Virus record (IMG/VR): IMGVR_UViG_3300042569_003232
Coordinates: 1 to 64,000 of that record
Length of the DNA: 64,000 nucleotides
Origin: a virus
Lineage: Duplodnaviria; Heunggongvirae; Uroviricota; Caudoviricetes
Strand: one strand, 5' to 3'
Shown here: positions 1-64,000 of the stretch, piece after piece
Layout: every line of letters starts with the position of its first letter
Numbering within the stretch: position 1 is the first letter of the stretch
The notes under the pieces: model-generated
Database searches by the model: none
What the model was told of the DNA's origin: nothing
The model's input: only the letters and a program-made list of their open reading frames with translations
Position numbers and translations under genes: made by a program

Positions 1-607
1 TTTGGAATTACAGTAATCTTCCAAAAAGTTTTTTGGGAATAATTGTTGACGAGAAGCGACCCACTCAGCAGAGCAATTAATTGAGGATAGCAATAGTGCA
101 ATGAATAATATTTTCATAGTTGTATTTACCTGCACTATACCGCAACAACGTATTTTTTCAACAACTTTTTCCAAATTTCTAAATCTTCTATATTATTCAA
201 CACATAACGACTTTCTAACCAAGTTCTTTCCCAATCAGTTAGAAAAAAATTCGTTAATAAAAATGAGCTAATCGTTTCGTAATCCATAGGGTATTTTACT
301 ATACTTAATGCTTAAATAAAGCCTAATACCGTTACTTTTTCGTCACAAACTATTCCTCATCATCTTCTAGTTCTGATTCGATTAATAATAATTCATCTTC
401 TTCATCAGTAATTTCAAAGATTTCAATCATGCTTTAATTTTTACCCAACTAATCAATCGGCAGGCCAATCCGACAATAATTCCAAGAATTGCGGCAATTC
501 CAAGAATGTAAAAATAACCAAAAAATCCGTAAAGATTAAAAAAAATCATTTGAATTTTCAAATATAGTAGGAACAGTATTGTTGGTATAATCTGGAGCAT
601 AATTTTT

Positions 608-1147
608 TTAGCGGTTATTGATTAGAACCATTCGATTTTGATAACTGAGAAATCCCTTACATTTCGGGCAACGCATAGTTATTTTTTTCCCAATAATTTT
701 TTCATGATCATTTTTCATAATGTGATAAACTTTACAACCACATTTATATTCAAATCTCTTCAATTTGACTTTTCTAATAAGATCACTATTCTCATAATCA
801 TGACAACGAATTGGTTCGTAACCTAATTTTCTCATAGTAGTTTGCCAACCAATTCCATGTCCATTGTCTTTATAAACTTTATATGCAACAAGATGTGCAA
901 CTTCATGAGGAATAGTATCATCGAAAAAACTTTGTTTATTTCTGATAAACAACTCGGGATGAAAACTCATATGATTTATCTGAAGGTGTGCCAAACCTGC
1001 TACCCGTCCTCCTCCAATTTTTGTGTCCCATGAAGGACGTTTCCAATCTTTTAATGCTGGAAAAATTTTCTTTGCTTTTTCATAAACTTCATTGACTTTT
1101 TCTGTGATTTTTGCTTTATCCAAAGGATTAAGAAAAGTGGTAGCCAT
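608..1147 (-). CDS. SprT-like zinc metallopeptidase
   Basis: HEVAHL (HExxH) motif and C-terminal CxC...CPKC zinc ribbon in the 179-aa translation. Confidence 0.55.
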   Translation of the reverse strand: MATTFLNPLDKAKITEKVNEVYEKAKKIFPALKDWKRPSWDTKIGGGRVAGLAHLQINHMSFHPELFIRNKQSFFDDTIPHEVAHLVAYKVYKDNGHGIGWQTTMRKLGYEPIRCHDYENSDLIRKVKLKRFEYKCGCKVYHIMKNDHEKIIGKKITMRCPKCKGFLSYQNRMVLINNR

Positions 1148-1153
1148 AGTTTT

Positions 1154-1181
1154 ATATTAGCATAAAAAAAATCTCTGTCAA
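1154..1181 (-). promoter_or_regulatory. sigma70-like promoter (TTGACA-N16/17-TAATAT) ending about 6 nt before the ATG
   Basis: Read on the minus strand: TTGACA, about 16 nt, TAATAT, then aaaact-ATG of the SprT-like gene. Confidence 0.4.
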
Positions 1182-1307
1182 CGATTTTTCTCTGTCTTTC
1201 CGCCCATATTCACCAGATTTTTTTCTGCAATTTTATTACAGTTATTTTTGAGAATTATCGCAATTATGATAATTATTAAAATCAATAATTTAAATTTTTG
1301 TTATTCA

Positions 1308-1631
1308 TTAATTAAAATTTACATTTGTATTGGCATAATCTAATGTTAAAAGATTAGTGTCTTTTACTGTAAAATGGTTAACCTTTTTAAATTGAGGAAT
1401 TAAGGTCGATTTACCATGGAAGACAATTTCATCACAAGGAAAAGGAGGAGATGATGCTCTCAAATACAATACGCCATCTCTTATATCAACGGGTTCATGT
1501 ATTTCGAATTTTTTATCTGAATTAATATAAAGCAGACCTTTTATTTTTGTTACTCCTTTTCTAAGGAACCTTTCAAGAAAAGGTTCCTTTTTATCATTTA
1601 TATTATATTCAAACGTTAAAATTGTATTCAT
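1308..1631 (-). CDS. hypothetical protein
   Basis: 107-aa ORF directly downstream of 1635..1925; no recognisable motif. Confidence 0.4.
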   Translation of the reverse strand: MNTILTFEYNINDKKEPFLERFLRKGVTKIKGLLYINSDKKFEIHEPVDIRDGVLYLRASSPPFPCDEIVFHGKSTLIPQFKKVNHFTVKDTNLLTLDYANTNVNFN

Positions 1632-1634
1632 TAA

Positions 1635-1925
1635 TTAATATTCTTCTACTGAAAGTATTCTTGCAAAAGGAGTCAAATATTCCCACACACTTTCGTCTGG
1701 ATGAGGAACACCATTCCAATAATTATTTGCTGCATTAGTAACTTCAGGACTTTCTATATCAAAACCATCTGACACTAGCATTGAAATTTCACCACTCCAA
1801 TTCATATCATGTTTTTCAACTTTTCCCAAAGGTTCTACAACAAATATATAATCTGTTCCACCCCCAGCAAGATCAACATCTTCGTCATCATGGCACATAA
1901 AAACACTATCTTTATGGGATAGCAT
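1635..1925 (-). CDS. hypothetical acidic protein
   Basis: 96-aa ORF. A 54-aa ORF (about 1940..2104) lies just upstream in another frame. Confidence 0.4.
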   Translation of the reverse strand: MLSHKDSVFMCHDDEDVDLAGGGTDYIFVVEPLGKVEKHDMNWSGEISMLVSDGFDIESPEVTNAANNYWNGVPHPDESVWEYLTPFARILSVEEY

Positions 1926-2135
1926 TTCTGCTGGACGATATTTTTCTAAAATTGCATAAAAATCAGTGTTTGACCAATTTTTTCATAATCCGGATTAGGT
2001 CTTAGAATTGTTCCCACTGGAAGTTCAATCATGCTTCCATGAAAAAACTTTTTTGTTGGAGAATTATTTTCACTCACTAATTGGTATAAATCATCGAATT
2101 TCATAATTATATTTATTCTGAATTAAATTTAACGT

Positions 2136-2339
2136 TTATTCAGGATTTTGCGCTAACGGAAATTTGTCATCGTTGACAATTACCATTTGAAATTTTCTAC
2201 TGTCCGTTGTTCCTTCTACTAGAAATTTAGGAGAATACAAATCATTTTTATAGCCAGCCGCAAAAGTGAGACAATCTATGTCTCCCCCATATTCTTCTTT
2301 TATCTTTTGTAAATTTTCTAGTACCGCATCAAGTTTCAT
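2136..2339 (-). CDS. hypothetical protein
   Basis: 67-aa ORF with an ATG start, immediately downstream of the tRNA pair. Confidence 0.4.
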   Translation of the reverse strand: MKLDAVLENLQKIKEEYGGDIDCLTFAAGYKNDLYSPKFLVEGTTDSRKFQMVIVNDDKFPLAQNPE

Positions 2340-2352
2340 AGTACGTTTTGTG

Positions 2353-2427
2353 TGGTGTCCCCGTCAGAAATCGAATCTGAATCAGCAATTTAGAAGATTG
2401 CGGCTCTATCCATTGAGCTACAGGGAC
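2353..2427 (-). tRNA. tRNA-Arg (anticodon UCU)
   Basis: Reverse complement folds as a cloverleaf: acceptor GTCCCTG/CGGGGAC, D arm GCTC-AATGGATA-GAGC, anticodon loop CTTCTAA, T arm TCAGA-TTCGATT-TCTGA, encoded CCA. Confidence 0.85.
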
Positions 2428-2448
2428 GTATTTTATTTTTGGGGAAAT

Positions 2449-2524
2449 TGGTGTGCCAAGCAGGACTTGAACCTGCGACTTTTCGATTATCGGTCGAATG
2501 CTCTAACCACTGAGCTACTGGCAC
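2449..2524 (-). tRNA. tRNA-Ile (anticodon GAU)
   Basis: Reverse complement: GTGCCAG acceptor, GCTC-AGTGGTTA-GAGC D arm, anticodon loop CCGATAA, T arm GCAGG-TTCAAGT-CCTGC, encoded CCA. Confidence 0.8.
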
Positions 2525-2556
2525 GTTTCAGGTATTTACAATAATACCTATAAAAA

Positions 2557-2874
2557 TTAAAGTTTTCTTTTCAACTTGAAGAACAAATCGAACTTTGTTT
2601 GAACTGAATAGGTGTTTTTTACATTATCGACTCTAATGGAGTCCGGATTCCCATTAGAATCTGCAATTACATTGTATGAGGTGCTTGTGCATTTCTGGCA
2701 TAAACATCCATCTTGATCAATAAAAAACTGATCAAGATGAACATCTCCGAATCCCATTGGTTCTATTACTGATGTTAGGTCAATTTCCATAATTTTATTT
2801 TTAATTAATAAGTGCCCATTCGTCTGCCAGATAATACATTTTTGTCGAAAAATCACTAACATACATTTTTCCAT
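2557..2874 (-). CDS. hypothetical protein (Cys-containing)
   Basis: 105-aa ORF. An internal Met at about 2790 would remove the 74-nt overlap with 2801..3004. Confidence 0.4.
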   Translation of the reverse strand: MEKCMLVIFRQKCIIWQTNGHLLIKNKIMEIDLTSVIEPMGFGDVHLDQFFIDQDGCLCQKCTSTSYNVIADSNGNPDSIRVDNVKNTYSVQTKFDLFFKLKRKL

Positions 2875-3004
2875 CTCTGAAAATCATATGTTCAACTAAT
2901 TCTTTGGTTTTGCCCTTTTCTTCAAAAAATTTTCTTGTCCAAACAACTGTATTTTCTGGAGGAAAAATATCAGATAGTTTCTTCCAGTCTTTAGTGTCGT
3001 TCAT
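2801..3004 (-). CDS. hypothetical protein
   Basis: 67-aa ORF with a non-repetitive sequence. Confidence 0.4.
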   Translation of the reverse strand: MNDTKDWKKLSDIFPPENTVVWTRKFFEEKGKTKELVEHMIFRDGKMYVSDFSTKMYYLADEWALIN

Positions 3005-3043
3005 ATTCTCTATTATACGCCTTTTTCCGGTGCTGTCAAGACT

Positions 3044-3895
3044 TTACTCAACATTTATCCCGATAATTTTCGTTGATAAAATGTTATTTTCAACTCCTTG
3101 AGCAATTACTCCATTTGCATAAAATGGTTTATCTAAATTCCAATTCTTTTCACGAACTGCAACCAGCATATTTTTTGTTCGATATGTTGTTGAACGAAGA
3201 ATTGGGCGAGAATGTTTTGACAACCAATCCTGTCGAGTAACCAAGTATTGTTCAACCCATTTTTTCTCATCACCTCCGCTAACTGGAGGGAGTTCCGAAA
3301 ATCTTTTTCTTAAAAAAATTGGAACACTTCCAGAATGAATATATGAATCATAAATTACTAATGCACTAAGCGGAAGAGTAAAACCGTTTTTCTTAAAAAA
3401 ATCTATTGCAGGATTCCAATATTGTTCATCAAAAAATTCATCCTGTGCTTCCTTCATAATTGAATCACTTCCTGCACTCTTTAGTTTATTAATGAATGCA
3501 ACGTCATTTACCAACGATGTTGTTCCAATTTTTGAAAGATAAGGCCGAAAGAATGTTGAGTATTGACCATTTTTTTCAACATATTTAAGAATTAATTTTC
3601 TTAAATTTCCCCATTCTGTTGTTTGGCTTTTGCCGTAAGTTATTTGACGAATATCTTTTGGTCCATCCGAAAAAATAGAAACTTTGCTGTAATCTCCTTT
3701 TAAACTTCCAGTTTCAAAAACATTTAAAATGCTTTGAATTTTACCCTTTTTAGAAAGAACTAGATTTTTTTCTACAACTTTTGAGGGTTCTGGTGTAACA
3801 GGTTTAGATGATTCGTTTGTAGTCGGAGTTTCAATTTTCTTTGAAGAAAATGAATTCAGAATATTACTTAAAAAATTTAAAAAATTAGTAAACAT
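3044..3895 (-). CDS. glycoside hydrolase family 46 (chitosanase-like) protein
   Basis: Blocks VFETGS..DYSKV, SDGPKDIRQITYGKSQTTEWGN, AQDEFFDEQYWNPA, LVIYDSYIHSGS and DEKKWVEQYLVTRQDWL align with Bacillus Csn (IFENGTTEIQYGY, DDGRGYTCG, AQDKVNDHLYYQPA, AVMYDTVIQHGDG, DEKKWLNKFLDVRYDDL). A 50-aa Thr/Pro/Ser-rich N-terminal linker precedes them. Confidence 0.75.
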   Translation of the reverse strand: MFTNFLNFLSNILNSFSSKKIETPTTNESSKPVTPEPSKVVEKNLVLSKKGKIQSILNVFETGSLKGDYSKVSIFSDGPKDIRQITYGKSQTTEWGNLRKLILKYVEKNGQYSTFFRPYLSKIGTTSLVNDVAFINKLKSAGSDSIMKEAQDEFFDEQYWNPAIDFFKKNGFTLPLSALVIYDSYIHSGSVPIFLRKRFSELPPVSGGDEKKWVEQYLVTRQDWLSKHSRPILRSTTYRTKNMLVAVREKNWNLDKPFYANGVIAQGVENNILSTKIIGINVE

Positions 3896-3925
3896 AATTA
3901 TTACTACTTAGTTGGTATTATTTTG

Positions 3926-4156
3926 TTATCTTGCATCAAGATCAATTATATGATGAAAATAGTCCAATGAAAGCATTTGATTTAAAAATACTGTGCGTGG
4001 GTTGAATTGATCATGTTGGAACTGGTACGAATTAACATCATTGTAATTTTGCATGCCAAATCTTTTAATATCTGATGTATGACTCGTTCTAAATATACAA
4101 ACTATACAAACTTTATCATAAACAGAACGGTACACTGTAAATGTTAAATTTTTCAT
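3926..4156 (-). CDS. small protein, tag-only member of the HLLTLDY-tag family
   Basis: C-terminus QMLSLDYFHH; first of a tandem array of 9. Confidence 0.5.
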   Translation of the reverse strand: MKNLTFTVYRSVYDKVCIVCIFRTSHTSDIKRFGMQNYNDVNSYQFQHDQFNPRTVFLNQMLSLDYFHHIIDLDAR

Positions 4157-4161
4157 AAAAA

Positions 4162-4401
4162 TTAAAAAACTTGAATTGGTTTCCCGACAAAATCCAATGA
4201 CAATAAATTTTTAAATTGTAAAAATTCATCATCGCATATCCTTACATTATTTTCTATAAAAAAATTGTTTATTATTAGACTATGGTGTATATTTTTACGA
4301 TCTATACTGTATGCAAAAGGATCTATACAACTATATAAGATTGCGCTCACTGTTGAGCGATCAGTCAACATATTAAATGAGATATTGCAATAAAATTTCA
4401 T
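4162..4401 (-). CDS. small protein, tag-only member of the HLLTLDY-tag family
   Basis: C-terminus FKNLLSLDFVGKPIQVF. Confidence 0.5.
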   Translation of the reverse strand: MKFYCNISFNMLTDRSTVSAILYSCIDPFAYSIDRKNIHHSLIINNFFIENNVRICDDEFLQFKNLLSLDFVGKPIQVF

Positions 4402-4628
4402 ACTAGTTTATATTTTTTAGAAAAATAATCAACGGTTAATAAATTCTTATAAATTAAAACATCTTCAGATAGTTTATCAGAAATTATTGTATGATTAACA
4501 TATGTTATTTCATTTTTCCATACTGGTCTATATGATCTTGAAACATGCAACTGCTCTTTTGCAGTACCTTCATTAATTTTCGTAAAGAATAATTTATAAA
4601 TCGAACTTTGCATAAGGAAAATAATCAA
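4398..4628 (-). CDS. small protein, tag-only member of the HLLTLDY-tag family
   Basis: C-terminus YKNLLTVDYFSKKYKLV. The listed start is a TTG inside the previous gene's tag codons; the likely true start is the internal ATG (MQSS) near 4613. Confidence 0.5.
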   Translation of the reverse strand: MIIFLMQSSIYKLFFTKINEGTAKEQLHVSRSYRPVWKNEITYVNHTIISDKLSEDVLIYKNLLTVDYFSKKYKLV

Positions 4629-4854
4629 TGGTTAATAAGTTTGAATACTCTACACGATGAACACTAAATTTAGAACATTCACCATTAAACCAAGTTTCTC
4701 TGCTACAAATACTATCTAATTTACAGAATCCAAAACAACATAATATTATATCCACTCTTTTAAAAGAAATAAAATATCTAATATTTAACCAATTATAGAG
4801 TCTGAGTTTCTTTGAATTCATGTTAGAAAATTCTGGCTTTACAAAAATAATCAA
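4594..4854 (-). CDS. small protein, tag-only member of the HLLTLDY-tag family
   Basis: C-terminus YSNLLTIDYFPYAKFDL; likely start at the internal ATG (MNSKK) near 4821. Confidence 0.5.
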   Translation of the reverse strand: MIIFVKPEFSNMNSKKLRLYNWLNIRYFISFKRVDIILCCFGFCKLDSICSRETWFNGECSKFSVHRVEYSNLLTIDYFPYAKFDL

Positions 4855-5035
4855 GAGTTAATAAATTTCGGTATCTTGGCATTAGAATTTTCTCTGGATT
4901 TTTATCGCTTATAAAGGTGTCTTTTATATATTCCGCAACCATACCAATATAATAGTCTTCTCTATTATATCTATGAAAAGCCATCCTTGTTCCACTGTCA
5001 TCGTAATGAACATATAAATCGTATAAAAATATCAT
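4823..5035 (-). CDS. small protein, tag-only member of the HLLTLDY-tag family
   Basis: C-terminus YRNLLTLDYFCKARIF; ATG start. Confidence 0.5.
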   Translation of the reverse strand: MIFLYDLYVHYDDSGTRMAFHRYNREDYYIGMVAEYIKDTFISDKNPEKILMPRYRNLLTLDYFCKARIF

Positions 5036-5086
5036 ATCTCTACACTGAATATATGAGCATTACAGAAAAAATCAAGAGTTAATAAA

Positions 5087-5293
5087 TTATGAAATATAAT
5101 CTAATGTGATTAGATTTGCAAACCTATATACTTGAGTTTGTCCCACTTCTGGGAAATTTAATATAACACTATTGTTTATTCTAGTAAGCGAAAAAACATG
5201 TATATTTTCCACATTATAATTCCGATGAACACCATATACTGACGTAAATAATGGATAAATAGCTACATTATACACATTATTAGATTTCGACAT
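5087..5293 (-). CDS. small protein, tag-only member of the HLLTLDY-tag family
   Basis: C-terminus RFANLITLDYIS; ATG start. Confidence 0.5.
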   Translation of the reverse strand: MSKSNNVYNVAIYPLFTSVYGVHRNYNVENIHVFSLTRINNSVILNFPEVGQTQVYRFANLITLDYIS

Positions 5294-5552
5294 ATAAAAT
5301 ATAATCTGATGTAATTAAATTACTAAACATAACAAGTTGTCTTTCTTTAACATCTGGTAGATTTAATACCGAGCAAACATCTGTATTTTTTAGTAAACAT
5401 GTTAATTCTTTGTCTGGATCTATATTATTGTATGTAAATAATATATCATCCGATATAAAAAAATCGTTAAACGTTTTCGGCATAAGGTAGATAATCCAAA
5501 GAAAGAGTATTACAAAAATAACTACTATCAAATTTTCCCATATTTTTTCCAC
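5280..5552 (-). CDS. small protein, tag-only member of the HLLTLDY-tag family
   Basis: C-terminus MFSNLITSDYILYVEI. The listed start is GTG; an internal ATG (MPKTF) near 5483 would avoid the 86-nt overlap. Confidence 0.45.
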   Translation of the reverse strand: MEKIWENLIVVIFVILFLWIIYLMPKTFNDFFISDDILFTYNNIDPDKELTCLLKNTDVCSVLNLPDVKERQLVMFSNLITSDYILYVEI

Positions 5553-5721
5553 AATTTACAAAACAATATTTCTTGTCATTAGATTTCGTATAAAAATCAG
5601 GATCACTGAATGCACAAGTCAACGAATAGCTATCTCTACCCAAATAAAGCATAGGTTTTCCGAATACAATATTAAAATAAAGTGTAAAAGTTTTATTCAT
5701 ATGTCTGAATCTTTTATACAT
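5467..5721 (-). CDS. small protein, tag-only member of the HLLTLDY-tag family
   Basis: C-terminus FCNTLSLDYLPYAENV; Cys-rich. Confidence 0.5.
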   Translation of the reverse strand: MYKRFRHMNKTFTLYFNIVFGKPMLYLGRDSYSLTCAFSDPDFYTKSNDKKYCFVNCGKNMGKFDSSYFCNTLSLDYLPYAENV

Positions 5722-5897
5722 GAAATATAATCTAGTGAAATCAAATGTCTAAAACTTTCCGAAGAACTGTTTGTAACTTCTAAACAACTAGTTTCTTGAT
5801 AATATCCCGTCATCCGAAATACATATAAAGTAGATTCATTATTAGATAATGTACGAGCTTTACCATAAGTCTTAAAAAAAAGAATTTTATTCATCAT
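5697..5897 (-). CDS. small protein, tag-only member of the HLLTLDY-tag family
   Basis: C-terminus FRHLISLDYISCIKDSDI; ATG-ATG start. Confidence 0.5.
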   Translation of the reverse strand: MMNKILFFKTYGKARTLSNNESTLYVFRMTGYYQETSCLEVTNSSSESFRHLISLDYISCIKDSDI

Positions 5898-6078
5898 TAA
5901 TATTCATCTTATCATCTTTCCGACGAAGCCGAATCTTTGCAAGTTTTCTGGAAAATTTCTTAAAAATATTAAGATTAGAAATATCGCGGCAGCAATAGCA
6001 ACCGTATTTTCCACGTTTGTTTTTGCTGCCGTTTTTACAAAGTTTTTTCTGTTCTTGTCGAAAAATATCCATAATCAA
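5887..6078 (-). CDS. hypothetical basic Cys-containing small protein
   Basis: 63 aa, Lys/Arg-rich with CYCC. Confidence 0.3.
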   Translation of the reverse strand: MIMDIFRQEQKKLCKNGSKNKRGKYGCYCCRDISNLNIFKKFSRKLAKIRLRRKDDKMNINDE

Positions 6079-6476
6079 TTAAAGTCAATAACTGTCTCAA
6101 ACCTATTTTGCATTTTATTCAAAGTATGTTGAGGAACATTATGGATGTTACCATAGTTTTCTGTCAAAGTCAAGATTTCAAAAGGAATTTTGAGATTATT
6201 AGCAATAGTAATATATGGCTCAATTTCCTTTTTTGTTGTAAACGTGTTGCTGACAACAACTGTATACCCTGCGCTCAGTGCAAAAAAGGTGGCAGTCTGG
6301 CACCACTTGTGAGCATCCGGGACATGAGAAGGGACAAAAACATACTCACCATCCCGCTCAAAATACATATCTGCCTCATAATGTTTATATGTAGGATTTT
6401 CAGCAAGAATCTGTTTCGCTTTAGTGGTTTTTCCACTACCGGGCAGACCACGAATAATAATAAGTTTGTTGTTCAT
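6075..6476 (-). CDS. P-loop kinase, polynucleotide 5'-kinase-like (kinase domain only)
   Basis: KLIIIRGLPGSGKTT Walker A and a VVVSNTF block resemble the T4 Pnk kinase domain (KIILTIGCPGSGKST...VIISDTN). No HAD phosphatase domain is attached. Confidence 0.5.
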   Translation of the reverse strand: MNNKLIIIRGLPGSGKTTKAKQILAENPTYKHYEADMYFERDGEYVFVPSHVPDAHKWCQTATFFALSAGYTVVVSNTFTTKKEIEPYITIANNLKIPFEILTLTENYGNIHNVPQHTLNKMQNRFETVIDFN

Positions 6477-6487
6477 AGTTTATTAGA

Positions 6488-6763
6488 TTATAAATTAATT
6501 TCGTACCAAAAAAATGAATGACCTGCATCAAATCTGTAGAAAATTTTCGGTTCATCCCCTTTTGATCTACTAACAATCATTTCATCATTTTCTTTTTCTA
6601 AATTACTAATTAATTTATTCATTGAATCCCTGATGTCTTTGTCAGCTTCCAAAGATTCATCTAATCTATCTTTGAGAAAAAGTTTCAAATAATAGTTACG
6701 ATGAATCTTGTCTTCCAAGATTCTAATTTGTTCTTTTGATGGATTATGGTAAATGGTGTTCAT
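6488..6763 (-). CDS. hypothetical protein
   Basis: 91-aa ORF. Confidence 0.4.
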   Translation of the reverse strand: MNTIYHNPSKEQIRILEDKIHRNYYLKLFLKDRLDESLEADKDIRDSMNKLISNLEKENDEMIVSRSKGDEPKIFYRFDAGHSFFWYEINL

Positions 6764-6764
6764 A

Positions 6765-7076
6765 TTATTCCCAACTAATTTCTAAAACCAACCTTTTTGC
6801 TTTTCGAGAAACATTAATATTGATTTGAAAACCAAGAGTAATAAATTCTTTTTTAATAGCTTTAATACTCTTCATCTTGTTTTTATCAAGTTTGAAAAAT
6901 ACTTCGGTGTATTTGTATTCACCGATTGTTGCTGCATTCAATACTTTGGAAAGCAAATAACCAAATCCTTGAAAAATTTCAAGAGATTCAGTTTCTCCAG
7001 TGTTCTTGCAATGATTTATGAAAAAAGCTAAACTTTTAACTTTACTTGCAGAAAAATCTTTTGAATCAAAATTCAT
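6765..7076 (-). CDS. hypothetical protein
   Basis: 103-aa ORF. Confidence 0.4.
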   Translation of the reverse strand: MNFDSKDFSASKVKSLAFFINHCKNTGETESLEIFQGFGYLLSKVLNAATIGEYKYTEVFFKLDKNKMKSIKAIKKEFITLGFQININVSRKAKRLVLEISWE

Positions 7077-7083
7077 AATTTTA

Positions 7084-7326
7084 TTACCAAGAAATTATCC
7101 AACTGCTGTCTTCACCACGACGAGTAGAGCCAAAATATTCCAATTTATATCCTTTTTCTTCTAAAAGTTTTTTGATTACAGGTTCTACATGAGAAACACT
7201 GAGGCAGTATTGACCTCTTGCGATTGCACTATTTATTTGTTCAGACATTTCTACACTTAGTTTTTTAGCTTTTTCATAATTACCCTCGTCAATTTTTTTT
7301 TCGTGCTTCTTTTGCATCTGGAACAT
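7084..7326 (-). CDS. hypothetical protein
   Basis: 80-aa ORF. Confidence 0.4.
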   Translation of the reverse strand: MFQMQKKHEKKIDEGNYEKAKKLSVEMSEQINSAIARGQYCLSVSHVEPVIKKLLEEKGYKLEYFGSTRRGEDSSWIISW

Positions 7327-7341
7327 TCATAATAAGTGGAG

Positions 7342-7764
7342 TCATAGTGCTTTTAGTTGATTTTCAAGTTTTTCCAATTCCAATTTTGTGTTTCGAATTT
7401 TTTCTTCTAATCTCTTTTTGTCCTCGACGACTGCATATTGTTCAAAAATTTTTATTTGTTTGTCATAATACTCAAAATCAATTGAATATTGAATTAATTG
7501 TTCTTCATAGCGTTCGTTTTCCTCTTCCTCAATTACATCAAAAAAGACATCCATTTTATAATCAACATCCATTTCATAACTCATTTCAGTTATTTTTACT
7601 TTTTGTTGTAATTCTTCATCAGAAATATTCAAACGATTTTTTATACCATTTGCTATTTCTTCTAAAGTTACTCCTTCCCTACTAAGGGTCGAAATTTGTA
7701 TTCCCTGACTAATTCGCCGCACAATAGTTTTCTGCGGCATTTTTGGCAATCTCGGTAAAATCAT
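7342..7764 (-). CDS. hypothetical coiled-coil protein
   Basis: 140 aa with a Glu/Lys-rich heptad-like C-terminus. Confidence 0.4.
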   Translation of the reverse strand: MILPRLPKMPQKTIVRRISQGIQISTLSREGVTLEEIANGIKNRLNISDEELQQKVKITEMSYEMDVDYKMDVFFDVIEEEENERYEEQLIQYSIDFEYYDKQIKIFEQYAVVEDKKRLEEKIRNTKLELEKLENQLKAL

Positions 7765-7770
7765 TTTTAA

Positions 7771-8022
7771 TTAATAATTACGAAGGCTACGATAAAATCT
7801 TCGTTCATTTTCTGTCAAACTTTTCCATTCTTCAAAAGTGAGATTGTTAGGATTTCCTGTCATTTTTACCCATGCAGCATATTCGTTTGGCAATTCAGTT
7901 TTTTGATAATTAACTTCAGAAAAAACGAATATACTAAGAGTTGCCATGATCATAATTACTACAAACACTTCAGTTACAGTGTATGCAGAATTTTTCCTAC
8001 TTTTAGATTTTGGAATTTTCAT
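7771..8022 (-). CDS. hypothetical membrane protein
   Basis: 83 aa with a single hydrophobic segment (VFVVIMIMATLSIFVF). Confidence 0.4.
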   Translation of the reverse strand: MKIPKSKSRKNSAYTVTEVFVVIMIMATLSIFVFSEVNYQKTELPNEYAAWVKMTGNPNNLTFEEWKSLTENERRFYRSLRNY

Positions 8023-8153
8023 ATTACATTAGATATTTTGCACCAACCAAAACACCAACAATGATTAGCACACAAACAATGAATGCGCAACAACCTTTTT
8101 TCGGAGGTTCTGGAGTTTCGATTTCGAGATCGTATGGATGAATTGGCATAAAT

Positions 8154-8492
8154 TTATTTCTGTTCTTTGATGTAAAATTCTGATCCTTTTCTAAAGAAAT
8201 TTGCATTATCAATTAATGCTTGACCCAATTTGAGTCGAAGAGAAAAACTAGGTAAAATACGATTTCTTTTATCTTTATTATATTTGTAACCAAAACCGTA
8301 TGGAAAATTAGATACCCAGATTTCTCCAAATTCAGTGGTTATAGTGAATGCGCTTGCATCTACATGGCACACACATATATCAGAAATTACATCTTCTGAT
8401 TTTTCAGAATACAATTTGAAAATCAATTCCTCAATTTTGCTGTCCCAATATTTTGATTTTTTATCAAAAAGTGAAAGAATATAATCGAACAT
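8154..8492 (-). CDS. hypothetical protein
   Basis: 112-aa ORF. Confidence 0.4.
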   Translation of the reverse strand: MFDYILSLFDKKSKYWDSKIEELIFKLYSEKSEDVISDICVCHVDASAFTITTEFGEIWVSNFPYGFGYKYNKDKRNRILPSFSLRLKLGQALIDNANFFRKGSEFYIKEQK

Positions 8493-8504
8493 AAGTTTAT
8501 TATT

Positions 8505-8786
8505 TTAAGTGTGTTCTACAAAACCGTTTTTAGAAATATAACCATTCCGGACTGTGGTTCCGTGTCTATTAATATGGGGAACTTTAGTTGGTTTATTACC
8601 ACCAACAGTAGCGGATTTTTTCATTTTCTTTTTTTCTGTTGAATCCGCAGGACGAATAACGTGAAATCCTTTTACAGTATGTTCTCTTGCTTTTACATAA
8701 TTCTCGCATTTTTTCAACGAATCAGTCATAAGACGTTGATTAGTTTTACTTTTTTTCGTTCCAAAGTAAACTGAAAAGAGTTGCAT
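8505..8786 (-). CDS. hypothetical basic protein
   Basis: 93 aa, Lys-rich. Confidence 0.4.
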   Translation of the reverse strand: MQLFSVYFGTKKSKTNQRLMTDSLKKCENYVKAREHTVKGFHVIRPADSTEKKKMKKSATVGGNKPTKVPHINRHGTTVRNGYISKNGFVEHT

Positions 8787-8810
8787 AATTTCAAAAATTA
8801 TATTGGAAAT

Positions 8811-8886
8811 TGGTGCGACATACAGGATTTGAACCTGTGACCCGAGAATTATGAGTTCTCCGCTCTAACCACTGAGCTAATATCGC
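8811..8886 (-). tRNA. tRNA-Met (anticodon CAU; elongator-type, or a tRNA-Ile2 precursor)
   Basis: Reverse complement: GCGATAT acceptor (1-72 paired), GCTC-AGTGGTTA-GAGC D arm, anticodon loop CTCATAA, T arm ACAGG-TTCAAAT-CCTGT, encoded CCA. Confidence 0.85.
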
Positions 8887-8898
8887 ATCTTGGTAAAA

Positions 8899-9396
8899 TC
8901 ACCTTACCACTGTATCTGGCTTTTGCAACCCTTTTTCGGGATTTTCTTGCCTATCATCCAGCAAATACAAAAGTCCTCGACAATACTTTTTAATTTGTTT
9001 TTCTGAAGGAGAATCTGCCAAATTAGAAAGCATGTCTGCAATTTTTACAACTTTTGCAATAGGATGTTTTTTCACTCTTTCTAGGTATTCTTTATAAGAA
9101 ATTCCTTTATTAAGTGTTAAAACAGAAACTGCATCAATTACTGTTTCTGGAATTCCGCCTTCTACTAGACTTTGGACTGTTACATTTGTATCCTCAATTG
9201 TATCATGTAGCCATGCGGTTGCAATGATTTCAGCAGATTGATTTTTCAATCGCTCTGCAACTGCGGCAGGATGAACAATATAGTCAGTGACCATATCATT
9301 TCTATAATGACCTGCATGAGCAATTGTTGCAATAGCTTTTGCTTTTTCTACCAAATTTTCATCGTTTTCCATATTTTTATTCACTAATTTGAACAA
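8899..9396 (-). CDS. HD-domain phosphohydrolase
   Basis: H..HD signature (IAHAGH...LHDTIED) typical of the HD superfamily. Confidence 0.55.
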   Translation of the reverse strand: MFKLVNKNMENDENLVEKAKAIATIAHAGHYRNDMVTDYIVHPAAVAERLKNQSAEIIATAWLHDTIEDTNVTVQSLVEGGIPETVIDAVSVLTLNKGISYKEYLERVKKHPIAKVVKIADMLSNLADSPSEKQIKKYCRGLLYLLDDRQENPEKGLQKPDTVVR

Positions 9397-9892
9397 GTTC
9401 GAAATTAACTATATATCCTCCAAATTCAAGACTTTTACCCAATGTTACAGTGTATTTTTCATGATTGATATTGTTGATAATTAATCCTGCATGTTTCTCC
9501 GGTTTGATAACTGTTTTACATCTAATATCTTCTGGAATAACCAAATTATTTTCCTTTACCCACTGTTTGAGATATTCATTATAAAAATGAAATGCAATAT
9601 TATTACATTCATCAAGAATATTTACTAAATGGCTGTTTGCATCTACACAATAATTTTCATCCAGCATTTTTGCAAGGTTGTAACCGTCAAGTTGGTGCAA
9701 TCCATTGTTTTCAATTTCCTGAAAACACTCTGCAATTTCTTCATGCATTTCTTCATCATCAATTGGCATTCTTGCCCAATCGCAAAAACGTTTAATGAAT
9801 TTTTGCATTTTTTCAGAATTGTAGTCAATTTGACTAGCTTGGAATTTTGGTCTAATAATGTTGCTCATAAAATTAATTTGTAAATACGTCAA
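9377..9892 (-). CDS. hypothetical protein
   Basis: 171-aa ORF. Confidence 0.4.
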   Translation of the reverse strand: MTYLQINFMSNIIRPKFQASQIDYNSEKMQKFIKRFCDWARMPIDDEEMHEEIAECFQEIENNGLHQLDGYNLAKMLDENYCVDANSHLVNILDECNNIAFHFYNEYLKQWVKENNLVIPEDIRCKTVIKPEKHAGLIINNINHEKYTVTLGKSLEFGGYIVNFELVQISE

Positions 9893-10074
9893 TCAAAAAT
9901 CCTATAATAAATGCGATAATTGTTAGCATAAAGAATAGTCCGCAAACCCAAAATGGACTAAATATTATCATTGCCCATGATAATGTTAAAACATTGAATA
10001 GTTTTAAACATGTCAATAATACAATTGTTTTAATTGAAAAAAACAAAAATGATTCAGAAGATTCTTCTATAAAA

Positions 10075-10302
10075 TTATTTCAAAGATTTTGAGAAAAAGG
10101 CTAGTAGTAACATTCCTCCAAAGAATGCACAAAAACCCAAAACAAAAATTCCAAGTAAACCGTAAACAAGAATTACTGGAAAGAATACCCAAAACCATGA
10201 AATGTTGATTAGCCCAGTTAGTTTCAGAATTGCCAATAAAATGGTAATTGGAACTACTGGAATTGTGATTTTAATTGTATCTTTCATTTTAGACAGTTGC
10301 AA
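10075..10302 (-). CDS. small membrane protein
   Basis: 75 aa with two hydrophobic helices. Confidence 0.4.
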   Translation of the reverse strand: MQLSKMKDTIKITIPVVPITILLAILKLTGLINISWFWVFFPVILVYGLLGIFVLGFCAFFGGMLLLAFFSKSLK

Positions 10303-10843
10303 TCATTGCTTTATGTACTTCAATCCATTGAAGACAATTTCGAACTCTCATCAAAATAGTTCCTAACATGTTTTTACCACCTTTTTGAATATCCACTCCC
10401 CAAATTACATCGCCCCACCAATTTGTTTCTTCCAGAAATTTATTACCAGTAAGAAGAAGTTGACTTCGCAAATCTTCATTTCTAAAAAACTTATCCATTA
10501 AAATCTCAAACATAACTAAATATTTGATTTCTTCCCAATCACTTCGCAATTTTACGGTGCTTCCCCATTTTTTAACTTCTTTACAAGTCATTTTTTGAAC
10601 TTTTTCCAGTAATTCTGGACTTTGATCTTCTTTTTTTAGTTTTGCATACATGTATGCATGTTCAGAACTTGGAAACCTGTTTCCCAAATAAACTACATCG
10701 CATTTGTGGAAATTAGAAAGATATTTATATTCTCCGAAAAATCCCTTAATGTTATTTTCATTCCAAGTAATAATTTCTTTATAACCACCTTTTTCGTAAG
10801 GTTTACCGTTTAATTCTGCTTCGTCAAATAGTTTCATAGTCAC
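10289..10843 (-). CDS. NADAR (YbiA-like, DUF1768) domain protein
   Basis: FFGEYKYLSNFH...FPSSEHAYMYAKL matches the YbiA/NADAR core (F.....LSNF...F.S.EH.YQ..K). The likely ATG is at 10837; the listed start is GTG. Confidence 0.7.
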   Translation of the reverse strand: MTMKLFDEAELNGKPYEKGGYKEIITWNENNIKGFFGEYKYLSNFHKCDVVYLGNRFPSSEHAYMYAKLKKEDQSPELLEKVQKMTCKEVKKWGSTVKLRSDWEEIKYLVMFEILMDKFFRNEDLRSQLLLTGNKFLEETNWWGDVIWGVDIQKGGKNMLGTILMRVRNCLQWIEVHKAMIATV

Positions 10844-10870
10844 TTATATCAGATTTTCAGAGTTTGTCAA
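10843..10870 (-). promoter_or_regulatory. sigma70-like promoter (TTGACA-N16-TATAAG) ending 5 nt before the ATG
   Basis: Minus strand reads TTGACAaactctgaaaatctgaTATAAGtgactATG, immediately after the stop of the upstream MBL gene. Confidence 0.45.
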
Positions 10871-10873
10871 GAG

Positions 10874-11632
10874 TTAGAAGTGGAATTCTTGGTTTTTATC
10901 CACAAATCCTGCAAATCCATATTTTTCATAAGCAAGGGGTCTTTCAGAATAATGCATCATCCACATTTTCTTTTTCATTTCTTCCGGAAGTTTCTCCAAA
11001 TCAGAAATATGACTATGTACTTTACTCTTGAATCCAATTAATGTTTCACAATCATGAAACACAACGTCTGCATCCATTATTGCTTTTTTATTAATGTTTG
11101 CACTATCACTGCTCCAATAAATTTTTGTATTATTGATTTTAAACTTTAATCCATATGCATCTTTATTTCCAAAAGAACAAACAATGTGTGAATTTCTAAT
11201 CAATTCAAAAACCACATTTTCAAATTCAAAAGCACTACATGCGTGACATTCGGCAAAATTAGACAAATGCAGCACTTCGTTTCTGTAAATTCCCATGCTA
11301 GGTTTCAAACTATCCCAAATATCAGTTATAACAAGAGGATGAGCATACAATTTCGGTTTAATTACATTGCCATTTTTATCCAATTTTGGTTCAAAATAAC
11401 GAGAAAAAAACAAACTCTCAAAGAAACAATGATCTGCATGTAAATGTGAAATATACACTGCATCAATATCCTTATATGTTTTTTTCCATTCTTCTCGCCA
11501 AATGAAATTACTGGCAACCCCAAAATCAATTAAAAGATTTTTACCATTTATTGTTAATAGTGCATTTGAATTGCCTTCCTTTAAACTTGCAAATGCTCCT
11601 GATCTTCCCAAGAATTTTAATGTAGCATTCAT
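10874..11632 (-). CDS. metallo-beta-lactamase-fold hydrolase
   Basis: HLHADH motif (HxHxDH) with downstream His and Asp ligand positions. Confidence 0.6.
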   Translation of the reverse strand: MNATLKFLGRSGAFASLKEGNSNALLTINGKNLLIDFGVASNFIWREEWKKTYKDIDAVYISHLHADHCFFESLFFSRYFEPKLDKNGNVIKPKLYAHPLVITDIWDSLKPSMGIYRNEVLHLSNFAECHACSAFEFENVVFELIRNSHIVCSFGNKDAYGLKFKINNTKIYWSSDSANINKKAIMDADVVFHDCETLIGFKSKVHSHISDLEKLPEEMKKKMWMMHYSERPLAYEKYGFAGFVDKNQEFHF

Positions 11633-12634
11633 TTATAGAACTTTAAGTTTTTCAATAAACCAATTTTTTGCTTTATTAGTCAATTCTTTTGAAATATCCT
11701 TTGGAGTGAATCCTGAATTAGTGATTGTATCCATTTCTTCTTTAATCGCATCAGACGTTACCCATTTAATATACTCGCCAATATTCTTCATATCAAGAGA
11801 TTTACCAACATCATTCAAATATGCCAAACCTCTTTCCAATCGGTTTTCAGGGAGAATAGCATCAACGCATTCTTTAATAGAATCTAGTTTTTGAACATCT
11901 ACCAATGATAGAGTCTTAACATTGGAAACTGAATGTTTTTCTCCTTTTACTTTGAAGATAAATTTGTCATCAATATATACATCATCAACGGGACTCCATA
12001 CAACTCCTTCACCAACTCCAGAAACTCCAAAGTATTTGCCAACAGGACATTCCCTCTCAACCTCGTTTGTAATCGCTACCAAATCATTTGAAAAACTTCC
12101 GGGATTATTAAAATCAATAACTATATTCCACACTCCAAAAGAATTTATATTGAAAATTCTCCTTTCAAGATTATTAGAAATAAAACTAGGATTAAGATCA
12201 ATCCATTTGTCATCTGCTTTTACCTTAAAAATTACAAACATCCTTTCCAGTTCACTAACTGCAACGCCTTTTGCAATTCCTTTTCCACACCATTCTCCAA
12301 AGAATGCTACAGTTTCGCAATTGTAAACACTTCGAATAAATCGGCATGCTTCCTGAAAATATTCCATATTGTTTGCTGCAAATGCCGCAAAACCGAAATT
12401 GTCATCTCCCGGAGAGATAACTCTTTCCCGACTTTGAAACCAATATTCGTCGTTTTTTACAACTACTGCGGCATTGGTTCCATGAATTTTAACGGTTCCC
12501 CTAAATTCTAAGACTGGAAGAATTGATTTTTCATAAATGGGACGACCTTCTGAATCATCTCCACGATAAGATGCTCGCAATTCAATTGATTTGCATACAT
12601 TTCTAAACTGCTCAATGCTGGGAAATTTAATCAT
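11633..12634 (-). CDS. RNA ligase, Rnl2 family
   Basis: Motif I KIHGTN, motif III FFGEWCG, motif IV GEGVVW and motif V KVKGEKH in the order seen in T4 Rnl2. Confidence 0.75.
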   Translation of the reverse strand: MIKFPSIEQFRNVCKSIELRASYRGDDSEGRPIYEKSILPVLEFRGTVKIHGTNAAVVVKNDEYWFQSRERVISPGDDNFGFAAFAANNMEYFQEACRFIRSVYNCETVAFFGEWCGKGIAKGVAVSELERMFVIFKVKADDKWIDLNPSFISNNLERRIFNINSFGVWNIVIDFNNPGSFSNDLVAITNEVERECPVGKYFGVSGVGEGVVWSPVDDVYIDDKFIFKVKGEKHSVSNVKTLSLVDVQKLDSIKECVDAILPENRLERGLAYLNDVGKSLDMKNIGEYIKWVTSDAIKEEMDTITNSGFTPKDISKELTNKAKNWFIEKLKVL

Positions 12635-12651
12635 AATTTTGTTTTTGAATT

Positions 12652-13767
12652 TTAAAAATCTCTGATTCGGAGAAGTTTTCCAAATCTCGGAATGTTGTCA
12701 CTAGTAACACCAAAATACTTTACTGTCCAGTATTTATTTTTGTATTTTTCCTTGTTAGTTAGCAAGTCCCTAGAATAGCCGTCCTCGCCGTTTACGCCAA
12801 CACCAAAGGTCTTACCATCAGGCAATGCCATAATCGCTCTAGTAGCCAATCCTGAGCGATTGCCGACCCCTTCTTCAAGGTCCACAAGAAGGAACTCAGC
12901 ATCATCAAAACGTTTCATTTTAAGGAGACTTTCGGTTCTTCCATGAACATATGAAGAATTCAAGAATCGAATCATTAAGCCTTCATAACCCATTGAAATA
13001 AATTTATTTTCCTGTTCAAAAAGTTCCGCTTCGTTATCAACATATACGGAAGGAACAATTTTTACTTTATTAAATTTATTTGAATCATTCAACAAGTCGT
13101 GTACCAATCCTTCTCTCAAAACCATGGGCCATACACTGTGTTTTCCTGCAATATCATAAACATGATATTCTATCAGATTTTTAGATTCCTCTAATTGTTT
13201 TTTTGTTACCTTTTGTTTTCGAATAATCGACATTATCTTTTCAAATTCATTTTTCAATGAATGATTATACAATTCTCCATCCAATACCATTCCTTCTTCT
13301 AAAACATCTTTCAATTCATCTAGAATATGGGGAATTGAAACAATTTCTTCTCCTTTTCTAGTTTGAGCATATGGCTTTCCATCTTTTAGATAAATTATAC
13401 ATCTTCCGCCGTCCAATTTTGGTTGAACAATTACAGGATAAACAATTTTATGTTTTTCGTCCTGATATTTTTTTGCCAGCATTGGCTCAAAAAACTTTTG
13501 AACAATATTATGCTGGTCCAGTGAACCATTTTGTTCCAACTTTTTTTGCCACTTGGATTCTGCTTCTGCAATTGCTTGTTCAAACCCATTCCGATAATTC
13601 GCTTTTCCTTTATTTTTAGGCAAGCATTTTGTAAACTTTGAAACTGTTTGTTTACCATCAATCAAACCTTCAATTGTTCGAAATGAATCATCAGCTACTT
13701 CGATTTGCCAAATTCTCGTTCTTTTTGATTTATCTAAGCTGTAAATTGGAGGAAATGTTTTATTCAT
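12652..13767 (-). CDS. ATP-dependent DNA ligase
   Basis: Motif I PKLDGGR, motif III LDGELY, motif IV EGLMIR and motif V LLKMKRF. Confidence 0.8.
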   Translation of the reverse strand: MNKTFPPIYSLDKSKRTRIWQIEVADDSFRTIEGLIDGKQTVSKFTKCLPKNKGKANYRNGFEQAIAEAESKWQKKLEQNGSLDQHNIVQKFFEPMLAKKYQDEKHKIVYPVIVQPKLDGGRCIIYLKDGKPYAQTRKGEEIVSIPHILDELKDVLEEGMVLDGELYNHSLKNEFEKIMSIIRKQKVTKKQLEESKNLIEYHVYDIAGKHSVWPMVLREGLVHDLLNDSNKFNKVKIVPSVYVDNEAELFEQENKFISMGYEGLMIRFLNSSYVHGRTESLLKMKRFDDAEFLLVDLEEGVGNRSGLATRAIMALPDGKTFGVGVNGEDGYSRDLLTNKEKYKNKYWTVKYFGVTSDNIPRFGKLLRIRDF

Positions 13768-13926
13768 GGTTGAAATAATTAATTAGTTTGCAGATCCATT
13801 TGTCAATAAAGAAGATAATTACAAATGGAATAGTTGCAATTAATTGGAGTAATATAAACGGCAATGCTATTATTGCAATAGTTTTCTCTACTGCACTTAA
13901 AGATTTGATAAATTTGAAAATTGTGT

Positions 13927-14436
13927 TCATTCTTTGATTATATATTCTTGAACAAGTTCGTCAACCATTTTTTCATAAGGGTGCAGTTCTCTTGGATAAA
14001 TCTCTTTAACATTTCTTTTAATTTCCCATGTCTGCTTTAAACCACGGGATAATTCTTTTGCATTTATTTCTTTGCATTTATCAAGAAATTCCCGCCCGAT
14101 GGAGAGTCGCAACTTATATTCTCTTTTAGAAATATAGTAAGCATCGTTATAACCTACTAAATTTTGGAAATTTACAGATGCGAGCATTCCATAAAATAAT
14201 GAATTTTTAGCTGTGAGATAATCTAAATTAAAGCCCATGATTGCTCTAAGAACCAATTCTTTTTCAGAACTATTCAGTTTATGAAGACTCATATCAAACA
14301 TGGCTGAATGTTTTACCATCCACTCATTTTCAATACCAGCATCACTCCATTCTTTAATAATGGAGTCAATATGTTTACGAGATAAACGTTTGGGATATTT
14401 TCTCCTTATCTCGTTTGCTTGTTTATAATCAATCAT
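13927..14436 (-). CDS. hypothetical protein
   Basis: 169-aa ORF. Confidence 0.4.
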   Translation of the reverse strand: MIDYKQANEIRRKYPKRLSRKHIDSIIKEWSDAGIENEWMVKHSAMFDMSLHKLNSSEKELVLRAIMGFNLDYLTAKNSLFYGMLASVNFQNLVGYNDAYYISKREYKLRLSIGREFLDKCKEINAKELSRGLKQTWEIKRNVKEIYPRELHPYEKMVDELVQEYIIKE

Positions 14437-14701
14437 CGTATTTTACCGGATTTCCATCAATTTCCAATTCAGAACGAATTGACTCCTCTCCATTTTTATT
14501 CGACACAATTAGTTTTGTATTGAATACTGTTTCCTTGCATGAAATGATTTTATATGTAGGAAAAGCGTTTTCATAAAACTGTTTTACTGACAAACCATCC
14601 CGCATGAAACATTCATAAACAGAGAGAGGAATTGGAAGAATAACTTGTTGAACAACTCTTAGATTTTCGTCGTATAATGAGATTGAAAAGAATTTATACA
14701 T
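14429..14701 (-). CDS. hypothetical protein
   Basis: 90-aa ORF. Confidence 0.4.
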   Translation of the reverse strand: MYKFFSISLYDENLRVVQQVILPIPLSVYECFMRDGLSVKQFYENAFPTYKIISCKETVFNTKLIVSNKNGEESIRSELEIDGNPVKYDD

Positions 14702-15008
14702 TTTTTTCCTTAATTACTTCCTGCCATTCAGTTACTTTATGTCCTTCGTCATACCAGATAGCTGCCTGACTACTATCTTTTGTTTCAAGTGGAATATAAT
14801 TAATAATTGTTGTCCACTTTCTTTCCGGTTCTCTTGGCTTAATTCGCCAATAATCAGGAATGCTTAATAGATTAGGACCAGCACCAGTTCCATCATAATC
14901 AATCCATTGTTGAGAACTAGACTGGAAATTCTGTAAAATTCTTCCTTCACTAATTGCTTTATACAATTCAATAAGAAATAGTGATTTTGCAATAATAGTT
15001 TCGTTCAT
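14694..15008 (-). CDS. hypothetical protein, paralog of 18439..18744
   Basis: Shares ELYKAISEG...WIDYD...YWRIKPREPERKW with ELFTAISNE...WADLD...YRIKPEPRKIW in 18439..18744. Confidence 0.5.
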   Translation of the reverse strand: MNETIIAKSLFLIELYKAISEGRILQNFQSSSQQWIDYDGTGAGPNLLSIPDYWRIKPREPERKWTTIINYIPLETKDSSQAAIWYDEGHKVTEWQEVIKEKNV

Positions 15009-15213
15009 ATGATTTTATTTCATTGCAATTTTACGTGTATAATAATTGTAGTCTATTACAACAGTGTGAGGTCCGGGAATAGCAATTGGTTTCGAATCTT
15101 ATTTTTCATTTGAATCTTTTATTTCTTTTTTAGTTTGAACTTTCATTTTTGCCCGAACATTTGTTTTCGATGAATAATACTTGATTTTTTTGTAGTTAGC
15201 ATTTTCACTCATT

Positions 15214-16824
15214 TTATTGATATTTGCTAAGATTTTCCCGAACTTCTGAAAGAGTGTAATCCTTCAAGAGTTTTCCGTCTTCGAAAATTTTCACAAATTC
15301 GCAATTCATTACTTCACTCCATGATGCACCATCTTTAAGATAAAATTCGCTATTTTCATCTTTAAACACTGCCGTAAGACCCTTTGCAGATTTCTTGAAT
15401 GCAGCACCCTTTGGAGATTTATAAATTTCAAGAGGATTTCCATCAATTACCGCATATGTTGCCTTTACTGCATAACCATCAGTGTCACGGGTAACATATT
15501 GATAGGAGTAGCTACCAATTCCGAATACAACGTTTGTACTAGCAAACCTTTTCCTTGCCAATCGACTGCAAATTTGTTCTGCACGCTGCAATGTGATAGA
15601 ATCGCCATAAATCAATCCTACATGACTATCAAGAAGATCATAACCTTGTTCAGTAATGGTGCCTCCGAAAATCTCCCACAAACATTCGATACTACCATCA
15701 ATTTCGCTTTCAGAAAGTTCTGCACCTTTCAAACCGCCTGTTTTTGGGTCAGGACTGAGTTCATATTTTTTACCATTATGAATAATAATTTCATCGCCAT
15801 TATATCCAGTAACAACTTTAACTGGATCACCAGTATCAGGACGAAACACCACTTTGCCATCACGATTCAAAATATCATCTTTCAAGATTCGGGCAGTTAC
15901 AGTAATTGTATGCCAATAATCAAAACTATCAGCAACAATACTCACAATTCCCTTTGGATAAACTACTGTAATCAATCTCCGAACATATTCCACATCCGCA
16001 AGATTCATTAGTTCATCTTCGATAATTACCTCACCATTATTAGTTTTTTCGATCCGAATTTTATTAACAAAATCCAAGATAACGGAACATGCCACACTAT
16101 GTTCTGTTGCGGCAACACTTCCAACAACCAATTCCTTTTCACAATTTGCATTGTAATACGTTTCAAGAAATTCAATTACGGGAATAGTATCCGATCCTGT
16201 AAAGGAGAATGCATGTCCTGCTCCGCTCATACATGCGGCTTCCAGTCCAAACATCCCCCGGAAAGAGAAGTCGTGTCCTTGCCACTGCACAAAATCAGTA
16301 TTACCAACCGTCATCCGCGCATATTTATTCAAAATCTTTTTGAATTTATGCGCAGTCGTGGCACTCGTACACATTCCCCAAAGCGTTGTGCTTAGAATTG
16401 TTTCCAGATAATTGGTAAGCCAAAAGAACTTTTTGTGAGTATTCCAGATAATTAGACTTGGAATCTTTAGTTTATGTTCTGTTCCTTCTGGAAGAGACAT
16501 AATACAAATTGGAAGATATCCAAGTTCATGAAGTTCCCGAATATGACTGTCTCCAACTTCATTAGGCCCAAGATAGTTATTAATAACCCGAGAAAATTTA
16601 GCCAATACTTCTTCAATTGGTTTGTTGAAAAAGTTTTCATTCCATTGACGAATAAGATATTCTTTGGAAAAGTAATTTCCCCCGATATATACTACAGTGT
16701 CGCTATTTTCGCGGCGAGTGTTTCTTGCCGTGTAATTAGCAAGAATTAGTTCTGTTTTATCGGCATACTGCCGACGATGGTCAATTTTATATCCGTCAAT
16801 TTGAAGAGGTGGAAAGATGTTCAT
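15214..16824 (-). CDS. nadV: nicotinamide phosphoribosyltransferase (NAMPT/NadV)
   Basis: Blocks WLTNYLETIL, HDFSFRGM, AATEHSV, VSIVADSFDYWH, RPDTGDP and GLIYGDSITLQ are colinear with human NAMPT and phage NadV. Confidence 0.85.
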   Translation of the reverse strand: MNIFPPLQIDGYKIDHRRQYADKTELILANYTARNTRRENSDTVVYIGGNYFSKEYLIRQWNENFFNKPIEEVLAKFSRVINNYLGPNEVGDSHIRELHELGYLPICIMSLPEGTEHKLKIPSLIIWNTHKKFFWLTNYLETILSTTLWGMCTSATTAHKFKKILNKYARMTVGNTDFVQWQGHDFSFRGMFGLEAACMSGAGHAFSFTGSDTIPVIEFLETYYNANCEKELVVGSVAATEHSVACSVILDFVNKIRIEKTNNGEVIIEDELMNLADVEYVRRLITVVYPKGIVSIVADSFDYWHTITVTARILKDDILNRDGKVVFRPDTGDPVKVVTGYNGDEIIIHNGKKYELSPDPKTGGLKGAELSESEIDGSIECLWEIFGGTITEQGYDLLDSHVGLIYGDSITLQRAEQICSRLARKRFASTNVVFGIGSYSYQYVTRDTDGYAVKATYAVIDGNPLEIYKSPKGAAFKKSAKGLTAVFKDENSEFYLKDGASWSEVMNCEFVKIFEDGKLLKDYTLSEVRENLSKYQ

Positions 16825-17015
16825 ATGTTTTGTATTTTTGTTTTAAAGTTTAATTATTTTAGAAGATTGTCTAGTTTAGTTGATATGTTTTGATTAGCAG
16901 GGGATAGCGGATAGATATCTATATATTCGGAATACCTGATGGTACACTCTACACTATGTTCAGAAGGAGAAGGGATTCTATTCGGAACTTTTAGACCACT
17001 ATCTTTTTGTTTTGA

Positions 17016-17040
17016 TTCAGCTTTATTCAGCTTTATTCAT
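17016..17040. repeat. 2.5 copies of a 10-nt tandem direct repeat (ttcagcttta)
   Basis: cagctttattcagctttattca seen just before the stop of 17045..17497, inside a 220-nt non-coding gap. Confidence 0.5.
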
Positions 17041-17044
17041 ATCA

Positions 17045-17497
17045 TTAATTCAGCAAATTGTTAATTTTAGATGCTAGTGCTTTTTTATCAGCAAGATTAT
17101 TAGAAAGTTCACTTGCTTTTTGTAAAACTTTTCCAAAATCCCTTTTTGAAGTTGTTTGAAAATGATCTACTGCTTTCTTTACAACTTCGTTCAATTCTTC
17201 TTCACTCATTTCAGGAGGAAGAAACGTTTTTAAAATGTCGATTTCCGATTTTTCTTTGTCTGCCAAATCAATTCGGTTTCCTTTTTGGAATTGAAAGATT
17301 GAATCTTCTCTTTGAGAAACTTGTTTTCGAATAACTCCTAAGATTTCATCATCACTCAATTCCGCTGAAATATTTCCACTTCTCAAGGATGCATTACTCA
17401 TTGCATTTTTAAGTGCCCGAAGAACAGATAAACGAGTTTTATCATTGTTCTTCATTGAAGTCTTGATATTTTCGTCAATTTGTAGTGCTAATTTCAT
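17045..17497 (-). CDS. GatB/YqeY-domain protein
   Basis: 150 aa, colinear with B. subtilis YqeY (LSVLRALKNA...; FLPPEMSEEELNEVVKK resembles YLPEQLSEEELRTIV). Confidence 0.75.
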   Translation of the reverse strand: MKLALQIDENIKTSMKNNDKTRLSVLRALKNAMSNASLRSGNISAELSDDEILGVIRKQVSQREDSIFQFQKGNRIDLADKEKSEIDILKTFLPPEMSEEELNEVVKKAVDHFQTTSKRDFGKVLQKASELSNNLADKKALASKINNLLN

Positions 17498-17509
17498 ATT
17501 TTTTATTCT

Positions 17510-18397
17510 TTAATACCAAACATTAATAATTTTGAAGTTACTTGGAAGTTGTTCTTTTTCCAAATCCCTGTAGGAATTTGTAGAAATTACCAAATCATAT
17601 AGTTCTGAAAGTTCTTTATATCCTTTTGAGAAAATGCCATGAACAACCAAAAGGTAGATTTTATTCGCTTTTTTCTCTTTCAAGAGTTTAGCGAGTTCAA
17701 TGAATGTTCGACCGCCGTCAACCAAATCATCAAATATTACTACATCTTTGTTTTCAACATTTCCCTCCAAAGATAGCCCAACTATCTCACCTGTCAACTG
17801 ATTTCGGACTTTGCTTGCATGAAATACTGTTGGAAAAAATGGAAAACCTTTTGCAAAATTTTCAACTCTTTCTTTTGCGCCTTTGTCTGGTGCAACAAAA
17901 AGGAGATCCTTTAGTTCACCACTATAGTTTTCAAGAAAAAGATTTCTAAATTCATGGTCCTTGCTAATCACGCTCAGATTCCTGAATTTGTCAATTGTAA
18001 CTTTTGAATGCGGTTCAATTGTAAAAATATTGTTGAAAAATAAGTCATCCATCAAATTTTTGAAAACTTGAAGAGAAAAACTTTCTCCGGGACTGCAAAC
18101 ACGATCCTGCCGTCCATAAGGAAGAAACGGTGCATTCAAAAATAAGACATCATATGGTCTTATCCTACGAATTGCATCAACTGCCATAAACAATTCAATA
18201 ATTGAGTCACTGCTAGTCAATTGAGAATCAATTACAATGCTGGCATCTTGGAATGAAACATTCTTTAGTTGTTCACTGTCAATTCTGAATCCAACTTCTC
18301 CCGAAGGAAACTTCCAACTTTTGAAGTTTAGAATTTGAGTAGGTCCAGAATCTTTTCTATCATCTGTAATTTCGGACAATCTTATTTTTTTAATCAT
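17510..18397 (-). CDS. prs: ribose-phosphate pyrophosphokinase (PRPP synthetase)
   Basis: PYGRQDR (Prs PY.GYARQDR) and the PRPP-binding loop VVIFDDLVDGGRTF. Confidence 0.7.
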   Translation of the reverse strand: MIKKIRLSEITDDRKDSGPTQILNFKSWKFPSGEVGFRIDSEQLKNVSFQDASIVIDSQLTSSDSIIELFMAVDAIRRIRPYDVLFLNAPFLPYGRQDRVCSPGESFSLQVFKNLMDDLFFNNIFTIEPHSKVTIDKFRNLSVISKDHEFRNLFLENYSGELKDLLFVAPDKGAKERVENFAKGFPFFPTVFHASKVRNQLTGEIVGLSLEGNVENKDVVIFDDLVDGGRTFIELAKLLKEKKANKIYLLVVHGIFSKGYKELSELYDLVISTNSYRDLEKEQLPSNFKIINVWY

Positions 18398-18438
18398 AAT
18401 TTTACTTTTTAACTTTTCGTAGCTTGACGGTTTTTGGT

Positions 18439-18744
18439 TTAACTTTTTTCTACAAATTCGATTACATTAATTCCATCTTTTTCCCAATTTAGCGCATGTT
18501 CTTCATCGGTAGTCCAATCACAGTACGGATCATCAGGATCACCATTTACCCATATTTTACGTGGTTCCGGTTTAATTCTGTAATTATCTGGATACAATAC
18601 AAAATATCTTAATTTTATAGGATCATAATTTAAATCCAAATCTGCCCATTTTTCTCCTAGACTGACTTGAATTGTTTTCTCGTTTGAAATTGCGGTAAAC
18701 AATTCTGCCAATTTTTTGGCTTTATCTTTAAAATTTTTATCCAT
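18439..18744 (-). CDS. hypothetical protein, paralog of 14694..15008
   Basis: See 14694..15008. Confidence 0.5.
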   Translation of the reverse strand: MDKNFKDKAKKLAELFTAISNEKTIQVSLGEKWADLDLNYDPIKLRYFVLYPDNYRIKPEPRKIWVNGDPDDPYCDWTTDEEHALNWEKDGINVIEFVEKS

Positions 18745-18769
18745 AATTTTGATTTTATTATCGAAAAAT

Positions 18770-18791
18770 GCCTTGGAAAATTTTCCAAGGC
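18770..18791. terminator. bidirectional hairpin terminator
   Basis: Perfect palindrome gccttggaaaattttccaaggc flanked by A and T runs, after the stop of the SPFH gene. Confidence 0.6.
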
Positions 18792-18807
18792 ATTTTATTC
18801 GTTTTTA

Positions 18808-19698
18808 TTACTTCACCATTTCATTAAAATTCATCAAAGGCTGAATTTCTCCTCCAATGAACTTTGGCAATTCTCCATTCCAACCTTCAATTGCCCGCAT
18901 CTTCAATACATCTGGATTAGCACGAATACTCTCGCCTTCTAGTTGAAGGGCTTTTGCCTTTGCTTTTGCTTCTGCTTCATATGCATATGCCTTTGCATCC
19001 GCCGCAATTTTCGTTTTTTCCGCTTCCATCGCAGACGCTTCCTTGTCTGCTCGCGCCTTTTCCACCTGTTGTTGCTGCTCTGTCTTAAACCTTGACAATT
19101 CTGCTTCTTGTTCTTGTGCTTTTTGTTCCCTGACCTTTTTAGCAGTTACTCCATCTTGGATAACCTTTGGCAAAATAACATCCCGTACCATAACCTCTTC
19201 AATTAGAATGCCTTTTGTAAGCATATACTTCGACAATTCTTCTGTCATTGAAACTTGAATTCTTTGTTGAGTTTCATTATTAAAAAATTCCTCTGCGGTT
19301 TTAACACTGCGACTTGCTTCACGAATCAAACTGCGGGTTTTTGGATCAATATGTCGAGCAATAATAGCATCCCTATCTCCCGTATTTTGATAAAGTTGTG
19401 GAGCACTCTTGCTGTCAATTCGCCACTTAATTGAAATATCTGCTTGAGAAGTTAGTTGATCCTGACTTGGAAAACTAATATCATCCAATGTATAAACATC
19501 TTGACGACAATCCAGATCATGAACTTTAGAAAGAGGATTCAAAAAGTGAATTCCTTCCGGCAAAGTTTCATTGCTAACTTTTCCAAAGGTTGTGACAACC
19601 CCTGTGTTTCCAGTTGGAACTTTGTGACAACTGGAAACTGTTAGGCAGAATGCAGCAAAAGCAGTAGTGAATGCGAGTGTAAATGTAACAGGATTCAT
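18808..19698 (-). CDS. SPFH/Band-7 (stomatin/HflC-like) domain membrane protein
   Basis: N-terminal signal/TM segment, Band-7 core (TGNTGVVTTFGKV...) and a C-terminal Ala/Glu/Lys-rich coiled coil. Confidence 0.65.
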   Translation of the reverse strand: MNPVTFTLAFTTAFAAFCLTVSSCHKVPTGNTGVVTTFGKVSNETLPEGIHFLNPLSKVHDLDCRQDVYTLDDISFPSQDQLTSQADISIKWRIDSKSAPQLYQNTGDRDAIIARHIDPKTRSLIREASRSVKTAEEFFNNETQQRIQVSMTEELSKYMLTKGILIEEVMVRDVILPKVIQDGVTAKKVREQKAQEQEAELSRFKTEQQQQVEKARADKEASAMEAEKTKIAADAKAYAYEAEAKAKAKALQLEGESIRANPDVLKMRAIEGWNGELPKFIGGEIQPLMNFNEMVK

Positions 19699-19740
19699 AG
19701 ATTTATTTTATTTTAGGTTTGTTGTTTTGTTTAGGGAAAC

Positions 19741-19815
19741 TGGTAGACCGTCAGGGATTCGAACCCTGTTCACCAGATTAAAAGTCTAGTGCTTAACCAT
19801 ACAAGCTCACGGTCC
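19741..19815 (-). tRNA. tRNA-Lys (anticodon UUU)
   Basis: Reverse complement: GGACCGT acceptor, GCTT-GTATGGTT-AAGC D arm, anticodon loop CTTTTAA, T arm CAGGG-TTCGAAT-CCCTG, encoded CCA. Confidence 0.85.
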
Positions 19816-19971
19816 AGATTATCAGAATATTTTTATTTCAATTTAACAGATTGATTTTTTTGGTTTGCTGTAAATATTCTTATTTGATTTTATCGTCCTT
19901 TTCGTTAAGATATGTAAATCTTAAATAAATCAGGGAAACACTAAAACAACCGCATTAAAGAGTTTTTGCTG

Positions 19972-20181
19972 TCATGCTTTTCGATTCCGCCGATAAAGTA
20001 GTGCCAATCCTGCAATTGTCAACAGAACAAATGGGGATTTTGGTTCTGGAACAACTTGGGGATAACACTGCCAAGTTGTTCCATTATAGTGGCAAACACC
20101 ATCTGGTCCACTGCCTCCAAGAGTTGATAGTTGAGCATGAGAAGTAAAAGTTAGTAGGATGAGGATAAGGATAGTTTTCAT
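19972..20181 (-). CDS. small secreted protein with a PEP-CTERM-like sorting signal
   Basis: N-terminal signal peptide (MKTILILILLTFTSHA), short two-Cys mature region, then VPEP, a hydrophobic segment and RRNRKA at the C-terminus. Confidence 0.5.
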   Translation of the reverse strand: MKTILILILLTFTSHAQLSTLGGSGPDGVCHYNGTTWQCYPQVVPEPKSPFVLLTIAGLALLYRRNRKA

Positions 20182-20187
20182 AAATTT

Positions 20188-20433
20188 TTATTCTTTTGTT
20201 TTATCTGTATTTTTATGGGGCCAATACTGATCGTTTATATCTACTAGAAGTATTGCTCCTGTAATCAGGAAAAAGATAAAATAGAAAATTACATCTCCCA
20301 TATTATTTTTAATCATAGCAGAAATAAGATGGGCGGTAATGAGAATCATTGCAAGAGAGTAATACCCAACCCAAAACTTTGCACATTTTTGAATGTTGGA
20401 GAAACACTTTTTGATTTGTTCGAATTTGTTCAT
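20188..20433 (-). CDS. small membrane protein
   Basis: 81 aa with two hydrophobic helices. Confidence 0.4.
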   Translation of the reverse strand: MNKFEQIKKCFSNIQKCAKFWVGYYSLAMILITAHLISAMIKNNMGDVIFYFIFFLITGAILLVDINDQYWPHKNTDKTKE

Positions 20434-20491
20434 AAGGTAAACATTTTAGAAGATTTTTTCCATACGTTTACCGTGCCTTGTAAGTAAAGAT

Positions 20492-21001
20492 ATGGAACAA
20501 GAAACAAGTACCACCGAAACACCCAATGTCAAGAAAAAAGCTCAAGTTAGTGATGAAGAATTTATCAATGTTGTGAAAACTAATTTTTCAATTTTATCTT
20601 GTTTGAAAGCATTGAATTTAGTTCCCGCAGGAGGAAATTATTTGTTTTTTCACAAAAGAGTCAAAAAGTTAGACTTGGATACTTCACATTTTACCGGAAT
20701 GGGTCACTTAAAAGGTAAAACTCATAATTGGGCACCAGAAATTTCAGTTGAAGATGCTTTTGTAATTGGTGGAAGTTTATCTTCTTATAAACTTCATCAA
20801 AAAATTAAAAAGTATAACTTGAAAGATTACAAATGCAGTTATTGTGGGATTTCCGAATGGAATGGAAAAGAACTATCTCTGCATTTAGATCATATTAATG
20901 GAATTAATAATGATAACAGATTAGATAATCTAAGGTTTCTTTGTCCTAATTGCCACAGTCAAACAGATACATATTGTGGTAAAAATAAGAAAAGAAAATA
21001 A
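20492..21001 (+). CDS. HNH homing endonuclease
   Basis: CSYCG...HLDHINGINNDNRLDNLRFLCPNCHSQ is a canonical HNH motif with a CxxC...CxxC zinc site. Confidence 0.8.
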   Translation: MEQETSTTETPNVKKKAQVSDEEFINVVKTNFSILSCLKALNLVPAGGNYLFFHKRVKKLDLDTSHFTGMGHLKGKTHNWAPEISVEDAFVIGGSLSSYKLHQKIKKYNLKDYKCSYCGISEWNGKELSLHLDHINGINNDNRLDNLRFLCPNCHSQTDTYCGKNKKRK

Positions 21002-21088
21002 TGGTAGGAGTGGCGGGACTCGAACCCGCACGGCCCAAGGCCAGGGAATTTTAAGTTCCCTATGTGCTACCAATTTCATCACACTCCC
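21002..21088 (-). tRNA. tRNA-Leu (anticodon UAA)
   Basis: 87 nt with a long variable arm, anticodon loop CTTAAAA, T arm GCGGG-TTCGAGT-CCCGC, encoded CCA. Confidence 0.8.
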
Positions 21089-21168
21089 AAAATTGTATTT
21101 TTACTGTACCACCGTTTTTTCTCTGGTCAACAGATTTCTGCTTTTCTTACTACTAAAATTCTTAAAAT

Positions 21169-21244
21169 TGGTGCGACATACAGGATTTGAACCTGTGACC
21201 CGAGAATTATGAGTTCTCCGCTCTAACCACTGAGCTAATATCGC
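21169..21244 (-). tRNA. tRNA-Met (anticodon CAU), second identical copy
   Basis: 76 of 76 nt identical to 8811..8886. Confidence 0.85.
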
Positions 21245-21313
21245 ATATTTCCATTACTTACTCTACCACACCTCTTTTCTTTGTCAACCCTTTTCTGCTA
21301 CTTTCTTGTGCTA

Positions 21314-21763
21314 TCAGCGGAAAATTTTCACACCTTGTACTGTTTGATTTTTCTTAACTACATTCAATACGTCTTCCACAAACTTATTCACTTCTTCAAG
21401 AATAATATTGCTTTTTTGAGGATTGGAACTACGATTTGTCATGCATTCAATCCACTTTTGTGTAATATACTCGCGGATTTTTGCATCATTAATATCTTCT
21501 GTTACGTCTTTTGTTTCAAAAAGAAACCAGTCATATGCTTTTTTGAAAAGATCAGAAATATATTTTCCTTCCAAATCCAAAGGAAAAATCTCGTTACTAA
21601 AATCCTCTGCTTCTTTTCTATAGAAACCGTTAGTCAATCCTTGTACAAGAGTTATGCCACCAGGTCTAGGACGAACTTTATCAATCATATACAATTCAAA
21701 ATTGTGAAAACACCAATCTTTGATTTGCCAAGTTTTTATTTGTACTTTAGTTTTCGGATTCAT
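21314..21763 (-). CDS. hypothetical protein
   Basis: 149-aa ORF. The plus-strand ORF 21281..21772 over the same DNA is judged spurious. Confidence 0.45.
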   Translation of the reverse strand: MNPKTKVQIKTWQIKDWCFHNFELYMIDKVRPRPGGITLVQGLTNGFYRKEAEDFSNEIFPLDLEGKYISDLFKKAYDWFLFETKDVTEDINDAKIREYITQKWIECMTNRSSNPQKSNIILEEVNKFVEDVLNVVKKNQTVQGVKIFR

Positions 21764-21778
21764 AAAATTTAATTTTTA

Positions 21779-22063
21779 TTAAGATTCATTAATATGAACA
21801 GCATGTGCAAGCAAATATTCGTAAACTTCTTTCAGTTTTTTAGCTTGTTCTATTCTTTCGTTTAATGCACTGTTGTATGCATCTGGACCTTGAACATAAT
21901 AATCCCGTGCATGGAATTGAATTTTATTAAATTCTTCTATTGCATCCTGTAATTTATTCAATGCATTATCATAATCTTCTAGTAGAGACTTTTTTCCAGT
22001 TCCGTTAAGATGAATAGTGGGAAGAGTGTTTGGCATGTCTTTTTCTCTGGTGTGAGTGAACAT
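21779..22063 (-). CDS. hypothetical protein
   Basis: 94-aa ORF. Confidence 0.4.
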   Translation of the reverse strand: MFTHTREKDMPNTLPTIHLNGTGKKSLLEDYDNALNKLQDAIEEFNKIQFHARDYYVQGPDAYNSALNERIEQAKKLKEVYEYLLAHAVHINES

Positions 22064-22104
22064 AGCATACCCTCTAGAGTTGTCGAGAGGTTTTTCGTCT
22101 TTTC

Positions 22105-22440
22105 TCAGAAAATGTGTCCCAATGTGTGGTTTGGTATATAATCCAAGGACAGTAAATAATTATTACGGAATGATACATGATATACATTTTTAGGAAAATA
22201 AATTAATGCAGTTAATTGATTGCCCTCACACCAGAAAGCATTTCCAACAGTTTTTGGTGAATACTTTAAGTTAATTAACAAATTGTGATTGCAATCAAAA
22301 CTTCCTCTAACAAATTCCAGTGTTCCTTTTAAACTAGTTAATTTATTAATACTGCAATCGAAATATCCAACATTTTTAGTTGTAATAATTTCTAATTTTC
22401 TTAAATTACGTTTTTGAAGGTAATAATCTATTGCACTCAT
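22105..22440 (-). CDS. LTSL-repeat family protein (about 3 repeats), C-terminal HLLTLDY-type tag
   Basis: FDCSINKLTSLKG / FDCNHNLLINLK repeats; C-terminus YLLSLDYIPNH. Confidence 0.6.
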   Translation of the reverse strand: MSAIDYYLQKRNLRKLEIITTKNVGYFDCSINKLTSLKGTLEFVRGSFDCNHNLLINLKYSPKTVGNAFWCEGNQLTALIYFPKNVYHVSFRNNYLLSLDYIPNHTLGHIF

Positions 22441-22443
22441 ATA

Positions 22444-23091
22444 TTATATTTTACGATTTGATGGGACGTAATCCATTGTTAATAAATGATTTTTTTTATA
22501 ATTTATATTATATGGATTTTTAGCAGAATAAATCAAACTCGTCAATTTATTAATATAACAAGAAAAATAACAAGAAGACTCTCCACCAATTCTTTTCGGT
22601 CCTCCTTTCAAAGTAATTAATTTATTATTCATACAAAAAAAACACCCATAAATATTTTTCGGACTTCCTTTCAAGTCAGTTAGTTCATTACTATAACAAC
22701 GAAAATTCCCATTTATAGTTTTCGGTGCTCCTTTTAAATTAATTAATTTATTATCACTGCAAGTGAAATGTCTGCCAACAGTTTCTGGACTTCCTTCTAA
22801 AGATGTTAATTCATTATTATCACAATAAAAATCCGCCCCGACTTCTTTCGGACCTCCTTTTAACGATTTTAATCTATTATATCTGCAATCAAAATCTCCA
22901 TCAATACGGGCTGGCGATCCTTCTAAACTAGTCAATCTGTTACTAAAACAATTATAGTCTTTTTTTACAAATTTTGGACCTCCTTTTAAGCTAATTAATT
23001 TATTAAAACTACCATCAAAACTTCCATTTATAATTTCTGGAATATTTTCTAACTTTTTTAAATTTTTATTATTAATATAAATGCTGCTCAT
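22444..23091 (-). CDS. LTSL-repeat family protein (about 8 repeats), C-terminal HLLTLDY-type tag
   Basis: N-terminal NLKKLENIPEII cap; repeats F-x-C-x-x-N-x-L-T-S-L-[KE]-G-x-P; C-terminus HLLTMDYVPSNRKI. Confidence 0.65.
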   Translation of the reverse strand: MSSIYINNKNLKKLENIPEIINGSFDGSFNKLISLKGGPKFVKKDYNCFSNRLTSLEGSPARIDGDFDCRYNRLKSLKGGPKEVGADFYCDNNELTSLEGSPETVGRHFTCSDNKLINLKGAPKTINGNFRCYSNELTDLKGSPKNIYGCFFCMNNKLITLKGGPKRIGGESSCYFSCYINKLTSLIYSAKNPYNINYKKNHLLTMDYVPSNRKI

Positions 23092-23094
23092 ATA

Positions 23095-23343
23095 TTATAG
23101 TTTATGATTTGATGGGACGTAATCCAATGTTAATAAATGATTTCTAGAATACAATAAAAGAATCATTTCTTTAGGACAATATAAAATGCTAGTTAATCTA
23201 TTATGGAAACATCCTAAATAACCCATAACAACTTTTGGAGAACCTTTAAGAGAAGTTATTTCATTGTAGTCACAATGTAACCCTTCAAAAAGCACTCTAG
23301 GAATATTTTCCAATTTTTTTAAATTTTTATAATAAAGATTCAT
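23095..23343 (-). CDS. LTSL-repeat family protein (about 2 repeats), C-terminal tag
   Basis: NLKKLENIP cap; C-terminus HLLTLDYVPSNHKL. Confidence 0.6.
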   Translation of the reverse strand: MNLYYKNLKKLENIPRVLFEGLHCDYNEITSLKGSPKVVMGYLGCFHNRLTSILYCPKEMILLLYSRNHLLTLDYVPSNHKL

Positions 23344-23347
23344 AAAT

Positions 23348-23752
23348 TTAAATTACTAAACTTGTTATGTAATCCATTGTCAAAAAATTATTTTCTCTGG
23401 TCCAGTATAACGCTACCGAATTCTTAGGAGAGTATATCATGCTAGTCAATTCATTTTCTACACAATGAAAAAAACATCCAACAACTCTGGGAGCACCGTG
23501 TAAAGTAGTTAATTTATTACAACTACAATTAAAACTTCTTCCTATTGTTCGTGGACTTCCTTTTAAATCGGTCAATTTATTATGAATGCAATAAAAAGAA
23601 CCCCAAACGCTTTTCGGACCTCCCTCTAAAGACGTTAAATGATTCTCGCTGCAATCAAAAATTCCATCTACATGTTCTGGAATATTCTCTAACTTCTTTA
23701 GATTTTTATTACTAATATAAACATCATTCATAAATTTTACAATTTGGAACAT
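23348..23752 (-). CDS. LTSL-repeat family protein (about 4 repeats), C-terminal tag
   Basis: NLKKLENIPEHV cap; C-terminus FLTMDYITSLVI. Confidence 0.6.
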   Translation of the reverse strand: MFQIVKFMNDVYISNKNLKKLENIPEHVDGIFDCSENHLTSLEGGPKSVWGSFYCIHNKLTDLKGSPRTIGRSFNCSCNKLTTLHGAPRVVGCFFHCVENELTSMIYSPKNSVALYWTRENNFLTMDYITSLVI

Positions 23753-24128
23753 AATCAGTTGTTAATAAATGATTTTCAGTAAAAACCACGGTACGCATAG
23801 TTTTAGGCGAGTATAAAAAATCAGTTAATTTATTACCTCTAATAAAAAACCCGCCTCCTATAAATCTTGGACCTTCTTTTAAAGTAGTTATTTTATTATG
23901 TTTACAAACAAAAAATTCACCAATTCTTTTTGGGCATCCCTTTAAACTAGTCAAATAATTCCAACTACAATTCACATATCCATCTACAATTTCTGGTGAT
24001 TCTGGAAAAATTTTATACTTTTCATTAAAAATCCAAATACATTTCATATTTTTACATATTTCTACAATAATTTGGAAAATAATCTCTTGATAAAAGATGA
24101 TTTTGTGCCGACCAAAAATAATGCGCAT
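23724..24128 (-). CDS. LTSL-repeat family protein (about 3 repeats), C-terminal tag
   Basis: C-terminus HLLTTDYVPNCKIYE. Confidence 0.55.
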   Translation of the reverse strand: MRIIFGRHKIIFYQEIIFQIIVEICKNMKCIWIFNEKYKIFPESPEIVDGYVNCSWNYLTSLKGCPKRIGEFFVCKHNKITTLKEGPRFIGGGFFIRGNKLTDFLYSPKTMRTVVFTENHLLTTDYVPNCKIYE

Positions 24129-24492
24129 TTTTAGGAGAATATAACAAACTAGTTAACTTATTTTCGTCACAATAAAATGTGTCTCCGACGAATTTAGGTG
24201 CTCCTTTTAAGCTAATTAGATTATTCATACTGCAAACGAAATCTATCCCCGTACTTTCTGGTCCTCCTAATAAATTGGTTAAAAAATTACTCCTGCAATT
24301 AAACATCCCCTTTACAATTTTCGGTGAACCATTTAAATTAGTTAAATGGTTATCCCGACAGTGAAAATTTCCATATATAATTTCTGGAATATTTTCCAAT
24401 TTTGTTAGACTTCTATTATCAAGGGTCAAATTACTCATCTTCGTTCTCTTGTGGCTTATGCACATCCGTTTGCATAGCATACTTTTCTCCAA
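24052..24492 (-). CDS. LTSL-repeat family protein (about 4 repeats), C-terminal tag
   Basis: SLTKLENIPEII cap; C-terminus HLLSRDYFPNY. The likely start is the internal Met (MSNLTL) near 24438. Confidence 0.55.
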   Translation of the reverse strand: MEKSMLCKRMCISHKRTKMSNLTLDNRSLTKLENIPEIIYGNFHCRDNHLTNLNGSPKIVKGMFNCRSNFLTNLLGGPESTGIDFVCSMNNLISLKGAPKFVGDTFYCDENKLTSLLYSPKNAHYFWSAQNHLLSRDYFPNYCRNM

Positions 24493-24874
24493 GAGAAATA
24501 TACATAAATGAGTAAACTCCTCCGAACAGCCAGCACAATGCAGACCAGTACCATTGATGAAATCCTAGCAACAGAATATAGAGTATAGTCAATAAAACTA
24601 CTATAATTTTACTAATCAAAAAATAAGCAGGAGGTTTCTTTGTTGCCGATTGATTAATATGTTTACAAAGAAAATAATAAACAATTGAAACCGGAATAGT
24701 GCAAAGGAAAAGAAAGTTGTAGCCATATGCCATATATTTTGCCACAACATTATTATAAATTGTTGCAAGATGAATGGTTACAAGAGGAATTAGGAATATT
24801 CCAAAGGAAATTATTTTATTAAATATTTTAATCATAATTTTTATTATTAAAAAGGGGTGGAAGAATTCTTCCAC
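24431..24874 (-). CDS. polytopic membrane protein
   Basis: Four hydrophobic segments. The listed N-terminus reads through the terminator hairpin, so the likely start is an internal Met near 24835. Confidence 0.4.
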   Translation of the reverse strand: MEEFFHPFLIIKIMIKIFNKIISFGIFLIPLVTIHLATIYNNVVAKYMAYGYNFLFLCTIPVSIVYYFLCKHINQSATKKPPAYFLISKIIVVLLTILYILLLGFHQWYWSALCWLFGGVYSFMYISLGEKYAMQTDVHKPQENEDE

Positions 24875-24884
24875 CCCTTTTTCT
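24854..24884. terminator. hairpin terminator
   Basis: ggggtggaagaattcttccacccc palindrome followed by T runs on both strands. Confidence 0.55.
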
Positions 24885-24895
24885 TGTTTTTTGTT

Positions 24896-25162
24896 TTATG
24901 CCAGATTCACATTCTTTTGCCGATCCCCTACAACTTTCATAATGTTGTGCTTTGTCTTAAAGACTTCCGCAGGATGATTAGCCACCCATGAATTATCTTT
25001 CGTAAATTCATAAAATGTTTCTTCTGTCATTCTCGCTTTGATTCGTACAATCAACGCATCCCAGAATTCACCAAGTTTATTTTGTGGCTGGTCATAAACT
25101 TGATCATAAACCCTGTTGTATACTGGTTCAACAACAGTTTCGGAATTTTCTGGCGTTTCCAT
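24896..25162 (-). CDS. hypothetical protein
   Basis: 88-aa ORF. Confidence 0.4.
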   Translation of the reverse strand: METPENSETVVEPVYNRVYDQVYDQPQNKLGEFWDALIVRIKARMTEETFYEFTKDNSWVANHPAEVFKTKHNIMKVVGDRQKNVNLA

Positions 25163-25199
25163 AATATAATTTTTCTAAATTAGTTAATTGAATTAATTA

Positions 25200-25556
25200 T
25201 TAGTCTGCAACGTTGCGTTTAGCCATTGCAAAATAGTCAAACTCTTGTTGCATATCAATTTCCCATTCTCCCGGAGGAATTGGAATTGCGGTATGACGAT
25301 CAGCAATTACGCATTGCACACTGGTTTCGGTTTCATTCTTCATAAACCGACGAGTTTTCGCGGAATTATGATAAAACTTTACACCGGGGTTATTCATGAT
25401 AACATGGTGATTGCCAGTGACTTCACTGTTTGCAATAATAATTTGTTTATCATGATGTTGTTCTGGGATTGCATCCTCGGGAATTTTTGATTGGAAAATC
25501 AAGCATTCACCGTGAACGATTCCTTTTGTTTGATTATCTGTTGGGTCTGTATTCAT
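25200..25556 (-). CDS. hypothetical protein
   Basis: 118-aa ORF, His-rich. Confidence 0.4.
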   Translation of the reverse strand: MNTDPTDNQTKGIVHGECLIFQSKIPEDAIPEQHHDKQIIIANSEVTGNHHVIMNNPGVKFYHNSAKTRRFMKNETETSVQCVIADRHTAIPIPPGEWEIDMQQEFDYFAMAKRNVAD

Positions 25557-25594
25557 ATATTTGTATTTATGGGATTTTTAGTTTGAGTGGATTT

Positions 25595-26635
25595 TTATGC
25601 AATTCCAATGATATTAATCTTACGATCATTGAAACGGAAATTAATGGCATCTTCCAAAGTTTTACATCTAGGATCAACTGCTTCAACATGCCAAACTCTT
25701 GTGGTTTGATTCAGCATCTTCAAGTGGGGAGCATAATCAACTCCGGGGAACAAGCAATTCATATCATGTAGTTCGTATTCGCTATTCGTCCACCATTCAT
25801 TGTCATAGTTTTCGTAGGTATCCAGTTTAGATCCGAATGAAAGCATTCGCTCAATTCCGACCTTTCGGATAAATTCCATACGAACATCGGCATTCGTAAT
25901 TTCAGTATAGCGATTAATGTCGATTTGACTGGAATGAGTGTTTGCCAACCAATCAGGAACAACAACACCGTTAATACAATAGTAATTCAAATCTCCATAT
26001 CCAGCATAAGAAATAGCAGGACCGCTATCATTATGGAATTGTTTATTCGCATTAAATTTCAATGTAGTGACTTTTTGGGAAGCAATTGCTACTTTATCCA
26101 TAAAGTAAACTGCACCCAATTGTGACATTTCCTTCCAGATAAGATACTTTTCCCGATATTCACCCAAATCGTCATTACAAAGATCCATGTAAAAATCAAA
26201 GAATGTATGGCTCAAAGAGTCAAGGCTACCTCCGAACAATGGATAGAAAAACTTGCCAATTTGAACCTTTTCAGTTTTATCGAAATTGTCAATTTCTTCA
26301 ACAAAAGGAACAGCTTCGAAATAATTTTTAATGTTTTCCTTAATACTGTTAATTGGATAACCTGCTTCAATAAAATGGGAAGCAACCCAGCCTTCAAGTG
26401 GATTATCTACAATAACTACCGGAGTTTTCGGAACTTCCAAAAAGATTTCTTGGAATTTATGAATTGTATCCACAGTCTGATCATAATCAAGACGATTTGT
26501 GGACAAAGCATTCTTAAATGCTTCAGCGAAAATGCTTGGAACTTTTTCGGTATTAATGTCGCTTAGTTTCATAGATTGGTTTGGTGATGGGTCTATTATA
26601 CACGGGGAAAAAGGGTTGTCAACGATTTTCTGCAT
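25595..26635 (-). CDS. hypothetical protein (346 aa)
   Basis: Long ORF with normal composition; no motif recognised. Confidence 0.5.
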   Translation of the reverse strand: MQKIVDNPFSPCIIDPSPNQSMKLSDINTEKVPSIFAEAFKNALSTNRLDYDQTVDTIHKFQEIFLEVPKTPVVIVDNPLEGWVASHFIEAGYPINSIKENIKNYFEAVPFVEEIDNFDKTEKVQIGKFFYPLFGGSLDSLSHTFFDFYMDLCNDDLGEYREKYLIWKEMSQLGAVYFMDKVAIASQKVTTLKFNANKQFHNDSGPAISYAGYGDLNYYCINGVVVPDWLANTHSSQIDINRYTEITNADVRMEFIRKVGIERMLSFGSKLDTYENYDNEWWTNSEYELHDMNCLFPGVDYAPHLKMLNQTTRVWHVEAVDPRCKTLEDAINFRFNDRKINIIGIA

Positions 26636-26897
26636 TTCTTCTGCTAAATTTCTCGTAAAATATGGAACCGTGATTAGGAACGTAATCCAAAGAAATTAAA
26701 ACATTAAATTCTGCTGAAAACTTGTGGGATGTTTTTGGAGAATATAATAAAGTTGTTAGTTTATTTCCCTGACAATAGTAAAACTGTGTATGTACAAATT
26801 TTAAACCTCCTTTTAAACTAGTTAAATTAAAATAACTATAATAGCATGTTCTACTAACATTCTTTACCGAAACGGTTATTATATTCATAAATATCAA
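26619..26897 (-). CDS. LTSL-repeat family protein (about 2 repeats), C-terminal tag
   Basis: C-terminus VLISLDYVPNHG. Confidence 0.55.
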   Translation of the reverse strand: MIFMNIITVSVKNVSRTCYYSYFNLTSLKGGLKFVHTQFYYCQGNKLTTLLYSPKTSHKFSAEFNVLISLDYVPNHGSIFYEKFSRRNAENR

Positions 26898-27232
26898 AAG
26901 TTGAAATTGTAGTACAAAATTATCGAATTCTCAGGAACATAATCCAAAGAAATTAAAACATTAAATTCTGTTGAAATATACCCTTTTATTTTTGGACAAT
27001 ATAAAAAAGTGGTCAATTTATTATTATGACAATTAAAATTTCTTTTCACGAATTTCAAAGAACCTTTTAAAGTAACTAATTCATTATAAGAACAATCAAA
27101 CCGACCGTGGATAAATTCTGGACTTCCCTTTAGATTACTTAAATAATTACCGCTGCAATCAAAAGAACCTTCCACTATTTTTGGAAAATTCTGTAATTCA
27201 GATAATCCTTTGTTAAAAACATCAACACTCAT
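26894..27232 (-). CDS. LTSL-repeat family protein (about 3 repeats), C-terminal tag
   Basis: LSELQNFPKIV cap; C-terminus VLISLDYVPENS. Confidence 0.6.
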   Translation of the reverse strand: MSVDVFNKGLSELQNFPKIVEGSFDCSGNYLSNLKGSPEFIHGRFDCSYNELVTLKGSLKFVKRNFNCHNNKLTTFLYCPKIKGYISTEFNVLISLDYVPENSIILYYNFNF

Positions 27233-27239
27233 GTTTAAA

Positions 27240-27500
27240 TTAATAGCTTATAAAATTATTTGAATAATCCAGAGTCAAAAAATTATTCCAGAATATAATC
27301 ATGTTAGCCTGTCTTTTAAAAATTATATTTATTTTCGTAACTTTAGGAGAAAACAAAGGACTTGTTAAATGGTTTTCCACCGCATATATATTATGTGTAT
27401 ATTTTGGGCATCCTTTTAAACTAGTCAACAGTTTTCTCTCACAATAGAATATTCTATCTACATTTTCAGGATAATTGTAAAATGTCAAATCGGTTTTCAT
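27240..27500 (-). CDS. LTSL-repeat family protein (about 2 repeats), C-terminal tag
   Basis: C-terminus FLTLDYSNNFISY. Confidence 0.5.
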   Translation of the reverse strand: MKTDLTFYNYPENVDRIFYCERKLLTSLKGCPKYTHNIYAVENHLTSPLFSPKVTKINIIFKRQANMIIFWNNFLTLDYSNNFISY

Positions 27501-27511
27501 ATTTTATACAG

Positions 27512-27907
27512 CTATTTAACAAGAGGAATATAATCCAATGAAAGAAAATGGTTGTTGTGATCATATTTTCTAGTTCCGAGCAATTTAGGAAAAAATAATA
27601 AATTAGTTAACCGATTATCATTAATAGCTAAACGCCATCCTACAAATTTTGGTCCTCCCTTTAAAGTAATCAAATTATTTCTAGCACATTCAAAATCTAA
27701 TCCAACTTCTTCTGGACCTCCAATTAAATCTGTTAGATAATTTAGATGGCACCAATAACTATTAACAACAATTTTCGGACCTCCTTTTAGACTCTTTAGA
27801 GAATTAGAACTACAATCAAAACTCCCCTCAATTTTAAAATATTCATTGTGTAATTCTTTTAAACCGAGTAACGATACATTATAACTTCCATCTTTAACTT
27901 TTTTCAT
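27512..27907 (-). CDS. LTSL-repeat family protein (about 4 repeats), C-terminal tag
   Basis: C-terminus HFLSLDYIPLVK. Confidence 0.6.
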   Translation of the reverse strand: MKKVKDGSYNVSLLGLKELHNEYFKIEGSFDCSSNSLKSLKGGPKIVVNSYWCHLNYLTDLIGGPEEVGLDFECARNNLITLKGGPKFVGWRLAINDNRLTNLLFFPKLLGTRKYDHNNHFLSLDYIPLVK

Positions 27908-27919
27908 ATATTAGGTAAT

Positions 27920-27960
27920 AAAAATGGTTAGATGGTTTATTCAGCCATCTAACCATTTTT
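27920..27960. terminator. bidirectional hairpin terminator
   Basis: aaaaatggttagatgg-tttattcag-ccatctaaccattttt. Confidence 0.6.
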
Positions 27961-27975
27961 AAGTTTTAATTTTTA

Positions 27976-28608
27976 TTATTCACTGGATTCCGCAGTTTCC
28001 ATATCAACTTCGCCAGAGTCCAGTTGCTTAGTTTCATGCAACAAGAAGTTGAAACTTTTCAGTTTAAATGCTTGCCATTCAAAAGGAACCATTTTTCGCA
28101 AAACAACTCCTTCTGCCCATACATCATTTTTACAAATAGTGCATTTCTTTTCCAGATAAGTATTAATCATTTTATCAAGAAAATCTTGATGCCAATGATT
28201 ATGAACACTCAAATCAGGAAAAAGATTTTCAGCCTTTCCATAATAATGTGTTTTGGGTGTTTTGAAACCGAATTTACGACAAAATGCTTCCAATTCTGGA
28301 TGAGAAAAAGTGTAAACATTTCCGCATGGACTTGTATAAGTTACGTTGAAAACATAAAAATCACAAGTATTTGGAGCACAGGAATAATCATATCCACGTT
28401 GGATAGGACTACCATTTGGTGTATATCCCACGATTTCACCCGTAACGGAAATGCCTTTACTCAACGAAGGGAAAATCTTATCTGCAACAATTTTCCAAAC
28501 ATCTGCATCATAAAAATGATTATGTTGTTGCTGATTTTCTTTTTTCTTAAACAATTGTTTTATTTTTTTAATCATATTTTTTATATCTCCATTTATAGCC
28601 ATAAGCAT
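27976..28608 (-). CDS. C-terminal portion of a split RNA-ligase-like nucleotidyltransferase (motifs III-V)
   Basis: GEIVG (motif III-like), AEGVVLRK (motif IV-like) and FKLKSF (motif V-like). It lies immediately downstream of the GIY-YIG gene that separates it from 29364..30197. Confidence 0.4.
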   Translation of the reverse strand: MLMAINGDIKNMIKKIKQLFKKKENQQQHNHFYDADVWKIVADKIFPSLSKGISVTGEIVGYTPNGSPIQRGYDYSCAPNTCDFYVFNVTYTSPCGNVYTFSHPELEAFCRKFGFKTPKTHYYGKAENLFPDLSVHNHWHQDFLDKMINTYLEKKCTICKNDVWAEGVVLRKMVPFEWQAFKLKSFNFLLHETKQLDSGEVDMETAESSE

Positions 28609-29341
28609 GTTTAACTTTATTTTTCAATGCATAGTTTATACACACATTCGAACAAAGTCCTAGAAATTTAGTGGCATCTTTCTGTGATTCAAACGAACGA
28701 ATTACGTTACCATTCATATCCAACATTTCAATAGCTTTTTTACATTTTTCTCTATTTCGAGACTTTATAGGCTTTATTTTTTCACCTAAAAAAACTCTAC
28801 TCCAAAAAAATCCATAACATGTTCTATCAGACTTTAAACTCGCTTTTCCAATATTTGAAGAATTATAATTTAAACATCTTTCGATTTCCTTTAAACCGTT
28901 CCATTTAGTAATGAATGTTCCATCCAAATCATATTGATATATTTCAATCGAAGATGGATTATCTTTTCCAAATTTCCCTTTTAAGGTAGAATTCACCGAT
29001 TTTTTTAAATTAGACTCTTTAGTATGTTTAACTCCTAAACAATTTCCTGCGGTTTTGCATATATTGTATTCTGGAGTCAATGAATTTATATAGAACTGTT
29101 CTCGTATTATTAATTCTTCTTTAGAACAATCTTCTAATATTTCAAATGTAAAAGAGTTTTTGCCATATTTATTCCATGCTCTTTGTAAGACTATTGAATG
29201 ATGTCTATTTGTCTCAAGTCTATTTTTATGTGTATAAAATCTTGCTAGTACATCGACTGCACTGCCTATATAACATTTATTGTTTATTGTATTGGTTATT
29301 TTATATATTCCTGAATTTGAACGAGTTTTTGTTTTTCTCAT
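28568..29341 (-). CDS. GIY-YIG homing endonuclease (I-TevI/Seg-like)
   Basis: GIYKITN...YIGSA...R...N..LQRAWNKYG...F.F.ILE...EL..REQFYI is a canonical GIY-YIG core; C-terminal basic DNA-binding region. Confidence 0.85.
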   Translation of the reverse strand: MRKTKTRSNSGIYKITNTINNKCYIGSAVDVLARFYTHKNRLETNRHHSIVLQRAWNKYGKNSFTFEILEDCSKEELIIREQFYINSLTPEYNICKTAGNCLGVKHTKESNLKKSVNSTLKGKFGKDNPSSIEIYQYDLDGTFITKWNGLKEIERCLNYNSSNIGKASLKSDRTCYGFFWSRVFLGEKIKPIKSRNREKCKKAIEMLDMNGNVIRSFESQKDATKFLGLCSNVCINYALKNKVKHAYGYKWRYKKYD

Positions 29342-29363
29342 TCAAATATTTACTGTAAAGTAA

Positions 29364-30197
29364 TTAAGAATCTACTAAATTTGTATTTTTCAAGACACGA
29401 CGACTGGAATACAACATTCCATATTCAGTTTCTTGAACTTTACAGCCAAAGAATTTTGCAATTTTATCTTTCCAAGATAGATTTTTATTAACTAATACAT
29501 GACTGACCACAAAATTACATCCATGGATTTTTTCAGTAATTGCAATATAATCATCGGGGTCAATCTTTTCCACTTCTTTTTTCAAATGACTGGTATCAGG
29601 ATGAAAATGGAATTGGTTTTCAATCAACTTGGATTTATACTTTTTAGTATTTCCCTTTGGTTTGTTACCAGATGGAACCTTTTCCACCATGTTGCGAGGA
29701 ACGTACTTTTTACACAAAACATGGTTACAAATTTCGTCAAAATCAGTTCCAACATCTTTTTCAGAAATTTTAATTTCCTTTGAAAGAAAATCTTTACAGA
29801 ACTTTTCAATTTCAGAAACAGGAACAACGTATCCTTCGCTTTTTTCTCCACGCAATCGAACTGCTTTTACTCGACAATTCGCTTCAAACATTCCTTTTTG
29901 AAGGGAATCTTGGTTAAGAGAGTTGTCTCGAAAAGAATTAGTGTATTTCAGGAAATCTGCGGAAATTGCACATTCCAAAGGAAAATAAACATACAAATCA
30001 TTTTCTTTTGCAGACAATCCAGTAATTACGTTATTACCGTAGATTGCTAGGCATTGCAAGCGATCTGCATTAAAATGGGGTCGCAAGTTCTGCAATTTTA
30101 CAATTGTTGCGAGATAATTTTCGTTATATTCTTTAGATTTTGAGTACATATTATTTAACGGAGGGAGTAACAATGCAATTTCCGTGGTTTGGAGCAA
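29364..30197 (-). CDS. N-terminal portion of a split RNA-ligase-like nucleotidyltransferase (motif I KIHGCN)
   Basis: EKIHGCNFVV, resembling Rnl2 motif I (KIHGTN), lies near the C-terminus of this 277-aa ORF. The ORF stops 22 nt before the GIY-YIG gene. Confidence 0.4.
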   Translation of the reverse strand: MLQTTEIALLLPPLNNMYSKSKEYNENYLATIVKLQNLRPHFNADRLQCLAIYGNNVITGLSAKENDLYVYFPLECAISADFLKYTNSFRDNSLNQDSLQKGMFEANCRVKAVRLRGEKSEGYVVPVSEIEKFCKDFLSKEIKISEKDVGTDFDEICNHVLCKKYVPRNMVEKVPSGNKPKGNTKKYKSKLIENQFHFHPDTSHLKKEVEKIDPDDYIAITEKIHGCNFVVSHVLVNKNLSWKDKIAKFFGCKVQETEYGMLYSSRRVLKNTNLVDS

Positions 30198-30660
30198 GAA
30201 GCATATAACTATGCAAATTCAATTTGAATTTTTTTCCCATCATTTGTTTAAATTCCTCTAGTTCTTTTTCCGAAGACACGAGAATTTCTACTTCCACGGG
30301 ATCAAATGAAATTGACAATTTTCGTTTTTCATAAAATTTGATATTTCTTGCATCTGTTTTTTTATGGACGCATTTAACCAAATCATCAAAAAACAAAAAC
30401 TTTTCTTGTTTTTTTGCAGCTTTTGAAAGACGATTAACCAGCCGAACAAATCTTCGAAAATCTTCAGGAGACATCTTCAATAGTTTTTGCAAATCAAAAA
30501 ACATTGACCATTTACTGTAAATGTTTTTAACCAACATTCTTTTCTGAAGGAAAAAATGTTCAAAAAGATTTCTTGCATCACTATCATTTTTCCTTTGAAC
30601 TTCCTTGAAAAGAAGTTTGATTTTTCTCTTAAAACTGACGTTTGATGAATAGATTTTCAT
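30151..30660 (-). CDS. hypothetical basic protein
   Basis: 169-aa ORF. Confidence 0.4.
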   Translation of the reverse strand: MKIYSSNVSFKRKIKLLFKEVQRKNDSDARNLFEHFFLQKRMLVKNIYSKWSMFFDLQKLLKMSPEDFRRFVRLVNRLSKAAKKQEKFLFFDDLVKCVHKKTDARNIKFYEKRKLSISFDPVEVEILVSSEKELEEFKQMMGKKFKLNLHSYMLLAPNHGNCIVTPSVK

Positions 30661-30891
30661 TTAATTAATAATTAACGTTTAACAGAGTGATATGCTTGCA
30701 TATAATGAACATCCAAAGGAAATTGAGGAGGAATTCCCTGACTACCATCAAACAAACCTTCTGTTTGCATTTTTTTGATGTATTCAGGAGCGATTTCAAG
30801 TTCAACTGGTTTAGAATCTTCGTTTTTCATAGGTGGCTTATAATACACTAGGTAAAGAGGGTGTCAACAATTTTCTGGAAATTTCTGGACC

Positions 30892-31197
30892 TCAATAGTA
30901 ATCCAAAGTTAACAAATGATTTTTTTGAAAATCACGCAATCTTTTTATTTTCGGACTATATATTAAACTAGTTAAATAGTTACCAAATATCTCAAATGCC
31001 CAACCTACAATTTCTGGTCCGCCTCTTAAACTAATTAATTTATTATCAAAACATAAATAATGTTGATTTACAATTTTTGGTCCATTTTGTAAATCCACTA
31101 ATTTATTGTTATTACATATAAAACTTCCGTATATAATTTCTGGAAATTTATCCAAAACAGTTAGCTGTTTGTAGCTGCAATTAAAATGTTTCGTCAT
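30892..31197 (-). CDS. LTSL-repeat family protein (about 3 repeats), C-terminal tag
   Basis: C-terminus HLLTLDYY. Confidence 0.6.
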   Translation of the reverse strand: MTKHFNCSYKQLTVLDKFPEIIYGSFICNNNKLVDLQNGPKIVNQHYLCFDNKLISLRGGPEIVGWAFEIFGNYLTSLIYSPKIKRLRDFQKNHLLTLDYY

Positions 31198-31495
31198 GTC
31201 TTGGAAAATAATCTAAAGTTAGTAAATGGTTCATCGTACAAAATGGTATAACCTGCGATTTTGGAGTATATAATAAACTAGTCAAATTATTTCTATTACA
31301 ATAAATCCGTTTATCAATTTTTTTTGAAATACCTTTTAAACTAGTCAATTTATTATAACTGCACGAAAAATATCCTTTTATATGTTTTGGCGATCCATCT
31401 AATGTAATCAAATTATTATGATAACAAATAAGACTTTCCTCCATAATTTCTGGCAAAAAGGGAAGTTTTGTTAAATTTTTATCAGAAATATGCAT
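31181..31495 (-). CDS. LTSL-repeat family protein (about 3 repeats), C-terminal tag
   Basis: NLTKLPFLPEIM cap; C-terminus HLLTLDYFPRHDETF. Confidence 0.6.
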   Translation of the reverse strand: MHISDKNLTKLPFLPEIMEESLICYHNNLITLDGSPKHIKGYFSCSYNKLTSLKGISKKIDKRIYCNRNNLTSLLYTPKSQVIPFCTMNHLLTLDYFPRHDETF

Positions 31496-31498
31496 AAT

Positions 31499-31801
31499 TC
31501 AAAAATAATCCAAAGTTAGTAAATGGTTTTTATAATAACTAAAATTCATATATCTACGTTTTTTAGGAAAATATATTAAAGATGTTAAATAATTGTTAGC
31601 ACAAAAGAACATGTTTTCTACTTTTTTAGGCGATCCTTTTAAACTAATTAATTCGTTGCAATAACACACAAAACCAGTTACGATTTCTGGTCCGCCCTCT
31701 AAAGTTGATAATTTATTATAACCACACAAAAAATATTCCTCTATAATTCTCGGAATTGATAATTTTGTCAAACTGTTTAAATTTTTACCAGAAAGATTCA
31801 T
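31499..31801 (-). CDS. LTSL-repeat family protein (about 3 repeats), C-terminal tag
   Basis: C-terminus HLLTLDYF. Confidence 0.6.
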   Translation of the reverse strand: MNLSGKNLNSLTKLSIPRIIEEYFLCGYNKLSTLEGGPEIVTGFVCYCNELISLKGSPKKVENMFFCANNYLTSLIYFPKKRRYMNFSYYKNHLLTLDYF

Positions 31802-31915
31802 TTTATATACAAGGAATATAATCCTTTGTTAGTAAACTGTTAGTAAAATAAAAACCTATAATTATTTTAGGTGCAGGTAACAGGCAAGTTCTTGAATATG
31901 TATTAGAGAGGCGCA

Positions 31916-32230
31916 TTATTCGTTATAAGAGATATAATCCAAAGTTAATAAAAGATTTTTGAAATAATAAAAGTTGTTGATTATTTTGGGTGCATATAAC
32001 AGACTAGTCAAATTGTTATCAAAACAATCATAAATTCCCGTATGCATAATATTTTTCGGTCCCCCTCGCAATGTGGTTAAATCGTTAGCACTGCAATCGA
32101 AATTTCCAAATACAAATTTCGGTCCTCCTTCTAAATTACGTAATTTATTAAAACCGCAATCAAAATCTCCAATTATAATTTCTGGAATATTTTCCAATTT
32201 TATTAATTTTTTATACCCACTCATATACAT
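31916..32230 (-). CDS. LTSL-repeat family protein (about 3 repeats), C-terminal tag
   Basis: KLIKLENIPEII cap; C-terminus LLLTLDYISYNE. Confidence 0.6.
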   Translation of the reverse strand: MYMSGYKKLIKLENIPEIIIGDFDCGFNKLRNLEGGPKFVFGNFDCSANDLTTLRGGPKNIMHTGIYDCFDNNLTSLLYAPKIINNFYYFKNLLLTLDYISYNE

Positions 32231-32380
32231 TTTTCATTTTTTTCATTTTTATTTTCAAACCAGTTCATTTACTGTATGCCCCTTTTTTGAAGTGTCAACT
32301 ATTTTTTACCAGAAAAAATTTTTGTTTTCTCATTGACAAAGGGGAAAAATAATCCATGATGCCCATCAACCAAATATTCT

Positions 32381-32809
32381 ATGAAAAGCATTTATAAAAC
32401 TCGCAATTTGACGAAAGAAGAATTGTTCCGGATTTTGTCTGTGGGCGTTTCTGAGAATGATCAAAACACTATTAAGAATAAAATCGAAGATTTGCCAATT
32501 GATAATTATTATTTGGCACTAATTCCCCGTTCTTTGGAGTTTGATGAAACTGTTAGAAAAGAATGGTGCCTAACAATTCAAGTGGGCATTACTAGCAATA
32601 ATTGCAAGCATTTGCTGGATCTTGACGTTAGCGGATTCGCCCAAAAAACGGTTCCAGTAAATTTCAATTATTACGAAAATAAAATTAATTATTTTCATTC
32701 GGATTCTTTTATGGAATTCATCTTTTCCGAAAAATTGGAAGAACATGAAGAGAATTTTTTCTGCGAGTTTGTGAAAAATTTCTTTGACAAAGCACTCCTC
32801 CCAGAGTAA
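32381..32809 (+). CDS. hypothetical protein
   Basis: 142-aa ORF. Confidence 0.4.
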   Translation: MKSIYKTRNLTKEELFRILSVGVSENDQNTIKNKIEDLPIDNYYLALIPRSLEFDETVRKEWCLTIQVGITSNNCKHLLDLDVSGFAQKTVPVNFNYYENKINYFHSDSFMEFIFSEKLEEHEENFFCEFVKNFFDKALLPE

Positions 32810-32836
32810 TAATTACCACACCAAATAAATCAGCTT

Positions 32837-33136
32837 ATGAATAATATTAAACCAGAACTTATCGGATTTTATTCCAGTTGTTATCCAAATCAAGATGTAT
32901 GTTTTATGGTAGGTATGGGCGATGTTTCGAATGATGAAATGATGGAAGATGACGAAGTGGAAGCAGCAGCAGAATCATTTTTCGAAAAATCTCCTGTTCT
33001 TCGAAATAATTATAGTCGGGATGCGGAATGTTATTATACATTTTCAAATCTTTCTGCTAAACAAGTATTTGATGCTATTAAAGATTTGGGCTTTACTTAC
33101 AAAGGTCCAGTTGATAAAGCTGCAATTAATTTCTAA
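32837..33136 (+). CDS. hypothetical acidic protein
   Basis: 99-aa ORF. Confidence 0.4.
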   Translation: MNNIKPELIGFYSSCYPNQDVCFMVGMGDVSNDEMMEDDEVEAAAESFFEKSPVLRNNYSRDAECYYTFSNLSAKQVFDAIKDLGFTYKGPVDKAAINF

Positions 33137-33205
33137 TTTTACACCCAAGAAAAAGCAAAACAAACCAAAATAAACAACAACAACAACAAAAAACCAAATA
33201 AATAT

Positions 33206-33646
33206 ATGGCTCGTCCTACAAATCCAAATAATCGTTATTCTCTCGTTTGCAAAGTTACTGGAGAGAGTGTTCCGACTAACCCAAAGCAATTCAACGATCT
33301 AATGAATCGGTATAATATTTCTGCCGAACAATTGGACAATAGTTATGTTTCTCGGGGTGGTCGCAACATTATCAAAAGTGAAAATCTCACTAAGGAACAA
33401 GCAATTGAAAAGTATGGCATTCATCAGAATGTTGCTGATATGTTGAAGTGTCTTGCTCCCACTACAAAGGTCAACAAGCCTCGTAAAGCAAAGGTTGCAC
33501 TGCTTTCCCCGGAAGCACCAGAAACCGCACCAGAAGCAGTTGAGGCAGGAGAAATCCATGCAGTAGAGGAATCCACTGAATCGGACGAATCTTCTGATTC
33601 TGTGGTGTTTCTAACTGAAGATGTCCATGACGAAGTGACTGTGTGA
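33206..33646 (+). CDS. hypothetical protein
   Basis: 146-aa ORF with an acidic, Ser-rich C-terminus. Confidence 0.4.
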   Translation: MARPTNPNNRYSLVCKVTGESVPTNPKQFNDLMNRYNISAEQLDNSYVSRGGRNIIKSENLTKEQAIEKYGIHQNVADMLKCLAPTTKVNKPRKAKVALLSPEAPETAPEAVEAGEIHAVEESTESDESSDSVVFLTEDVHDEVTV

Positions 33647-33652
33647 CCCTAA

Positions 33653-33693
33653 TAAAAAAGGGGTTTCTGCAAAATTGCAGAAACCCCTTTTTT
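33653..33693. terminator. strong bidirectional rho-independent terminator
   Basis: aaaaaaggggtttctgcaaaattgcagaaacccctttttt: a 12-bp GC-containing stem with an A run on one side and a T run on the other. Confidence 0.75.
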
Positions 33694-33722
33694 CTATTTA
33701 TAGACTAAATAATTTTTAACTT

Positions 33723-33989
33723 ATGACAGACGAAGAAATTAAATCAAACTTGGAAAACATTGCTGACGATTTTGGAATTGAATTAACTTCCAGACAAACC
33801 AAAAAACTTAGCAAATTGATTGCAGAACTAAGTGAAGAAAATGCAAGTCGGGAAGAAATTTTTGAAGAGTTGAAAACTGTTTCTCCAGATGATGAAGATG
33901 AAGATTGGAATGAATTAATCGAAGCTATGGTCGATTTTGTGGTTGACAATATGGATGACTTCGAAGAATATCAAGATGATGAAATTTAA
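33723..33989 (+). CDS. hypothetical highly acidic protein
   Basis: 88 aa, Asp/Glu-rich. Confidence 0.4.
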   Translation: MTDEEIKSNLENIADDFGIELTSRQTKKLSKLIAELSEENASREEIFEELKTVSPDDEDEDWNELIEAMVDFVVDNMDDFEEYQDDEI

Positions 33990-34018
33990 AAACATCTTAA
34001 CTAGAAAATCATTTCATT

Positions 34019-34342
34019 ATGAAATTTGATCGTTCTTTTAAAGAATTGGAAAAATTACCAAGATCACCAAAAATTATACATGGAAGTTTCTTTTTGTGTG
34101 GTTATAATTCGTCAACTAATTTGGAAAATTCTCCCCAAACGGTAGAAGAAAATTTTCACTGTTATCATAATAGATTAACTAGTTTATATGGAATATCCAG
34201 ATTTATTGGAGGTCACTTATATGGGGAATTTAATCGTTTGTCTAATTTAATATATGGTCCAAAAATTATAACTTCTATATCTATTAAATACAATCACTTA
34301 TTATCTTTGGATTATTCTAACACAAGAAATTTATGGAAATAA
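34019..34342 (+). CDS. LTSL-repeat family protein (about 3 repeats), C-terminal tag
   Basis: ELEKLPRSPKII cap; C-terminus HLLSLDYSNTRN. Confidence 0.6.
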   Translation: MKFDRSFKELEKLPRSPKIIHGSFFLCGYNSSTNLENSPQTVEENFHCYHNRLTSLYGISRFIGGHLYGEFNRLSNLIYGPKIITSISIKYNHLLSLDYSNTRNLWK

Positions 34343-34836
34343 ATTTATCCGGTAAAAGATTACCAAAATTACCAGAACTTCCTGAAATTATAAATGGCGA
34401 TCTTTGGTGTCATAATAATAAATTAACTACATTAAAAGGATCGCCGAAAATCGTAAATGGAAGTTTCTATTGCAGAAGAAACCGATTAACTAGTTTAGAA
34501 AAAGGGCCAAAATTTGTCGGAACCCATTTCTGGTGTAGCGTGAACAGGTTGACTAGTTTAAAAGGAGGTCCAGAAAATGTGGGTGACGAATTTCATTGTA
34601 GTGATAACGATTTAACTAATTTAGAAGGATCACCAAAGAGTGTTGGTAATTTTTGGTGCGAAGAAAATGATTTAATTACTTTATATGGCGCACCAAAAAG
34701 AGTAAATGGATGTTTTATGTGTAATCGTAATAAGATAACAAGTCTAATTTATACACCAAAAAATCCTTTTGAGTTATCGTACATTGCTAACTGTTTATTA
34801 TCTCTTGATTATATCCCGAATAGTGTTCATATATAA
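34333..34836 (+). CDS. LTSL-repeat family protein (about 6 repeats), C-terminal tag
   Basis: RLPKLPELPEII cap; repeats NxLT[ST]LxGxPxxV; C-terminus CLLSLDYIPNSVHI. Confidence 0.65.
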   Translation: MEINLSGKRLPKLPELPEIINGDLWCHNNKLTTLKGSPKIVNGSFYCRRNRLTSLEKGPKFVGTHFWCSVNRLTSLKGGPENVGDEFHCSDNDLTNLEGSPKSVGNFWCEENDLITLYGAPKRVNGCFMCNRNKITSLIYTPKNPFELSYIANCLLSLDYIPNSVHI

Positions 34837-34859
34837 ACCGTATTTATTTAGTTACCATT

Positions 34860-35120
34860 ATGAATATCGACCTTTCTTGTAAAGATTTACCAGAACTACC
34901 ATCTTTTCCAAAAATTTTAGATGGTTATTTTTGGTGTGCCGACAATCTTTTAACTAGCCTAAAAGGATGTCCAAAAATTATAAATTCTAGTTTTGATTGC
35001 TCTTATAATAAACTAGTTTATTTACTAGAAACCCCAAAAATAGTAATGGGAAGAAGTTGGTATTCTTATAATCATTTACTGTCAAGGGATTATATTCCAT
35101 TTAATAAACATCTAGTATGA
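34860..35120 (+). CDS. LTSL-repeat family protein (about 2 repeats), C-terminal tag
   Basis: C-terminus HLLSRDYIPFNKHLV. Confidence 0.55.
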   Translation: MNIDLSCKDLPELPSFPKILDGYFWCADNLLTSLKGCPKIINSSFDCSYNKLVYLLETPKIVMGRSWYSYNHLLSRDYIPFNKHLV

Positions 35121-35440
35121 ATATTGATTATTCTTTTAAAAAATTAACAAAACTGCCAGAATTACCAGATTTTGTAAAAGGAATGGCAGTTTTCAGTAAT
35201 AATCAAATAACTAGCTTACAAGGATCACCTAGAATTGTACTTGGTTATTTTGACTGTTTCAGAAATAACTTATTTACTCTAAAAGGAGGTCCGAAAATTG
35301 TAAAAGGGAATTTTAATTGCGGTTGGAATAACTTGAATAGTTTATTATATAGTCCAAAATTATCAAGAAATGTATTTTGTTATTATAATAATCTGATTTC
35401 TTTTGATTACGTTTCAAGTGTAAAAAATTTCCAAATATGA
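35117..35440 (+). CDS. LTSL-repeat family protein (about 3 repeats), C-terminal tag
   Basis: KLTKLPELPDFV cap; C-terminus NLISFDYVSSVKNFQI. Confidence 0.6.
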   Translation: MNIDYSFKKLTKLPELPDFVKGMAVFSNNQITSLQGSPRIVLGYFDCFRNNLFTLKGGPKIVKGNFNCGWNNLNSLLYSPKLSRNVFCYYNNLISFDYVSSVKNFQI

Positions 35441-35817
35441 TAAATATAACATATTTAAAAAATAATGGAATTAAAATCTTTCATGATAACGGCAATAGTT
35501 TGATTTGTATACTTAGAGGTTTGACTAGTTTAGAAGATTGCCCTAAAAATATAAATGATCACGTTAATATTAAACACAATAAATTAACTAATTTAAAGGG
35601 ATCGCCACAAACTATAAGAGGAGGGTATAATTGTAGTTGCAATATTTTGTTTACTTTAAAAGGAGGTCCAAAAAATGTCGGAGGAGCATTTTATTGTTCG
35701 AGAAATAGACTAACCAGTTTGTTATATTTTCCTAAAGAACCACTTTGGACCTCATATCATCATAATAACTTGCTGTCAGTTGATTATATTCCAATTAATC
35801 TGGAAAACATATTATGA
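35437..35817 (+). CDS. LTSL-repeat family protein (about 3-4 repeats), C-terminal tag
   Basis: C-terminus NLLSVDYIPINLENIL. Confidence 0.6.
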   Translation: MINITYLKNNGIKIFHDNGNSLICILRGLTSLEDCPKNINDHVNIKHNKLTNLKGSPQTIRGGYNCSCNILFTLKGGPKNVGGAFYCSRNRLTSLLYFPKEPLWTSYHHNNLLSVDYIPINLENIL

Positions 35818-36197
35818 ATGTTTATTACAATAACCAAGGTTTAAAGAAAATACCAGTTTTTCCTAAAATTTTTGATGGCAATTTTGAAGTTGCCATCAAT
35901 CAGTTGACTAGCTTAAAATGTTCCCCAGAAGTTGTCAGAGGACACTTCGACTGTGCTGCTAATAATTTATCGGATTTAAAAGGAGCACCAAAATTTGTTA
36001 AACGTTATTTTAATTGTCAATTTAACCAATTAACTAATTTAAAAGGAGCACCGAAATTTGTAGGGAGACTTTTTTGGTGTTCCTTTAATAAATTAACTAA
36101 TTTGATATATTCTCCTAAAACAACACTTCGGGTAATGTGCAACAGTAATTCGTTATTAACAATGGATTATATCTCCGCTCAAAAAGATGAACTTTAA
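35814..36197 (+). CDS. LTSL-repeat family protein (about 4 repeats), C-terminal tag
   Basis: C-terminus SLLTMDYISAQKDEL. Confidence 0.6.
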   Translation: MNVYYNNQGLKKIPVFPKIFDGNFEVAINQLTSLKCSPEVVRGHFDCAANNLSDLKGAPKFVKRYFNCQFNQLTNLKGAPKFVGRLFWCSFNKLTNLIYSPKTTLRVMCNSNSLLTMDYISAQKDEL

Positions 36198-36771
36198 ACT
36201 AACATTAGAAAATTTAGAGGAACTTCCCAATCTTCCAGAAGTAATTCTTGGAAATTTTGATTGTAATTATACTGATTTAATTACACTTAAAAATATTCCA
36301 AAAATTATAGAAGGAGGTTTCTTTTGTAGTTATACTGGAATATCATCATTAGAAAATGGTCCAAAAAGTGTTGGAGGAAGTTTTATCTGTAATTATAATA
36401 GCTTAATTAATTTAAAAGGAGGTCCAAAAAGAATTGGAGGACATTTGCTTTGTAATGGCAATAAATTAACTACTTTAGAAGGAATGCCGCAAAGTATTGG
36501 AGGAGGATTTGAATGTAGCAATAATAAGTTAGTTAATCTAATTGGAGCACCGAAAATAGTACATGGTTTTTTCAATTGTGAATTTAACTATTTAGTTACC
36601 TTAAAAGGTTCACCAAAAATTATAGATGGTTATTTTCATATTTACCGAAACAAATTAAATAGTTTTTTATTTGGACCAAAAATTTTTAAAGATGATTTTT
36701 TCCCAACTTTTGGCAAAGGTAATCACTTGATTTCTATGGACTATTGCTCTAATGTAAACTTCGACACATGA
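36187..36771 (+). CDS. LTSL-repeat family protein (about 7 repeats), C-terminal tag
   Basis: LENLEELPNLPEVI cap; Gly-rich repeat variant (GGPKRIGG); C-terminus HLISMDYCSNVNFDT. Confidence 0.6.
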   Translation: MNFKLTLENLEELPNLPEVILGNFDCNYTDLITLKNIPKIIEGGFFCSYTGISSLENGPKSVGGSFICNYNSLINLKGGPKRIGGHLLCNGNKLTTLEGMPQSIGGGFECSNNKLVNLIGAPKIVHGFFNCEFNYLVTLKGSPKIIDGYFHIYRNKLNSFLFGPKIFKDDFFPTFGKGNHLISMDYCSNVNFDT

Positions 36772-37190
36772 AAACAATATCTATATTTTTTATCATTTCT
36801 TGTTTATGCTCTTGTTCTGCAATAGAAAAAGAACAAACACAGAAACCCTCTGCTTTGCAAAAAATAAAAGCACGCATAACATATTATTATCCACAAGCAC
36901 CATTTGGTAAAAAGGTTAGTGACCAAAATACCAAAGTTGCAAAAAAAGGAATTACTGTTGCAGCACATCCAGATTTTAAGTTTGGAACTAAAATTATTAT
37001 TCCAAACTTAAAAGGTAAAGTCGGAAATGGAACATTTATAGTACAGGACCGAGGAAGTGCAGTAACAAAGAAAAAAGCATCAAAAGGAAAAGGATATGTT
37101 TTTGATGTTTTTGTTGACAATCGAAAAGATATGAATATATTGCAGCACAAATCTCCAGAATGGATGGAAGTATTTGTCGTTAAAAATTAA
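36768..37190 (+). CDS. lipoprotein with a 3D (MltA/YuiC-like) domain
   Basis: Lipobox IISC after a hydrophobic leader; GITVAAHPD...GTKIIIPNL...GTFIVQDRGSAV...FDVFV matches the 3D-domain pattern (G.IAVDP..IP.GTKV.I.G...y.v.DrGgaI...IDvf). Confidence 0.55.
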   Translation: MKTISIFFIISCLCSCSAIEKEQTQKPSALQKIKARITYYYPQAPFGKKVSDQNTKVAKKGITVAAHPDFKFGTKIIIPNLKGKVGNGTFIVQDRGSAVTKKKASKGKGYVFDVFVDNRKDMNILQHKSPEWMEVFVVKN

Positions 37191-37199
37191 CTTAATATA

Positions 37200-38381
37200 A
37201 TGGACTCGCAATATATCACATCAAATAACCGAATAACTATTACAAAATTCGCAGACATCAAGAAATCTCTTCCAATTGGAACATATGCTATAATGTATGA
37301 TCCAATGAGCGGTTATTACTTGGAAAAAAGGGAAGATTTCACTTTCCCAGAAAAAATATACACTTCAACTGAATCTATTGTTGATCGGGTAATTGATACA
37401 TTTCGAAAAATCAATCGGGGTATGGGAGTTCTGTTGAGTGGTCCGAAAGGAACTGGAAAAACTATTGAAGCAAAACAAATTTGTGCAAAAATAGGAATTC
37501 CCGTAATTATTCTTCCCACTGCATATGATGATGATAAGTTTGTACAATTCATTGAAAATATAAACACTACTTCAATTATTTTTATTGACGAGTTTGAAAA
37601 ATTGTATAGTGATGAAAAATCCAGAAATTTCTTCCTTTCTATTATGGATGGAACAAGTAAATCTCGGCATTTATTTTTATTGACTTCTAATGACGTTAAT
37701 ATTGGAAAATATTTTCTTAATCGTCCACAGCGTATTCGTTACAGCAAGAGTTATGACTTTTTAAGCGAAGAAATGATTGATCTTATAGTGCATGATAAAC
37801 TCAAAAATAAAGAAAAATTGAGTATTGTCAGCGATCAATTACTAAAAATTCCTCAATTAAGTATGGATGTTCTAGTGAGTATTTTGGAGGAATGTAATCT
37901 TTATGATGAAATTCCAAGCGACTTTATTAATTTCTTTAATGTTGAACATGAACGTCCAAGTTTTTATAGTCTTGTTTTGCGAAAAACTGGATATTATCTA
38001 AAAAATCCAGAAACTAATATTTATGAAGTTGATGAAAATACTATATCTTCTTTAGAGGATAAACTCGAAATGTTCCTACAAGGCGATACTTCATTAAAAG
38101 AAGAAATTCTTAAATATTATTCGGTGGAAAATCGTGAGTATAAATCGGATTATACAGTAGTTGGTATAAAAATGACTCCGAATGATAAAAATCCAACGAT
38201 TAGTACAGATACTTCATTAATCGGAGATTATAAAACGGAAAAATACGAAAGTATTTATTGGATTCCTGATGAAATAGTCTCATTTAAAGAAAATCGAAAA
38301 GGATTTGAAGCAGTTCACATTAATGGAAGTGTATTAATTGGACGAGTTCGTCCAAGAATGAAACATAACTTTGCTTTCTAA
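37200..38381 (+). CDS. AAA+ family ATPase
   Basis: Walker A LLSGPKGTGKT and Walker B IIFIDEFEK. Confidence 0.6.
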   Translation: MDSQYITSNNRITITKFADIKKSLPIGTYAIMYDPMSGYYLEKREDFTFPEKIYTSTESIVDRVIDTFRKINRGMGVLLSGPKGTGKTIEAKQICAKIGIPVIILPTAYDDDKFVQFIENINTTSIIFIDEFEKLYSDEKSRNFFLSIMDGTSKSRHLFLLTSNDVNIGKYFLNRPQRIRYSKSYDFLSEEMIDLIVHDKLKNKEKLSIVSDQLLKIPQLSMDVLVSILEECNLYDEIPSDFINFFNVEHERPSFYSLVLRKTGYYLKNPETNIYEVDENTISSLEDKLEMFLQGDTSLKEEILKYYSVENREYKSDYTVVGIKMTPNDKNPTISTDTSLIGDYKTEKYESIYWIPDEIVSFKENRKGFEAVHINGSVLIGRVRPRMKHNFAF

Positions 38382-38400
38382 AAAACCCTCTTGACAAGAG

Positions 38401-38438
38401 CGCACTACTGGATATTCTCCAGTAGTGCGTTTCTTTTT
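38401..38438 (+). terminator. rho-independent terminator
   Basis: cgcactactgga-tattc-tccagtagtgcg hairpin followed by tttcttttt, 20 nt after the stop. Confidence 0.65.
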
Positions 38439-38445
38439 ATAAATT

Positions 38446-39366
38446 ATGAATTTTAATAACTGGTCCCTTTGTTGCATTAGTAAATCATTGTCTGATTCTA
38501 AACAGAATTTCAAAACAATGACATTGTCACAATTTAATAAACAATCAAAAATAATTTCTTTAAAAGAACTATGCAGTCGCATCTTACATAATATTGTTCA
38601 TACCCATCGGACTATTCGTTTTTGTCAGGATAATAATATTAGTGGGTATCGGATTTCATCTTCTTTGTTTCCAGTTATAACACATGATTCGGTTAATCTC
38701 TGTATTTCAGAATTGCCTAATTTCTCAGAAATCAAAGCTGAACTAGAACGTATCAAACAAACTATTCAGAAAAAGTTTATTAAATTGTCGGCACATCCAT
38801 CGGAATATATTTCATTGTCTACAAACGATCCAAATATTCTTAAAAACTCCTTTCGTGACTTGGCGCAGCATGCAGAACTCTTTGACCTCTTAGGCTTGCC
38901 CCAAGATTATAGTTGCCCTCTCAACATTCATGTTCGTAAAGACGGTGATCCTAGAGCCATTACAGACAATGTAATGCGCAACTACGAAACTCTACCAGAC
39001 AACGTTCGTAATCGCTTGGTATTGGAGAACAATGACAATCGCAATGGTGTTTGGAGTATTCAAAATCTATTTAAATATTTCTCCGAACCATACAAAATTC
39101 CAATTACATTTGATTATCTTCATCACTCTTTGCTTCCCGGTGATCTTTCTGAAAAAGACGCTTTTCAGCTTGCACATTCCACATGGGGAATGTATACTCC
39201 CCTCTTTCACTATAGTGAAGGAATTGTGGAAAAAAACATGGTAACTAAAAAACATAAAGATTTACCAGATAGTTATCCAACTATCCATAATCCTCATATT
39301 TTTCTTGATGTTGAATTAAAACATAAAGATCAGGCTATTTTTAAACTTCAAAATCACATTCTATAA
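38446..39366 (+). CDS. uvsE: UV-damage endonuclease (UvdE/UvsE family)
   Basis: Colinear blocks HTHRTIRFCQDNNISGYRISSSLFPVITHD, KLSAHPSEYISLS...LNIHV, VLENNDNRNG and TFDYLHH match B. subtilis UvsE ([35 protein letters not shown]...INIHIGG, LENDD, VFDFHH). Confidence 0.75.
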   Translation: MNFNNWSLCCISKSLSDSKQNFKTMTLSQFNKQSKIISLKELCSRILHNIVHTHRTIRFCQDNNISGYRISSSLFPVITHDSVNLCISELPNFSEIKAELERIKQTIQKKFIKLSAHPSEYISLSTNDPNILKNSFRDLAQHAELFDLLGLPQDYSCPLNIHVRKDGDPRAITDNVMRNYETLPDNVRNRLVLENNDNRNGVWSIQNLFKYFSEPYKIPITFDYLHHSLLPGDLSEKDAFQLAHSTWGMYTPLFHYSEGIVEKNMVTKKHKDLPDSYPTIHNPHIFLDVELKHKDQAIFKLQNHIL

Positions 39367-39369
39367 ACT

Positions 39370-40326
39370 ATGATTCATTCTTCGTTACAACACATTGTAG
39401 GTCAGGAAAACGCAAAAAATCTACTTAGTTTGAGTATTTCAAGTGTAGGTCATAATGGTGATTTGATTCAACCGCTTTTGTTTGGGGAAGCAGGATTAGG
39501 AAAAACTGAAATTGCACGCGCATATGGCAATGCAATTGCTGAAGAACTAGGTGTCTCAATGCAGGAATTTGCATCGCCTAATGATTTTCGTCTAATTAAA
39601 GATTTTGATCCAATTCTAGATATTCTATCCAATGAAAAGAAATATGTTTTGTATATTGATGAATGTCATGAATTAGATTTGAAAATGGTTTCTCATGCAA
39701 AATTTCTGGTTTTTCTAAGAAAAGCATTAGATCGTCAAAATGATGGAAAACTGTTGCAAGTGGGAGATACTGTTTTAACGTTTAATCGCAAAAATCAGGT
39801 AATTATTCTTTCCACAAATCATCCAAATAAAGTTGATGCTGCATTGCAATCCAGAATGAATATTATTAATTTGGTAAATTATAATATGAAGGAAATGAAA
39901 GAAATTACCCGATATATTCTTTCTAAAAATAATTTGGAATGTGATTGTGAGCAAACATTGGATCGAATTGCTGCATGTGGACGAGGAACTGCCCGTCCAA
40001 TTACAAATCTAGTTCAAGATGTATTCAATTTAATGAATATAACAACTGTAACAAATGAATTTGCAATGAAAGCATTACAAATGAAAGAAATGTATCCAGC
40101 AGGATTAAAAATTGCAGAAATTAAAGTTTTGGAATTGTGTAGTATTAAACAATATAATAGAATGCAAATCATTTCTGCTATTTCAAATCTTCAAGGTTGT
40201 TTTGGAGAAAGTATTGCATATCTTATTCAAAGAGGATTATTGACGGCAGAAAGCAACGGTTATAAGACTACAGAAAAAGGAAATAAATACATAACTTATA
40301 TTACTAGGGAAGGTTTTTCTTGGTAA
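39370..40326 (+). CDS. RuvB-like AAA+ ATPase
   Basis: Walker A GEAGLGKTEIARA, Walker B LYIDECHEL and a sensor region; 318 aa, similar in size to RuvB. Confidence 0.5.
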   Translation: MIHSSLQHIVGQENAKNLLSLSISSVGHNGDLIQPLLFGEAGLGKTEIARAYGNAIAEELGVSMQEFASPNDFRLIKDFDPILDILSNEKKYVLYIDECHELDLKMVSHAKFLVFLRKALDRQNDGKLLQVGDTVLTFNRKNQVIILSTNHPNKVDAALQSRMNIINLVNYNMKEMKEITRYILSKNNLECDCEQTLDRIAACGRGTARPITNLVQDVFNLMNITTVTNEFAMKALQMKEMYPAGLKIAEIKVLELCSIKQYNRMQIISAISNLQGCFGESIAYLIQRGLLTAESNGYKTTEKGNKYITYITREGFSW

Positions 40327-40710
40327 TTGTTGACAAAATCACTTTTTTCTGTAATATACCTTATGAACTTGAATATAAATCTTAATGTAGACATTGATTT
40401 GTCTGACGAGTATCTTGAATCAAGACTGGATTATTTTATGCAAACCATTAAGACTATTCAAGAAAAGCATAATTTGACTTGCACAGTTCAACCCGTAATC
40501 AAACCAAAAAATTATGAAATTGGTCCATTAGAGCAAGAATATTTGAGAATTTCAGGAAGAACCCGAATGAATCATTCTTATACTCATATGACTCGGGAAG
40601 AACAAGCAGAATATTATTTGAATAGAATGGGCAATAACCATATTAAAACTGATGAAGATCCTGTTGTTCTTCCTATAGAAGAAAATGTTAATTCTGATCC
40701 TTTGAGCTAA
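40327..40710 (+). CDS. hypothetical protein
   Basis: 127-aa ORF. Confidence 0.4.
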   Translation: MLTKSLFSVIYLMNLNINLNVDIDLSDEYLESRLDYFMQTIKTIQEKHNLTCTVQPVIKPKNYEIGPLEQEYLRISGRTRMNHSYTHMTREEQAEYYLNRMGNNHIKTDEDPVVLPIEENVNSDPLS

Positions 40711-40714
40711 AATT

Positions 40715-41131
40715 ATGAACAAGAACTTATTCCGTGTATTTAATAAAGTTAATGGAAAATATCTAAACATTAATAAAAATGAGATGTTTGATATTAATCA
40801 TTGCTTGAATGATGAGAACTATGTTGTGGAACAATTCACTGGATTAGTTGATAAAAACCAATGTAAAATTTTTGAAGGTGATATTGTGAAATATGCTCGT
40901 TATCGTATAGATGTTGATTTGGATGAATACGGTCATGTTGAACGAAATGTTGTAGAAGAGGGTGTAGATGAAGGAGTGATTAAATATTCTGCACCATCTT
41001 TTATTCGTGAAATCTTGTATCAAAAAGTAAAGGGAGAAATGGAAATATCCTTTCTTTCGAAAGAAGTGCTGCCAACTGATTCTCAAAGATTGGAAATAAT
41101 TGGAAATGTTCATCAAAATCATAAAGTATGA
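40715..41131 (+). CDS. YopX-family protein
   Basis: QFTGLVDKNQCKIFEGDIV resembles the YopX core (TGLkDknGkeIyEGDIv). Confidence 0.5.
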   Translation: MNKNLFRVFNKVNGKYLNINKNEMFDINHCLNDENYVVEQFTGLVDKNQCKIFEGDIVKYARYRIDVDLDEYGHVERNVVEEGVDEGVIKYSAPSFIREILYQKVKGEMEISFLSKEVLPTDSQRLEIIGNVHQNHKV

Positions 41132-41394
41132 AAAAGAATGCTTTTTTACCTGAAACTCTTTCTGATGCTGAATTAGATAGCATTTGCCTTTCTGTTGATC
41201 ATTCTTATGGATTACATTTGCCGGACAAGATTAGAGCAGAAATGCCTTTTGTCAGCGGATTTACCGAGCAAGAAAAAAAGGATTTTCAATTTCTTGTAAA
41301 AGAAATGTATTCTGCAATTCGAAAAGAATTCGTCATTTTAGAAAATCCTCAAAATAAAAACAAAAGAACCAAAGAATCTAAACTAAATTTTTAA
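41128..41394 (+). CDS. hypothetical protein
   Basis: 88-aa ORF. Confidence 0.4.
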   Translation: MKKNAFLPETLSDAELDSICLSVDHSYGLHLPDKIRAEMPFVSGFTEQEKKDFQFLVKEMYSAIRKEFVILENPQNKNKRTKESKLNF

Positions 41395-41396
41395 AT

Positions 41397-41729
41397 ATGG
41401 AAAATCTAAATGAACTAGAAAATGCATTGGACAAAATGATGTCCGATCAAACTGAAAAAAGAGTCCGTACCTTTGTTGCTCGCTTCAAAGGTAAAAATAT
41501 TGTAACAAGCAGTGGCAAAAGTTCGTGGAAAGCGGTGAATCATGCAAAAGCAGCAATCCGACTACATTTTTCAGAATTAGAAAATGCATACAAATACGGT
41601 TATGAATTAGGGACAAATTTTTGGAATAGAGTTTATACTAACAAATTTACAATTGAAGAACGCGAACAAAGAGAAAAAGATTTTATGAAAAAACTTTGGG
41701 AATTGATTGAATTTAAAGAACTTGAATAA
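41397..41729 (+). CDS. hypothetical protein
   Basis: 110-aa ORF. Confidence 0.4.
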   Translation: MENLNELENALDKMMSDQTEKRVRTFVARFKGKNIVTSSGKSSWKAVNHAKAAIRLHFSELENAYKYGYELGTNFWNRVYTNKFTIEEREQREKDFMKKLWELIEFKELE

Positions 41730-41737
41730 ATTATATT

Positions 41738-42778
41738 ATGGGCGGAAAATTGCTTAAAAATTGGAATCTTCCAGAAAAAAGATTAGATCCAGATTCTTAT
41801 AAAAGAATTTGTGATCAAGTCACAAATACCCTCATTTCAGACTGTTCTGAAAGTTGGATACATTGTGCTGTTCCTTTGTCTTTGAGAAAAAAGGAATCAC
41901 ATGGAGACATTGATATTTTTGTAAGTGTTTCTTATGCTGAAAACTATTATGGTCAATGGAGAGAACAACCATTCAAAGAGTATATTCATAAAGTATATGG
42001 TTACATTCCTCATCAAAATTCAAATGTATTCTCATTTCCGGTTGAAGATTATCAAATTGATGTAACTTTCGTACCTTGTAATGATTTTGATTCCAGTATC
42101 AATTATGCATCATGGGGGGACACAAGCAATCTATTAGGTAGAATATTTCATAAAATGGGACTGCACTTTGGACACTCCGGATTATCTTTCTGGATTCGTC
42201 AGGGATTGTTCGATAATAACATCAATTGGACTGATAATGATCACATTTATGAAAAATTCATAATTTCCAAAAATCAAGAAGATATCTTGCAATTAGGAGG
42301 ATTTGATTATAATGTTTGGAAAAGTGGTTTTGATACAGAAGAAGATGCATTTCAATTTGTAATTAGTGGTGATTATTTTGATCCTTCACTTTTTGCATTG
42401 GAAAATCTTAATCATATTAATCGGGTTAGAAATAAGAAACGAGGAATGTATATGCGATTTGTGGAATATATCGCAGATAAAGGATTTTCTCCCAAAAAAA
42501 CATTTCTTTCTAAAGAGAATTATTCATTGATTTTCCAAGAAAAATTCCCTTTTCTAAAAGAAGCAATAAATGATTATCGTTTTGAATATCAGAAAACTAA
42601 AATAATTAATGAAAAATTTAATGGTCGTTTGATTATGGAGAAATTTCAGGAAATTTCAGGAATACAAATTGGAAAATTAATGAATAACATTCGTAAAGAA
42701 TATTCAAGAGACAGTCTTTTAACCTTGACGAGTTCCGAAATTAGTGATATAATCCAGAAAGCATACTCAAATCTATGA
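41738..42778 (+). CDS. putative Pol-beta-superfamily nucleotidyltransferase
   Basis: ESHGDIDIFVSV resembles the hG[GS]...DhDh nucleotidyltransferase signature. Weak call. Confidence 0.3.
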   Translation: MGGKLLKNWNLPEKRLDPDSYKRICDQVTNTLISDCSESWIHCAVPLSLRKKESHGDIDIFVSVSYAENYYGQWREQPFKEYIHKVYGYIPHQNSNVFSFPVEDYQIDVTFVPCNDFDSSINYASWGDTSNLLGRIFHKMGLHFGHSGLSFWIRQGLFDNNINWTDNDHIYEKFIISKNQEDILQLGGFDYNVWKSGFDTEEDAFQFVISGDYFDPSLFALENLNHINRVRNKKRGMYMRFVEYIADKGFSPKKTFLSKENYSLIFQEKFPFLKEAINDYRFEYQKTKIINEKFNGRLIMEKFQEISGIQIGKLMNNIRKEYSRDSLLTLTSSEISDIIQKAYSNL

Positions 42779-43137
42779 AATGTCCACATTGCAATAGCAC
42801 TTCGTTGTCTCCATCAGAATTTCAAGTTTTGTTGTTGTCTAATCCTCCACAACTGCAATATATTTGTAATGATTGCGGGGAATATTCCAGTCAATATGAA
42901 TTTTCAGAAAAACATATGAACACTGAATCAGAAGAACCGAAAATTGTTATTGGATCTCACCAATATTCTTTGGAAGAAAGTTATGCAATTGAATTTGCAA
43001 AACGAAAAATTCAAATAATCCGAGATGAGATCTATGATGAGCTTTTTGGTAAATTGAAAACGTATTCTCCGTATGAAGGAAATTATGCAGAAATTCATAA
43101 GCATTTGACTAACCTAATTAAATACATTAATGAATAA
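42775..43137 (+). CDS. hypothetical zinc-ribbon protein
   Basis: CPHCNS...CNDCG near the N-terminus. Confidence 0.4.
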   Translation: MKCPHCNSTSLSPSEFQVLLLSNPPQLQYICNDCGEYSSQYEFSEKHMNTESEEPKIVIGSHQYSLEESYAIEFAKRKIQIIRDEIYDELFGKLKTYSPYEGNYAEIHKHLTNLIKYINE

Positions 43138-43459
43138 AAGTAAAACAATTGCAGACAAGATTGCTGATACAAAAATCTTGCTGGATAAATATCTTCAATC
43201 TAAAAAAGAGCGGGAAGAACTTATAGTTAATACTACATTCGAAAAAATTATTAATGAATTACACTCCCTTTTAAAGAATTATATTGATGATCCATACCAG
43301 ACCATTAATATTGATCTAAGAATTGAGACACCACTACTAGTCAATAATCTTCATTTGGCAGAACTTGTAAAAAGCCGTTGTCAGCAGTATTTTAATTTGG
43401 CTACGATAATATCACAAAATGATGGTGCTGCATTCTATATTATTATAAAAAATGAATAA
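43130..43459 (+). CDS. hypothetical protein
   Basis: 109-aa ORF. Confidence 0.4.
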   Translation: MNKSKTIADKIADTKILLDKYLQSKKEREELIVNTTFEKIINELHSLLKNYIDDPYQTINIDLRIETPLLVNNLHLAELVKSRCQQYFNLATIISQNDGAAFYIIIKNE

Positions 43460-44150
43460 CATTGTTCTATACGGTGATACACATGGTTTTTGGAGTAGAA
43501 TGAGTAATCGCATTCGCCAAAATCACGAAAATTCTTATATTATTCATGTTGGAGATTTTGGAGTAGTGGATGAAGATCGTATTGAAAGTTACTATCTGGA
43601 ATCTCTTCAAAAAGCATTGGAAAAAAAGAATTGTTTTCTTTATGTAATAAGGGGTAATCACGATAATCCGAACCGTTTTCTAAAAACTCATCATCCTTAT
43701 GGGTTTTCCAATATACTCTTTCTTCCAGATTATACCGAACTCAATCTGCTAGGGAAAAAGATTTTACTAGTTGGTGGCGGTATAAGCGTTGATCGGTATA
43801 AGCGAACAGAAGGAGAAGATTATTGGAAGGACGAAAAGTTCAAATTTGATCCAAATTATGAATACATCAATTATGATTTAGTTGTAACACATATTAAACC
43901 AAGAAGTTGTAATTGTAAAAAAGGATACAAAGACATTCAATATCATATTGATCAAGATATAAACTTGTTGAGAGATTTAATCGAAGAATCCGAAGAAGCA
44001 GACAAACTTTATCAAAAAACCAAACCTGCGGATTGGATTTTTGGTCATTATCATCTTAGTTTTACTGAAAAATTCGAAGATACAATTTTCAAATGTTTAA
44101 ATGTTGATGAAGATTATCTATACTATTCTACTAAACCACCTTTCCAATAA
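43452..44150 (+). CDS. calcineurin-like metallophosphoesterase (PPP-type phosphatase)
   Basis: GDTHG, VGDFG(v)D and RGNHDN motifs in canonical order. Confidence 0.75.
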   Translation: MNNIVLYGDTHGFWSRMSNRIRQNHENSYIIHVGDFGVVDEDRIESYYLESLQKALEKKNCFLYVIRGNHDNPNRFLKTHHPYGFSNILFLPDYTELNLLGKKILLVGGGISVDRYKRTEGEDYWKDEKFKFDPNYEYINYDLVVTHIKPRSCNCKKGYKDIQYHIDQDINLLRDLIEESEEADKLYQKTKPADWIFGHYHLSFTEKFEDTIFKCLNVDEDYLYYSTKPPFQ

Positions 44151-44158
44151 CTATATAA

Positions 44159-44668
44159 ATGAGCGAAAATCTTCCTGATATTGAAAAATATAAATCTCTC
44201 ATTGAATTGGATAATATTCGTCTGGAATATTATAAAAAGAATCCTGAATTGATTATAGAATCAACTCCATGGGAAGCAGTTGCAGTTTGTGCTATGTGCT
44301 ATTCCAGAATAGCACTTGATCATAGTTGTCTCCGCCCTGCATCCTTAAATGTAGGTTATACTTCATATAAGGAAAGAATTCCTAAATGCCCGAATTGCAA
44401 ATATCGTTATCCAAAACATTTACGCAATACTTCAAAAGTTAAAGATAAAGATACTGCAATCTTTTTCAGAATTCCCTATTTAATTATACGATGTCGTTCT
44501 CATATCTTAGAGAAAAATATCAGACAGAATTTTTTTGGTAAAATATTAGAAATCACAATAAACAAATTTGATGAAATTCAAATAATTGAGGATCATTCTA
44601 ATATGGAAATCGTGGAAAAAGATTTAGTAGCATCCAATCTAGCATATGACTTAGGACTAAACTTATGA
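44159..44668 (+). CDS. Cys-cluster (zinc-finger-like) protein, paralog of 45833..46327
   Basis: N-terminal IEKYKSLIELDNIRLEYYKKNPELIIES...AVCAMCY...CPNCKYR is shared with 45833..46327. Confidence 0.45.
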   Translation: MSENLPDIEKYKSLIELDNIRLEYYKKNPELIIESTPWEAVAVCAMCYSRIALDHSCLRPASLNVGYTSYKERIPKCPNCKYRYPKHLRNTSKVKDKDTAIFFRIPYLIIRCRSHILEKNIRQNFFGKILEITINKFDEIQIIEDHSNMEIVEKDLVASNLAYDLGLNL

Positions 44669-44782
44669 AAATTATTATCACAATTATCACACTATTTTTT
44701 ATAGTAATCACAGTTCCAGATTATTCTAGGCATAGTCCTAAAATGAACAAGCACTTAAATCAAAAATATATTTGTTAACTAT

Positions 44783-45061
44783 ATGAAACATCTACCGATA
44801 ATCACTGGTATAATGAATGTAATTTTGGCATGTACTGTATGGTTTTTTGCATATCAATTAGAAATTGAAAAACAGAAAAATCAAACAGTTAAAGTAGATG
44901 ATTATGTAAAATGGTTAACAACTCTGCCAACATCACATTTTAGAAATAATATGTTAATTGTTTTTCGGGCAGAGTTTGAGAAAGACAGTAAACTTTTGTT
45001 TTCTATTCTAGAATCTTATAATGAAATGAAAAATGAAGAAAATGAAGAATTGCAGAAGTAA
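44783..45061 (+). CDS. small membrane protein
   Basis: N-terminal hydrophobic helix. Confidence 0.4.
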   Translation: MKHLPIITGIMNVILACTVWFFAYQLEIEKQKNQTVKVDDYVKWLTTLPTSHFRNNMLIVFRAEFEKDSKLLFSILESYNEMKNEENEELQK

Positions 45062-45069
45062 ATATCTGC

Positions 45070-45840
45070 ATGTATAAAATCTTCTTATTCTCTTTACTAT
45101 TCATTTCATCATGTGCATCAGTTAAACCTTTACCAAATGTTCCAAAACATCGAACACCATCAAAAACGGCAAAAGTTTTTTATCCACTAAATAACTGGAG
45201 TATAAATTCTGCAAATGATTTGAAAAATGTTCAAAAACAATTAAATGCAACAATTCTCAAAGACGAAGAAATTACTATTCTTGATTTAAATGGTGGTATT
45301 ATTGATGGAGAAAAACAAAAAGGAGACGGTAGTCAAAACGAAAGTCAAGAACCATTATTCAGAGCAAACATACCATTTGTAATAAAGAATGGCTTTATAA
45401 GAAATAACAAAAATGCGGCCACTTTTGCGGCCAAAAATAGTGGAATAGAAAAGGTAACATTTTTGAATATTGGAGAAGATGCAGTAGCAACGTCTCGAAA
45501 AGCAATAAATTTTTCAGTAAGTGATTGCGAATTTTTAAATAGTAAAAATGGGGATAAAAGTGTGCAACTCAACCAAGCAGAAAATGCAGTAGTGGAGAAA
45601 AACCTAGTTTATGGAGGCATTACTGGTGTAAGAGTTCATGAGAGTTCATGGGCAGATTCCAACACTACTGCATTTTGTGGAGATAACTCTTTTATAGGTG
45701 TTGACACTGCATGGAATGTGAGTAAAGGTGTGTTAATTGTAGAAAAGAAAAATTCTTATAAAAACGTAAGATTGCCATTTAAGGTTAATCAAAACGCAAA
45801 AATTACAAACCCAGACGGAAAAGTCGAAAATAATGAATAA
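45070..45840 (+). CDS. lipoprotein, possible right-handed beta-helix (polysaccharide lyase-like)
   Basis: Lipobox FISSC. Gly/Asn-rich repeats (NGGIIDGEK, VTFLNIGEDAV, LVYGGITGV) suggest a parallel beta-helix. Weak call. Confidence 0.35.
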   Translation: MYKIFLFSLLFISSCASVKPLPNVPKHRTPSKTAKVFYPLNNWSINSANDLKNVQKQLNATILKDEEITILDLNGGIIDGEKQKGDGSQNESQEPLFRANIPFVIKNGFIRNNKNAATFAAKNSGIEKVTFLNIGEDAVATSRKAINFSVSDCEFLNSKNGDKSVQLNQAENAVVEKNLVYGGITGVRVHESSWADSNTTAFCGDNSFIGVDTAWNVSKGVLIVEKKNSYKNVRLPFKVNQNAKITNPDGKVENNE

Positions 45841-46327
45841 TGAACCTACTATTGACAAATACAAATCATTAATTGAAATGGATAATCTTCGTTTGGATTA
45901 TTTTAAGAAAAATCCAGAGTTGATAATCGAATCTAAAGAATGGAGAACATTTGCAGTTTGTGCAAAGTGCTATGCTAAAATTTCGCTAAATCACAATTGT
46001 TTAAATCGTACAGTTCATTATTTTCCATATTATAGAACAGGTTGCCCCGGATGTAAATATCGAAATAACACGTATTTGCTCTCACTGTCTATTGAAAGCA
46101 TTCCAATTCTGGAATATCCAATTCCTCATTTAGTAATTCGTACTCGTACACATGTAATAAATCGAACAAAAAAATCTAAATTTGGTTTTTTTACAAAAAT
46201 TGTAGAAGATTGCGTAATTGAAACAGAAGTTCTGGAAGACAATTCATCTAAAGAAAAACAAATAGAATTAATTGCTAAAATTAAATCTGGAACAGATTTT
46301 ATATTTGAAAAACTGAGATTAACATGA
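45833..46327 (+). CDS. Cys-cluster (zinc-finger-like) protein, paralog of 44159..44668
   Basis: See 44159..44668. Confidence 0.45.
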   Translation: MNNEPTIDKYKSLIEMDNLRLDYFKKNPELIIESKEWRTFAVCAKCYAKISLNHNCLNRTVHYFPYYRTGCPGCKYRNNTYLLSLSIESIPILEYPIPHLVIRTRTHVINRTKKSKFGFFTKIVEDCVIETEVLEDNSSKEKQIELIAKIKSGTDFIFEKLRLT

Positions 46328-46767
46328 AAACCGTTACTAATTTTTCCAGAAAAAATATCAGAGAATACAATCAGAAATTATCTAAAGATAGTGCAATTTG
46401 GATTAGTATTGGAGAACCCGGCGAGGAAAACAGTAAAGTTGTAAATGAGAGTTTGTCAGAAATTCCTCATTTGCATTTGGATTTTTGGGATGTAGTTCAA
46501 CCAATTGAATTCGATGGAGAAATTTTCCATCCTCCGAGTGATGAAGATGCCAGAAAAATCGTTGATTTTATTTTAGAACATAAAGACAAAGATATTTTGG
46601 TAAATTGTGCAGCAGGAGTTAGCCGCAGTGGTGCAATTGCCCAATTCTGTAGTTATGCATTAGCTTATAAGTGGACCGAAAATGGTAAACGAAAAGCTGT
46701 TCCTAATTTTTTATTATACAATAAAATGATTTCATATTATCTTTCAAAAAATGAACCAGAAGTATAA
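46324..46767 (+). CDS. cysteine-based (CX5R) dual-specificity/RNA-phosphatase-like protein
   Basis: VNCAAGVSRSGAI matches the PTP/DSP P-loop signature HCxxGxxRS. Coupled by ATG/stop overlap to the downstream ligase. Confidence 0.6.
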   Translation: MKTVTNFSRKNIREYNQKLSKDSAIWISIGEPGEENSKVVNESLSEIPHLHLDFWDVVQPIEFDGEIFHPPSDEDARKIVDFILEHKDKDILVNCAAGVSRSGAIAQFCSYALAYKWTENGKRKAVPNFLLYNKMISYYLSKNEPEV

Positions 46768-47398
46768 AAAGTATCCACGGACTTTTCATTTTCCATTTTC
46801 AGAAGGAGTAACCAGTGATGATAAAGTTCAACACGATTTAAGTGTATTCAAGGATGAAATCGTGGTTACTAAAAAGATGGATGGGGAAAATACCACAATG
46901 TATAATGATAATATTCATGCTAGAAGCATTGATAGTAAGCATCATCCCTCAAGAGATTACGTCAAGAAATTTCATTCAGAAATAAAACATCACATTCCTG
47001 AGAATTTCAGGATTTGCGGAGAAAATTTATATGCAAAACATAGTATTTTCTACGAAAATCTAGAAAGTTATTTTTTGGTATTTAGTATTTGGGAAGATGA
47101 TGTTTGTTTAAGCTGGGATGATACAATTGAATATTGTGAATTATTAAATCTTAAAACTGTTCCAGTTTTATTCACTGGTCAATGGAAAAAATCACCCGAA
47201 GAATTTCATCTAGAAATGCAAAAAACTTTAGATTTTTCTAAAGATGAAGGTTATGTAGTTAGAAGTCGAAACTGTTTCCATGAAAACGAATTTTCTAAAA
47301 AAGTTATAAAATTTGTCAGAAAAAATCATGTACAAACAAGTTCACATTGGATGACTGAAGAAATTTGTAAAAACCTTCTTGACTGTCCGCAAATCTAA
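46751..47398 (+). CDS. minimal nucleotidyltransferase RNA ligase (PF09414/DraRnl-like)
   Basis: N-terminal KYPRTFHFPFSEG, motif I KMDGEN, motif III ICGENLYAKH, motif IV DEGYVVR and motif V KVIKFVRK. Confidence 0.65.
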   Translation: MNQKYKKYPRTFHFPFSEGVTSDDKVQHDLSVFKDEIVVTKKMDGENTTMYNDNIHARSIDSKHHPSRDYVKKFHSEIKHHIPENFRICGENLYAKHSIFYENLESYFLVFSIWEDDVCLSWDDTIEYCELLNLKTVPVLFTGQWKKSPEEFHLEMQKTLDFSKDEGYVVRSRNCFHENEFSKKVIKFVRKNHVQTSSHWMTEEICKNLLDCPQI

Positions 47399-47430
47399 TG
47401 TAAGTTACCCCCTCAAAGGAGATAAAAATT

Positions 47431-49137
47431 ATGTTCACTACTAAAAAAACACAACTATTCCAAACACCCGAAAAGCAAAAATCCGTGAAAAACTCTCCGG
47501 TTCAAAACGTTACATCATCTGCATTTGTTAATGCTGCACTGAATATTCAGAATAACACTCTTTCCGAAAATGGTGCTGTTAAATTGAAAAGCACTTTGGA
47601 CCCATTTGTTGATCAATTTGGTCAAACGAGTAATTACCTAAAACTTCGCTCTTTTGCTGAAATTGAAAAGGATTGTGAAACTCTTTGGGCACTTGATCCG
47701 CTCAATACCGTAAAGTTCGCGCATTTTCTTCGTACAATTCCTCGCAAAGTGTCCATGTTTGATGGATCGGTTACAGAAGAACCACAAAAAGGTTCCGAAT
47801 TGAAGCATGAAAGTATTATGCGAATGATTTGGTTGAGTACAAAAAGTCCAGAAACTTTTTGGAGCAACATTGTATTGTTTATTAGTCTTGGAAGTTGGCA
47901 TGATGTTTTCACTATGCTTCAAACCGATCTCATTTATAATGGATGGGAAAATAAGAAATTGGATTGGAAGAAATTTGGTGATCTGATTTTCTCTGGATTG
48001 AACAACACTAACACTGTGAACTTGGTAAAGAAATATCTTCCACAAGTTAAGACTCGCAGTGTATGTAAGAGCGTGGAAAGCCAAGCTAATTGCATGATTG
48101 CAAAATGGATTTGCAGTTTGCTTTTTGGAAGTAAACAGACCTCTTATAATTATAAGTTGTACCGTCAGTTGAAAACTAGTGGATCTGCTCATGAATGGCA
48201 AAAACTTATTTCTCAAAAGCGATTCTCAGAAATTAAGTTTGATCAAATTCATGGTCGGGCACTTAATTTGCTGGTAAAGAGTAAATTCCTTAAAAATCAA
48301 AATCTTACGGATCAATATAGTGCATGGATTAAATCTCCTGAAACAAAAGATGTGAAGTATACTGGATTTGTACATGATTTGTTTGGAACACTTCCTGATC
48401 ATCTTAGTAGCGTGGACTTGCATGTTCGTGAAACAATTAACAAGCAATTTTCTACTCTGGTAGAAAAAGCAAAGAGTGAAAAAAATGATAAATCAACTGA
48501 TTGGATTGTGGTTCGGGATACTTCAGGATCTATGGAATCAAATGCAATTGGAACAAAGATTAGTTCTTATGATATTGCAAAATCAATTGCTCTGTATTTT
48601 TCAGAATTTCTATCAGGTCGTTTTGCAAATTCTTGGATTGAATTTAATTCTGATGCAAAATTGCATTCTTGGAAAGGTCAAACGCCAATTGAAAAATGGT
48701 TTAATGATGATTCATCATGTGTTGGATCAACCGACTTCCAAAGTGTAATTGATTTGTTCGTAACTTTGAAGAAAACGGGAATCTCTGAAAGTGAATTTCC
48801 AAAAGGAATTCTTTGCATTAGTGATGGCGAATTCAATCCAAGTCAACTAAATGAAACAAATGTTCAAACTGCTCGAAAGAAACTATTGAGTGGTGGTTTT
48901 AGTGAAGATTTTGCAAATTCTTTCCAAATTGTATTGTGGAATATTCCAAATAGTTATTATGGACATGTAAAACCAAAATTCGAAACTACTGCAAAGGAAA
49001 AAGGATCGTACTATTTCTCTGGTTATAGTCCGTCTATTATTTCATTCTTGAATGGTCATGAAATTGAAACTCCCCGGCAATTGTTTGATGCAGCAATGAA
49101 TCAACAAATCTTGAATTTGATTGAAGTAAAAGTTTGA
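47431..49137 (+). CDS. vWA-domain protein, possibly Ro60/TROVE-like
   Basis: C-terminal vWA domain with MIDAS DTSGSM and downstream ...ISDGEFNP. About 350 aa of helical N-terminal region. Size and architecture resemble bacterial Rsr, but N-terminal similarity could not be confirmed by eye. Good SD (aaaggag) upstream. Confidence 0.4.
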   Translation: MFTTKKTQLFQTPEKQKSVKNSPVQNVTSSAFVNAALNIQNNTLSENGAVKLKSTLDPFVDQFGQTSNYLKLRSFAEIEKDCETLWALDPLNTVKFAHFLRTIPRKVSMFDGSVTEEPQKGSELKHESIMRMIWLSTKSPETFWSNIVLFISLGSWHDVFTMLQTDLIYNGWENKKLDWKKFGDLIFSGLNNTNTVNLVKKYLPQVKTRSVCKSVESQANCMIAKWICSLLFGSKQTSYNYKLYRQLKTSGSAHEWQKLISQKRFSEIKFDQIHGRALNLLVKSKFLKNQNLTDQYSAWIKSPETKDVKYTGFVHDLFGTLPDHLSSVDLHVRETINKQFSTLVEKAKSEKNDKSTDWIVVRDTSGSMESNAIGTKISSYDIAKSIALYFSEFLSGRFANSWIEFNSDAKLHSWKGQTPIEKWFNDDSSCVGSTDFQSVIDLFVTLKKTGISESEFPKGILCISDGEFNPSQLNETNVQTARKKLLSGGFSEDFANSFQIVLWNIPNSYYGHVKPKFETTAKEKGSYYFSGYSPSIISFLNGHEIETPRQLFDAAMNQQILNLIEVKV

Positions 49138-49223
49138 CAGTATATTAAACTGTCTGGTGGAAAACCGTTGCTTCACAGCACGTCCCTAACCTTTTCGGTT
49201 GCTCAGGTTAAACCGTATTTTTT
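49136..49223 (+). terminator. tandem hairpins after the vWA gene, the second followed by a T run
   Basis: gacagtatattaaactgtc, then cggtt-gctcaggtta-aaccg followed by tatttttt. Confidence 0.5.
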
Positions 49224-49276
49224 CTAAAAACGCATACAGCAAATAATTATGAATCTACAAAATTCAAAAATGCGTT

Positions 49277-49501
49277 TTGATTAATAATTTTATGAATATT
49301 ATAATTTTTAGTATAATTGTTACTGCATTGTTGATTGTTTCGCTCATTCTTATTCAAATCCTATTGGATAAATTGAACACTCAAAGAATAGTTAATATAA
49401 CATTAAATGCTGAGGTAAAGGAACTGGAAAGAGAAATATTGACTTATTATTCGGATGAAATCATCGACCTAGATGAGCAGCATGATGAATATGGAATTTA
49501 A
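49277..49501 (+). CDS. small membrane protein
   Basis: Listed start is TTG; the likely ATG is at 49292 (MNIIIFSIIVTALLIVSLILIQ). Confidence 0.35.
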   Translation: MINNFMNIIIFSIIVTALLIVSLILIQILLDKLNTQRIVNITLNAEVKELEREILTYYSDEIIDLDEQHDEYGI

Positions 49502-49790
49502 CGAAAAATTAGATAAAATCCAAAAATTAGAAAACGATTGGGACGGTCATGGTTCACCGCCATTTTCTAAAACTACAATTGAAACAACTAGGAAATTTTT
49601 GAATCTTTTATGTCAAGGGTTCACGGTATATAGTGTAGCACCAACTAGTGACGATAGCATTTTAGTAAAATTAACTACTAATAATGATAAACTAATTATG
49701 TTGGAAATTGAGGAAAATGATATTGGAATTGCAGTGGAAATAAATGAAAAAGGGGAGAAATATACATACTTTGATGTTCAATTAAAATAA
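49473..49790 (+). CDS. hypothetical protein
   Basis: 105-aa ORF. Confidence 0.4.
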   Translation: MSSMMNMEFNEKLDKIQKLENDWDGHGSPPFSKTTIETTRKFLNLLCQGFTVYSVAPTSDDSILVKLTTNNDKLIMLEIEENDIGIAVEINEKGEKYTYFDVQLK

Positions 49791-49793
49791 TAA

Positions 49794-50543
49794 ATGAAAA
49801 TACTTTTACAAAAAAAGAAAATTAGTAATGAATGGAATAGTCAATTTGAATCATTTTCAAAAGCTCTAACATACAATCAAATTTTGACAGAAGAAAAAGA
49901 TTTTATTTTCTGGTCATATTATTTGGCAATTGGAAATTTCGATTTTGTCGAAAAAAGTAAAAACATCGGAGCAAATGTTTTCGAGAATTCTGAATGGTTT
50001 AAATATAGCTATTATGCTCGTTTTTTTGGCGATGAATTATTAAATCGTGATTATTGTATTTTACCTGCCGTTGAGCTTAAAAGATTAAAATATGAAATCT
50101 TGGGAAGATATTCCGAGGATTGTAAAATCTTTGTTCGTCCAGATGCCGGAAATAAAGTATTCACAGGAACAATTCTGGATATAGAAGAATTTGATAGTTT
50201 CTCAGAAGAGTACAATGAAAATCTAGTTGTGATTAGCAAGCCCAATTTTGACATTACCGGAGAGTGGCGTTTTGCGGCTTCCTGCGAGGGGGAAATTTTA
50301 GGAGTGTCTTTGTACCGCTACAGCAACAACCTTGTTTCTGCGGCTTCCTGTCCACCAAAGATGATGGACTACGTAACTAGTCTCCTAAAAGATTTTAAAG
50401 AGTATCCAAATAAAATCTTAACAATAGATATTGCATCTATAAATGATAAACGTTATAAAGTTATTGAATGCAATGCATTTTCTACTTCCGGGTTATATGC
50501 TATGAAACCCGAAAAGATTGTTGAATATATAAAACTATTATAA
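49794..50543 (+). CDS. hypothetical protein (possible ATP-grasp-like fold)
   Basis: 249 aa; the ATP-grasp suggestion is only a weak impression. Confidence 0.35.
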   Translation: MKILLQKKKISNEWNSQFESFSKALTYNQILTEEKDFIFWSYYLAIGNFDFVEKSKNIGANVFENSEWFKYSYYARFFGDELLNRDYCILPAVELKRLKYEILGRYSEDCKIFVRPDAGNKVFTGTILDIEEFDSFSEEYNENLVVISKPNFDITGEWRFAASCEGEILGVSLYRYSNNLVSAASCPPKMMDYVTSLLKDFKEYPNKILTIDIASINDKRYKVIECNAFSTSGLYAMKPEKIVEYIKLL

Positions 50544-50683
50544 TAAATCTGGTTACTAAAAAACTTTTCAAAAATGTTGATTTTTGTAAGTTTTGTGGTA
50601 AAATAGATTTCACAAATTGCGGAAAATTGAGAAATTTATTTCTCGGCAGATACTAGAATGCGATAAGTAAAACTTACGCACAT

Positions 50684-52984
50684 ATGAAAGAACAATTTCA
50701 ACCTATGGATATAACAATTATTAAAAGAAACGGTAGTAAAGAAAGATTTGATGCGAATAAAATAAATAAAGTTTTGGAATGGGCGACAGATGATATAAAG
50801 GACGTTAATATCACAGATATTATCATGAGGGCAAAGTTATCTATAACAGATAATATAACATCCACTAATATCCATGATGCATTAATCACCGCAACTGAAG
50901 ATTTGATAACCGTTGATACTCCTTTATACGAAAAGGTTGCGAAAAATCTATTAAACTATAAATTGAGAAAAATCGTGTGGGGCGGCAAAAATCCTCCAAA
51001 ACTAATCCATTTTGTTCAAAAAATGGTAAACTATAAATATTGGGATTCTTCTTTAATTGAAAAATACTCCGAAAAAGATTTAAATAAAATAGATGAAATA
51101 ATAGATCACGAACGAGATTTTTTATATCCGTATGGCGGACTTGTTCAATTAATGAGTAAATACCTCGTTCAAAATAGAAAAACCAAAGAGATTTTAGAAA
51201 CTCCTCAATTCCAAATCATAGGAATTGCAATGGCACTTTTTGCGGATGAAAAGAATGATCGTCTAGAATGGATAAAAAACTTCTATACGGAAACTTCTAA
51301 GAACATGAGTGTAAATTGGCCCACTCCGATTTTATCAGGAGCAAGAACAAAAACCAAGAGTTATAGTTCTTGTTGTTTAATTGATATACTTGATACAAAA
51401 GAAAGTTTATTTGCAGCAAATACCACTGCTGGCATGGTTACTTGTGATAAATACGGAATTGGTCTAAATCTATCGCGTCTTCGTCCAATCAATGCACCAA
51501 TTAATAATGGCGAAACTCTACATACTGGAGTTGTTGCATGGTTAAAAATGTATCGTGATACGATTAAATGCTGTCAGCAAGGAGGTGCTAGACGAGGTGC
51601 AGGAACAGTCACTTTTCCTATATTTCATCCAGAGATTATGACGATTCTTCAATTGAAGAATAATCAAGGAACACATGAAAATAGAGTACACGATATAGAT
51701 TATTCTATCACAATTTCTAAACTGTTCTGGGATAGAATTAAGAAAAAACAAACAATTTCACTGTTTTCCAGTGTGGATGCTCCTGATTTATATGAAAAAT
51801 TCGGAACTCCAGAATTTGATGAATTATACGTTAGATATGAAAATGATCAAACCATTCCTCGTATAACAGTTTCCACCTCTACCGTAGATGGTTTGGCGAC
51901 TGTATTATTTACAGAACGAATGGAAACTGCTAGAATATATCTAGTGAATATTGATATTGCTAATCAGAATTCTCCATGGAAAGATGTTGTACAAATGAGC
52001 AATCTCTGTCAAGAGATACTACATCCTCTCAAAGCAGAAAGATTTACAAACGATCCAGAATCAGAAATAGGTGTTTGTGTATTAGCAGCAGTTAATATGC
52101 TAAAGATAAAAAATGACGAACATCATCGAAAGGTATGTAAATTAATTGTTAAAGTGTTGAATAATTTAATAGATATTCAAAATTATTCAGTTAAAGGTTG
52201 TGAAAATTTTGCAAAAAATAAAAGAAGTCTGGGAGTCGGAGTAACTAATTTTGCTGCTTGGTTAGCAAGAGATTCATTAAATCATAATTCTACTGAATCT
52301 TTGGAAAAGACTAACAAGTTTTTTGAAAAACAACAATATTATTTGATGGAAGCTAGTATGGAATTAGCAATAGAAAATGGTCCTGCTCCACATTTCCATC
52401 GTTCCAAATATTTTAATGGGGAACAATCACCTTTGGATTTATATGCAAAAACACTTGATTCATTAGTCGAATCTCATCATTTGGATTGGAACGGGTTAAT
52501 GGAAAAAATAAAAATCCACGGAATGAGAAATATGACCCTAACTGCTCAAATGCCAGTTGAAAGTTCTAGTGTGGTACAAGGAACTACTAATGGAGTCGAA
52601 CCAATAACATCCCTAATTATTAAGAAAAGTTCATTAGAAAAAACTGCTATTCAAATTGTTCCCGGCTTGAACAAATACAGTCAATATTATCTGAAAAAAG
52701 GAGATATAAAATCCAATGAAGGTATTATAAAAATTAATGCCGTAATTGTCAAATGGTTGGATATGGCTAGTTCATTTAATATGTACTATGATAGTGATGT
52801 TTATCCTGATAAAAATATTCCATTGAGTGATATTCTAAGAGATCATTTAATGGCAACACATTATGGAATGAAAACGTTCTATTATTGCAATACTAAAAAG
52901 AAAAAAGATAGTCTTGCAGATGAATTAGATATACCTCAATCCGAAGAAAATAGCGGTTGTGAAGGTGGAGCATGTGCATTGTAA
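50684..52984 (+). CDS. nrdA: ribonucleotide reductase class Ia large subunit
   Basis: N-terminal ATP-cone (ITIIKRNGSKERFDANKI), 766 aa, C-terminal CEGGAC redox pair. Confidence 0.9.
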   Translation: MKEQFQPMDITIIKRNGSKERFDANKINKVLEWATDDIKDVNITDIIMRAKLSITDNITSTNIHDALITATEDLITVDTPLYEKVAKNLLNYKLRKIVWGGKNPPKLIHFVQKMVNYKYWDSSLIEKYSEKDLNKIDEIIDHERDFLYPYGGLVQLMSKYLVQNRKTKEILETPQFQIIGIAMALFADEKNDRLEWIKNFYTETSKNMSVNWPTPILSGARTKTKSYSSCCLIDILDTKESLFAANTTAGMVTCDKYGIGLNLSRLRPINAPINNGETLHTGVVAWLKMYRDTIKCCQQGGARRGAGTVTFPIFHPEIMTILQLKNNQGTHENRVHDIDYSITISKLFWDRIKKKQTISLFSSVDAPDLYEKFGTPEFDELYVRYENDQTIPRITVSTSTVDGLATVLFTERMETARIYLVNIDIANQNSPWKDVVQMSNLCQEILHPLKAERFTNDPESEIGVCVLAAVNMLKIKNDEHHRKVCKLIVKVLNNLIDIQNYSVKGCENFAKNKRSLGVGVTNFAAWLARDSLNHNSTESLEKTNKFFEKQQYYLMEASMELAIENGPAPHFHRSKYFNGEQSPLDLYAKTLDSLVESHHLDWNGLMEKIKIHGMRNMTLTAQMPVESSSVVQGTTNGVEPITSLIIKKSSLEKTAIQIVPGLNKYSQYYLKKGDIKSNEGIIKINAVIVKWLDMASSFNMYYDSDVYPDKNIPLSDILRDHLMATHYGMKTFYYCNTKKKKDSLADELDIPQSEENSGCEGGACAL

Positions 52985-52999
52985 ATTTCTAAATAAATT

Positions 53000-54058
53000 A
53001 TGAAAACAGTATTAAATAAAGTCCCTACTGATATTTTGGCTCAACCAATGTTTTTTGGAGAAGATTTGGGTCTTCAACGTTACGATATTGTAAAATATCC
53101 AGAATTCCAAAAAAGTTACGAAGATCAACGAAAAAATTATTGGCAAGCAAATGAAATTCCAATATCAAATGATCGTGCTCAATTTGAAAATTTGTCTGAA
53201 GCAGAAAGATTTGTTTTTATTAACAATCTGAGCTTTCAAACAATGGGAGATTCGTGTCTTTCTAGAACTATTGAAAATCTAAAAAAACACGTAACCAATT
53301 CAGAATTGGAATTTGCAATGAATTGGTGGATTCTTATGGAAAACACCCATTCTGAAAGTTATACACATATTTTAAGAAATATAGTTCATCGTCCAAGCGA
53401 TTTTTTTGATGATATTTATAAAAATACTGAGGTGATGAAACGGGCTACACAACTTACTGATAGCTTTGATAATCTATTGTCTGCGGTTGGTGATTCTCCA
53501 AAAGAAGAACTATTTAAAACAGTTCTATCACTACAAATTGCAGAAGGGATATTATTTTATGTAAGTTTTGCATGTACTTATTGGTTTGGAACTAGAGGAC
53601 TCATGAAAGGAAATGCAGATATTATCAAATTAATCAATCGTGATGAAGACTTACATGTTGCGATAACACAGAATATTATCAAAAAATGGACGGTTGATCC
53701 AAAAGAAGGATTTCAGGATATTATAAAAAATAATAAAGATGTTATTTATGATGCATATAAACTTGCTGTAAAGCATGAACAAGATTGGGCAAATTATTTG
53801 TTTTCTAAAGGACCATTACTCGGGTTATCCGTTTCTCAATTGCATGGGTATGTTGAATGGTTGGCAAATATCAGATTGCGGTCAATGGGATATAGTCAAA
53901 TTTTTGAAACTAAGAAAAATCCTATGGGAAGTTGGTTAAAAGAATATATTAATTCTGATGAGATTGATGCTGCTCCACAAGAAAAACCAATATTGGATTA
54001 TGAAAAGGGCAAAATCAGTAATGATTTAGAAAATAGTAATTTGGAATTTGAATTTTGA
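53000..54058 (+). CDS. nrdB: ribonucleotide reductase class Ia small subunit
   Basis: Di-iron ligand blocks (ENTHSESY; EGILFY) and 352-aa length. Confidence 0.85.
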   Translation: MKTVLNKVPTDILAQPMFFGEDLGLQRYDIVKYPEFQKSYEDQRKNYWQANEIPISNDRAQFENLSEAERFVFINNLSFQTMGDSCLSRTIENLKKHVTNSELEFAMNWWILMENTHSESYTHILRNIVHRPSDFFDDIYKNTEVMKRATQLTDSFDNLLSAVGDSPKEELFKTVLSLQIAEGILFYVSFACTYWFGTRGLMKGNADIIKLINRDEDLHVAITQNIIKKWTVDPKEGFQDIIKNNKDVIYDAYKLAVKHEQDWANYLFSKGPLLGLSVSQLHGYVEWLANIRLRSMGYSQIFETKKNPMGSWLKEYINSDEIDAAPQEKPILDYEKGKISNDLENSNLEFEF

Positions 54059-54635
54059 AAGTATGAAACCTATTTGGGAAAAATCAGATGATGAATTCAT
54101 CAAAAACAATTATACCATTTTGGGCGGAAAACAATGCGCAGAGCGATTAGGAAAAACATTATCTGCGGTATATTCTAGGGCGACTTTTTTAAAAATTCAA
54201 AAACCTATAATACCAACAAAATCATCACACATACCTAAAAAGATAATTGCACAAATAAGAATTCATGCACAAGCTAAAAATAGAGTCTGTTCGATAGACG
54301 AAATGGATATTTATAATATTTGGGTAAAGCAAAATAAAAAATGTGCGTTATCTGGGATGTACGTCCAATTTCACTCTATTCCAAAATTATCCACTGCATC
54401 CGTGGATAGAATAGATTCCCGAAAAGATTATACACTTGATAATATTCAGATTTTACATAAGGATATAAATTTATCAAAAAGAATATATACTGATGAATAT
54501 TATATTTATCTATGCAAATTAGTAGCAGAAAATAATAAAAACTCAAGTCATGTTGACCAAACTGAAACCGTATGGTTGGACGATATAACTAATGATACCA
54601 TCTATCCAGTTCGTGCGATGAAGCATGAAAAGTAA
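54048..54635 (+). CDS. HNH_3-like homing-endonuclease-related protein (possibly degenerate)
   Basis: CALSG...ASVDRIDSRKDYTLDNIQILHKDINLSK resembles the HNH_3 pattern (DHIDG...DNL), but the first His is replaced by Arg. N-terminal HTH-like region. Overlaps the nrdB stop by 11 nt. Confidence 0.4.
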   Translation: MNFESMKPIWEKSDDEFIKNNYTILGGKQCAERLGKTLSAVYSRATFLKIQKPIIPTKSSHIPKKIIAQIRIHAQAKNRVCSIDEMDIYNIWVKQNKKCALSGMYVQFHSIPKLSTASVDRIDSRKDYTLDNIQILHKDINLSKRIYTDEYYIYLCKLVAENNKNSSHVDQTETVWLDDITNDTIYPVRAMKHEK

Positions 54636-54644
54636 CAATACTGC

Positions 54645-55028
54645 TTGACAAATCCAGAAAATCCTGTAAAGTGCCTTATGTCCGAACCTGACAACTCAAC
54701 AGAAGAAATCTCCCAAGAAGAACTTTTTAGCGGAGAAATTGATGCACCTGTAGACGAAAACTCAATCCCAGAATATGAACATTATTTCCTTCCTCCAATG
54801 GACCGTTTCATTCTTAATAACTTGGCTCCAGTTGGAGTACAAGAAGTTAAAAAGTTCAAAGAAAAAATGATTGTAAGATCATTGTTCTTGTCCTTTAGTT
54901 CTTTGAATTATGGTAATACCTTTCTTCAAAAGACTACTAACAACGACAATATGTTTGTTAGAGGAATCCACAAGCATACTATTTATGATTTCGAACTTGC
55001 AAAAAGATATGGAAAAGCCAGAAATTAA
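54645..55028 (+). CDS. hypothetical acidic protein
   Basis: 127-aa ORF. Confidence 0.4.
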   Translation: MTNPENPVKCLMSEPDNSTEEISQEELFSGEIDAPVDENSIPEYEHYFLPPMDRFILNNLAPVGVQEVKKFKEKMIVRSLFLSFSSLNYGNTFLQKTTNNDNMFVRGIHKHTIYDFELAKRYGKARN

Positions 55029-55425
55029 AATGGTAATAGTGATTCGGAAAGATTTGAAAATGAGCAAAGGGAAAATCGCATCACAAGCATCCCATGCATG
55101 CATGAAAATCTTTTTCGATAATCTTCAACCCGATATGTTTCAAATTCCAACAGAAACATGGTATATCAATAATCCAAATCTCAACGGTTGGATCGTTCCT
55201 AACAGACCGTATTTTGAAGAATATATAAATGGTTCATTTGTAAAAATTGTTGTAGGTGTAAATTCTTTAGAAGAACTACAATCAATTTATGAGAAAGCAA
55301 CTCAAAAGAAAATTCATGCAAGTCTGATAAAAGATTCCACCCTTCAAGATTATACTGCTGTAGCCATTGGACCATGGAGAAACAGTGTAATTGATGAAAT
55401 AACACGCCATTTACCTTTACTTTAA
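55009..55425 (+). CDS. peptidyl-tRNA hydrolase, PTH2 family
   Basis: MVIVIRKDLKMSKGKIASQASHA matches PTH2 ([24 protein letters not shown]). Start trimmed from the listed 54910 to an internal Met. Confidence 0.7.
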   Translation: MEKPEIKMVIVIRKDLKMSKGKIASQASHACMKIFFDNLQPDMFQIPTETWYINNPNLNGWIVPNRPYFEEYINGSFVKIVVGVNSLEELQSIYEKATQKKIHASLIKDSTLQDYTAVAIGPWRNSVIDEITRHLPLL

Positions 55426-55429
55426 AAAT

Positions 55430-55939
55430 ATGCATACAATATTTTCTTTTAACTCATCACATCCTCAGTCAACTAGTCTTATGTCTTTAAGCGGATCTTA
55501 TGTTGTTCCAAGTATTCTAAAAATTAAACTTTTGGAAGATTCTGCTAAAATGCCTACAAGGGCACACTCTACGGATCTTGGTTATGATCTTTATGCACTA
55601 GAAACCATGTATATTCCTTTTGGAAAACCTGTAAAAATTCGAACAGGAATTGCAGTAGAATTTCCTAAAGGATATGGTGCATTTATTAAAGACCGAAGCA
55701 GTATGGCAAGTAAAGGATTAGCTACTATTGGTGGAGTTATTGACGAAACTTATACAGGCGAAATTAGTGTTATTATGCTCAATTTGAATTTTTCATTTTT
55801 TAAGAAAAAGATAATTCATAAAGGAGATAAAATTGCTCAATTAGTTCCAATTCAAACCGTTAATTGGGATATAGAAGTTGTAGAAGAATTGTCTGTTGGT
55901 GAACGAGGAAACAAAGGATTTGGCAGTTCTGGAAAATAA
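55430..55939 (+). CDS. dut: dUTP diphosphatase
   Basis: dUTPase motifs GYDLYA, RSSMASKG and GVIDETYTGEI. Confidence 0.8.
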   Translation: MHTIFSFNSSHPQSTSLMSLSGSYVVPSILKIKLLEDSAKMPTRAHSTDLGYDLYALETMYIPFGKPVKIRTGIAVEFPKGYGAFIKDRSSMASKGLATIGGVIDETYTGEISVIMLNLNFSFFKKKIIHKGDKIAQLVPIQTVNWDIEVVEELSVGERGNKGFGSSGK

Positions 55940-56279
55940 TAAAATAATGAAAAAAGAAAAATATTTTATCGGAATTGACTCAAATGATGTAATTTGGGGA
56001 ATTGGTCCTAGTCGGGAACTTGCATTAGAAGAGGTTCGCATTAATTTAAGCGGTTGTGCGGAAAAGTACCTTCCTGAAAAAGATCAATATATTATTTTGG
56101 AATGTACAAAAGAAATGTATATTGATATTTTTGGTAGCGGGTATTGTCATGGAGACGATGAACCTTATTGGAAATATAGTGAAAAACGAAAAATTGCATA
56201 TTTTCCAAGAAAACGTAAACGAAAAAACGTTTTCAAATTATTGAAGAGAAATCGAAAAACCTATTCAGGAAAAGATTAA
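55896..56279 (+). CDS. hypothetical protein with a basic C-terminus
   Basis: 127 aa with a KRKRKNVFKLLKRNRK tail. Confidence 0.4.
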   Translation: MVNEETKDLAVLENNKIMKKEKYFIGIDSNDVIWGIGPSRELALEEVRINLSGCAEKYLPEKDQYIILECTKEMYIDIFGSGYCHGDDEPYWKYSEKRKIAYFPRKRKRKNVFKLLKRNRKTYSGKD

Positions 56280-56311
56280 TAAAAATAATCCGCCATAATA
56301 AATAAAATATT

Positions 56312-57304
56312 ATGGCGGATTATTTTTTACCTGATTTTAAAGTACATGATGTAGGAAGTATTTCTTCTCTTTCTCAGATTTATCCTCAAAACGTCAGGGA
56401 TTTAAACGTTCCTAAAGTATGGACAAAAACAAAAGGAAAAGGAGTAACTGTTGCAGTATTAGACACTGGTTGTCCGAAAAATCATCCTGATTTAAAAGAT
56501 AATGTAGATATTTCTGCATCCCGTTCTTTTATTAACAATGAGGATATATACGATTTATTTGTTGGACATGGAAGTCATGTAAGCGGAACGATTGGGGCAG
56601 TTGACAATGCAGAAGGAATTGTAGGAATTGCGCCAGAAGTCCGAGTAGTATGTATAAAAGTATTGGATAAAAACGGTTCTGGAGGAAATGAAAGTTTAAT
56701 TCGTGGATTATTATATTGTTTAAAAGATTTAAAACCTGATGTTATTAACATGAGTTTAGGTAGTCCGTATCCAATGCCTGATGTAGAAAATATTTTAAAG
56801 GAATTACATAAGCAAAATATTCCAGTGGTGTGTAGTGCAGGTAATAACGGTCAGGAAAATGTTTTATATCCTGCAAAATATGATGATGTTATTGCAGTTG
56901 GAAGTTATACAAGTCCCGACTTAAAAGATCGCAGCCAATTTTCTTCTTACGGTGCAGAATTAGATTTAATGGCACCCGGAGACGAAATATTAAGCACATA
57001 TATAAATGGTGGTTATGCAGTTATGAGCGGAACAAGTATGGCAGCACCTGCGGTAACTGGTGTAATTGCATTATTAATTGCATATCATAAACAAAATAAT
57101 AGAACTTTAACAGTTAATCAAATTAAAAAATTAATGTATGCAAGTTGTATTGACCTTGGTGAAGTCGGATTTGATAAACAGCATGGTTGGGGTGTAGTAA
57201 ATCCTGAAACATTATTCAACGCAGAAGTTCAAGGAATAAAGATAAAGAAAAAAGTAAGTTTTTTACAAAAATTAAAAGATTTTTTCAAAAATCTTTTTAA
57301 GTAA
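56312..57304 (+). CDS. subtilisin-like serine protease (S8)
   Basis: Catalytic triad blocks VAVLDTG, HGSHVSGTIGA and GTSMAAPAVTG. Confidence 0.85.
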   Translation: MADYFLPDFKVHDVGSISSLSQIYPQNVRDLNVPKVWTKTKGKGVTVAVLDTGCPKNHPDLKDNVDISASRSFINNEDIYDLFVGHGSHVSGTIGAVDNAEGIVGIAPEVRVVCIKVLDKNGSGGNESLIRGLLYCLKDLKPDVINMSLGSPYPMPDVENILKELHKQNIPVVCSAGNNGQENVLYPAKYDDVIAVGSYTSPDLKDRSQFSSYGAELDLMAPGDEILSTYINGGYAVMSGTSMAAPAVTGVIALLIAYHKQNNRTLTVNQIKKLMYASCIDLGEVGFDKQHGWGVVNPETLFNAEVQGIKIKKKVSFLQKLKDFFKNLFK

Positions 57305-57308
57305 ATGA

Positions 57309-57608
57309 ATGGAAACATTCGTTTGGTTATTAGCATGTGCAGGTCTAACATTTATAATTGTTCATGCAACAATTATGGATAAATTGAAAATTCGTCCTTT
57401 TTTACAAAAATTCAGTTTTACAAGAGACTTGATAAAATGTGCATTGTGCACCGGAGTTTATGTTAGCGCATTATTTTCTTTGATTTATCAACCAATAGAA
57501 GCGGTACCTCTTTTTATTTTCGGAGGTGCCGCATTTTCTTTTTTATATGAAAGAGTTGTAATTTTATTAGATGAATTAATTTTAAAAATTAGCAAAAAAA
57601 CTCATTAA
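57309..57608 (+). CDS. small membrane protein
   Basis: 99 aa with three hydrophobic helices. Confidence 0.4.
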   Translation: METFVWLLACAGLTFIIVHATIMDKLKIRPFLQKFSFTRDLIKCALCTGVYVSALFSLIYQPIEAVPLFIFGGAAFSFLYERVVILLDELILKISKKTH

Positions 57609-57886
57609 CCATATTCAGATTGAACGTATTTAGCTAGTGCAAATTGTGAAAATTCTTTAAACATCCATTTTCGGGAATTTTCAGGAATACGTTTTTCATT
57701 TGCATATATTTCAAATGCTTTAAATTTTGCTTGTTCTGGTGAATATGCAATTACGGTTTCTGTCCAACCAGTTTTATATACTTTATGTATTTTTCTATTA
57801 AATTTATCGCTTTTGTTTTTTACAACGTATTTTAAAAGAATTTCTTTATTTTCTAATATAGAATTTATGAAATCGTCGAACAACAT
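57605..57886 (-). CDS. hypothetical protein
   Basis: 93-aa ORF. Confidence 0.4.
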   Translation of the reverse strand: MLFDDFINSILENKEILLKYVVKNKSDKFNRKIHKVYKTGWTETVIAYSPEQAKFKAFEIYANEKRIPENSRKWMFKEFSQFALAKYVQSEYG

Positions 57887-57888
57887 AA

Positions 57889-58239
57889 TTATTCGGGGGC
57901 AGGTTCTTCTACGATAGGATCTGGTTCGCTTATAATCGGAGTGTTTCTAGCAGCAATCCAATCTTGTAATGGAGCAACTGAATCAATAACGGCTTGAAAT
58001 GCGGCAGCAACTGCTGGAACTTGTTGAACTGCTAAGAATAATTCATCAGTTCTAACAGTTTGAAGAAGACTCAAATCTGCTAATTCTCCTGTACTTGAAC
58101 TCATTGGTAAACAAGCTATTTGCACTGTTCCTTTGCTAATCGTCGGACATTGAATTACAAGATTGTAAATCCACAAAATATCAAAAACTTTTTGTGAAAC
58201 TGGTGGGGTTTGTATAATTTCTTTAATTGGTATTGGCAT
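57889..58239 (-). CDS. hypothetical protein (possible tail-associated)
   Basis: 116 aa, upstream of the tail-fibre genes in the same operon. Confidence 0.35.
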   Translation of the reverse strand: MPIPIKEIIQTPPVSQKVFDILWIYNLVIQCPTISKGTVQIACLPMSSSTGELADLSLLQTVRTDELFLAVQQVPAVAAAFQAVIDSVAPLQDWIAARNTPIISEPDPIVEEPAPE

Positions 58240-58253
58240 ATCTTTTATTTACT

Positions 58254-58904
58254 TTAACCGGGCATTATTATTCTAGGATGTGTTGCAACAGTTGGATTAT
58301 TAATTGCTGTATTAATAGAACCACGTTCTAAATCATTTATATTTCTTAATAATGGAACATATGAAACAAGGTTCATTGGTCTAATTAATGCTGGAGAGAA
58401 ATTTTTTGATAATGATAAAATTTCTTCCGATGATAAATCGCTATTCCAAATACCTACTTCTGCTAATTGTCCATTTACTAATGCATAATTTGGGGAAGCA
58501 GAAAAAATAGTTCCAATATTATAAGTATTCACGGTTGTGGTTGTTTGAACTTGTGTATTCGTGCTCCTTAACACTCCATTAACATATATGGAACGAGATG
58601 ATAATGATGAAAAAACCCCTGCAATATGATGCCATGTTCCTGTCGAAAGTGTAGGGGCATAATATGCCCCTACTTCTGCACCTGTATTTGATCTATGCCA
58701 AGCTCTTACGCCAAAACCTGTTGCATATTGAATTGCTATTGCTCCTGATCCTGTTGAATGACTTAATCCTATTATCGCTGGACCTCCATCTGGAGTACCG
58801 TTAAGGTTAATCCAACCCGCCATAGTACAAGGAAACATATTTGCTCCAAGTGGATAAGTGCTAGATATATATTGTGTGGATGCTTTGACAAAATTATATG
58901 CCAT
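58254..58904 (-). CDS. LamG-like (concanavalin-A-like lectin) jellyroll protein
   Basis: C-terminal LAEVGIWNSDLSSEEILSL resembles the Laminin_G_3 signature (LDEVRIYNRALSAEEI). Confidence 0.5.
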   Translation of the reverse strand: MAYNFVKASTQYISSTYPLGANMFPCTMAGWINLNGTPDGGPAIIGLSHSTGSGAIAIQYATGFGVRAWHRSNTGAEVGAYYAPTLSTGTWHHIAGVFSSLSSRSIYVNGVLRSTNTQVQTTTTVNTYNIGTIFSASPNYALVNGQLAEVGIWNSDLSSEEILSLSKNFSPALIRPMNLVSYVPLLRNINDLERGSINTAINNPTVATHPRIIMPG

Positions 58905-58907
58905 ATT

Positions 58908-60455
58908 TTAATTGATTGTTCTCAATTCAACACTAACTAATTGTGCAGTGTCTGTGGTCATTGTATCATTTGCATTAATACTATCACGGAATATTCTTAA
59001 TGCATAAATATCTCCTTCGGTTAATGAATCAGTTGATGTTAATGTGATATCTCCATTCATTAATGATAATCCCGCAGTTCCTGTAATTGGAACATCAACT
59101 GATGCAGATGTTGCATAACTTAATGAAGAAACTTTCTTAATTTGTGCTCCCCAACGGCAACTGCTTGTTGTTGCCGTTCTTGTAGAAAATCGAATTTTAA
59201 CCAATAATCCATCATTCATAATTGTTCCTTCAGGAATTGTTCCTACAAATCGTGCTTCTCTATTAGGAGCAAGAGGAGGAAAATTCAATACAGCAATATT
59301 ATCAATATTTCTTGTATCAAGTGTTGCAAAATTTGCGGAAACTGGTTGATTTTCCGTTGCAATAAATGTTTCAATTGTTCTAGTGGAATTTATATTATTC
59401 CAACGAGCATTAGATGCATCATAAAAACGTAATCTATTAACAGTGCTATTAAAATAAACATCTCCTGTTTCTGGAGAAGATGGAGCTGCCGCTATTGGAG
59501 AAAATAATATTGATCCCGATGATTTTATTCGTAAAACTTCATCTAATGAGTTTAAGGTAGATGAGGGCGTAACACTAGGCTTTGTTGTACGAAATCTTAT
59601 ATCTCCTCCATTTGCAGTTCCAGTACTTCTTGATCCATCTATAGTGAATAATGCACCTGCGGCATTCGCACTGCCTGTAACAGACTGTAATGATAACGTT
59701 TGCGGAATTGGAGACGCGGCATCTCCTCCTCCTAATAATAAATTTCCAGCACTTCTTCTTGCTAAAATTAAATCATTAGGTTGAGAAACATCCCCACCTG
59801 CTGTCCATGAAAATAATCCAGTAGAAATTATTTTCACTCCTCCACTGACTCGTATATTTCCAGCGTTAAAGTCAGTGTTAGTTGCCGTGAAAGCCAAAAT
59901 AGGATTTGAACCTCCGGGAGTAATACTGTATGTCATGAATTTAGTGTTTGTCGGTGCTGTCTCTCGTATTGCCTCTAATACAAAAGTACCTCCACCGTCA
60001 CCTATCAGAGATGCTTCAACAAATGCACGAAATTGCATAGTATATGAACGTGATAGATTATTGGACCAAGATTGCCCTTCCCATGTCAGTGCAGGACTAT
60101 TTTGTTTTCTGGTAGAAGTTGCGGGATTAGTATTGCGGATTCTCAAACGTGACAATGTACTTGTTCCAGATAATGCACTAACCGTTTCGGTAGACCCTAG
60201 TATAATTTCATTTCCTAATACGGATGTACCTGATACTGCTCCGAATGATAGGTTATTTCTAAATTGAATTTCTGTTCCAGTTCCTGCTGCTCGCCAATTT
60301 CCACTATTTGAATTTACAGTAGTATTAAAGAAATTCCCAAGTGATGATACTGCAATTTTTTTCGTTGTATCATTTGCTACATCAACAATTGGAAAAACAT
60401 CATTAACAGATGGTGTTACTAAGCTAGTTAAATCTGTGATTTTGGAATCAGGCAT
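58908..60455 (-). CDS. tail fibre protein
   Basis: 515 aa, rich in Ser/Thr/Gly/Asn/Ala with beta-rich low complexity, next to the LamG gene. Confidence 0.5.
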   Translation of the reverse strand: MPDSKITDLTSLVTPSVNDVFPIVDVANDTTKKIAVSSLGNFFNTTVNSNSGNWRAAGTGTEIQFRNNLSFGAVSGTSVLGNEIILGSTETVSALSGTSTLSRLRIRNTNPATSTRKQNSPALTWEGQSWSNNLSRSYTMQFRAFVEASLIGDGGGTFVLEAIRETAPTNTKFMTYSITPGGSNPILAFTATNTDFNAGNIRVSGGVKIISTGLFSWTAGGDVSQPNDLILARRSAGNLLLGGGDAASPIPQTLSLQSVTGSANAAGALFTIDGSRSTGTANGGDIRFRTTKPSVTPSSTLNSLDEVLRIKSSGSILFSPIAAAPSSPETGDVYFNSTVNRLRFYDASNARWNNINSTRTIETFIATENQPVSANFATLDTRNIDNIAVLNFPPLAPNREARFVGTIPEGTIMNDGLLVKIRFSTRTATTSSCRWGAQIKKVSSLSYATSASVDVPITGTAGLSLMNGDITLTSTDSLTEGDIYALRIFRDSINANDTMTTDTAQLVSVELRTIN

Positions 60456-60665
60456 ACTAATTATTTATTACAATGAGATTGTTTTTCAATTCTGATTTAA
60501 TAATAATTTACCACCATCTTGTTGTAAAAGAAAACTTCCATCTTGTTTTAATAAAGCAGATGTTAGCACCGGAGTTGGAGGCGTTATTCCACTTCCTCCT
60601 TTTCCTAAGAGATTTCGATTCCAATGTTTGAATATTCTTGGTGCTGATATTCTTCTCATAAAATA

Positions 60666-61031
60666 TTAAACGCAGAATAATTCTTCAGGAATGAATTTTT
60701 TATACATAAATGCAATTCCAACACCACTCGTAACCGTAAAACTCGTTAATGGCGCAATCCATGAATATCCAGCAGGATATGCTCTGTTAGCAAAATTACT
60801 ATTTGTTGCAGAATATATAAGAGTGTTTGTATCATTAGTATTACGAAAACCAACACTAGCAAGAATTGAGTCAGTTAAAAAATCTATTGTATAAAATACA
60901 TAACCTGCTGGGGCAGTATATGTTCCTGCGGTTGAAAAATAAATTTGACCGTGTCCTCCTGTTGCTAATTCCCAAGAAAAAAGGGCACGACGGTCATTAA
61001 ACAAGGTACTTGTACTTGGTTGTAGATTCAT
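60666..61031 (-). CDS. hypothetical structural protein
   Basis: 121 aa, Thr/Ser/Gly/Tyr-rich like the fibre proteins. Confidence 0.4.
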   Translation of the reverse strand: MNLQPSTSTLFNDRRALFSWELATGGHGQIYFSTAGTYTAPAGYVFYTIDFLTDSILASVGFRNTNDTNTLIYSATNSNFANRAYPAGYSWIAPLTSFTVTSGVGIAFMYKKFIPEELFCV

Positions 61032-61057
61032 ATCTTTACTTATCTATATAATAAAAA

Positions 61058-61090
61058 AAGGCATTCGGTTAAGAATGCCTTTTTAAAAGT
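61058..61090. terminator. hairpin terminator
   Basis: aaaaaaaggcattc-ggttaag-aatgccttttt after the stop of the clamp-loader gene. Confidence 0.55.
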
Positions 61091-61249
61091 TATTTATTAA
61101 TTATAGTATGATGAATTTTATTAGGTGGTTCTCTGGATTTTAGAGGTTCATTCTTTTTAGAATTTTTACCAGAACAAATCTTTTTTTGTTCTTCTTCTAA
61201 TTTTAGCATGAGAAATACATTCATAGTATCCACTATTTATCATTCAATC

Positions 61250-62155
61250 TTATTTTTTAGCGTTTAAATTGAACAATAATGCACAAAAATTAATTTCCTG
61301 ATCAAGAACGAATACATGACGATACAAATATTCACTGATAATCAAGCACTTGTGCACATCTCTTTCATTCGAATAGAGATTAAATAAGCCCTTCATCAAA
61401 AAGTGATAATCATTTCCAAAACCATCTGCATGATCAACTAATTTTTGACGAATAATAAAAACACTTTCATTTGCATCAATATCTTTTTTAAGACTAGAAA
61501 CAAAATCATTTTTATCATCACTCTTATAAATGAATTTTCCACTATAACAGCATTTTTGTAATTCATTAATTGTTTTACGAATATCGGGAAAATATTGTTT
61601 TACTAGTGTTCGTAGATTACTGACTTGATCTTTTTCAACAACTACTTTTTCCGCTTTAACAATTTCGACAACTCTTTGAATCAATTGTTTTTCACTGCAA
61701 CAAAAATTAAATTCTTGACAACGTGAGCGAATTGCTTCAATAAGTTTATTCTTATAGTTTGCCGTAAGAATAAACTTACAGGTATCAAGATATTCCTCCA
61801 TCACGCTTCGCAATGCTTGCTGTGCGATTAGTGAAATTCCGTCTGCTTCATCCAAGATAATGATTTTTTGTTTACCGTCAATGCTACTAACTGAAATAAA
61901 ATCTGAAATCAAGTTTCTCACAGTTTCGATATTTCCTTGTTCACTTGCATTAATATACAAATATGCATTTGGCGAAAACTTTTTTGCAAGAATTTTGGCA
62001 ATTGTACTTTTGCCAATTCCGGGAGAACCGATAAACAAAAGATTATTAGGAATATCAGTTAATTCAGAAAAAAACTTTTTATCATCATCACTGAGAATTG
62101 CATTCTCGATATTTTGCGGGCGATATTTTTCGGTCCATACTTGTTGCAGAGTCAT
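61250..62155 (-). CDS. clamp-loader (RFC/gp44-like) AAA+ subunit
   Basis: WTEKYRPQ RFC box, Walker A GSPGIGKST, Walker B ILDEADG. Confidence 0.75.
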   Translation of the reverse strand: MTLQQVWTEKYRPQNIENAILSDDDKKFFSELTDIPNNLLFIGSPGIGKSTIAKILAKKFSPNAYLYINASEQGNIETVRNLISDFISVSSIDGKQKIIILDEADGISLIAQQALRSVMEEYLDTCKFILTANYKNKLIEAIRSRCQEFNFCCSEKQLIQRVVEIVKAEKVVVEKDQVSNLRTLVKQYFPDIRKTINELQKCCYSGKFIYKSDDKNDFVSSLKKDIDANESVFIIRQKLVDHADGFGNDYHFLMKGLFNLYSNERDVHKCLIISEYLYRHVFVLDQEINFCALLFNLNAKK

Positions 62156-62260
62156 AGGATATTTTAGCAGAAGATATAGTTTTGTAAAGAAGTATTCTAC
62201 TCGCCATGAAATAAGGCTATTACTAAGACTGCTATAATTGTTGCAAAAATAATTTGTGAA

Positions 62261-62440
62261 TTATCCATTGATTAGAGTCTTTCCTTGATATTGAAGCATG
62301 GGACTAGGATTTTCTTTAATTTGAATACTTTGTAGTTGTGCCAACATTCTGACAACTTCTTGTGCTTTATCAATTGGAATGGAAAATGTTTGATTTCCAA
62401 CAGTTACATTTATTCGGTTTGAAGATATTAGATTACTCAT
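62261..62440 (-). CDS. hypothetical small protein
   Basis: Trimmed to the internal Met (MSNLISS) because the listed N-terminal extension overlaps tRNA-Cys. Confidence 0.35.
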   Translation of the reverse strand: MSNLISSNRINVTVGNQTFSIPIDKAQEVVRMLAQLQSIQIKENPSPMLQYQGKTLING

Positions 62441-62451
62441 AAAAATTAAAA

Positions 62452-62526
62452 TGGAGTTGGTAACTGGAATCGAACCAGTGTGGCGGGTGTTGCAGACCCG
62501 AGCCTTAGCCACTCGACCATACCAAC
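62452..62526 (-). tRNA. tRNA-Cys (anticodon GCA)
   Basis: Reverse complement: GTTGGTA/TACCAAC acceptor, anticodon arm CGGGT-CTGCAAC-ACCCG, T arm ACTGG-TTCGATT-CCAGT, encoded CCA. The D stem is only 3 bp. Confidence 0.65.
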
Positions 62527-62580
62527 ATATGAAACTATTTATTGAAATAGCGTCTTTTTACAGTAAATCACTATATAGAT

Positions 62581-62856
62581 ATGTCAACAGAAAAAACTAA
62601 AAATGTAATTCATATAATTCCTTATGGATATTATGCATATACTTCAAAATTAAATCAAGGATTAGGTTTATTAATTATAGAAAAACATGAAAAAACTGTT
62701 AGCGGTTTAAAATTGAATATTGGCAAAATTCAAAAATTTGATATGAGTATTTTGTCTTTTGAAACATTGCTCGCATATAACACAATTGAATTTGTAGAAA
62801 AAGTTCCAAAAGAAGTTGGAAACGAGATGAGGGAAATGTACAAGAATATAGTTTGA
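62581..62856 (+). CDS. hypothetical protein
   Basis: 91-aa ORF. Confidence 0.4.
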   Translation: MSTEKTKNVIHIIPYGYYAYTSKLNQGLGLLIIEKHEKTVSGLKLNIGKIQKFDMSILSFETLLAYNTIEFVEKVPKEVGNEMREMYKNIV

Positions 62857-62885
62857 CAAGTGCATATTTTATTGTAATATAAAAT

Positions 62886-63815
62886 ATGTCAAACTATTAC
62901 GACACCATTATTATCGACGGCAATAATTTTCTATTCCGTGCATTTTTTGTAAATCGTCCTGATAAATTTGTAAATGAATTGAATGTTACACCAATTCATC
63001 AGTTCTTATATATGTTGAAATCAGTAACGTCGCAATATAGGGCTAAAAAAATCATTCTGACATGGGACAAAAAATTAAATTCTTTTAAAAAGAACTTTCG
63101 TCGTGAACTAGTTCCTTATAAAGAACATCGGGTCGAAAACGACAAGACAACTCAATTATTGAATACTATTTCTCATATTCAGAAATTTATTGATGCATTG
63201 GGCATTCAAACAATTTTACCTGTTAATATGGAAGCAGATGACGTAATCCGTTACTTGACAATTAACACAGAGGAAAAAACATTAATTGTATCTAGTGATC
63301 ATGATCTCCTACAGTTAATCAGAAAAAATATTCACGTATTCTTGCCTACAAAAAATCTAATTGTAGATATTATTAATTTCCAAGAATATACAAATTGTAA
63401 AACTCCTGAAATGTTTGTATTGTTTAAAAGTATTCTCGGAGATAAATCTGATAATATTTCGGGATTGGAAAAATACGGAAAAGTTAAAGCAAAAAACCTT
63501 GCAGAAAAGATTTATAAAAATAACAATATAGATTTTAGTAATGCTGATTTGACATTAACAGAAGAACAACAGGAAATTATTAATCGTAACTTACTCGTTA
63601 TGGATTTGTCCAATACTGAAGTGGTTTATCCTGAAGAATATAGTTTTTATAAAAAGCAAGAAGAAATTAAAAATCCAGATTTTAATGAAGAAACTTTAAA
63701 AGATTTATTCACGGAATATGAATGTATTGCTTTTCTGAATAATTTCAATGAATGGAAATATCTATTTGATAAGAATAAATCGAATAATGATTTACTATCA
63801 TTCATCCGAATGTAA
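62886..63815 (+). CDS. 5'-3' exonuclease / flap endonuclease (T4 RNase H / T5 D15-like)
   Basis: N-terminal IIIDGNNFLFRAFF, characteristic of the PIN-like 5' nuclease family, plus downstream acidic clusters. Confidence 0.75.
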   Translation: MSNYYDTIIIDGNNFLFRAFFVNRPDKFVNELNVTPIHQFLYMLKSVTSQYRAKKIILTWDKKLNSFKKNFRRELVPYKEHRVENDKTTQLLNTISHIQKFIDALGIQTILPVNMEADDVIRYLTINTEEKTLIVSSDHDLLQLIRKNIHVFLPTKNLIVDIINFQEYTNCKTPEMFVLFKSILGDKSDNISGLEKYGKVKAKNLAEKIYKNNNIDFSNADLTLTEEQQEIINRNLLVMDLSNTEVVYPEEYSFYKKQEEIKNPDFNEETLKDLFTEYECIAFLNNFNEWKYLFDKNKSNNDLLSFIRM

Positions 63816-63823
63816 ATAAAAAT

Positions 63824-64000
63824 ATGAACTTATTACAAAATACACCAATTTCATGTCGCAACTGTCGCCAAATGACACCGGGTAGAGAAGCACCTGTTCG
63901 TAAAGCTGATGGATCTCTAGTAATGGAATGTCAATGGCGTTGCGGAAGATGCGGCACCTTTTTAAAAACAGGAATTACCAAAATTATAGAACCACCTAAG
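63824..64000 (+). CDS. zinc-ribbon protein (partial, runs off the window)
   Basis: CRNC...CGRCG Cys pairs; truncated at the window end. Confidence 0.35.
   Translation, partial: MNLLQNTPISCRNCRQMTPGREAPVRKADGSLVMECQWRCGRCGTFLKTGITKIIEPPK

Follow-up and report, generated by a model that had tools for sequence, protein, structure and literature searches.

The nine small genes that form an array in a large freshwater phage are best explained as stub-only offshoots of a family of leucine-rich-repeat (LRR) proteins encoded by the same phage, with the terminal stub retained as a common element for interaction or capping; the probability of this reading is put at roughly 0.55. The small proteins end in a short common motif. 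In 21 LRR proteins of the phage, this motif makes up the first half of an additional LRR unit that is cut short. More than 50 assembly blocks contain the phage, and the window referred to below is the whole stretch of 64,000 nucleotides that was analysed.

The array occupies positions 3926-5897 of the window. As the original prediction had stated, nine tandem minus-strand genes are found here; the ORF listing and a six-frame motif scan confirmed nine consecutive ORFs of 66-79 aa, each ending in N-L-L-[TS]-x-D-[YF]. The members, an orphan copy of the tail and a further carrier outside the array are listed below, with every tail running up to its stop codon.

5697-5897, minus strand: g1, 66 aa, tail HLISLDYISCIKDSDI, public protein P0003
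5467-5700, minus strand: g2, 77 aa from the ATG at 5700, tail NTLSLDYLPYAENV, public protein P0001
5280-5483, minus strand: g3, 67 aa from an internal ATG, tail NLITSDYILYVEI, public protein P0006
5087-5293, minus strand: g4, 68 aa, tail NLITLDYIS
4823-5035, minus strand: g5, 70 aa, tail NLLTLDYFCKARIF, public protein P0004
4594-4821, minus strand: g6, 75 aa from the ATG at 4821, tail NLLTIDYFPYAKFDL
4398-4613, minus strand: g7, 71 aa from the ATG at 4613, tail NLLTVDYFSKKYKLV
4162-4401, minus strand: g8, 79 aa, tail NLLSLDFVGKPIQVF, strain variant P0009
3926-4156, minus strand: g9, 76 aa, tail QMLSLDYFHHIIDLDAR, strain variant P0008
5030-5100, minus strand: orphan tail copy without a gene body, motif at 5068-5088, NLLTLDFFCNAHIFSVEI
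1308-1631, minus strand: g0, a tenth small carrier, outside the array, 107 aa, tail NLLTLDYANTNVNFN

The array genes are tightly packed, with start codons inside the tail of the preceding gene; in particular, the g3 start codon falls within the g2 tail. It had been suspected that the listed TTG and GTG starts were wrong and that the true starts were internal ATGs, and the public gene calls P0001 and P0006 indeed use internal ATGs. An alternative ATG of g2 is located at 5721. The bodies of the small proteins, also predicted to be unrelated, showed no significant mutual similarity in an all-against-all BLAST, with the exception of two pairs. The g3 and g4 genes are paralogues: a 76-nt repeat (72% identity) extends over the last approx. 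25 codons of g3. The bodies of g5 and g7 match weakly. The orphan tail is preceded by four open codons and no more; it is identical to the tail of g5 itself at 27 of 29 nt, and g5 is thus bracketed by direct repeats. The product of g5, P0004, is present in at least 55 assembly blocks. An N-terminal pattern, M-x-x-L-T-F.., occurs in 9 of 31 carriers of the motif and in 4 of 127 other ORFs, which is a hint only because the pattern was picked after the data had been seen.

The array lies in a variable locus that has conserved borders on both sides:

3044-3895, minus strand: GH46-like (chitosanase/lysozyme-like) gene, the downstream border
5887-6476, minus strand: the upstream border, comprising an AAA_33 kinase-like gene (6075-6476) and a Cys-rich basic protein of 61-63 aa (5887-6078)

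The long minus-strand block that surrounds the locus also contains tRNAs, ligases, an Apyc1-like gene and a NADAR gene. Among relatives, the content of the locus turns over. Contig L002 has three novel small members at the same junctions, and L014 carries, in the same locus upstream of the GH46-like gene, seven other small genes with the lineage-specific variant L-I-S-L-D-F-I-P, whose products match the small proteins of the window at the motif only. The same variant forms the LRR tail of L014, as seen in one contig-truncated LRR protein. In L019, an LRR gene occupies the slot; in L013, the slot is empty and both upstream-border genes are retained. Across three genomes, 20 distinct small ORFs share the motif and nothing else. 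When 1.84 billion proteins were searched exhaustively with a profile, the cap with the LDY tail was found in this phage lineage only. Megablast of 12 kb of the window against INPHARED gave no match, a GH46-based search of IMG/VR found no relatives, and the literature searched contained nothing relevant on LRR multigene families of phages.

The motif itself is well supported by statistics: 29 tails lie at most 22 codons from a stop, compared with 0.80 ± 0.77 (maximum 3) in Markov simulations. Some 30 proteins had been predicted to have the tag in common, and about 31 were found, including g0 and the 21 LRR proteins. Selection on the motif acts on amino acids, not on DNA, since the information content of the tails shows codon periodicity, the Ser of the L014 motif is encoded by either TCT or AGT, and the tails are only 40-73% identical as DNA over 45 nt. 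Moreover, the motif uses TTA, TTG, CTT, CTA and CTG for Leu and ACN or TCN for Thr/Ser. The claim of conservation at the protein level therefore stands. Gene conversion as the cause of the likeness of the tails was rejected in view of this low DNA identity.

It might be argued that the element acts as DNA or RNA (a promoter, a device for translational coupling or a homology patch like the PeSL, or promoter-early plus stem-loop, element) and that conservation of the peptide is incidental. The next ATG lies 5-35 nt after GATTAT, often within the tail; thus, the end ..DYLPYAENV with its stop codon overlaps MPKTF.., and ..DYILYVEI with its stop overlaps MSKSNN... The commonest DNA version of the tail has stops in the other two frames, g5 lies between direct repeats, and cassettes vary among strains at conserved junctions. 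However, the third positions of the codons vary freely, and unrelated codons specify Leu and Ser; the identity of the tails is too low for routine homologous exchange, and the same peptide is retained by LRR genes of other clusters and by those encoded on the opposite strand. Promoter-like sites are not enriched (30 versus 26 ± 5.3 expected), and neither flanking stem-loops nor recurrent inverted repeats at the array junctions were found. A sigma-70-type promoter reading of TTGATTAT was also rejected. A nucleic acid element is improbable.

The nine small ORFs are genuine genes. Nine frames that are open for 60 codons or more cover 98% of the array region, where 0.75 frames and 8% coverage would be expected. 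All six orthologous pairs of small ORFs stay open across strains at up to 26% nucleotide divergence (joint p = 5e-4). Their dN/dS across strains lies between 0.27 and 1.25, and their ends are conserved whereas their middles vary. In particular, the ratio is 0.27 for g3 compared with strain contig L002, 0.40 for g7 and 0.59 for g8, and that of g9 falls within the same range of 0.27-0.59. The g4 gene has a hypervariable middle and conserved ends between strains, and a dN/dS of about 1.0; it has nevertheless undergone 53 nt changes with zero stops (p = 0.03). The g6 gene, also with a dN/dS of about 1, is open in strain contig L003.

The two ratios near 1 could be taken to mean that the nine ORFs are decaying, functionless debris, i.e., the 3' ends of dead LRR genes joined to junk. 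At 26% GC, the array is also richer in AT than any other 2 kb of the window, its gene bodies have no detectable homologues anywhere searched, the orphan tail shows that deletions happen, and the whole array is missing in L013. Nevertheless, the region is tiled by ORFs that are all intact, a second strain still has them open at the divergence given above, and g3, g7, g8 and g9 have the lower ratios. The motif, moreover, is retained with diverse codons in the 20 small ORFs of three genomes. Debris is thus given little credence.

As had also been claimed, the LTSL-repeat proteins carry the same tail. They comprise 21 LRR proteins encoded at 22-37 kb, which end in L[LI]YSPK-x10-N-H-L-L-T-L-D-Y-[IV]-P, and their genes form four clusters:

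22105-24492, minus strand: LRR cluster 1, six tandem genes with 21-aa Cys-ladder LRR units, every gene ending in ..LLYSPK-x10-NHLLTxDY[IVF]P..
26619-27907, minus strand: LRR cluster 2, four genes, some with degenerate repeats (e.g., 27240-27500, 86 aa)
30892-32230, minus strand: LRR cluster 3, four genes
34019-36771, plus strand: LRR cluster 4, seven genes, with the same tail on the opposite strand

The LRR-only proteins are 82-215 aa long and contain 1-8 units per protein, arranged as tandem units of 20-22 aa with a LxxLxLxxNxL-type core. The 21-aa unit reads N-x-L-T-S-L-x-G-x-P-K-x-V-x-G-x-F-x-C-x-x; 62 units extracted by regex from the 21 proteins gave the consensus NKLTSLKGGPKFVGGHFYCS, and a clean unit profile was built from the 44 internal units among them. 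The proteins match the NCBIfam models InlJ and SspH2. The AF2 model of the 31181-31495 product is an LRR solenoid (mean pLDDT 90.2, pTM 0.80) in which the stub is weaker than the repeats, with a pLDDT of approx. 65 over residues 91-100 and 44 over residues 101-104. The best Foldseek matches of this model are IpaH/SspH1 LRR domains, with TM-scores of 0.6-0.72 and no E-value below 0.1.

Within these proteins, the motif stands in repeat register (N-x-L-T-S-L-x-G-x-P versus N-H-L-L-T-L-D-Y-V-P), and decomposition of all 21 places the tail exactly where the next unit would start. For 15 of 20 LRR proteins, the internal-unit profile aligned with the terminal stub exactly in register, compared with 20 of 432 shuffled controls (4.6%). 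Moreover, the string S-L-D-[FY]-x-P is a normal internal unit in other, unrelated LRR proteins, such as P0169 ('NDLITLDYIPKSV'), P0146 ('LTSLDFLPENIEG') and P0184 ('LTSLDYAPREV'), as well as P0163 and P0175, and many homologues end in NxLxSLDGIGEVKG. The original prediction held that the tag is not a fold element. This part of it is not supported: for two thirds of the carriers, the motif is part of a known globular domain, an outcome that the prediction itself had named as refuting it.

The same findings bear on the proposal that the tail is a fold-independent C-terminal signal for sorting, packaging, secretion or processing, read by a phage or host machine. Candidate readers would be the capsid, the portal or a protease, for example the S8 subtilase whose gene lies within the window (56312-57304). 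A signal of this kind would agree with the presence of one tail near the C-terminus of about 31 proteins with differing bodies, with the selection on amino acids, and with a motif that is all that the 20 small ORFs of three genomes have in common. It agrees poorly with the repeat register of the LRR tails and the internal position of the string in other LRR proteins. The distance from the motif to the C-terminus, 1-20 aa among the carriers of the window and 13-32 aa in L014, is ill-suited to terminal signals, and the residues that follow the L014 motif argue against a strict C-terminal signal. Signals of the PEP-CTERM, LPXTG or T9SS CTD type occupy a fixed position at the very C-terminus and have a transmembrane/basic tail or a domain of 80-100 aa; the motif has no such fixed position, and no hydrophobic transmembrane stretch follows it. 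Neither a signal peptide nor a transmembrane segment nor any known sorting domain was detected in the small proteins, which had no match in Pfam, PHROGs, NCBIfam, PADLOC or a PDB profile search. In addition, their genes belong to an early-type block away from structural genes. Because the small genes share only the last half-repeat of the family, the tag appears to derive from a fold element kept alone and corresponds to no known sorting signal. We consider a sorting role unlikely.

A further proposal is that the tail is a T4-type sliding-clamp-binding peptide that tethers approx. 30 proteins to the phage clamp. In the T4 genome, gp43 ends in ..ASLDFLFG, gp55 ends in ..PSLDFLYEAND, and the ligase has a loop GLDFLFD; LDFLF is the gp45-interaction motif of T4 (PMC6212786). 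These strings resemble SLDFV of g8 and [ST]LDY[FIV] of most other carriers, and a gp44-like clamp loader with Gp44_lid is encoded at 61250-62155. However, the T4 interaction needs three consecutive hydrophobic residues after Asp (F-L-F), the third of which is here usually P, S or C: carrier tails read L-D-[YF]-[FIVL]-[P/S/C/H/G], and none has an L-D-F-L-F core. The flanks are not acidic, the string is absent from the DNA ligase, RNase H and clamp loaders of the window, and no clamp gene was found within the window, nor did ten further proteins encoded there include a clamp. The LRR register, moreover, accounts for the string without a clamp. A clamp-binding tail is very improbable, and it shares with the sorting signal and the DNA-level signal a lower likelihood than the LRR-stub reading.

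With regard to the LRR-stub reading, the similarity between the small proteins and the LRR family is concentrated in the tail. In the whole window, the best non-LRR matches of the LRR profile are the small ORFs, colinear over the last 17-35 aa (E-values of 0.02-2 within the window). Using hhalign, the C-terminal module of the small proteins was aligned with that of the LRR family over 26 columns at a probability of 83%, and the distance from Pro to the motif is identical in g3 and g4. The internal-unit profile met 4 of 10 small-protein stubs in exact register, and only 2 of 10 scored above the shuffled 95th percentile. The unit profile detected no LRR unit in the bodies in any of six frames, the tail alone scoring approx. 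4 bits; only the module at the tail and the locus in common thus point to a descent of the small genes from LRR genes. The LRR ladder Asn at position -9 is also absent from the small proteins, with N occurring one position later. Half of one LRR unit cannot by itself form a solenoid, and AF2 of g4 with a 13-sequence alignment gave a pLDDT of 43 and no confident fold. It is possible that the isolated stub serves as a docking element in the nine small proteins.

From these observations, we infer that the small genes descend from LRR genes and that their products have an interaction role in a counter-defence context. The phage has expanded a family of short Cys-ladder LRR proteins, all members of which end in a specialised truncated unit, N-H-L-L-T-L-D-Y-[IV]-P plus approx. 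6 aa. The nine small genes would be lineage-restricted, stub-only members or derivatives of this family that retain the terminal unit and, in some cases, also approx. 30 aa of the C-terminal module, attached to short, non-repeat, fast-evolving bodies. The array fills a hyperplastic slot between the AAA_33 kinase-like and GH46-like genes, in an early region near anti-defence genes, and changes via duplication, deletion and cassette replacement. The selection on the amino acids of the stub would stem from its role as the common capping or interaction element of the LRR family. It may let each member contact the same surface, either the LRR end of another member or one common partner, while specificity would come from the variable LRR surface or the small body, probably in host takeover or counter-defence. 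The neighbouring counter-defence genes make the carrier genes candidates for host-takeover or anti-defence functions. If this reading is right, a fold element of a repeat protein has been freed from its domain and kept as the sole selected feature of tiny, otherwise unconstrained proteins; short linear motifs and novel small genes of viruses could originate in this way, among others. About 31 genes of an abundant freshwater phage would then constitute one functional system. On a practical level, annotation of the tag as a sorting signal should be avoided.

A more far-reaching version, which we regard as doubtful, holds that the stub is a portable docking peptide, derived from an LRR repeat, that plugs approx. 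30 proteins into one common hub. The proteins so assembled would comprise the 21 LRR proteins, acting as binders, together with tiny hypervariable proteins whose set changes. As the hub, one may think of the open LRR end of another member, which would yield combinatorial heterodimers, or of one phage or host protein, e.g., the sliding clamp. With a hub of this kind, it would be understandable that nothing but the motif is conserved in 20 unrelated small ORFs, that selection acts on its amino acids, and that both families of a given phage share the same lineage-specific variant (LLTLDY versus LISLDF).

Among known systems, the bacterial short LRRs (IpaH/SspH/YopM type and the 21-residue cysteine-ladder of InlJ) share with the 21 phage proteins tandem 21-aa units with an F-x-C-x-x-N-x-L core, and the LRR domains of IpaH7.8 and SspH1 are the best matches of the AF2 solenoid. 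The same type of repeat is present in more than 1000 database proteins, including those of Vibrio phage VB_VaC_TDDLMA and of uncultured phages of 640-735 kb. In contrast to the bacterial proteins, those of the phage are devoid of an effector domain, signal peptide or anchor and are encoded in four tandem clusters within one phage. Moreover, they end in a lineage-specific truncated unit, LLTLDY-x-P, which is the sole unit of the nine small genes.

In the hyperplastic regions of T4-type phages, small early ORFs are reportedly shuffled between PeSL elements (Arbiol et al. 2010). The locus described here resembles these regions in its packed small orphan ORFs between conserved genes, in the variation of its content among close relatives, and in the short conserved sequences at gene junctions. 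However, the junction element of this phage is coding and selected as a peptide, and no promoter or stem-loop signature was found. The LDFLF motif that interacts with gp45 in T4 is likewise comparable: in one phage, several proteins with nothing else in common have a short [ST]-L-D-[FY]-hydrophobic string close to the C-terminus, although the tails studied here have neither the third hydrophobic residue nor the acidic context and do not occur on the replisome proteins of the window.

The ankyrin, LRR and FNIP repeat expansions of giant viruses and the 'accordion' arrays of poxviruses are fast-evolving tandem multigene families. The phage genes have in common with them a lineage-specific expansion of tandem paralogues, gain and loss of copies, and a presumed interaction with the host. 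In contrast to these families, one branch in this phage appears to have lost the repeats altogether and kept the terminal unit only.

The interval 3926-5897 is tiled by nine small minus-strand ORFs (g1-g9, numbered downward from 5897; 66-79 aa), each carrying x-N-L-[LI]-[TS]-x-D-[YF] at its C-terminus with a further 2-13 residues behind it. In simulations preserving dinucleotide content, 0.75 long open frames are expected in this region compared with the nine observed (98% coverage), and 0.8 +/- 0.8 tails are expected near stops compared with 29 observed. The original prediction of a nine-gene array with a common tail is thus confirmed, and it is extended by two further copies: an orphan tail without a body at 5068-5088 and the end of a 107-aa protein at 1308-1631 (-). 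The same ending is found on 21 leucine-rich-repeat (LRR) proteins, whose genes form four clusters (22-24.5, 26.6-27.9, 30.9-32.2, and 34.0-36.8 kb). A fifth LRR cluster, past the window's right end, lies on a contig of a related strain (L008, 461-1420), where it adjoins an eIF-1a-like gene and an ATP_bind_3 gene and carries the same tails (..NHLLTLDYTRSK.., ..NNLLGLDYIPQL.., and ..NNILSLDYATNG..).

When the LRR proteins are split at each N-x-L, their regular unit is 21 aa long (consensus NKLTSLKGGPKFVGGHFYCS). The penultimate unit has 20 aa (N-x-L-T-S-L-[LI]-Y-S-P-K-x10) and is followed by N-H-L-L-T-L-D-Y-[IV]-P-x(about 6), so that the tail occupies the expected start of the next unit. In particular, this terminal stub is in exact register with a profile built from 44 internal units only in 15 of 20 LRR proteins, compared with 20 of 432 stubs after shuffling. 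At E <= 0.001 the repeat type is shared by 1165 database proteins, a large family to which Vibrio phage VB_VaC_TDDLMA and uncultured phages of 640-735 kb contribute. None of the family's 120 best matches has the L-D-Y ending; many of them end in NxLxSLDGIGEVKG instead. When 1.84 billion representatives were searched exhaustively with a profile, the cap bearing the L-D-Y tail turned up in this phage and its close relatives alone. Elsewhere the tail string occurs as an ordinary internal unit (NDLITLDYIPKSV in P0169, LTSLDFLPENIEGTLFC in P0146, and LTSLDYAPREVGG in P0184, all database LRR proteins). Moreover, the AF2 model of the protein at 31181-31495 is an LRR solenoid (pLDDT 90.2; approx. 65 over residues 91-100). 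Because of this register, the internal occurrences elsewhere, and the LRR model, the tail is a truncated, specialised last repeat in two thirds of its carriers. The suggestion that it is a tag rather than a fold element is therefore wrong for the LRR proteins; for the small proteins it is unproven.

The tail string resembles the clamp-interaction motif of T4, a lead that remains weak. The C-termini of T4 gp43 and gp55 read ..ASLDFLFG and ..PSLDFLYEAND, and the core bound by gp45 is LDFLF (PMC6212786). The phage does encode a gp44-like clamp loader; however, the tails have neither the third hydrophobic residue nor the acidic surroundings of the T4 motif, they occur on none of the replisome proteins of the window (the polymerase lies outside it), and the 64 kb contain no recognisable sliding-clamp gene. 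The clamp-loader-like AAA+ genes number three (one strongly gp44-like, two distant) and lie at 37200-40326 (+) and 61250-62155 (-). The RNase H/FEN-like protein at 62886-63815 (+) has a hydrophobic C-terminal peptide, ..NNDLLSFIRM, which could be the phage's real clamp-binding tail.

Conservation of the tail at the protein level, as originally proposed, is supported by clear codon periodicity in the information content of 32 aligned tails and by varied codons (TTA, TTG, CTT, CTA, and CTG for Leu; ACN and TCN for Thr/Ser). In a more distant relative, L014, one gene encodes the conserved Ser with TCT and the others with AGT. DNA identity between tails is only 40-73% over 45 nt, there is no enrichment of promoter-like sites, and the junctions lack stem-loops. 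These observations favour conservation as protein, not as DNA. The tail element also overlaps the start of the next gene (the ATG of MPKTF.. lies within ..DYLPYAENV-stop), which may further constrain the residues following D-Y.

The bodies of the small genes contain no LRR unit in any frame; the proteins have no family, structure, or defence-system match and no homologues beyond strain variants, and an AF2 model was uninformative (pLDDT 43). Nevertheless, in the six orthologous pairs shared with a related strain (contigs L002-L004), all small ORFs stay open at 3-26% nucleotide divergence (joint p = 5e-4), with dN/dS of 0.27-0.59 for g3, g7, g8, and g9 and approx. 1 for g4 and g6; strain changes are concentrated mid-gene, while the ends are conserved. 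By these sequence comparisons, the small ORFs behave as genes. When the LRR-family profile is run against the whole window, its best non-LRR matches are these small ORFs, in colinear alignment along their last 17-35 residues. In addition, hhalign aligns the small proteins with the LRR family over 26 columns (probability 83%), and the conserved Pro-to-motif distance in g3 and g4 equals that in the LRR cap.

The array lies in a large AT-rich phage genome (approx. 31% GC). The window encodes seven tRNAs, ribonucleotide reductase, NAPRTase, ligases, a gp44-like clamp loader, RNase H, tail-fibre-like genes, and homing endonucleases. No close relative was found in INPHARED, and the window's proteins recur across numerous assemblies of freshwater metagenomes, the longest contig being 135,915 bp. 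Neighbours within the array's hyperplastic, early-type block include Apyc1-like, NADAR, kinase-like, and RNA and DNA ligase genes and tRNAs. Individual features of the window are as follows:

5887-6078, minus strand: small, very basic protein rich in Cys (..GCYCCRD.. / ..GCPCCRK..), immediately upstream of the array
10289-10837, minus strand: NADAR-family protein, candidate counter-defence gene
10874-11632, minus strand: Apyc1-like MBL-fold protein (Pfam match Anti-Pycsar_Apyc1; weak cyclic-nucleotide phosphodiesterase match)
20492-21001, plus strand: HNH endonuclease gene, amid tRNA genes of the opposite strand
21002-21088, minus strand: tRNA-Leu, beside the HNH endonuclease gene
21169-21244, minus strand: tRNA-Met, near the HNH endonuclease gene
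27976-28608, minus strand: RNA_ligase catalytic domain (domain match)
28568-29341, minus strand: GIY-YIG/NUMOD1 endonuclease gene, between the two RNA ligase parts
29364-30197, minus strand: PHA02142 OB-fold N-terminal domain (domain match)

The two candidate counter-defence genes (10289-11632, -) are located upstream of the array, at a distance of 4.4-5.7 kb from its end at 5897. A homing endonuclease appears to interrupt a single RNA ligase gene (27976-30197, -). A 69-aa ORF at 19972-20181 (-) combines a signal-peptide-like start with a PEP-CTERM-like end (..VPEPKSPFVLLTIAGLALLYRRNRKA), which is unusual in a phage; it has no Pfam match and may be a host hint. The AAA_33 kinase-like protein (6075-6476, -) ends in ..FETVIDFN, a loose, out-of-register likeness to the tail that is probably due to chance.

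The locus turns over between relatives. In L002, three unrelated small ORFs take the place of the genes upstream of g3, with the junction and tail retained, and g4 is followed by a g4-like duplicate; within the window, two tail copies (27 of 29 nt identical), one of them the orphan, flank g5. More distant relatives were located via the flanking GH46-like gene (65-67% identity). In L013, the AAA_33 gene, the Cys-rich gene (kept at 7647-7841), and the GH46 gene follow one another with nothing in between, and the 9.8 kb of L013 are free of the tail motif. Seven other small ORFs (45-82 aa) are present in L014; each contains [LVM]-I-S-x-D-F-[ILV]-P and then 13-32 more residues, and their products resemble the window's small proteins at the motif alone. 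L014 also has a contig-truncated LRR protein ending in ..NNRLISLDFLPVEFRRLYDYYPFK. In L019 the slot is filled by an LRR gene of 126 aa whose tail is ..LLFSVDFLPLKTAVIIL. Therefore, this is a single variable slot occupied by an LRR gene, stub-only genes, or nothing. The stub is the only feature common to 20 distinct small ORFs in three genomes, and, on the basis of the one LRR tail in L014, its variant appears to be lineage-specific and common to both gene types.

The most economical reading is that the stub-only genes would be offshoots of the LRR multigene family that arise and die within the hyperplastic early block, the stub being retained as a common capping or contact element of the family. 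In the small proteins it would most likely mediate an intermolecular contact, because the stub alone cannot form a solenoid. The novelty is a hypervariable family of tiny genes retaining nothing of the LRR but a terminal half-unit, at a locus turning over between relatives. As for the LRR proteins themselves, the nearest solved folds to the 31181-31495 model are the LRR domains of IpaH and SspH1, and NCBIfam matches point to InlJ and SspH2.

Follow-up and report, generated by a model that had tools for sequence, protein, structure and literature searches.

The locus described here is very probably an operon of NAD+ reconstitution pathway 1 (NARP1), in which NAD+ is made from ADP-ribose (ADPR) and nicotinamide with no requirement for NMNAT. 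The pathway has already been described: ADPR and ATP give ADPR-PP, and ADPR-PP and nicotinamide give NAD+ (bioRxiv 10.1101/2024.02.11.579819; PMC12774641; PMC13586617). The locus is a phage copy of it with one unusual feature, a yqeY gene inside the operon, and lies within the window (the whole 64,000-nucleotide stretch of DNA that was analysed, about half of the genome). Host defence systems such as Thoeris, DSR1/2, SIR2-HerA, SEFIR and similar would cleave NAD+ to ADPR and nicotinamide. Adps would then move the β,γ-pyrophosphate of ATP onto the terminal ribose of ADPR, yielding ADPR-PP, and Namat would exchange the pyrophosphate of ADPR-PP for nicotinamide. NAD+ would thereby be regenerated in two steps, without NMN and without NMNAT. 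The identities of the two enzymes are assigned by sequence, and their activities and the counter-defence phenotype are predicted from characterised homologs at ~30-50% identity. The core genes adps and namat are on one strand, separated by one gene (Table 1), and Adps adjoins Namat in 75 of 80 IMG/VR Namat loci, in agreement with a reported linkage of 97% (bioRxiv 10.1101/2024.02.11.579819).

Table 1. Features of the NARP1 locus in the order of the proposed transcription unit (window positions).
Feature	Position	Strand	Remarks
Palindrome AAAATGCCTTGGAAAATTTTCCAAGGCATTTT	18765..18796	.	Perfect 14-bp stem, between SPFH/Band_7 gene and small gene B
Small gene B, 101 aa	18439..18744	-	Member of ~100-aa phage protein family; paralog of A
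Adps (predicted ADPR-PP synthetase), 295 aa	17510..18397	-	PRPS-like; Adps profile score and motifs
YqeY (GatB/YqeY-domain), 150 aa	17045..17497	-	PF09424 over full length; between adps and namat
yqeY-namat spacer, 220 nt	16825..17044	-	Short tandem GCTGAATAAA repeats
Namat (predicted nicotinamide ADPR-transferase), 536 aa	15214..16824	-	NAMPT homolog; structure match and motifs
Putative lysine-rich ORF, 37 aa	15099..15212	-	JGI gene call directly 3' of namat in L004-L007; coordinates converted to the window from those calls
Small gene A, 104 aa	14694..15008	-	Paralog of B

An initial annotation of this DNA had placed NAMPT-, YqeY- and Prs-like ORFs here, and these were borne out with their domain calls among five confirmed minus-strand ORFs. 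The NAMPT-like ORF matches PF04095 (NAPRTase, 1e-30), phrog_448 (2e-178) and NF006629 (481 bits). Its best match among solved structures is PDB 9w5x/9w5w (E 4e-140), a chain containing the residues that PMC12774641 names for SpβL1 Namat; human and rodent NAMPT match at 1e-45. Alignment of the catalytic residues, to which the annotation had pointed as a check, showed that the whole core is kept (D10, Y12, F186, R189, D212, H242, R328, D330, G407 and D408). The ADPR-PP selectivity-clamp SCH motif (G437-SYSYQYVTRD-447, GSYSYQYVTRD) is present, as is SCL Arg37, equivalent to R40. At the position of the SCH motif, NARP2-type Nampts carry GGGLLQ[EH]V[TN]RD, which is absent from the 536-aa protein. 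A tblastn comparison with phages was bimodal, giving 32-49% identity to NARP1 phages and 25-29% to NARP2-type Nampt, and grouped the protein with NARP1 proteins of FADO, ICP1-like, Staphylococcus K-like and Felixounavirus phages. The ORF labelled NAMPT is a Namat, predicted to form NAD+ from ADPR-PP and nicotinamide.

The 295-aa ORF labelled Prs is covered by PF14572, PF00156 and PF13793, and by phrog_619 (1e-68). On a profile built from 72 Namat-linked IMG/VR Adps, it scored 256.6 bits, compared to 260.3 for ICP1 Adps and 139.6 for E. coli Prs. The ICP1 Adps is a biochemically verified enzyme. The canonical Prs model, TIGR01251, gave 146 bits for the window protein, 423 for E. coli Prs, 98 for ICP1 and 96-120 for known Adps, and the window protein falls below all NCBI Prs equivalog cut-offs. 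Its PP loop is of the Adps type (DDLVDGGRTF, where Prs has DDMIDTGGT); it contains the HGIFSKG motif, keeps the catalytic Lys (K185 in ICP1) and lacks the C-terminal alpha11-alpha12 helices of Prs. The protein is an Adps, predicted to pyrophosphorylate ADPR with ATP. However, its TIGR01251 score of 146 bits is somewhat nearer to canonical Prs than those of the ICP1 and FADO Adps (96-98 bits), and its match to an archaeal Prs (E 7e-21) is similar to its E-value against ICP1 Adps. It may therefore retain residual PRPP synthetase activity.

The same two genes had originally been read as classical, NARP2-like salvage, in which Prs makes PRPP, NAMPT makes NMN, and an NMNAT elsewhere in the phage or in the host finishes NAD+. 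The Pfam/NCBIfam names of the pair (NAPRTase/NAMPT and ribose-phosphate diphosphokinase) fit this scheme, Namat homologs can still form NMN when given PRPP in vitro (PMC12774641), and an NMNAT could lie in the part of the genome outside the window. We nevertheless consider the scheme extremely improbable. The 536-aa protein combines the Namat clamp motif and loop Arg with absence of the NARP2-type motif and is 41-49% identical to NARP1 Namats versus 25-29% to NARP2-type phage Nampts, while its Prs-like partner resembles Adps in profile score and motifs and falls below every Prs equivalog cut-off. Moreover, SpβL1 Adps showed no Prs activity, and Osterman et al. found no phage with both NARP1 and NARP2 (bioRxiv 10.1101/2024.02.11.579819). 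As first reported, no NMNAT was found in the window, either by tblastn with phage NadM-Nudix NMNAT or among the 25 listed of the 56 Pfam families matching 105 window ORFs. Since Adps and Namat form NARP1, this "missing NMNAT" is not a gap, and a final step located elsewhere or supplied by the host is unnecessary because NARP1 makes NAD+ directly. The original outline of an NAD+-restoring module directed at NAD+-depleting defences thus stands, but its mechanism is replaced, with Namat and Adps (NARP1) in place of NAMPT and Prs making NMN.

The palindrome upstream of small gene B is a bidirectional, terminator-like element, 100% conserved in relative L008, and probably delimits the transcription unit on its upstream side. 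Here divergence from L008 rises sharply, from 98% amino acid identity and a dS of 0.07 for Band_7 to 72% and 0.38 for small gene B. A single minus-strand unit would then run through small gene B, adps, yqeY, namat and small gene A into downstream ORFs. The stop of small gene A falls within the beginning of the following ORF (14429-14701), so that the transcript probably extends to the ligase genes; the downstream end of the unit would hold uncharacterised ORFs, an ATP-dependent DNA ligase, an RNA ligase, an Apyc1-like metallo-beta-lactamase and a NADAR protein. Co-transcription of the module is suggested by orientation, spacing and one terminator-like palindrome, and the proposed unit includes two gaps of 205-220 nt. 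The spacer between yqeY and namat is lineage-specific (220 nt here vs. 23 nt in relative L018); it has an RNA fold z-score of -2.5 and no Rfam match. The phage itself is uncultivated, low in GC and tRNA-bearing, with a genome of ~136 kb known from metagenome contigs, and one close relative comes from a freshwater metagenome.

The small genes flanking the module had been described as paralogs with a common YRIKPEPRKIW motif. Their paralogy was confirmed by BLASTP (31% identity over ~100 aa, E 2e-7), and each is the only significant match of the other among 582 stop-to-stop ORFs of the window. The motif, however, is exact only in gene B; the gene A copy reads WRIKPREPERKW, and the family consensus is ..GKTLQ..W.D..WRIKPEPR..W... 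Gene B has a dN/dS of 0.5 against its L008 ortholog, and gene A has an ortholog in L009 (65% identity) and an AF2 model (pLDDT 81) with no fold match in the PDB. Both are divergent representatives of a widespread phage family of uncharacterised ~100-aa proteins and not mobile-cassette markers. The initial annotation had taken them to mark the ends of a cassette acquired or mobilised as a unit, and the only two family members in the 64-kb window do stand exactly either side of adps-yqeY-namat, with the jump in L008 divergence falling at the Band_7/small gene B junction. We regard such a cassette as very unlikely. The flanks of the module share no DNA repeats in either direct or inverted orientation, with nothing longer than an 18-nt stretch at 83% in common; the low identity of the paralogs (31-36%) implies an old duplication, and module GC (0.34) matches the surroundings. 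In L018, adps is preceded by an unrelated 101-aa gene, the only family member is truncated (71 aa, homologous to small gene A) and follows namat, and a recombination breakpoint falls inside adps (48% identity for Adps vs. 88% for Namat). L020 has no member of the family, which also occurs in phage replication regions without NARP1; among 80 other NARP1 loci, no member was detected. The module itself contains no gene for an integrase, transposase or homing endonuclease.

The yqeY gene is the unusual element of the module and had drawn no remark in the earlier description. Its product matches PF09424 over its full length (4e-37) and B. subtilis YqeY (PDB 1NG6) at E 2e-22. The gene keeps the same operon position in relatives L018 (77% identity) and L020 (57%) and has a dN/dS of 0.22; it is intact and under purifying selection. 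Elsewhere, Bacillus phages MrDarsey, KoopaTroopa and PBC2 and IMG/VR locus L079 have yqeY downstream of namat; it is immediately upstream of adps in L083, L108 and L126, and between the NadM-Nudix gene and the Nampt of the NARP2 locus of Stenotrophomonas phage RAS14. The YqeYs linked to NAD+ genes form at least four divergent groups that share only 16-31% identity and are no nearer to each other than to bacterial YqeY, which argues for repeated recruitment. Adjacency in several unrelated phages indicates that the linkage is probably not accidental, and YqeY is a candidate accessory component of the NARP1 operon. We found no mention in the literature of YqeY next to NAD+-rebuilding genes, and this pairing is the new lead offered by the locus.

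A serious alternative, to which we give somewhat less than an even chance, is that YqeY is an unrelated tRNA/translation passenger in an ordinary two-gene NARP1 operon, with no role in NAD+ reconstitution. YqeY has the fold of the GatB tail that binds tRNA and is still called poorly characterised (PMC13374519); a YqeY protein of phage pf16 lies beside tRNA clusters (PMC5587285). The closest viral YqeY relative outside the NARP1 clade (L025, 46% identity) is within a 14-tRNA array, the module here is 2.2-3.5 kb from three tRNA genes (tRNA-Lys, tRNA-Leu and tRNA-Met), and in L018 two tRNAs follow namat by 0.6 kb. Unrelated genes such as HNH endonucleases do insert between adps and namat, and in about half of the viral loci examined, YqeY has no NARP genes nearby (none within 8-10 kb in L024-L027, L035, L037 and L120-L123). 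However, YqeY is an uncommon phage gene, present in 26 of 50,697 records, but three of the 80 IMG/VR NARP1 loci carry it, always as an immediate neighbour on the same strand. No tRNA gene was found in the 10-20 kb examined of the Bacillus phages, L079, L083, L108, L126 or RAS14. The three different positions of yqeY relative to the core genes and the divergence of the linked groups also speak against a passenger, and there is a precedent in Adpp and RyDEP, NARP1-embedded genes that turned out to be functional accessories.

Like the NARP1 loci of Bas63, SpβL1, FADO and ICP1, the operon pairs a PRPS-like Adps with a NAMPT-like Namat on one strand. As in characterised NARP1, its Namat has the catalytic core, the SCH motif and the loop Arg, its Adps has the Adps-type PP loop and catalytic Lys and lacks the C-terminal helices, no NMNAT was found in the window, and the operon lies in an early/auxiliary gene region near ligases. 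It differs in an identity of only 30-49% to characterised members, in being predicted from sequence, in two insertions in Namat (536 aa vs. 491 aa in the SpβL1 enzyme; ~residues 248-280 and 342-375), and in the yqeY gene and 220-nt spacer between the core genes. NARP2, which consists of Nampt and a NadM-Nudix Nmnat and is found in Vibrio phage KVP40 and T4-like or jumbo phages, uses the same transferase superfamily for the same restoration of NAD+ under defence, and its RAS14 locus also has yqeY. In contrast to NARP2, the window protein lacks GGGLLQxVxRD and is only 26-27% identical to NARP2 Nampts, and its partner is PRPS-like, with no Nmnat in the window. Cellular Prs and NAMPT/NadV salvage enzymes share folds and Pfam domain names with the pair here, but cellular Prs has a far higher TIGR01251 score (423 vs. 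146 bits), another PP loop and regulatory/filament C-terminal helices, and cellular NAMPT differs from the window protein, which carries an adenine clamp for ADPR-PP.

Third genes are known from NARP1-AP, with the Macro-domain phosphatase Adpp (bioRxiv 10.64898/2026.01.28.702374), and from NARP1 with the RyR-domain glycosidase RyDEP (PMC13232231). As in those operons, the additional gene here is in or beside the core, on the same strand and recurrent across phages. However, Adpp and RyDEP feed ADPR into NARP1, whereas YqeY is a small all-helical domain without known catalytic activity and shows no evident substrate link to ADPR; no Macro or RyR domain was detected in ORFs neighbouring the module. 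In its full-length PF09424 match and size of ~150 aa, the protein resembles standalone YqeY (B. subtilis 1NG6; 8XJG/8XJE) and pf16 gp65. Bacterial yqeY usually follows rpsU (PMC13374519), and in the closest bacterial-context contigs found it precedes ispD. The pf16 gene sits beside tRNA clusters, whereas yqeY here lies inside an NAD+ reconstitution operon.

We recovered the five minus-strand ORFs described in the initial annotation, and their positions are listed with those of the neighbouring features in the table below. The 536-aa ORF matched NAPRTase/NAMPT models (PF04095, 1e-30; phrog_448, 2e-178; NF006629, 481 bits), the 295-aa ORF matched three PRPP-synthetase domains and phrog_619, and the 150-aa ORF contains a full-length YqeY domain (PF09424, E 4e-37, residues 6-148 aligned to profile positions 3-142 of 143; PDB 1NG6, E 2e-22). 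Judged by its sequence signatures, the module is a further member of NARP1, the pathway in which Adps and Namat produce NAD+ from ADPR and nicotinamide, and its automatic gene names are misleading.

Features of the module and its surroundings in the window
Feature	Position	Strand	Remarks
ATP-dependent DNA ligase and AAA_33 kinase-like ORF	12652-13767, 6075-6476	-	
HD-domain protein, 157 aa	8899-9372	-	like RelA/SpoT hydrolase domain (TIGR00691, 5e-9; PF13328, 1e-4)
NADAR-domain protein and Apyc1-like metallo-beta-lactamase	10289-10837, 10874-11632	-	side by side, 3.6-4.9 kb downstream of namat, after two ligases
RNA ligase-family genes	11633-12634, about 27976-28608	-	
Small gene A	14694-15008	-	104 aa
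namat ("NAMPT")	15214-16824	-	536 aa
yqeY-namat non-coding spacer	16825-17044	-	220 nt, tandem GCTGAATAAA repeats
yqeY	17045-17497	-	150 aa
adps ("Prs")	17510-18397	-	295 aa
Small gene B	18439-18744	-	101 aa
Perfect palindromic terminator-like site	18765-18796		parts SPFH/Band_7 gene from small gene B
SPFH/Band_7 protein	18808-19698	-	lipoprotein-like N-terminus (…LTVSSCHK); phrog_200 'lipoprotein'; directly upstream of module
tRNA-Lys(ttt), tRNA-Leu(taa), tRNA-Met(cat)	19741-21244		just upstream of module
69-aa ORF	19972-20181	-	signal-peptide-like N-terminus; C-terminus VPEPKSPFVLLTIAGLALLYRRNRKA
HNH endonuclease ORF	20492-21001	+	inserted among the tRNA-Lys/Leu/Met genes

The 536-aa protein is, on its sequence, assigned as a Namat. 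Its best match among solved structures was 9w5x/9w5w (E 4e-140), whose chain residues agree with those described for the Namat of phage SpβL1 (PMC12774641); human and rodent NAMPT matched at about 1e-45. When the protein was aligned to eleven references, every catalytic-core residue proved to be kept (D10, Y12, F186, R189, D212, H242, R328, D330, G407 and D408; in SpβL1 numbering D13', Y15', F189, R192, D215, the catalytic His, R306, D308 and G360-D361). Two marks separate Namat from Nampt: a clamp helix with the motif GS-X-phi-X-phi-X-phi-TRD, the aromatics of which stack on the adenine of ADPR-PP, and a selectivity-clamp loop between beta1 and beta2 that supplies an Arg, Lys or Tyr stacking residue (PMC12774641). 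The window protein has GSYSYQYVTRD at residues 437-447, a pattern common to ten other NARP1 Namats, whereas two Nampts of the Nmnat-dependent NARP2 pathway have GGGLLQ[EH]V[TN]RD in its place. The selectivity-clamp loop reads ARNTRRENSD, with R37 placed opposite SpβL1 R40 by alignment alone. A tblastn search of 50,697 phage records with this protein gave a bimodal result, with 32-49% identity to NARP1 phages, including FADO, whose NARP1 has been tested by deletion, and 25-29% to the Nampts of T4-like and jumbo phages. Identity to NARP2 Nampts was 26-27%, and with its different motif the protein falls outside NARP2. Two insertions, each about 33 aa long and spanning roughly residues 248-280 and 342-375, set the window Namat apart from the SpβL1 structure. 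Both fall between three aligned blocks and are also found in L018, a related contig.

The 295-aa protein likewise appears to be an Adps. Against TIGR01251, the canonical Prs model, it scored 146 bits, compared to 98 for the characterized ICP1 Adps, 96-120 for known Adps proteins (those of ICP1, FADO and a Felixounavirus-like coliphage) and 423 for E. coli Prs. It fell below all NCBIfam Prs equivalog cut-offs (best equivalog score 126 bits, against a cut-off of 296), and on four models of class I Prs the E. coli enzyme reached 390-533 bits. With a profile made from 72 Adps proteins adjoining Namat in IMG/VR contigs, the window protein scored 256.6 bits, ICP1 Adps, for which structure and biochemistry are available (PMC13586617), 260.3 and E. 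coli Prs 139.6. In contrast to cellular Prs, which has the PP loop DD-x-x-D-T-G-G-T and the C-terminal helices alpha11-alpha12 that serve regulation and filament formation (PMC13586617), the window protein ends before these helices, and its aligned PP loop reads DDLVDGGRTF rather than DDMIDTGGT; the HGIFSKG motif is present. The catalytic lysine (ICP1 K185, SpβL1 K162) and the acceptor-site residues R87, H121, D161, D212 and D213 are invariant alignment columns, and since these columns are common to Prs too, they show an intact active site and not substrate specificity. Adps adjoins Namat in 75 of 80 IMG/VR Namat loci.

[quoted passage not shown] By analogy, the window Adps and Namat would rebuild NAD+ via ADPR-PP and could rescue the phage from an NAD+-depleting defence. 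The two genes lie on the same strand one gene apart, well inside the ten genes allowed for NARP1 linkage, and four contigs of this phage from metagenomes repeat the arrangement. A tblastn search with the NadM-Nudix protein of phage RAS14 detected no NMNAT in the 64-kb window. Because the Adps and Namat route gives NAD+ directly and no phage with both pathways is known, this absence is to be expected. The initial annotation had proposed salvage by NAMPT and Prs, a chemistry that the Namat clamp motif and the Adps profile and loop signatures contradict by pointing to NARP1. Its failure to find an NMNAT in the window was confirmed, but the final step that it took to be missing is not needed in NARP1, and the anti-defence purpose that it suggested appears to be right by analogy with the NARP1 of Osterman et al. 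(bioRxiv 10.1101/2024.02.11.579819). The names NAMPT and Prs thus send readers after a missing NMNAT where the signatures indicate a self-sufficient two-enzyme route.

No near-identical DNA was found in cultured phages for the module region. Several JGI metagenome contigs, of up to 135.9 kb, carry identical genes, and a freshwater metagenome yielded a close relative. The window has a GC content of about 31% and seven tRNA genes, and its further genes, of kinds typical of large phages, include those for ribonucleotide reductase, ligases and homing endonucleases. The assignment extends NARP1 to an uncultivated, low-GC, tRNA-rich metagenome phage lineage, at least one member of which is of freshwater origin. 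At about 32300 gene orientation changes from minus to plus, marking a divergent transcription point, and with the cumulative GC skew minimum at about 32-34 kb this region is a possible replication origin.

After the palindrome the gene row runs small gene B, adps, yqeY, the 220-nt spacer, namat, a possible 37-aa ORF, small gene A and overlapping ORFs, followed by the DNA ligase. The 220-nt spacer is lineage-specific (23 nt in L018) and mildly structured (RNA fold z-score -2.5). The idea that the two gaps within the operon hold a riboswitch or another known RNA was rejected: the sole Rfam match was to tRNA-Lys outside the module, and shuffled sequences folded at least as well as the 205-nt gap.

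The initial annotation also held that the two small flanking genes are paralogs and that the module was acquired or mobilised as a unit. Their homology was upheld (31% identity over the whole length, E 2e-7), each being the other's sole significant match among 582 window ORFs, while the motif quoted as shared (YRIKPEPRKIW) is exact in one copy and not in the other. They are not ORFans, as a word-indexed search giving 4 clusters might suggest: an exhaustive HMMER profile search found 163 representative proteins, 24 of them at E ≤ 1e-10 and nearly all of about 100 aa, with the consensus ..GKTLQ..W.D..WRIKPEPR..W... No Pfam family covers this family, genes A and B having no Pfam match even at E 10, and 19 of 80 members matched the unannotated phrog_21668 or phrog_15048. 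An AlphaFold2 model of the small gene product (pLDDT 81) matched no PDB fold with an E-value under 1 and gave only weak matches, to uncharacterised phage proteins. A resemblance by eye of the N-terminal pattern to Tad2 (DUF2829), a sponge of the Thoeris signal, was rejected on the lack of Pfam and PDB fold matches, and none of the 80 family members had a Pfam match either. Mobilisation as a unit was not borne out. No flanking DNA repeats that could serve as cassette ends bracket the module, and its GC content is in line with its surroundings. L018 breaks synteny: its namat is followed by one truncated small-gene copy and its adps is preceded by an unrelated gene; its Adps and Namat are 48% and 88% identical to those of the window, and DNA similarity begins inside adps. 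One family member whose context was inspected is in a phage replication region lacking NARP1, and the family was absent from 80 other NARP1 loci. With dN/dS of 0.44-0.50, the small genes evolve more quickly than Band_7 (0.10) or Namat (0.08), and YqeY, at 0.22, is under purifying selection in the window lineage. The bracketing is real in this lineage but is no sign of mobilisation as a unit, and we regard the duplicated genes on either side as a curiosity specific to the lineage.

YqeY is the unusual element of the module: YqeY-like genes were found in only 26 of the 50,697 phage records. Short 'Bacteriophage sp.' contigs of human-faecal origin that carry YqeY, and such 'phage' contigs from Enterococcus and Listeria, are unverified records and were not counted; four of the short faecal contigs (L030-L033), with 41-72% GC, may be bacterial. 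The cases linked to NAD+ genes form four groups by position. In the window lineage, including the relatives L018 and L020 (77% and 57% identical YqeY), the gene stands after adps and before namat. In the Bacillus phages MrDarsey, KoopaTroopa and PBC2, and likewise in IMG/VR contig L079, it lies downstream of namat, one or two small genes on. In contigs L083, L108 and L126 it is immediately upstream of adps, and in the Stenotrophomonas jumbo phage RAS14 it sits inside the NARP2 locus, between NadM-Nudix Nmnat and Nampt and adjoining a NADAR-like gene. Among the 80 IMG/VR NARP1 loci YqeY was carried by three, each time directly adjacent and on the same strand. L020, the more distant of the relatives, also has two further genes between adps and yqeY (6825-7987) and an opposite-strand DUF723 gene between yqeY and namat. 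One of the two encodes a nucleoside 2-deoxyribosyltransferase-like protein (PF15891), which might serve NARP1 as another add-on, with an N-glycosidic bond as its target. In the IMG/VR contigs L028 and L029, a 130-aa YqeY-like gene is separated by 1.6 kb from a weak match to the Namat C-terminus, by 6 kb from a Prs-like gene of more canonical type and by 8 kb from NADAR, with LAGLIDADG and GIY-YIG endonuclease genes close by; they may represent a fragmented or intron-interrupted NAD+ locus and were left as ambiguous.

Identity among the four YqeY groups is 16-31%. The window group is 44% identical to a bacterial-context contig and the other groups are 31-36% identical to B. subtilis YqeY, so that each group is at least as close to bacterial YqeY as to the others. 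This suggests that YqeY was recruited repeatedly, a claim that draws mainly on pairwise identities, the neighbour-joining tree being without support values. We consider it possible, if somewhat doubtful, that YqeY serves phage NAD+ reconstitution as a hitherto unrecognised functional accessory and was taken up on several independent occasions. It might be a partner or regulator of Adps and Namat, or it might tie tRNA- or RNA-directed events to ADPR/NAD+ metabolism. There is also counter-evidence: NARP genes are lacking within 8-10 kb of about half of the viral YqeY loci that were inspected, one such locus sits in a 14-tRNA array, the YqeY gene of phage pf16 lies beside tRNA clusters (PMC5587285), and three tRNA genes lie 2-3.5 kb from the module in the window. 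No mention of YqeY or GatB was found among the searchable papers on NARP1, Namat or Adps, and the one co-mention of YqeY and NAMPT in the searched literature concerned the two separately, in two different phages.

Downstream of small gene A come the ATP-dependent DNA ligase, an RNA ligase, the Apyc1-like metallo-beta-lactamase and the NADAR protein. The NADAR protein (PF08719, 4e-25) also passes the cut-off of TIGR02464, the YbiA-type riboflavin-intermediate N-glycosidase model, and its substrate is therefore ambiguous. The Apyc1-like protein scores 53 bits on PF23023 against a cut-off of 50, with a weak resemblance to RNase Z too. The neighbourhood looks like a counter-defence and repair region, with Apyc1 and NADAR assignments that are marginal or ambiguous. 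Within 7 kb of Namat, an ATP-dependent DNA ligase was present in 9 of 80 IMG/VR NARP1 loci, NADAR-like genes in five of 80 and Band_7 homologs in five of 80 others. The RNA ligases, the DNA ligase, the AAA_33 kinase-like ORF and a match in the window to PTH2 peptidyl-tRNA hydrolase suggest a capacity for tRNA/RNA repair near the NAD+ module. The 157-aa HD protein is possibly a small alarmone hydrolase and a further candidate counter-defence function in the gene row. On TIGR02595, the model of the PEP-CTERM sorting domain, the C-terminus of the 69-aa ORF scored 15.7 bits against a cut-off of 16; a phage-encoded PEP-CTERM protein, if real, would be a hint that the host is a Gram-negative bacterium with an exosortase.

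Adpp (bioRxiv 10.64898/2026.01.28.702374) and RyDEP (PMC13232231), both new counter-defence enzymes, are published examples of genes within NARP1 operons that serve as functional add-ons. The NARP1-AP and RyDEP-extended forms have a Macro phosphatase or an RyR glycosidase no more than about two genes away from the core, unlike the window, where flanking and embedded ORFs near the core matched YqeY alone or no Pfam family and neither Macro nor RyR was among the 25 Pfam families listed of the 56 that match window ORFs. As a lead, the embedded YqeY is modest but real: the domain has been uncharacterised since its first structure, 1NG6, and its recurrence beside NAD+-rebuilding genes in divergent phages is worth following. 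Because three cultured Bacillus phages and one Stenotrophomonas phage have the arrangement, the question can be tested directly. If YqeY is an accessory of these pathways, this would be the first functional context for a widespread domain of unknown function, and a parallel to Adpp and RyDEP, which proved to be NARP1 add-ons.

Follow-up and report, generated by a model that had tools for sequence, protein, structure and literature searches.

The type III effector LRRs (leucine-rich repeats)—YopM, the IpaH proteins (IpaH1.4, IpaH3, IpaH7.8, and IpaH9.8), SspH1/SspH2, and SlrP—are cytosolic protein-binding modules that recognize their targets through the concave face of a solenoid, and they are built of short, 20-22-residue repeats of the "LPX" class, the second half of which is of the N-x-L-T-S-L-P type. 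InlJ of Listeria monocytogenes has a 21-residue period and a cysteine at the L6 position of LxxLxLxxN that creates a ladder; the protein, an adhesin of about 850 aa, is secreted and anchored to the wall, and besides its repeats it has a signal peptide, an internalin cap, an inter-repeat region, MucBP repeats, and LPXTG. Features of both recur in the 64-kb stretch of DNA analyzed here (the window), from an uncultured large phage, where 21 open reading frames (ORFs) in four tandem arrays each encode a capped LRR protein of 82-215 aa. To judge by sequence, InlJ, with its cysteine-ladder LRR, and the short LRRs of YopM/IpaH/SspH are the nearest relatives: InlJ (PDB 3bz5) was the best match in a PDB sequence search at E=3.1e-13, with SspH2 at 1.5e-5, and InlJ was also the most frequent NCBIfam match (5/6 members), the single best E-value there being that of SspH2.

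How close is close? Compared with the effectors, the window's unit is 21 residues long, with Cys replacing an aliphatic residue and G-x-P replacing P-x-L-P; NCBIfam matches reach 20-40 bits where the cutoffs stand at 1243-1700; there is neither the NEL E3-ligase domain nor the secretion signal of IpaH/SspH; and the LRRs are phage-encoded, as 21 stand-alone genes. Compared with InlJ, the window proteins have none of the parts that accompany its LRR, from signal peptide to LPXTG, and they reach at most 37.7 bits with NF033187, the cutoff of which is 1700. A sequence-only reading of this DNA had likened the repeat to BspA-type LRR_5, a likeness that is unsupported because Pfam LRR_5 gave no match at E<=1 and the period is 21 residues. 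That reading had also found no family to name, which is half right: the repeat type is that of a huge metagenomic LRR superfamily, which has no name but the longer members of which pass Pfam LRR_4.

That superfamily, itself uncharacterized, divides at 50% identity into no fewer than 7,403 clusters. It has in common with the window proteins the 21-aa unit (F-x-C-x-x-N-x-L-T-S-L-E-G-A-P-x-x-V-G-G, 40-50% identity over the repeats), the N-cap ((D/N)-(L/I)-S-x-K-x-L-x-x-L-P...V-x-G-x-F-x-C), and a recurrent multi-copy state in large and huge phages. Members include CDS0008 of Vibrio phage VB_VaC_TDDLMA and tandem paralogs in the 735-kb phage LR756501, with many copies in MAGs (Ca. Muiribacterium, gut Alphaproteobacteria, and Chlorobiaceae); PHROGs 21719 and 7816 match weakly. 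Unlike the window's proteins, in which a Pfam search found no domain besides the LRR solenoid, other members carry N-terminal globular domains (e.g., "...NYTINxDGSIDVDGDV...") and unrelated C-terminal extensions and run from 180 to >2,000 aa.

Multigene families of small interaction modules are known from other viruses, as in the LRR, ankyrin, and FNIP expansions of giant viruses (BFVD structural matches to our proteins include LRR proteins of Marseillevirus, Edafosvirus, Mimivirus, and uncultured Caudovirales), and the zinc-ribbon expansion of Bacillus phage G, at roughly 35 copies, was called "unprecedented" (PMC7824862). The window's family, in contrast, belongs to a virus of a prokaryote and is made up of LRR-only proteins, and position-specific diversification is documented between strains together with a cassette-like turnover of repeats and genes. 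By analogy only, one may think of the VLRs of jawless vertebrates, which are likewise capped LRR solenoids with variable cassette number and hypervariable concave residues. VLRs, however, are somatically assembled, secreted, and closed by disulfide-bonded LRRNT/LRRCT caps, whereas the window's diversity is germline (21 genes) and would come from ordinary recombination; we claim no homology past the LRR fold.

The repeat, its caps, and the predicted solenoid

With a repeat HMM made from 79 units, none of the 21 ORFs falls below 19 bits, all remaining six-frame ORFs of the window stay at 7.7 bits or less, and no further member was found there. The earlier count of about 21 members in four tandem arrays proved exact, coordinates and strands included; of the size range that came with it (62-215 aa), only the upper end stood, the shortest protein having 82 aa. 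All 21 ORFs are intact. Their median identity is 40%, without clustering by array, and on this ground the paralogs are evidently old.

The repeat period is 21 residues (63 nt), not the roughly 22 first proposed, and DNA repeat families lie in the 63-nt register with up to 25 copies each. Each protein has 1-8 units, where 2-8 had been proposed. Within the consensus x-F-x-C-x-x-N-x-L-T-S-L-K-G-[SG]-P-K-x-V-x-G, per-position entropy is minimal at F2, C4, N7, L9, L12, and P16 and maximal at positions 1, 3, 5, 6, and 8, that is, at the x positions of LxxLxLxxNxL, which form the concave face of the LRR consensus and are here enriched in Y, H, W, D, R, and S. In the predicted structure, F2, C4, N7, L9, L12, G14, and P16 would build the solenoid, buried cysteine ladder included, and positions 1, 3, 5, 6, and 8 would line a concave beta-sheet, the putative face for ligand binding. 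AF2 gives the repeats a pLDDT of 95-98 and folds the N-cap into the solenoid with that same confidence, which is lower over the final 10-35 residues and moderate in the C-cap (82 falling to 58); for a single 104-aa member (31181..31495), pLDDT is 87.4. Each gene codes for an LRR solenoid of the simplest kind, one that caps itself and consists of an N-cap half-repeat, 1-8 units of 21 residues, and a lineage-specific C-cap. An N-terminal cap had been ascribed to every gene; most have it, and in about four (26619, 27240, 27512, and 35437), it is degenerate.

A shared C-terminal motif, also claimed earlier, is borne out: N-x-[LF]-[LI]-[ST]-x-D-Y ends 21/21 proteins, after a modified repeat, L-T-S-L-[IL]-Y-x-P-K. 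The full C-cap (L-[IL]-Y-x-P-K ... N-H-L-L-[ST]-L-D-Y) occurs in 0 of about 380 sequences retrieved from other lineages, and among these sequences, the domain-less architecture ending in N-x-L-L-[ST]-x-D-Y appears to be confined to this phage lineage. Could the motif then be a handle? One might imagine an adaptor library in which the C-terminal N-H-L-L-[ST]-L-D-Y-[IV]-P docks LRR-bound cargo on one shared phage or host machine, such as a protease or ATPase, much as in F-box/LRR and IpaH LRR-NEL proteins but with one protein to recognize and another to catalyze. No element is more conserved than the C-cap, which is also lineage-specific (its N, D, and Y do not vary across 20 aligned sequences), the drop in AF2 confidence is compatible with a partly exposed tail, and the closest structural relatives, IpaH and SspH, are substrate-recognition modules of E3 ligases. 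Nevertheless, the motif fits the LRR consensus N-x-L-x-x-L following a modified repeat, so that a plain structural C-cap explains its conservation; the tail past D-Y varies from 1 to about 15 residues; and no candidate partner has been identified. We regard such docking as quite improbable.

Four arrays and their junctions

Array 1, on the minus strand, has six genes. The 111-aa paralog at 22105..22440 (3 canonical repeats plus C-cap) is followed by the longest member, of 215 aa and 8 repeats (22444..23091), the exact protein of which was found again in 47 index blocks of metagenome assemblies, and by the shortest, of 82 aa and 2 repeats (23095..23343). The remaining three are longer as ORFs than as probable proteins: 23348..23752 (134 aa; 4 repeats) likely starts at 23731 to give 127 aa, as in the JGI gene call; 23724..24128 (134 aa; 3 repeats) at 24047, giving 107 aa; and 24052..24492 (146 aa; 4 repeats) at 24438, giving 128 aa. 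All five of these also end in the C-cap. Two copies of a 57-nt repeat, D11 (22436..22492 and 23087..23143, 95% identical), each comprising the end of the C-cap, the spacer, and the next start codon, flank the 215-aa gene on both sides at a spacing of 651 nt and would be a likely substrate for gene gain and loss through homologous recombination.

In array 2, also on the minus strand, 26619..26897 (89-92 aa, with internal ATG 26888 the probable start for 89 aa; 1-2 repeats plus C-cap) has a degenerate N-terminus, shows 74% nt identity to 26933-27096, and carries a 44-nt junction repeat, D12, at 95% identity; its sequence marks it as a partial duplicate of the neighboring LRR gene. That neighbor, 26894..27232 (112 aa; 3 repeats plus C-cap), recurs as an exact protein on 23 contigs, the longest of 135,915 bp. 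Beyond it lie the most degenerate member, 27240..27500 (86 aa; repeat HMM 19.3 bits; C-cap motif), and 27512..27907 (131 aa; 4 repeats plus C-cap). Array 3, again on the minus strand, consists of 30892..31197 (101 aa), 31181..31495, which overlaps the next gene by 17 nt, and 31499..31801 (100 aa), each with 3 repeats and C-cap, and of 31916..32230 (104 aa), the first gene left of a strand switch, with a TTGACA box 68 nt upstream.

Array 4 is on the plus strand: 34019..34342 (107 aa; C-cap motif), 34333..34836 (167 aa; 6 repeats plus C-cap), 34860..35120 (86 aa; 2 repeats plus C-cap), 35117..35440 (107 aa; C-cap motif; ATGA overlap with the upstream gene), 35437..35817 (126 aa; atypical N-terminus; C-cap motif), 35814..36197 (127 aa; 4 repeats plus C-cap), and 36187..36771 (194 aa; about 7 repeats plus C-cap). 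The last overlaps a downstream lipoprotein-like gene by ATGA (36768/36771), and for the 126-aa protein, the index of the contig collection lists a near-identical variant, P0213, in 38 blocks.

Neighboring genes had been said to overlap by ATGA or 10-11 nt. Both kinds exist (ATGA at 35117/35120, 35437/35440, 35814/35817, and 26894/26897; 10 and 11 nt at 34333 and 36187), but the rule is not general: there is a 17-nt overlap at 31181, and the remaining LRR gene junctions are gaps of 3-11 nt. The packing is operon-like all the same, and translational coupling of adjoining genes is plausible.

Divergence between strains

The related strain L130 shows how these genes change. Interspersed non-LRR genes differ from it with a dN/dS of 0.03 (dS 0.18), and LRR genes with 0.46 (dS 0.21). 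Within the LRR positions, dN/dS is 1.18 on the concave face vs. 0.15 in the scaffold, and an independent ortholog set (L003, L007, and L008) gives 0.93 vs. 0.09; the concave values rest on few codons (51 and 118), and gene conversion among paralogs can inflate apparent ortholog divergence. The scaffold is under purifying selection, which, like the recurrence of the exact 215-aa protein in metagenome assemblies, speaks for functional constraint. A concave value of about 1 could reflect relaxed constraint instead of positive selection.

Individual genes tell the same story of rapid turnover. In array 1, the window's 6 genes compare with 4 in L130, where the counterpart of 23724..24128 is missing and a chimeric 88-aa gene joins the N-terminus of the 215-aa protein to the C-terminus of the 111-aa protein, the last 39 codons of which are collinear with its 3' part. 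L130 orthologs of 24052..24492 and 27512..27907 have only about 60-63% and about 70% aa identity, respectively; the L007 ortholog of 31916..32230 has 65%; and the L008 ortholog of 34019..34342 has 129 aa and 52% identity, L008 lacking the 167-aa gene altogether. For 23095..23343, the L003 allele is divergent (43 differences, ~32 nonsynonymous and 11 synonymous) between nearly identical flanks, and 35814..36197 has one 21-aa repeat (exactly 63 nt) more than the 106-aa allele of five other strain contigs. Predicted binding faces, gene numbers, and repeat numbers, then, change far faster than the neighboring genes, which fits a predicted arms-race set of binders, and diversification of this kind is what one would expect of the binding-module library suggested from the sequence.

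It may be asked whether such diversity needs an adversary at all. The proteins might serve the phage itself, scaffolding or chaperoning its proteins or nucleic acids—in a replication factory, for example—as members of a redundant family where relaxed constraint and drift did the rest. Most members are mildly basic (pI 8-9.6), genes of replication and RNA repair surround the arrays, the paralogs are old, and the concave dN/dS is not clearly above 1. Yet redundant, drifting copies should decay, and these have a constrained scaffold and no broken ORF; the raised rate falls mainly on the face by which LRRs canonically bind ligands; and phage-encoded targets are near-invariant between the same strains, so their binders have no reason to change. 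We think drift an explanation with little chance of being correct.

Genomic context and a proposed function

What could a phage do with 21 such proteins? Our proposal, which we hold with about even confidence, is that they act in the cytoplasm as a germline-encoded set of binders for host proteins that vary, diversified by substitution and recombination; where the proteins act, that their ligands are proteins, that these belong to the host, and when the genes are expressed is what we infer. Made from a non-structural (replication/early) part of the genome, each paralog would bind a different or variable host protein—most likely one for defense or one that otherwise limits infection—and sterically block, sequester, or re-scaffold it. 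New specificities would arise by concave-face substitutions and by unequal recombination between 63-nt units and conserved cap/junction sequences, which would add or remove single repeats, fuse neighboring genes, and gain or lose whole genes. Against this proposal, PADLOC models gave no match to the LRR proteins.

Host range, adhesion, and anti-defense decoys had been put forward from the sequence as possible uses; of these, the genomic neighborhood favors an intracellular role over adhesion. The only recognizable genes of the window are those for ligases, RNR, clamp loaders, DNA polymerase, NAMPT, tRNAs, and homing endonucleases, which places the arrays in a replication/nucleotide-metabolism region; no structural gene lies within the window, and no LRR protein has a signal peptide, a TM-like N-terminus, or an anchor domain. 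That the proteins are cytoplasmic does not follow from the cysteine ladder, since InlJ, the best sequence match, is an extracellular adhesin. LRR domains are found in phage host-recognition proteins, too, and receptor-binding proteins also evolve fast.

Might the proteins, then, be adhesins on the virion or outside the cell, with caps that dock on tail, baseplate, or capsid and variable concave faces that meet cell-surface or environmental ligands? Fast diversification and copy-number change are typical of receptor-binding proteins as well, phage Goslar has predicted host-recognition proteins (DUF7941) with LRR or beta-helix domains, Vibrio phage pir03 has an annotated BspA-type LRR protein, InlJ itself works at the surface, and the conserved N- and C-caps could be a common docking element. 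Besides the absent structural genes and signal peptides, anchoring, fibre, and Ig-like domains are missing as well; AF2 makes the N-cap part of the solenoid and the C-cap is only moderately modeled; the N-cap is found across many other superfamily architectures and is therefore a structural cap and no lineage-specific docking signal; and 21 separate adaptors of 9-25 kDa would be unprecedented. Adhesion is thus unlikely, if somewhat less so than adaptor docking or drift.

To return to the proposed cytoplasmic binders and their surroundings, a divergent strand switch with TTGACA boxes separates arrays 3 and 4, with array 3 abutting the switch and array 4 beginning some 1.6 kb to the right of it. 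Judged at consensus level only, the region has 111 promoter-like sites vs. 88 +/- 9 expected from shuffles. The Vibrio phage homolog adjoins DnaB and has an RNA ligase near it.

Twenty-one LRR genes in four tandem arrays

How large is this family, and where does it end? An ORF listing of 21-38 kb recovered 21 LRR genes in exactly the four intervals where the sequence-only reading had placed about that number: six ORFs at 22105-24492 (array 1), four at 26619-27907 (array 2) and four at 30892-32230 (array 3), all on the minus strand, and seven at 34019-36771 (array 4) on the plus strand. Together, they occupy about 7.8 kb, or ~12% of the 64-kb window. A repeat HMM of 79 units, extracted in register, was searched against every six-frame ORF of the window; it scored at least 19 bits in each of the 21 and at most 7.7 bits in any other ORF, and because of this gap, we take the family to be exactly these 21 genes.

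The repeat had been judged to be roughly 22 residues long, but the N-x-L-x-x-L cores are spaced 21 residues apart, and at the DNA level, there are repeat families of up to 25 copies in a 63-nt register, at 60-75% identity. The consensus unit is x-F-x-C-x-x-N-x-L-T-S-L-K-G-[SG]-P-K-x-V-x-G, in which N7 is invariant (79 of 79 units) and L9, L12, P16, C4 and F2 are nearly so. A common C-terminal motif, also part of the earlier description, closes every protein: N-x-[LF]-[LI]-[ST]-x-D-Y is present in 21 of 21, with a modified unit, L-T-S-L-[IL]-Y-x-P-K, preceding it, and the proteins end 1-15 residues past the last LRR. Sizes run from 82 to 215 aa; that is, the upper bound first proposed (215 aa) stands, and the lower one (62 aa) gives way to a shortest member of 82 aa. 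For four of the ORFs, internal ATG codons are probably the true starts, yielding 107, 128, 127 and 89 aa.

The genes are packed closely. Overlap by ATGA, expected along with overlaps of 10-11 nt, occurs at four LRR-LRR junctions and again between the last LRR gene and the next gene (at 36768); three other junctions overlap by 10, 11 and 17 nt, the last of these outside the expected range, and the remainder are not overlaps but gaps of 3-11 nt. No Shine-Dalgarno motif was found in any gene of 21-37 kb, and given this and the tight junctions, coupled translation or re-initiation among the LRR genes is plausible. Good matches to TTGACA-N16/17-TAtAAT end only ~6-10 nt before an ATG (for example, minus strand: 3039, 10870, 30867 and 1181; plus strand: 40330, 54645 and 62853), and this proximity, along with the missing Shine-Dalgarno motif in 21-37 kb, suggests leaderless or Shine-Dalgarno-independent translation. 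A Bacteroidota host, an idea prompted by the same missing motif, gained no support, as the -33/-7 promoter motif was not enriched (3 found vs. 5.2 expected).

Up to 32230, the genes point leftward, and from 32381 on, they point rightward; array 3 abuts this strand switch, and the start of array 4 lies about 1.6 kb to the right of it. The 150-bp gap between (32231-32380) holds two back-to-back TTGACA boxes and the minimum of the cumulative GC skew, and may mark either a divergent promoter region for early genes or an origin of replication. With respect to their transcription, arrays 1 and 2 are each immediately preceded by a long, perfect, A/T-flanked palindromic hairpin (24849-24882 and 27919-27961, with stems of 15 and 19 bp) that resembles a bidirectional intrinsic terminator. 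Arrays 1 and 2 would, therefore, need promoters of their own, of which none was convincingly identified.

Fold, family and relatives

What kind of LRR is this? The proteins conform to the LRR fold, a right-handed solenoid of tandem units of 20-30 residues with the LxxLxLxxNxL core, a concave parallel beta-sheet and an Asn ladder, and AlphaFold2 turned both the 215-aa protein and a 104-aa member into confident solenoids, with pLDDT of 95-98 over the N-cap (an N-terminal half-repeat) and the repeats. The C-cap, the element that closes each protein, was moderately confident when modeled with the paralog alignment (pLDDT 82 falling to 58). A PDB sequence search returned internalin J, a 21-residue cysteine-ladder LRR (E=3.1e-13), and SspH2 (E=1.5e-5). 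These matches and the AlphaFold2 solenoids assign the proteins to the bacterial short-repeat class; they are genuine LRR proteins, LRRs and nothing else. The repeat joins an IpaH/YopM-like second half (N-x-L-T-S-L...P) to an InlJ-like core Cys. What we call the N-cap corresponds to the latter half of an LRR unit, and in the C-terminal motif, one recognizes the N-x-L-x-x-L core of a final unit in modified form. One might instead imagine a library of adaptors, each docking through the conserved C-terminal tail onto a shared machine, but a structural cap explains that motif more simply, and we consider such adaptors improbable. The notion that the I-P-E of the N-cap is a capsid-targeting or cleavage signal was dropped, since AlphaFold2 folds the N-cap into the solenoid at pLDDT 95 or higher.

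Assigning a family name is harder. The sequence-only reading could offer none, and in Pfam and NCBIfam, no LRR member searched reached a curated threshold; what that reading missed is that the repeat belongs to a vast, uncharacterized metagenomic superfamily. In Pfam, only sub-threshold matches to LRR_4, LRRNT and DUF4893 appeared, the best window member scoring 20.8 bits against LRR_4 (PF12799), where the gathering threshold is 27 bits; longer homologs in the superfamily pass LRR_4 at 28-44 bits, several with precomputed PF12799 hits. The suggested resemblance to BspA-type LRR_5 repeats has to be abandoned: eight members gave no LRR_5 match at E<=1, and the period is 21 rather than the 23 or more (approximately) of the TpLRR type. 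PHROGs gave weak matches to 21719 and 7816, both families of unknown function, and PADLOC-DB v2 gave none at E<=0.01 for five LRR members and four neighbors.

Well-studied LRR proteins differ from these in what surrounds the repeats. A class 1 internalin has a signal peptide, an internalin N-cap, the LRR, an Ig-like inter-repeat region and a wall anchor, whereas the phage proteins have hydrophilic N-termini and no extra domains; the InlJ model NF033187 matched the repeats only, at 23-38 bits against an NCBIfam cutoff of 1700, which keeps the family well apart from the known internalin group. IpaH/SspH/SlrP effectors have an N-terminal secretion signal and, behind the LRR domain, a catalytic NEL domain at the C-terminus, and the SspH2 model for these E3 ligases (NF011917) likewise matched over the LRR only, at 20-40 bits against a cutoff of 1243. 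YopM-like effectors are LRR-only, with LPX units of 20/22 residues, a two-helix N-terminal cap and delivery by type III secretion.

The superfamily itself is large. From a collection of 5.8 billion proteins, the 215-aa member retrieved 5,112, of which the few with a source name are each a "hypothetical protein," and when 1.84 billion representatives at 50% identity were searched with a profile, 7,403 clusters matched at E<=1e-3; a search of the genome contig collection with the 215-aa protein gave no relatives. Superfamily proteins share the 21-aa unit (typically ...N-x-L-T-S-L-E-G-A-P-x-x-V-G-G-x-F-x-C...) and the N-cap motif, and they range from about 180 to >2,000 aa, with N-terminal globular domains and unrelated C-termini. 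The domain fusions of the long members, LRR_4 and one PcfJ-like domain only, provide no clue to function. The Vibrio jumbo phages VB_VaC_TDDLMA and SRILMA carry the repeat in a 212-aa "hypothetical protein" adjoining DnaB and near an RNA ligase, Lak phages also have it, and LRR proteins of giant viruses and uncultured phages are related by fold. The LRR unit occurs at 18 tblastn places across the 735-kb phage LR756501, among them a tandem array of four paralogs of ~245-295 aa (18683-22324 of L129, the piece LR756501.1 215442-256472) with the 21-aa unit behind a shared N-terminal domain. Metagenome-assembled genomes of Ca. Muiribacterium, gut and rumen Alphaproteobacteria, Chlorobiaceae, Sulfurovum and others contain matches 63 nt apart, and contigs of Ca. 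Muiribacterium halophilum reach 10-16 pattern matches per 6-8 kb. Given these tandem paralogs and this density, expansions of this particular LRR type recur in unrelated large genomes.

The C-cap, L-[IL]-Y-x-P-K...N-H-L-L-[ST]-L-D-Y, was found only in this phage and its relatives at >=77% nucleotide identity. Six of the 240 superfamily proteins first retrieved carry it, all from this lineage, as do none of 139 further sequences from a C-cap profile search of the 1.84 billion representatives. Scans with the back-translated cap turned up one true match (the same phage) and two chance matches among IMG/VR viral contigs, and one true (the same phage, 99.9% identical) and one chance match among JGI metagenome contigs. 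All of this suggests that the cap is absent elsewhere, and only suggests it, because generic multi-repeat proteins swamped the profile search.

A conserved scaffold and a fast concave face

The paralogs share a median identity of 40% (range 26-58%), and the best match lies in the same array for 6 of the 21, compared with 4.8 expected by chance, meaning that they do not cluster by array. They are old. Recent segmental amplification, such as might be driven by homing endonucleases, was rejected on both counts.

Between strains, matters move faster. The window and L130, a strain contig at 85-91% nucleotide identity, were compared over four non-LRR genes and seven LRR orthologs: the non-LRR genes, interspersed with the arrays, are 97.8-100% identical in protein (dN/dS 0.03, dS 0.18), whereas the LRR orthologs are 60-96% identical (dN/dS 0.46, dS 0.21). 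Within the LRR genes, dN/dS is 1.18 at the codons of the concave face (repeat positions 1, 3, 5, 6 and 8; a small codon sample), 0.15 at those of the scaffold (2, 4, 7, 9, 12, 14, 16 and 19) and 0.49 at the rest. An independent set of strain contigs (L003, L007 and L008) gave 0.93 for the concave face, 0.09 for the scaffold and 0.07 for a neighboring non-LRR gene. In dN/dS terms, then, a concave face near 1 changes about 8-10 times faster than a scaffold at 0.09-0.15, although a concave value of about 1 from small codon samples is not proof of positive selection. Gene conversion may contribute to the divergence as well. In strain L003, the 82-aa gene alone has 43 differences, against ~10 kb of adjacent sequence that is nearly identical.

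The LRR genes are by far the fastest-evolving loci of the region between strains, with change concentrated on the predicted ligand-binding face, which makes them, in our view, strong candidates for genes that determine the interaction with the host. Tyr, His, Trp, Asp, Arg and Ser are over-represented at the concave positions, as is typical of surfaces that bind proteins. Could the proteins instead be scaffolds for the phage's own components, drifting under relaxed constraint? Partners of that sort are near-invariant between the same strains, a poor fit that leads us to give the idea little credence.

Repeats and entire genes also come and go between strains. The 127-aa gene of the window has exactly one 21-aa unit more than the 106-aa allele of five other strain contigs, the 167-aa gene is missing from the relative L008, and array 1 has six genes in the window vs. 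four in L130. In L130, an 88-aa gene of that array is a chimera: it is collinear with the opening 40 codons of the 215-aa gene and then with the closing 39 of the 111-aa gene. Two copies of a 57-nt junction repeat, 95% identical and spaced 651 nt apart, flank the 215-aa gene, and judging by sequence, this repeat and the 63-nt units would evidently serve as substrates for unequal recombination. Genes targeted by DGRs have a near-identical template/variable repeat pair, adenine-specific differences and a nearby reverse transcriptase. We rejected DGR targeting, since 21-38 kb contains no template/variable pair (no long near-identical pair at all, apart from junction repeats of 44-57 nt); there is also no reverse transcriptase among the annotated genes of the window.

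Possible function and genomic setting

The phage, thus, carries 21 minimal capped LRR solenoids with a conserved scaffold, a fast ligand-binding face, and a turnover of cassettes and genes between strains. What might such proteins do? The window (30% GC) comes from an uncultured large phage, and the same LRR proteins are found again on contigs as long as 135,915 bp, as well as in dozens of metagenome-assembly index blocks. In the search for a close cultured phage, megablast found only a 72-nt HNH match, and tblastn with the neighboring ATPase found <=41% identity to phages of many different hosts; the same ATPase found nothing in IMG/VR. The recognizable genes of the 64 kb are all non-structural: NAMPT, PRPP synthetase, DNA ligase, two RNA ligases, class I RNR, clamp-loader subunits, DNA polymerase, a UvdE-like endonuclease, a PHROG-850 RNA-binding protein (47431-49137), HNH and GIY-YIG endonucleases, and seven tRNAs. 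The LRR proteins have hydrophilic N-termini, no transmembrane segment, 2-9 Cys and a pI mostly of 8-9.6. Adhesins displayed on the virion would also evolve fast, and LRRs do occur in some phage host-recognition proteins, but here, the context is non-structural and no anchor domain, nor an anchor of any other kind, was found, making adhesins unlikely in our view.

We give roughly an even chance to the LRR proteins being cytoplasmic binders of variable host proteins, expressed from the non-structural part of the genome and acting stoichiometrically. The target of each would be a variable host protein, a defense or other infection-limiting factor being the most plausible, which the binder would block, sequester or scaffold; YopM, an LRR-only effector, and IpaH/SspH, through their LRR domains, recognize their targets in this manner. 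More tentatively, and with rather more doubt than belief, we propose a germline, cassette-built set of 21 minimal LRR binders, evolving somewhat as immune receptors do, that would neutralize variable host defense or other infection-limiting proteins inside the cell. Three processes would change such a set: single 63-nt repeats would be gained or lost, recombination at the conserved caps would fuse or delete genes, and substitutions would concentrate on the concave face. If this is so, counter-defense or host takeover by phages would involve a new effector class, the LRR-only proteins, and these would also be a naturally occurring library of stable, small binders.

Eukaryotic immunity and bacterial effectors both make classic use of LRR proteins for recognition; to our knowledge, a role for such proteins in phage biology is almost undescribed. 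Matsushima et al. (2021) reportedly dealt with the LRRs of dsDNA viruses, and our literature searches on phage LRR families turned up no description either of the present family or of another LRR-only family with several copies in a phage. Neither the fold nor the notion that viruses can encode expanded families of repeat proteins is new, and the repeat type sits within a vast uncharacterized superfamily. New, as far as our searches of databases and literature show, are the LRR-only architecture with its own C-cap, the expansion to 21 such genes in a phage, and direct evidence of concave-focused diversification with cassette-like turnover. Small, soluble and complete from cap to cap, the 21 proteins provide an experimental handle and could be expressed as baits. 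Because the repeat type occurs in at least 7,400 metagenome protein clusters and in huge phages, the function of one member would annotate a very large unannotated family, and the minimal capped solenoids of 82-130 aa may serve as binder scaffolds.

Several neighbors deserve mention. Between arrays 2 and 3, on the minus strand, an RNA ligase (PHROG 968; Pfam RNA_ligase/PHA02142) lies in two parts within 27976-30197, the N-terminal part at 29364-30197 and the C-terminal part at 27976-28608, separated by a GIY-YIG/NUMOD1 homing-endonuclease gene (28568-29341, minus); it could be a split gene or could reflect an intron or intein-like insertion. A dense NAD-salvage and RNA-repair block at 11633-19698 holds the second RNA ligase (11633-12634), DNA ligase (12652-13767), NAMPT (15214-16824), a YqeY-like protein, PRPP synthetase (17510-18397) and a Band_7 protein (18808-19698), a content that suggests counter-measures against NAD-depleting or tRNA-cleaving host defenses. 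There are two tRNA-Met(CAT) genes, at 8807-8891 and 21169-21244; the strain-contig copy of the latter aligns to the former at 98.8% over 85 nt, which makes this a tRNA gene duplicated at a distance of about 12 kb.

Directly upstream of array 4 and preceded by a strong terminator hairpin (33654-33693), a plus-strand gene at 33723-33989 encodes an extremely acidic 88-aa protein (C-terminus ...DEDEDWNELIEAMVDFVVDNMDDFEEYQDDEI) that is highly conserved in L008 (dN/dS about 0.07); its composition is, speculatively, like that of DNA mimics or anti-restriction proteins. At the other end of the array, a plus-strand gene at 36768-37190 begins within an ATGA that it shares with the stop of the last LRR gene; the encoded 140-aa protein combines a lipoprotein-like signal sequence (MKTISIFFIISCLCSC...) with a weak match to the 3D domain, and it may be a cell-wall-active or exported protein cotranscribed with array 4. 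Finally, two strain contigs, L132 and L133, have about 1.0 kb that the window lacks (L132 16238-17209 vs. window about 41739-42023). It lies just upstream of the DNA-polymerase-like gene and holds a minus-strand gene for a product of 323 aa; this strain-variable insertion is possibly a mobile endonuclease.
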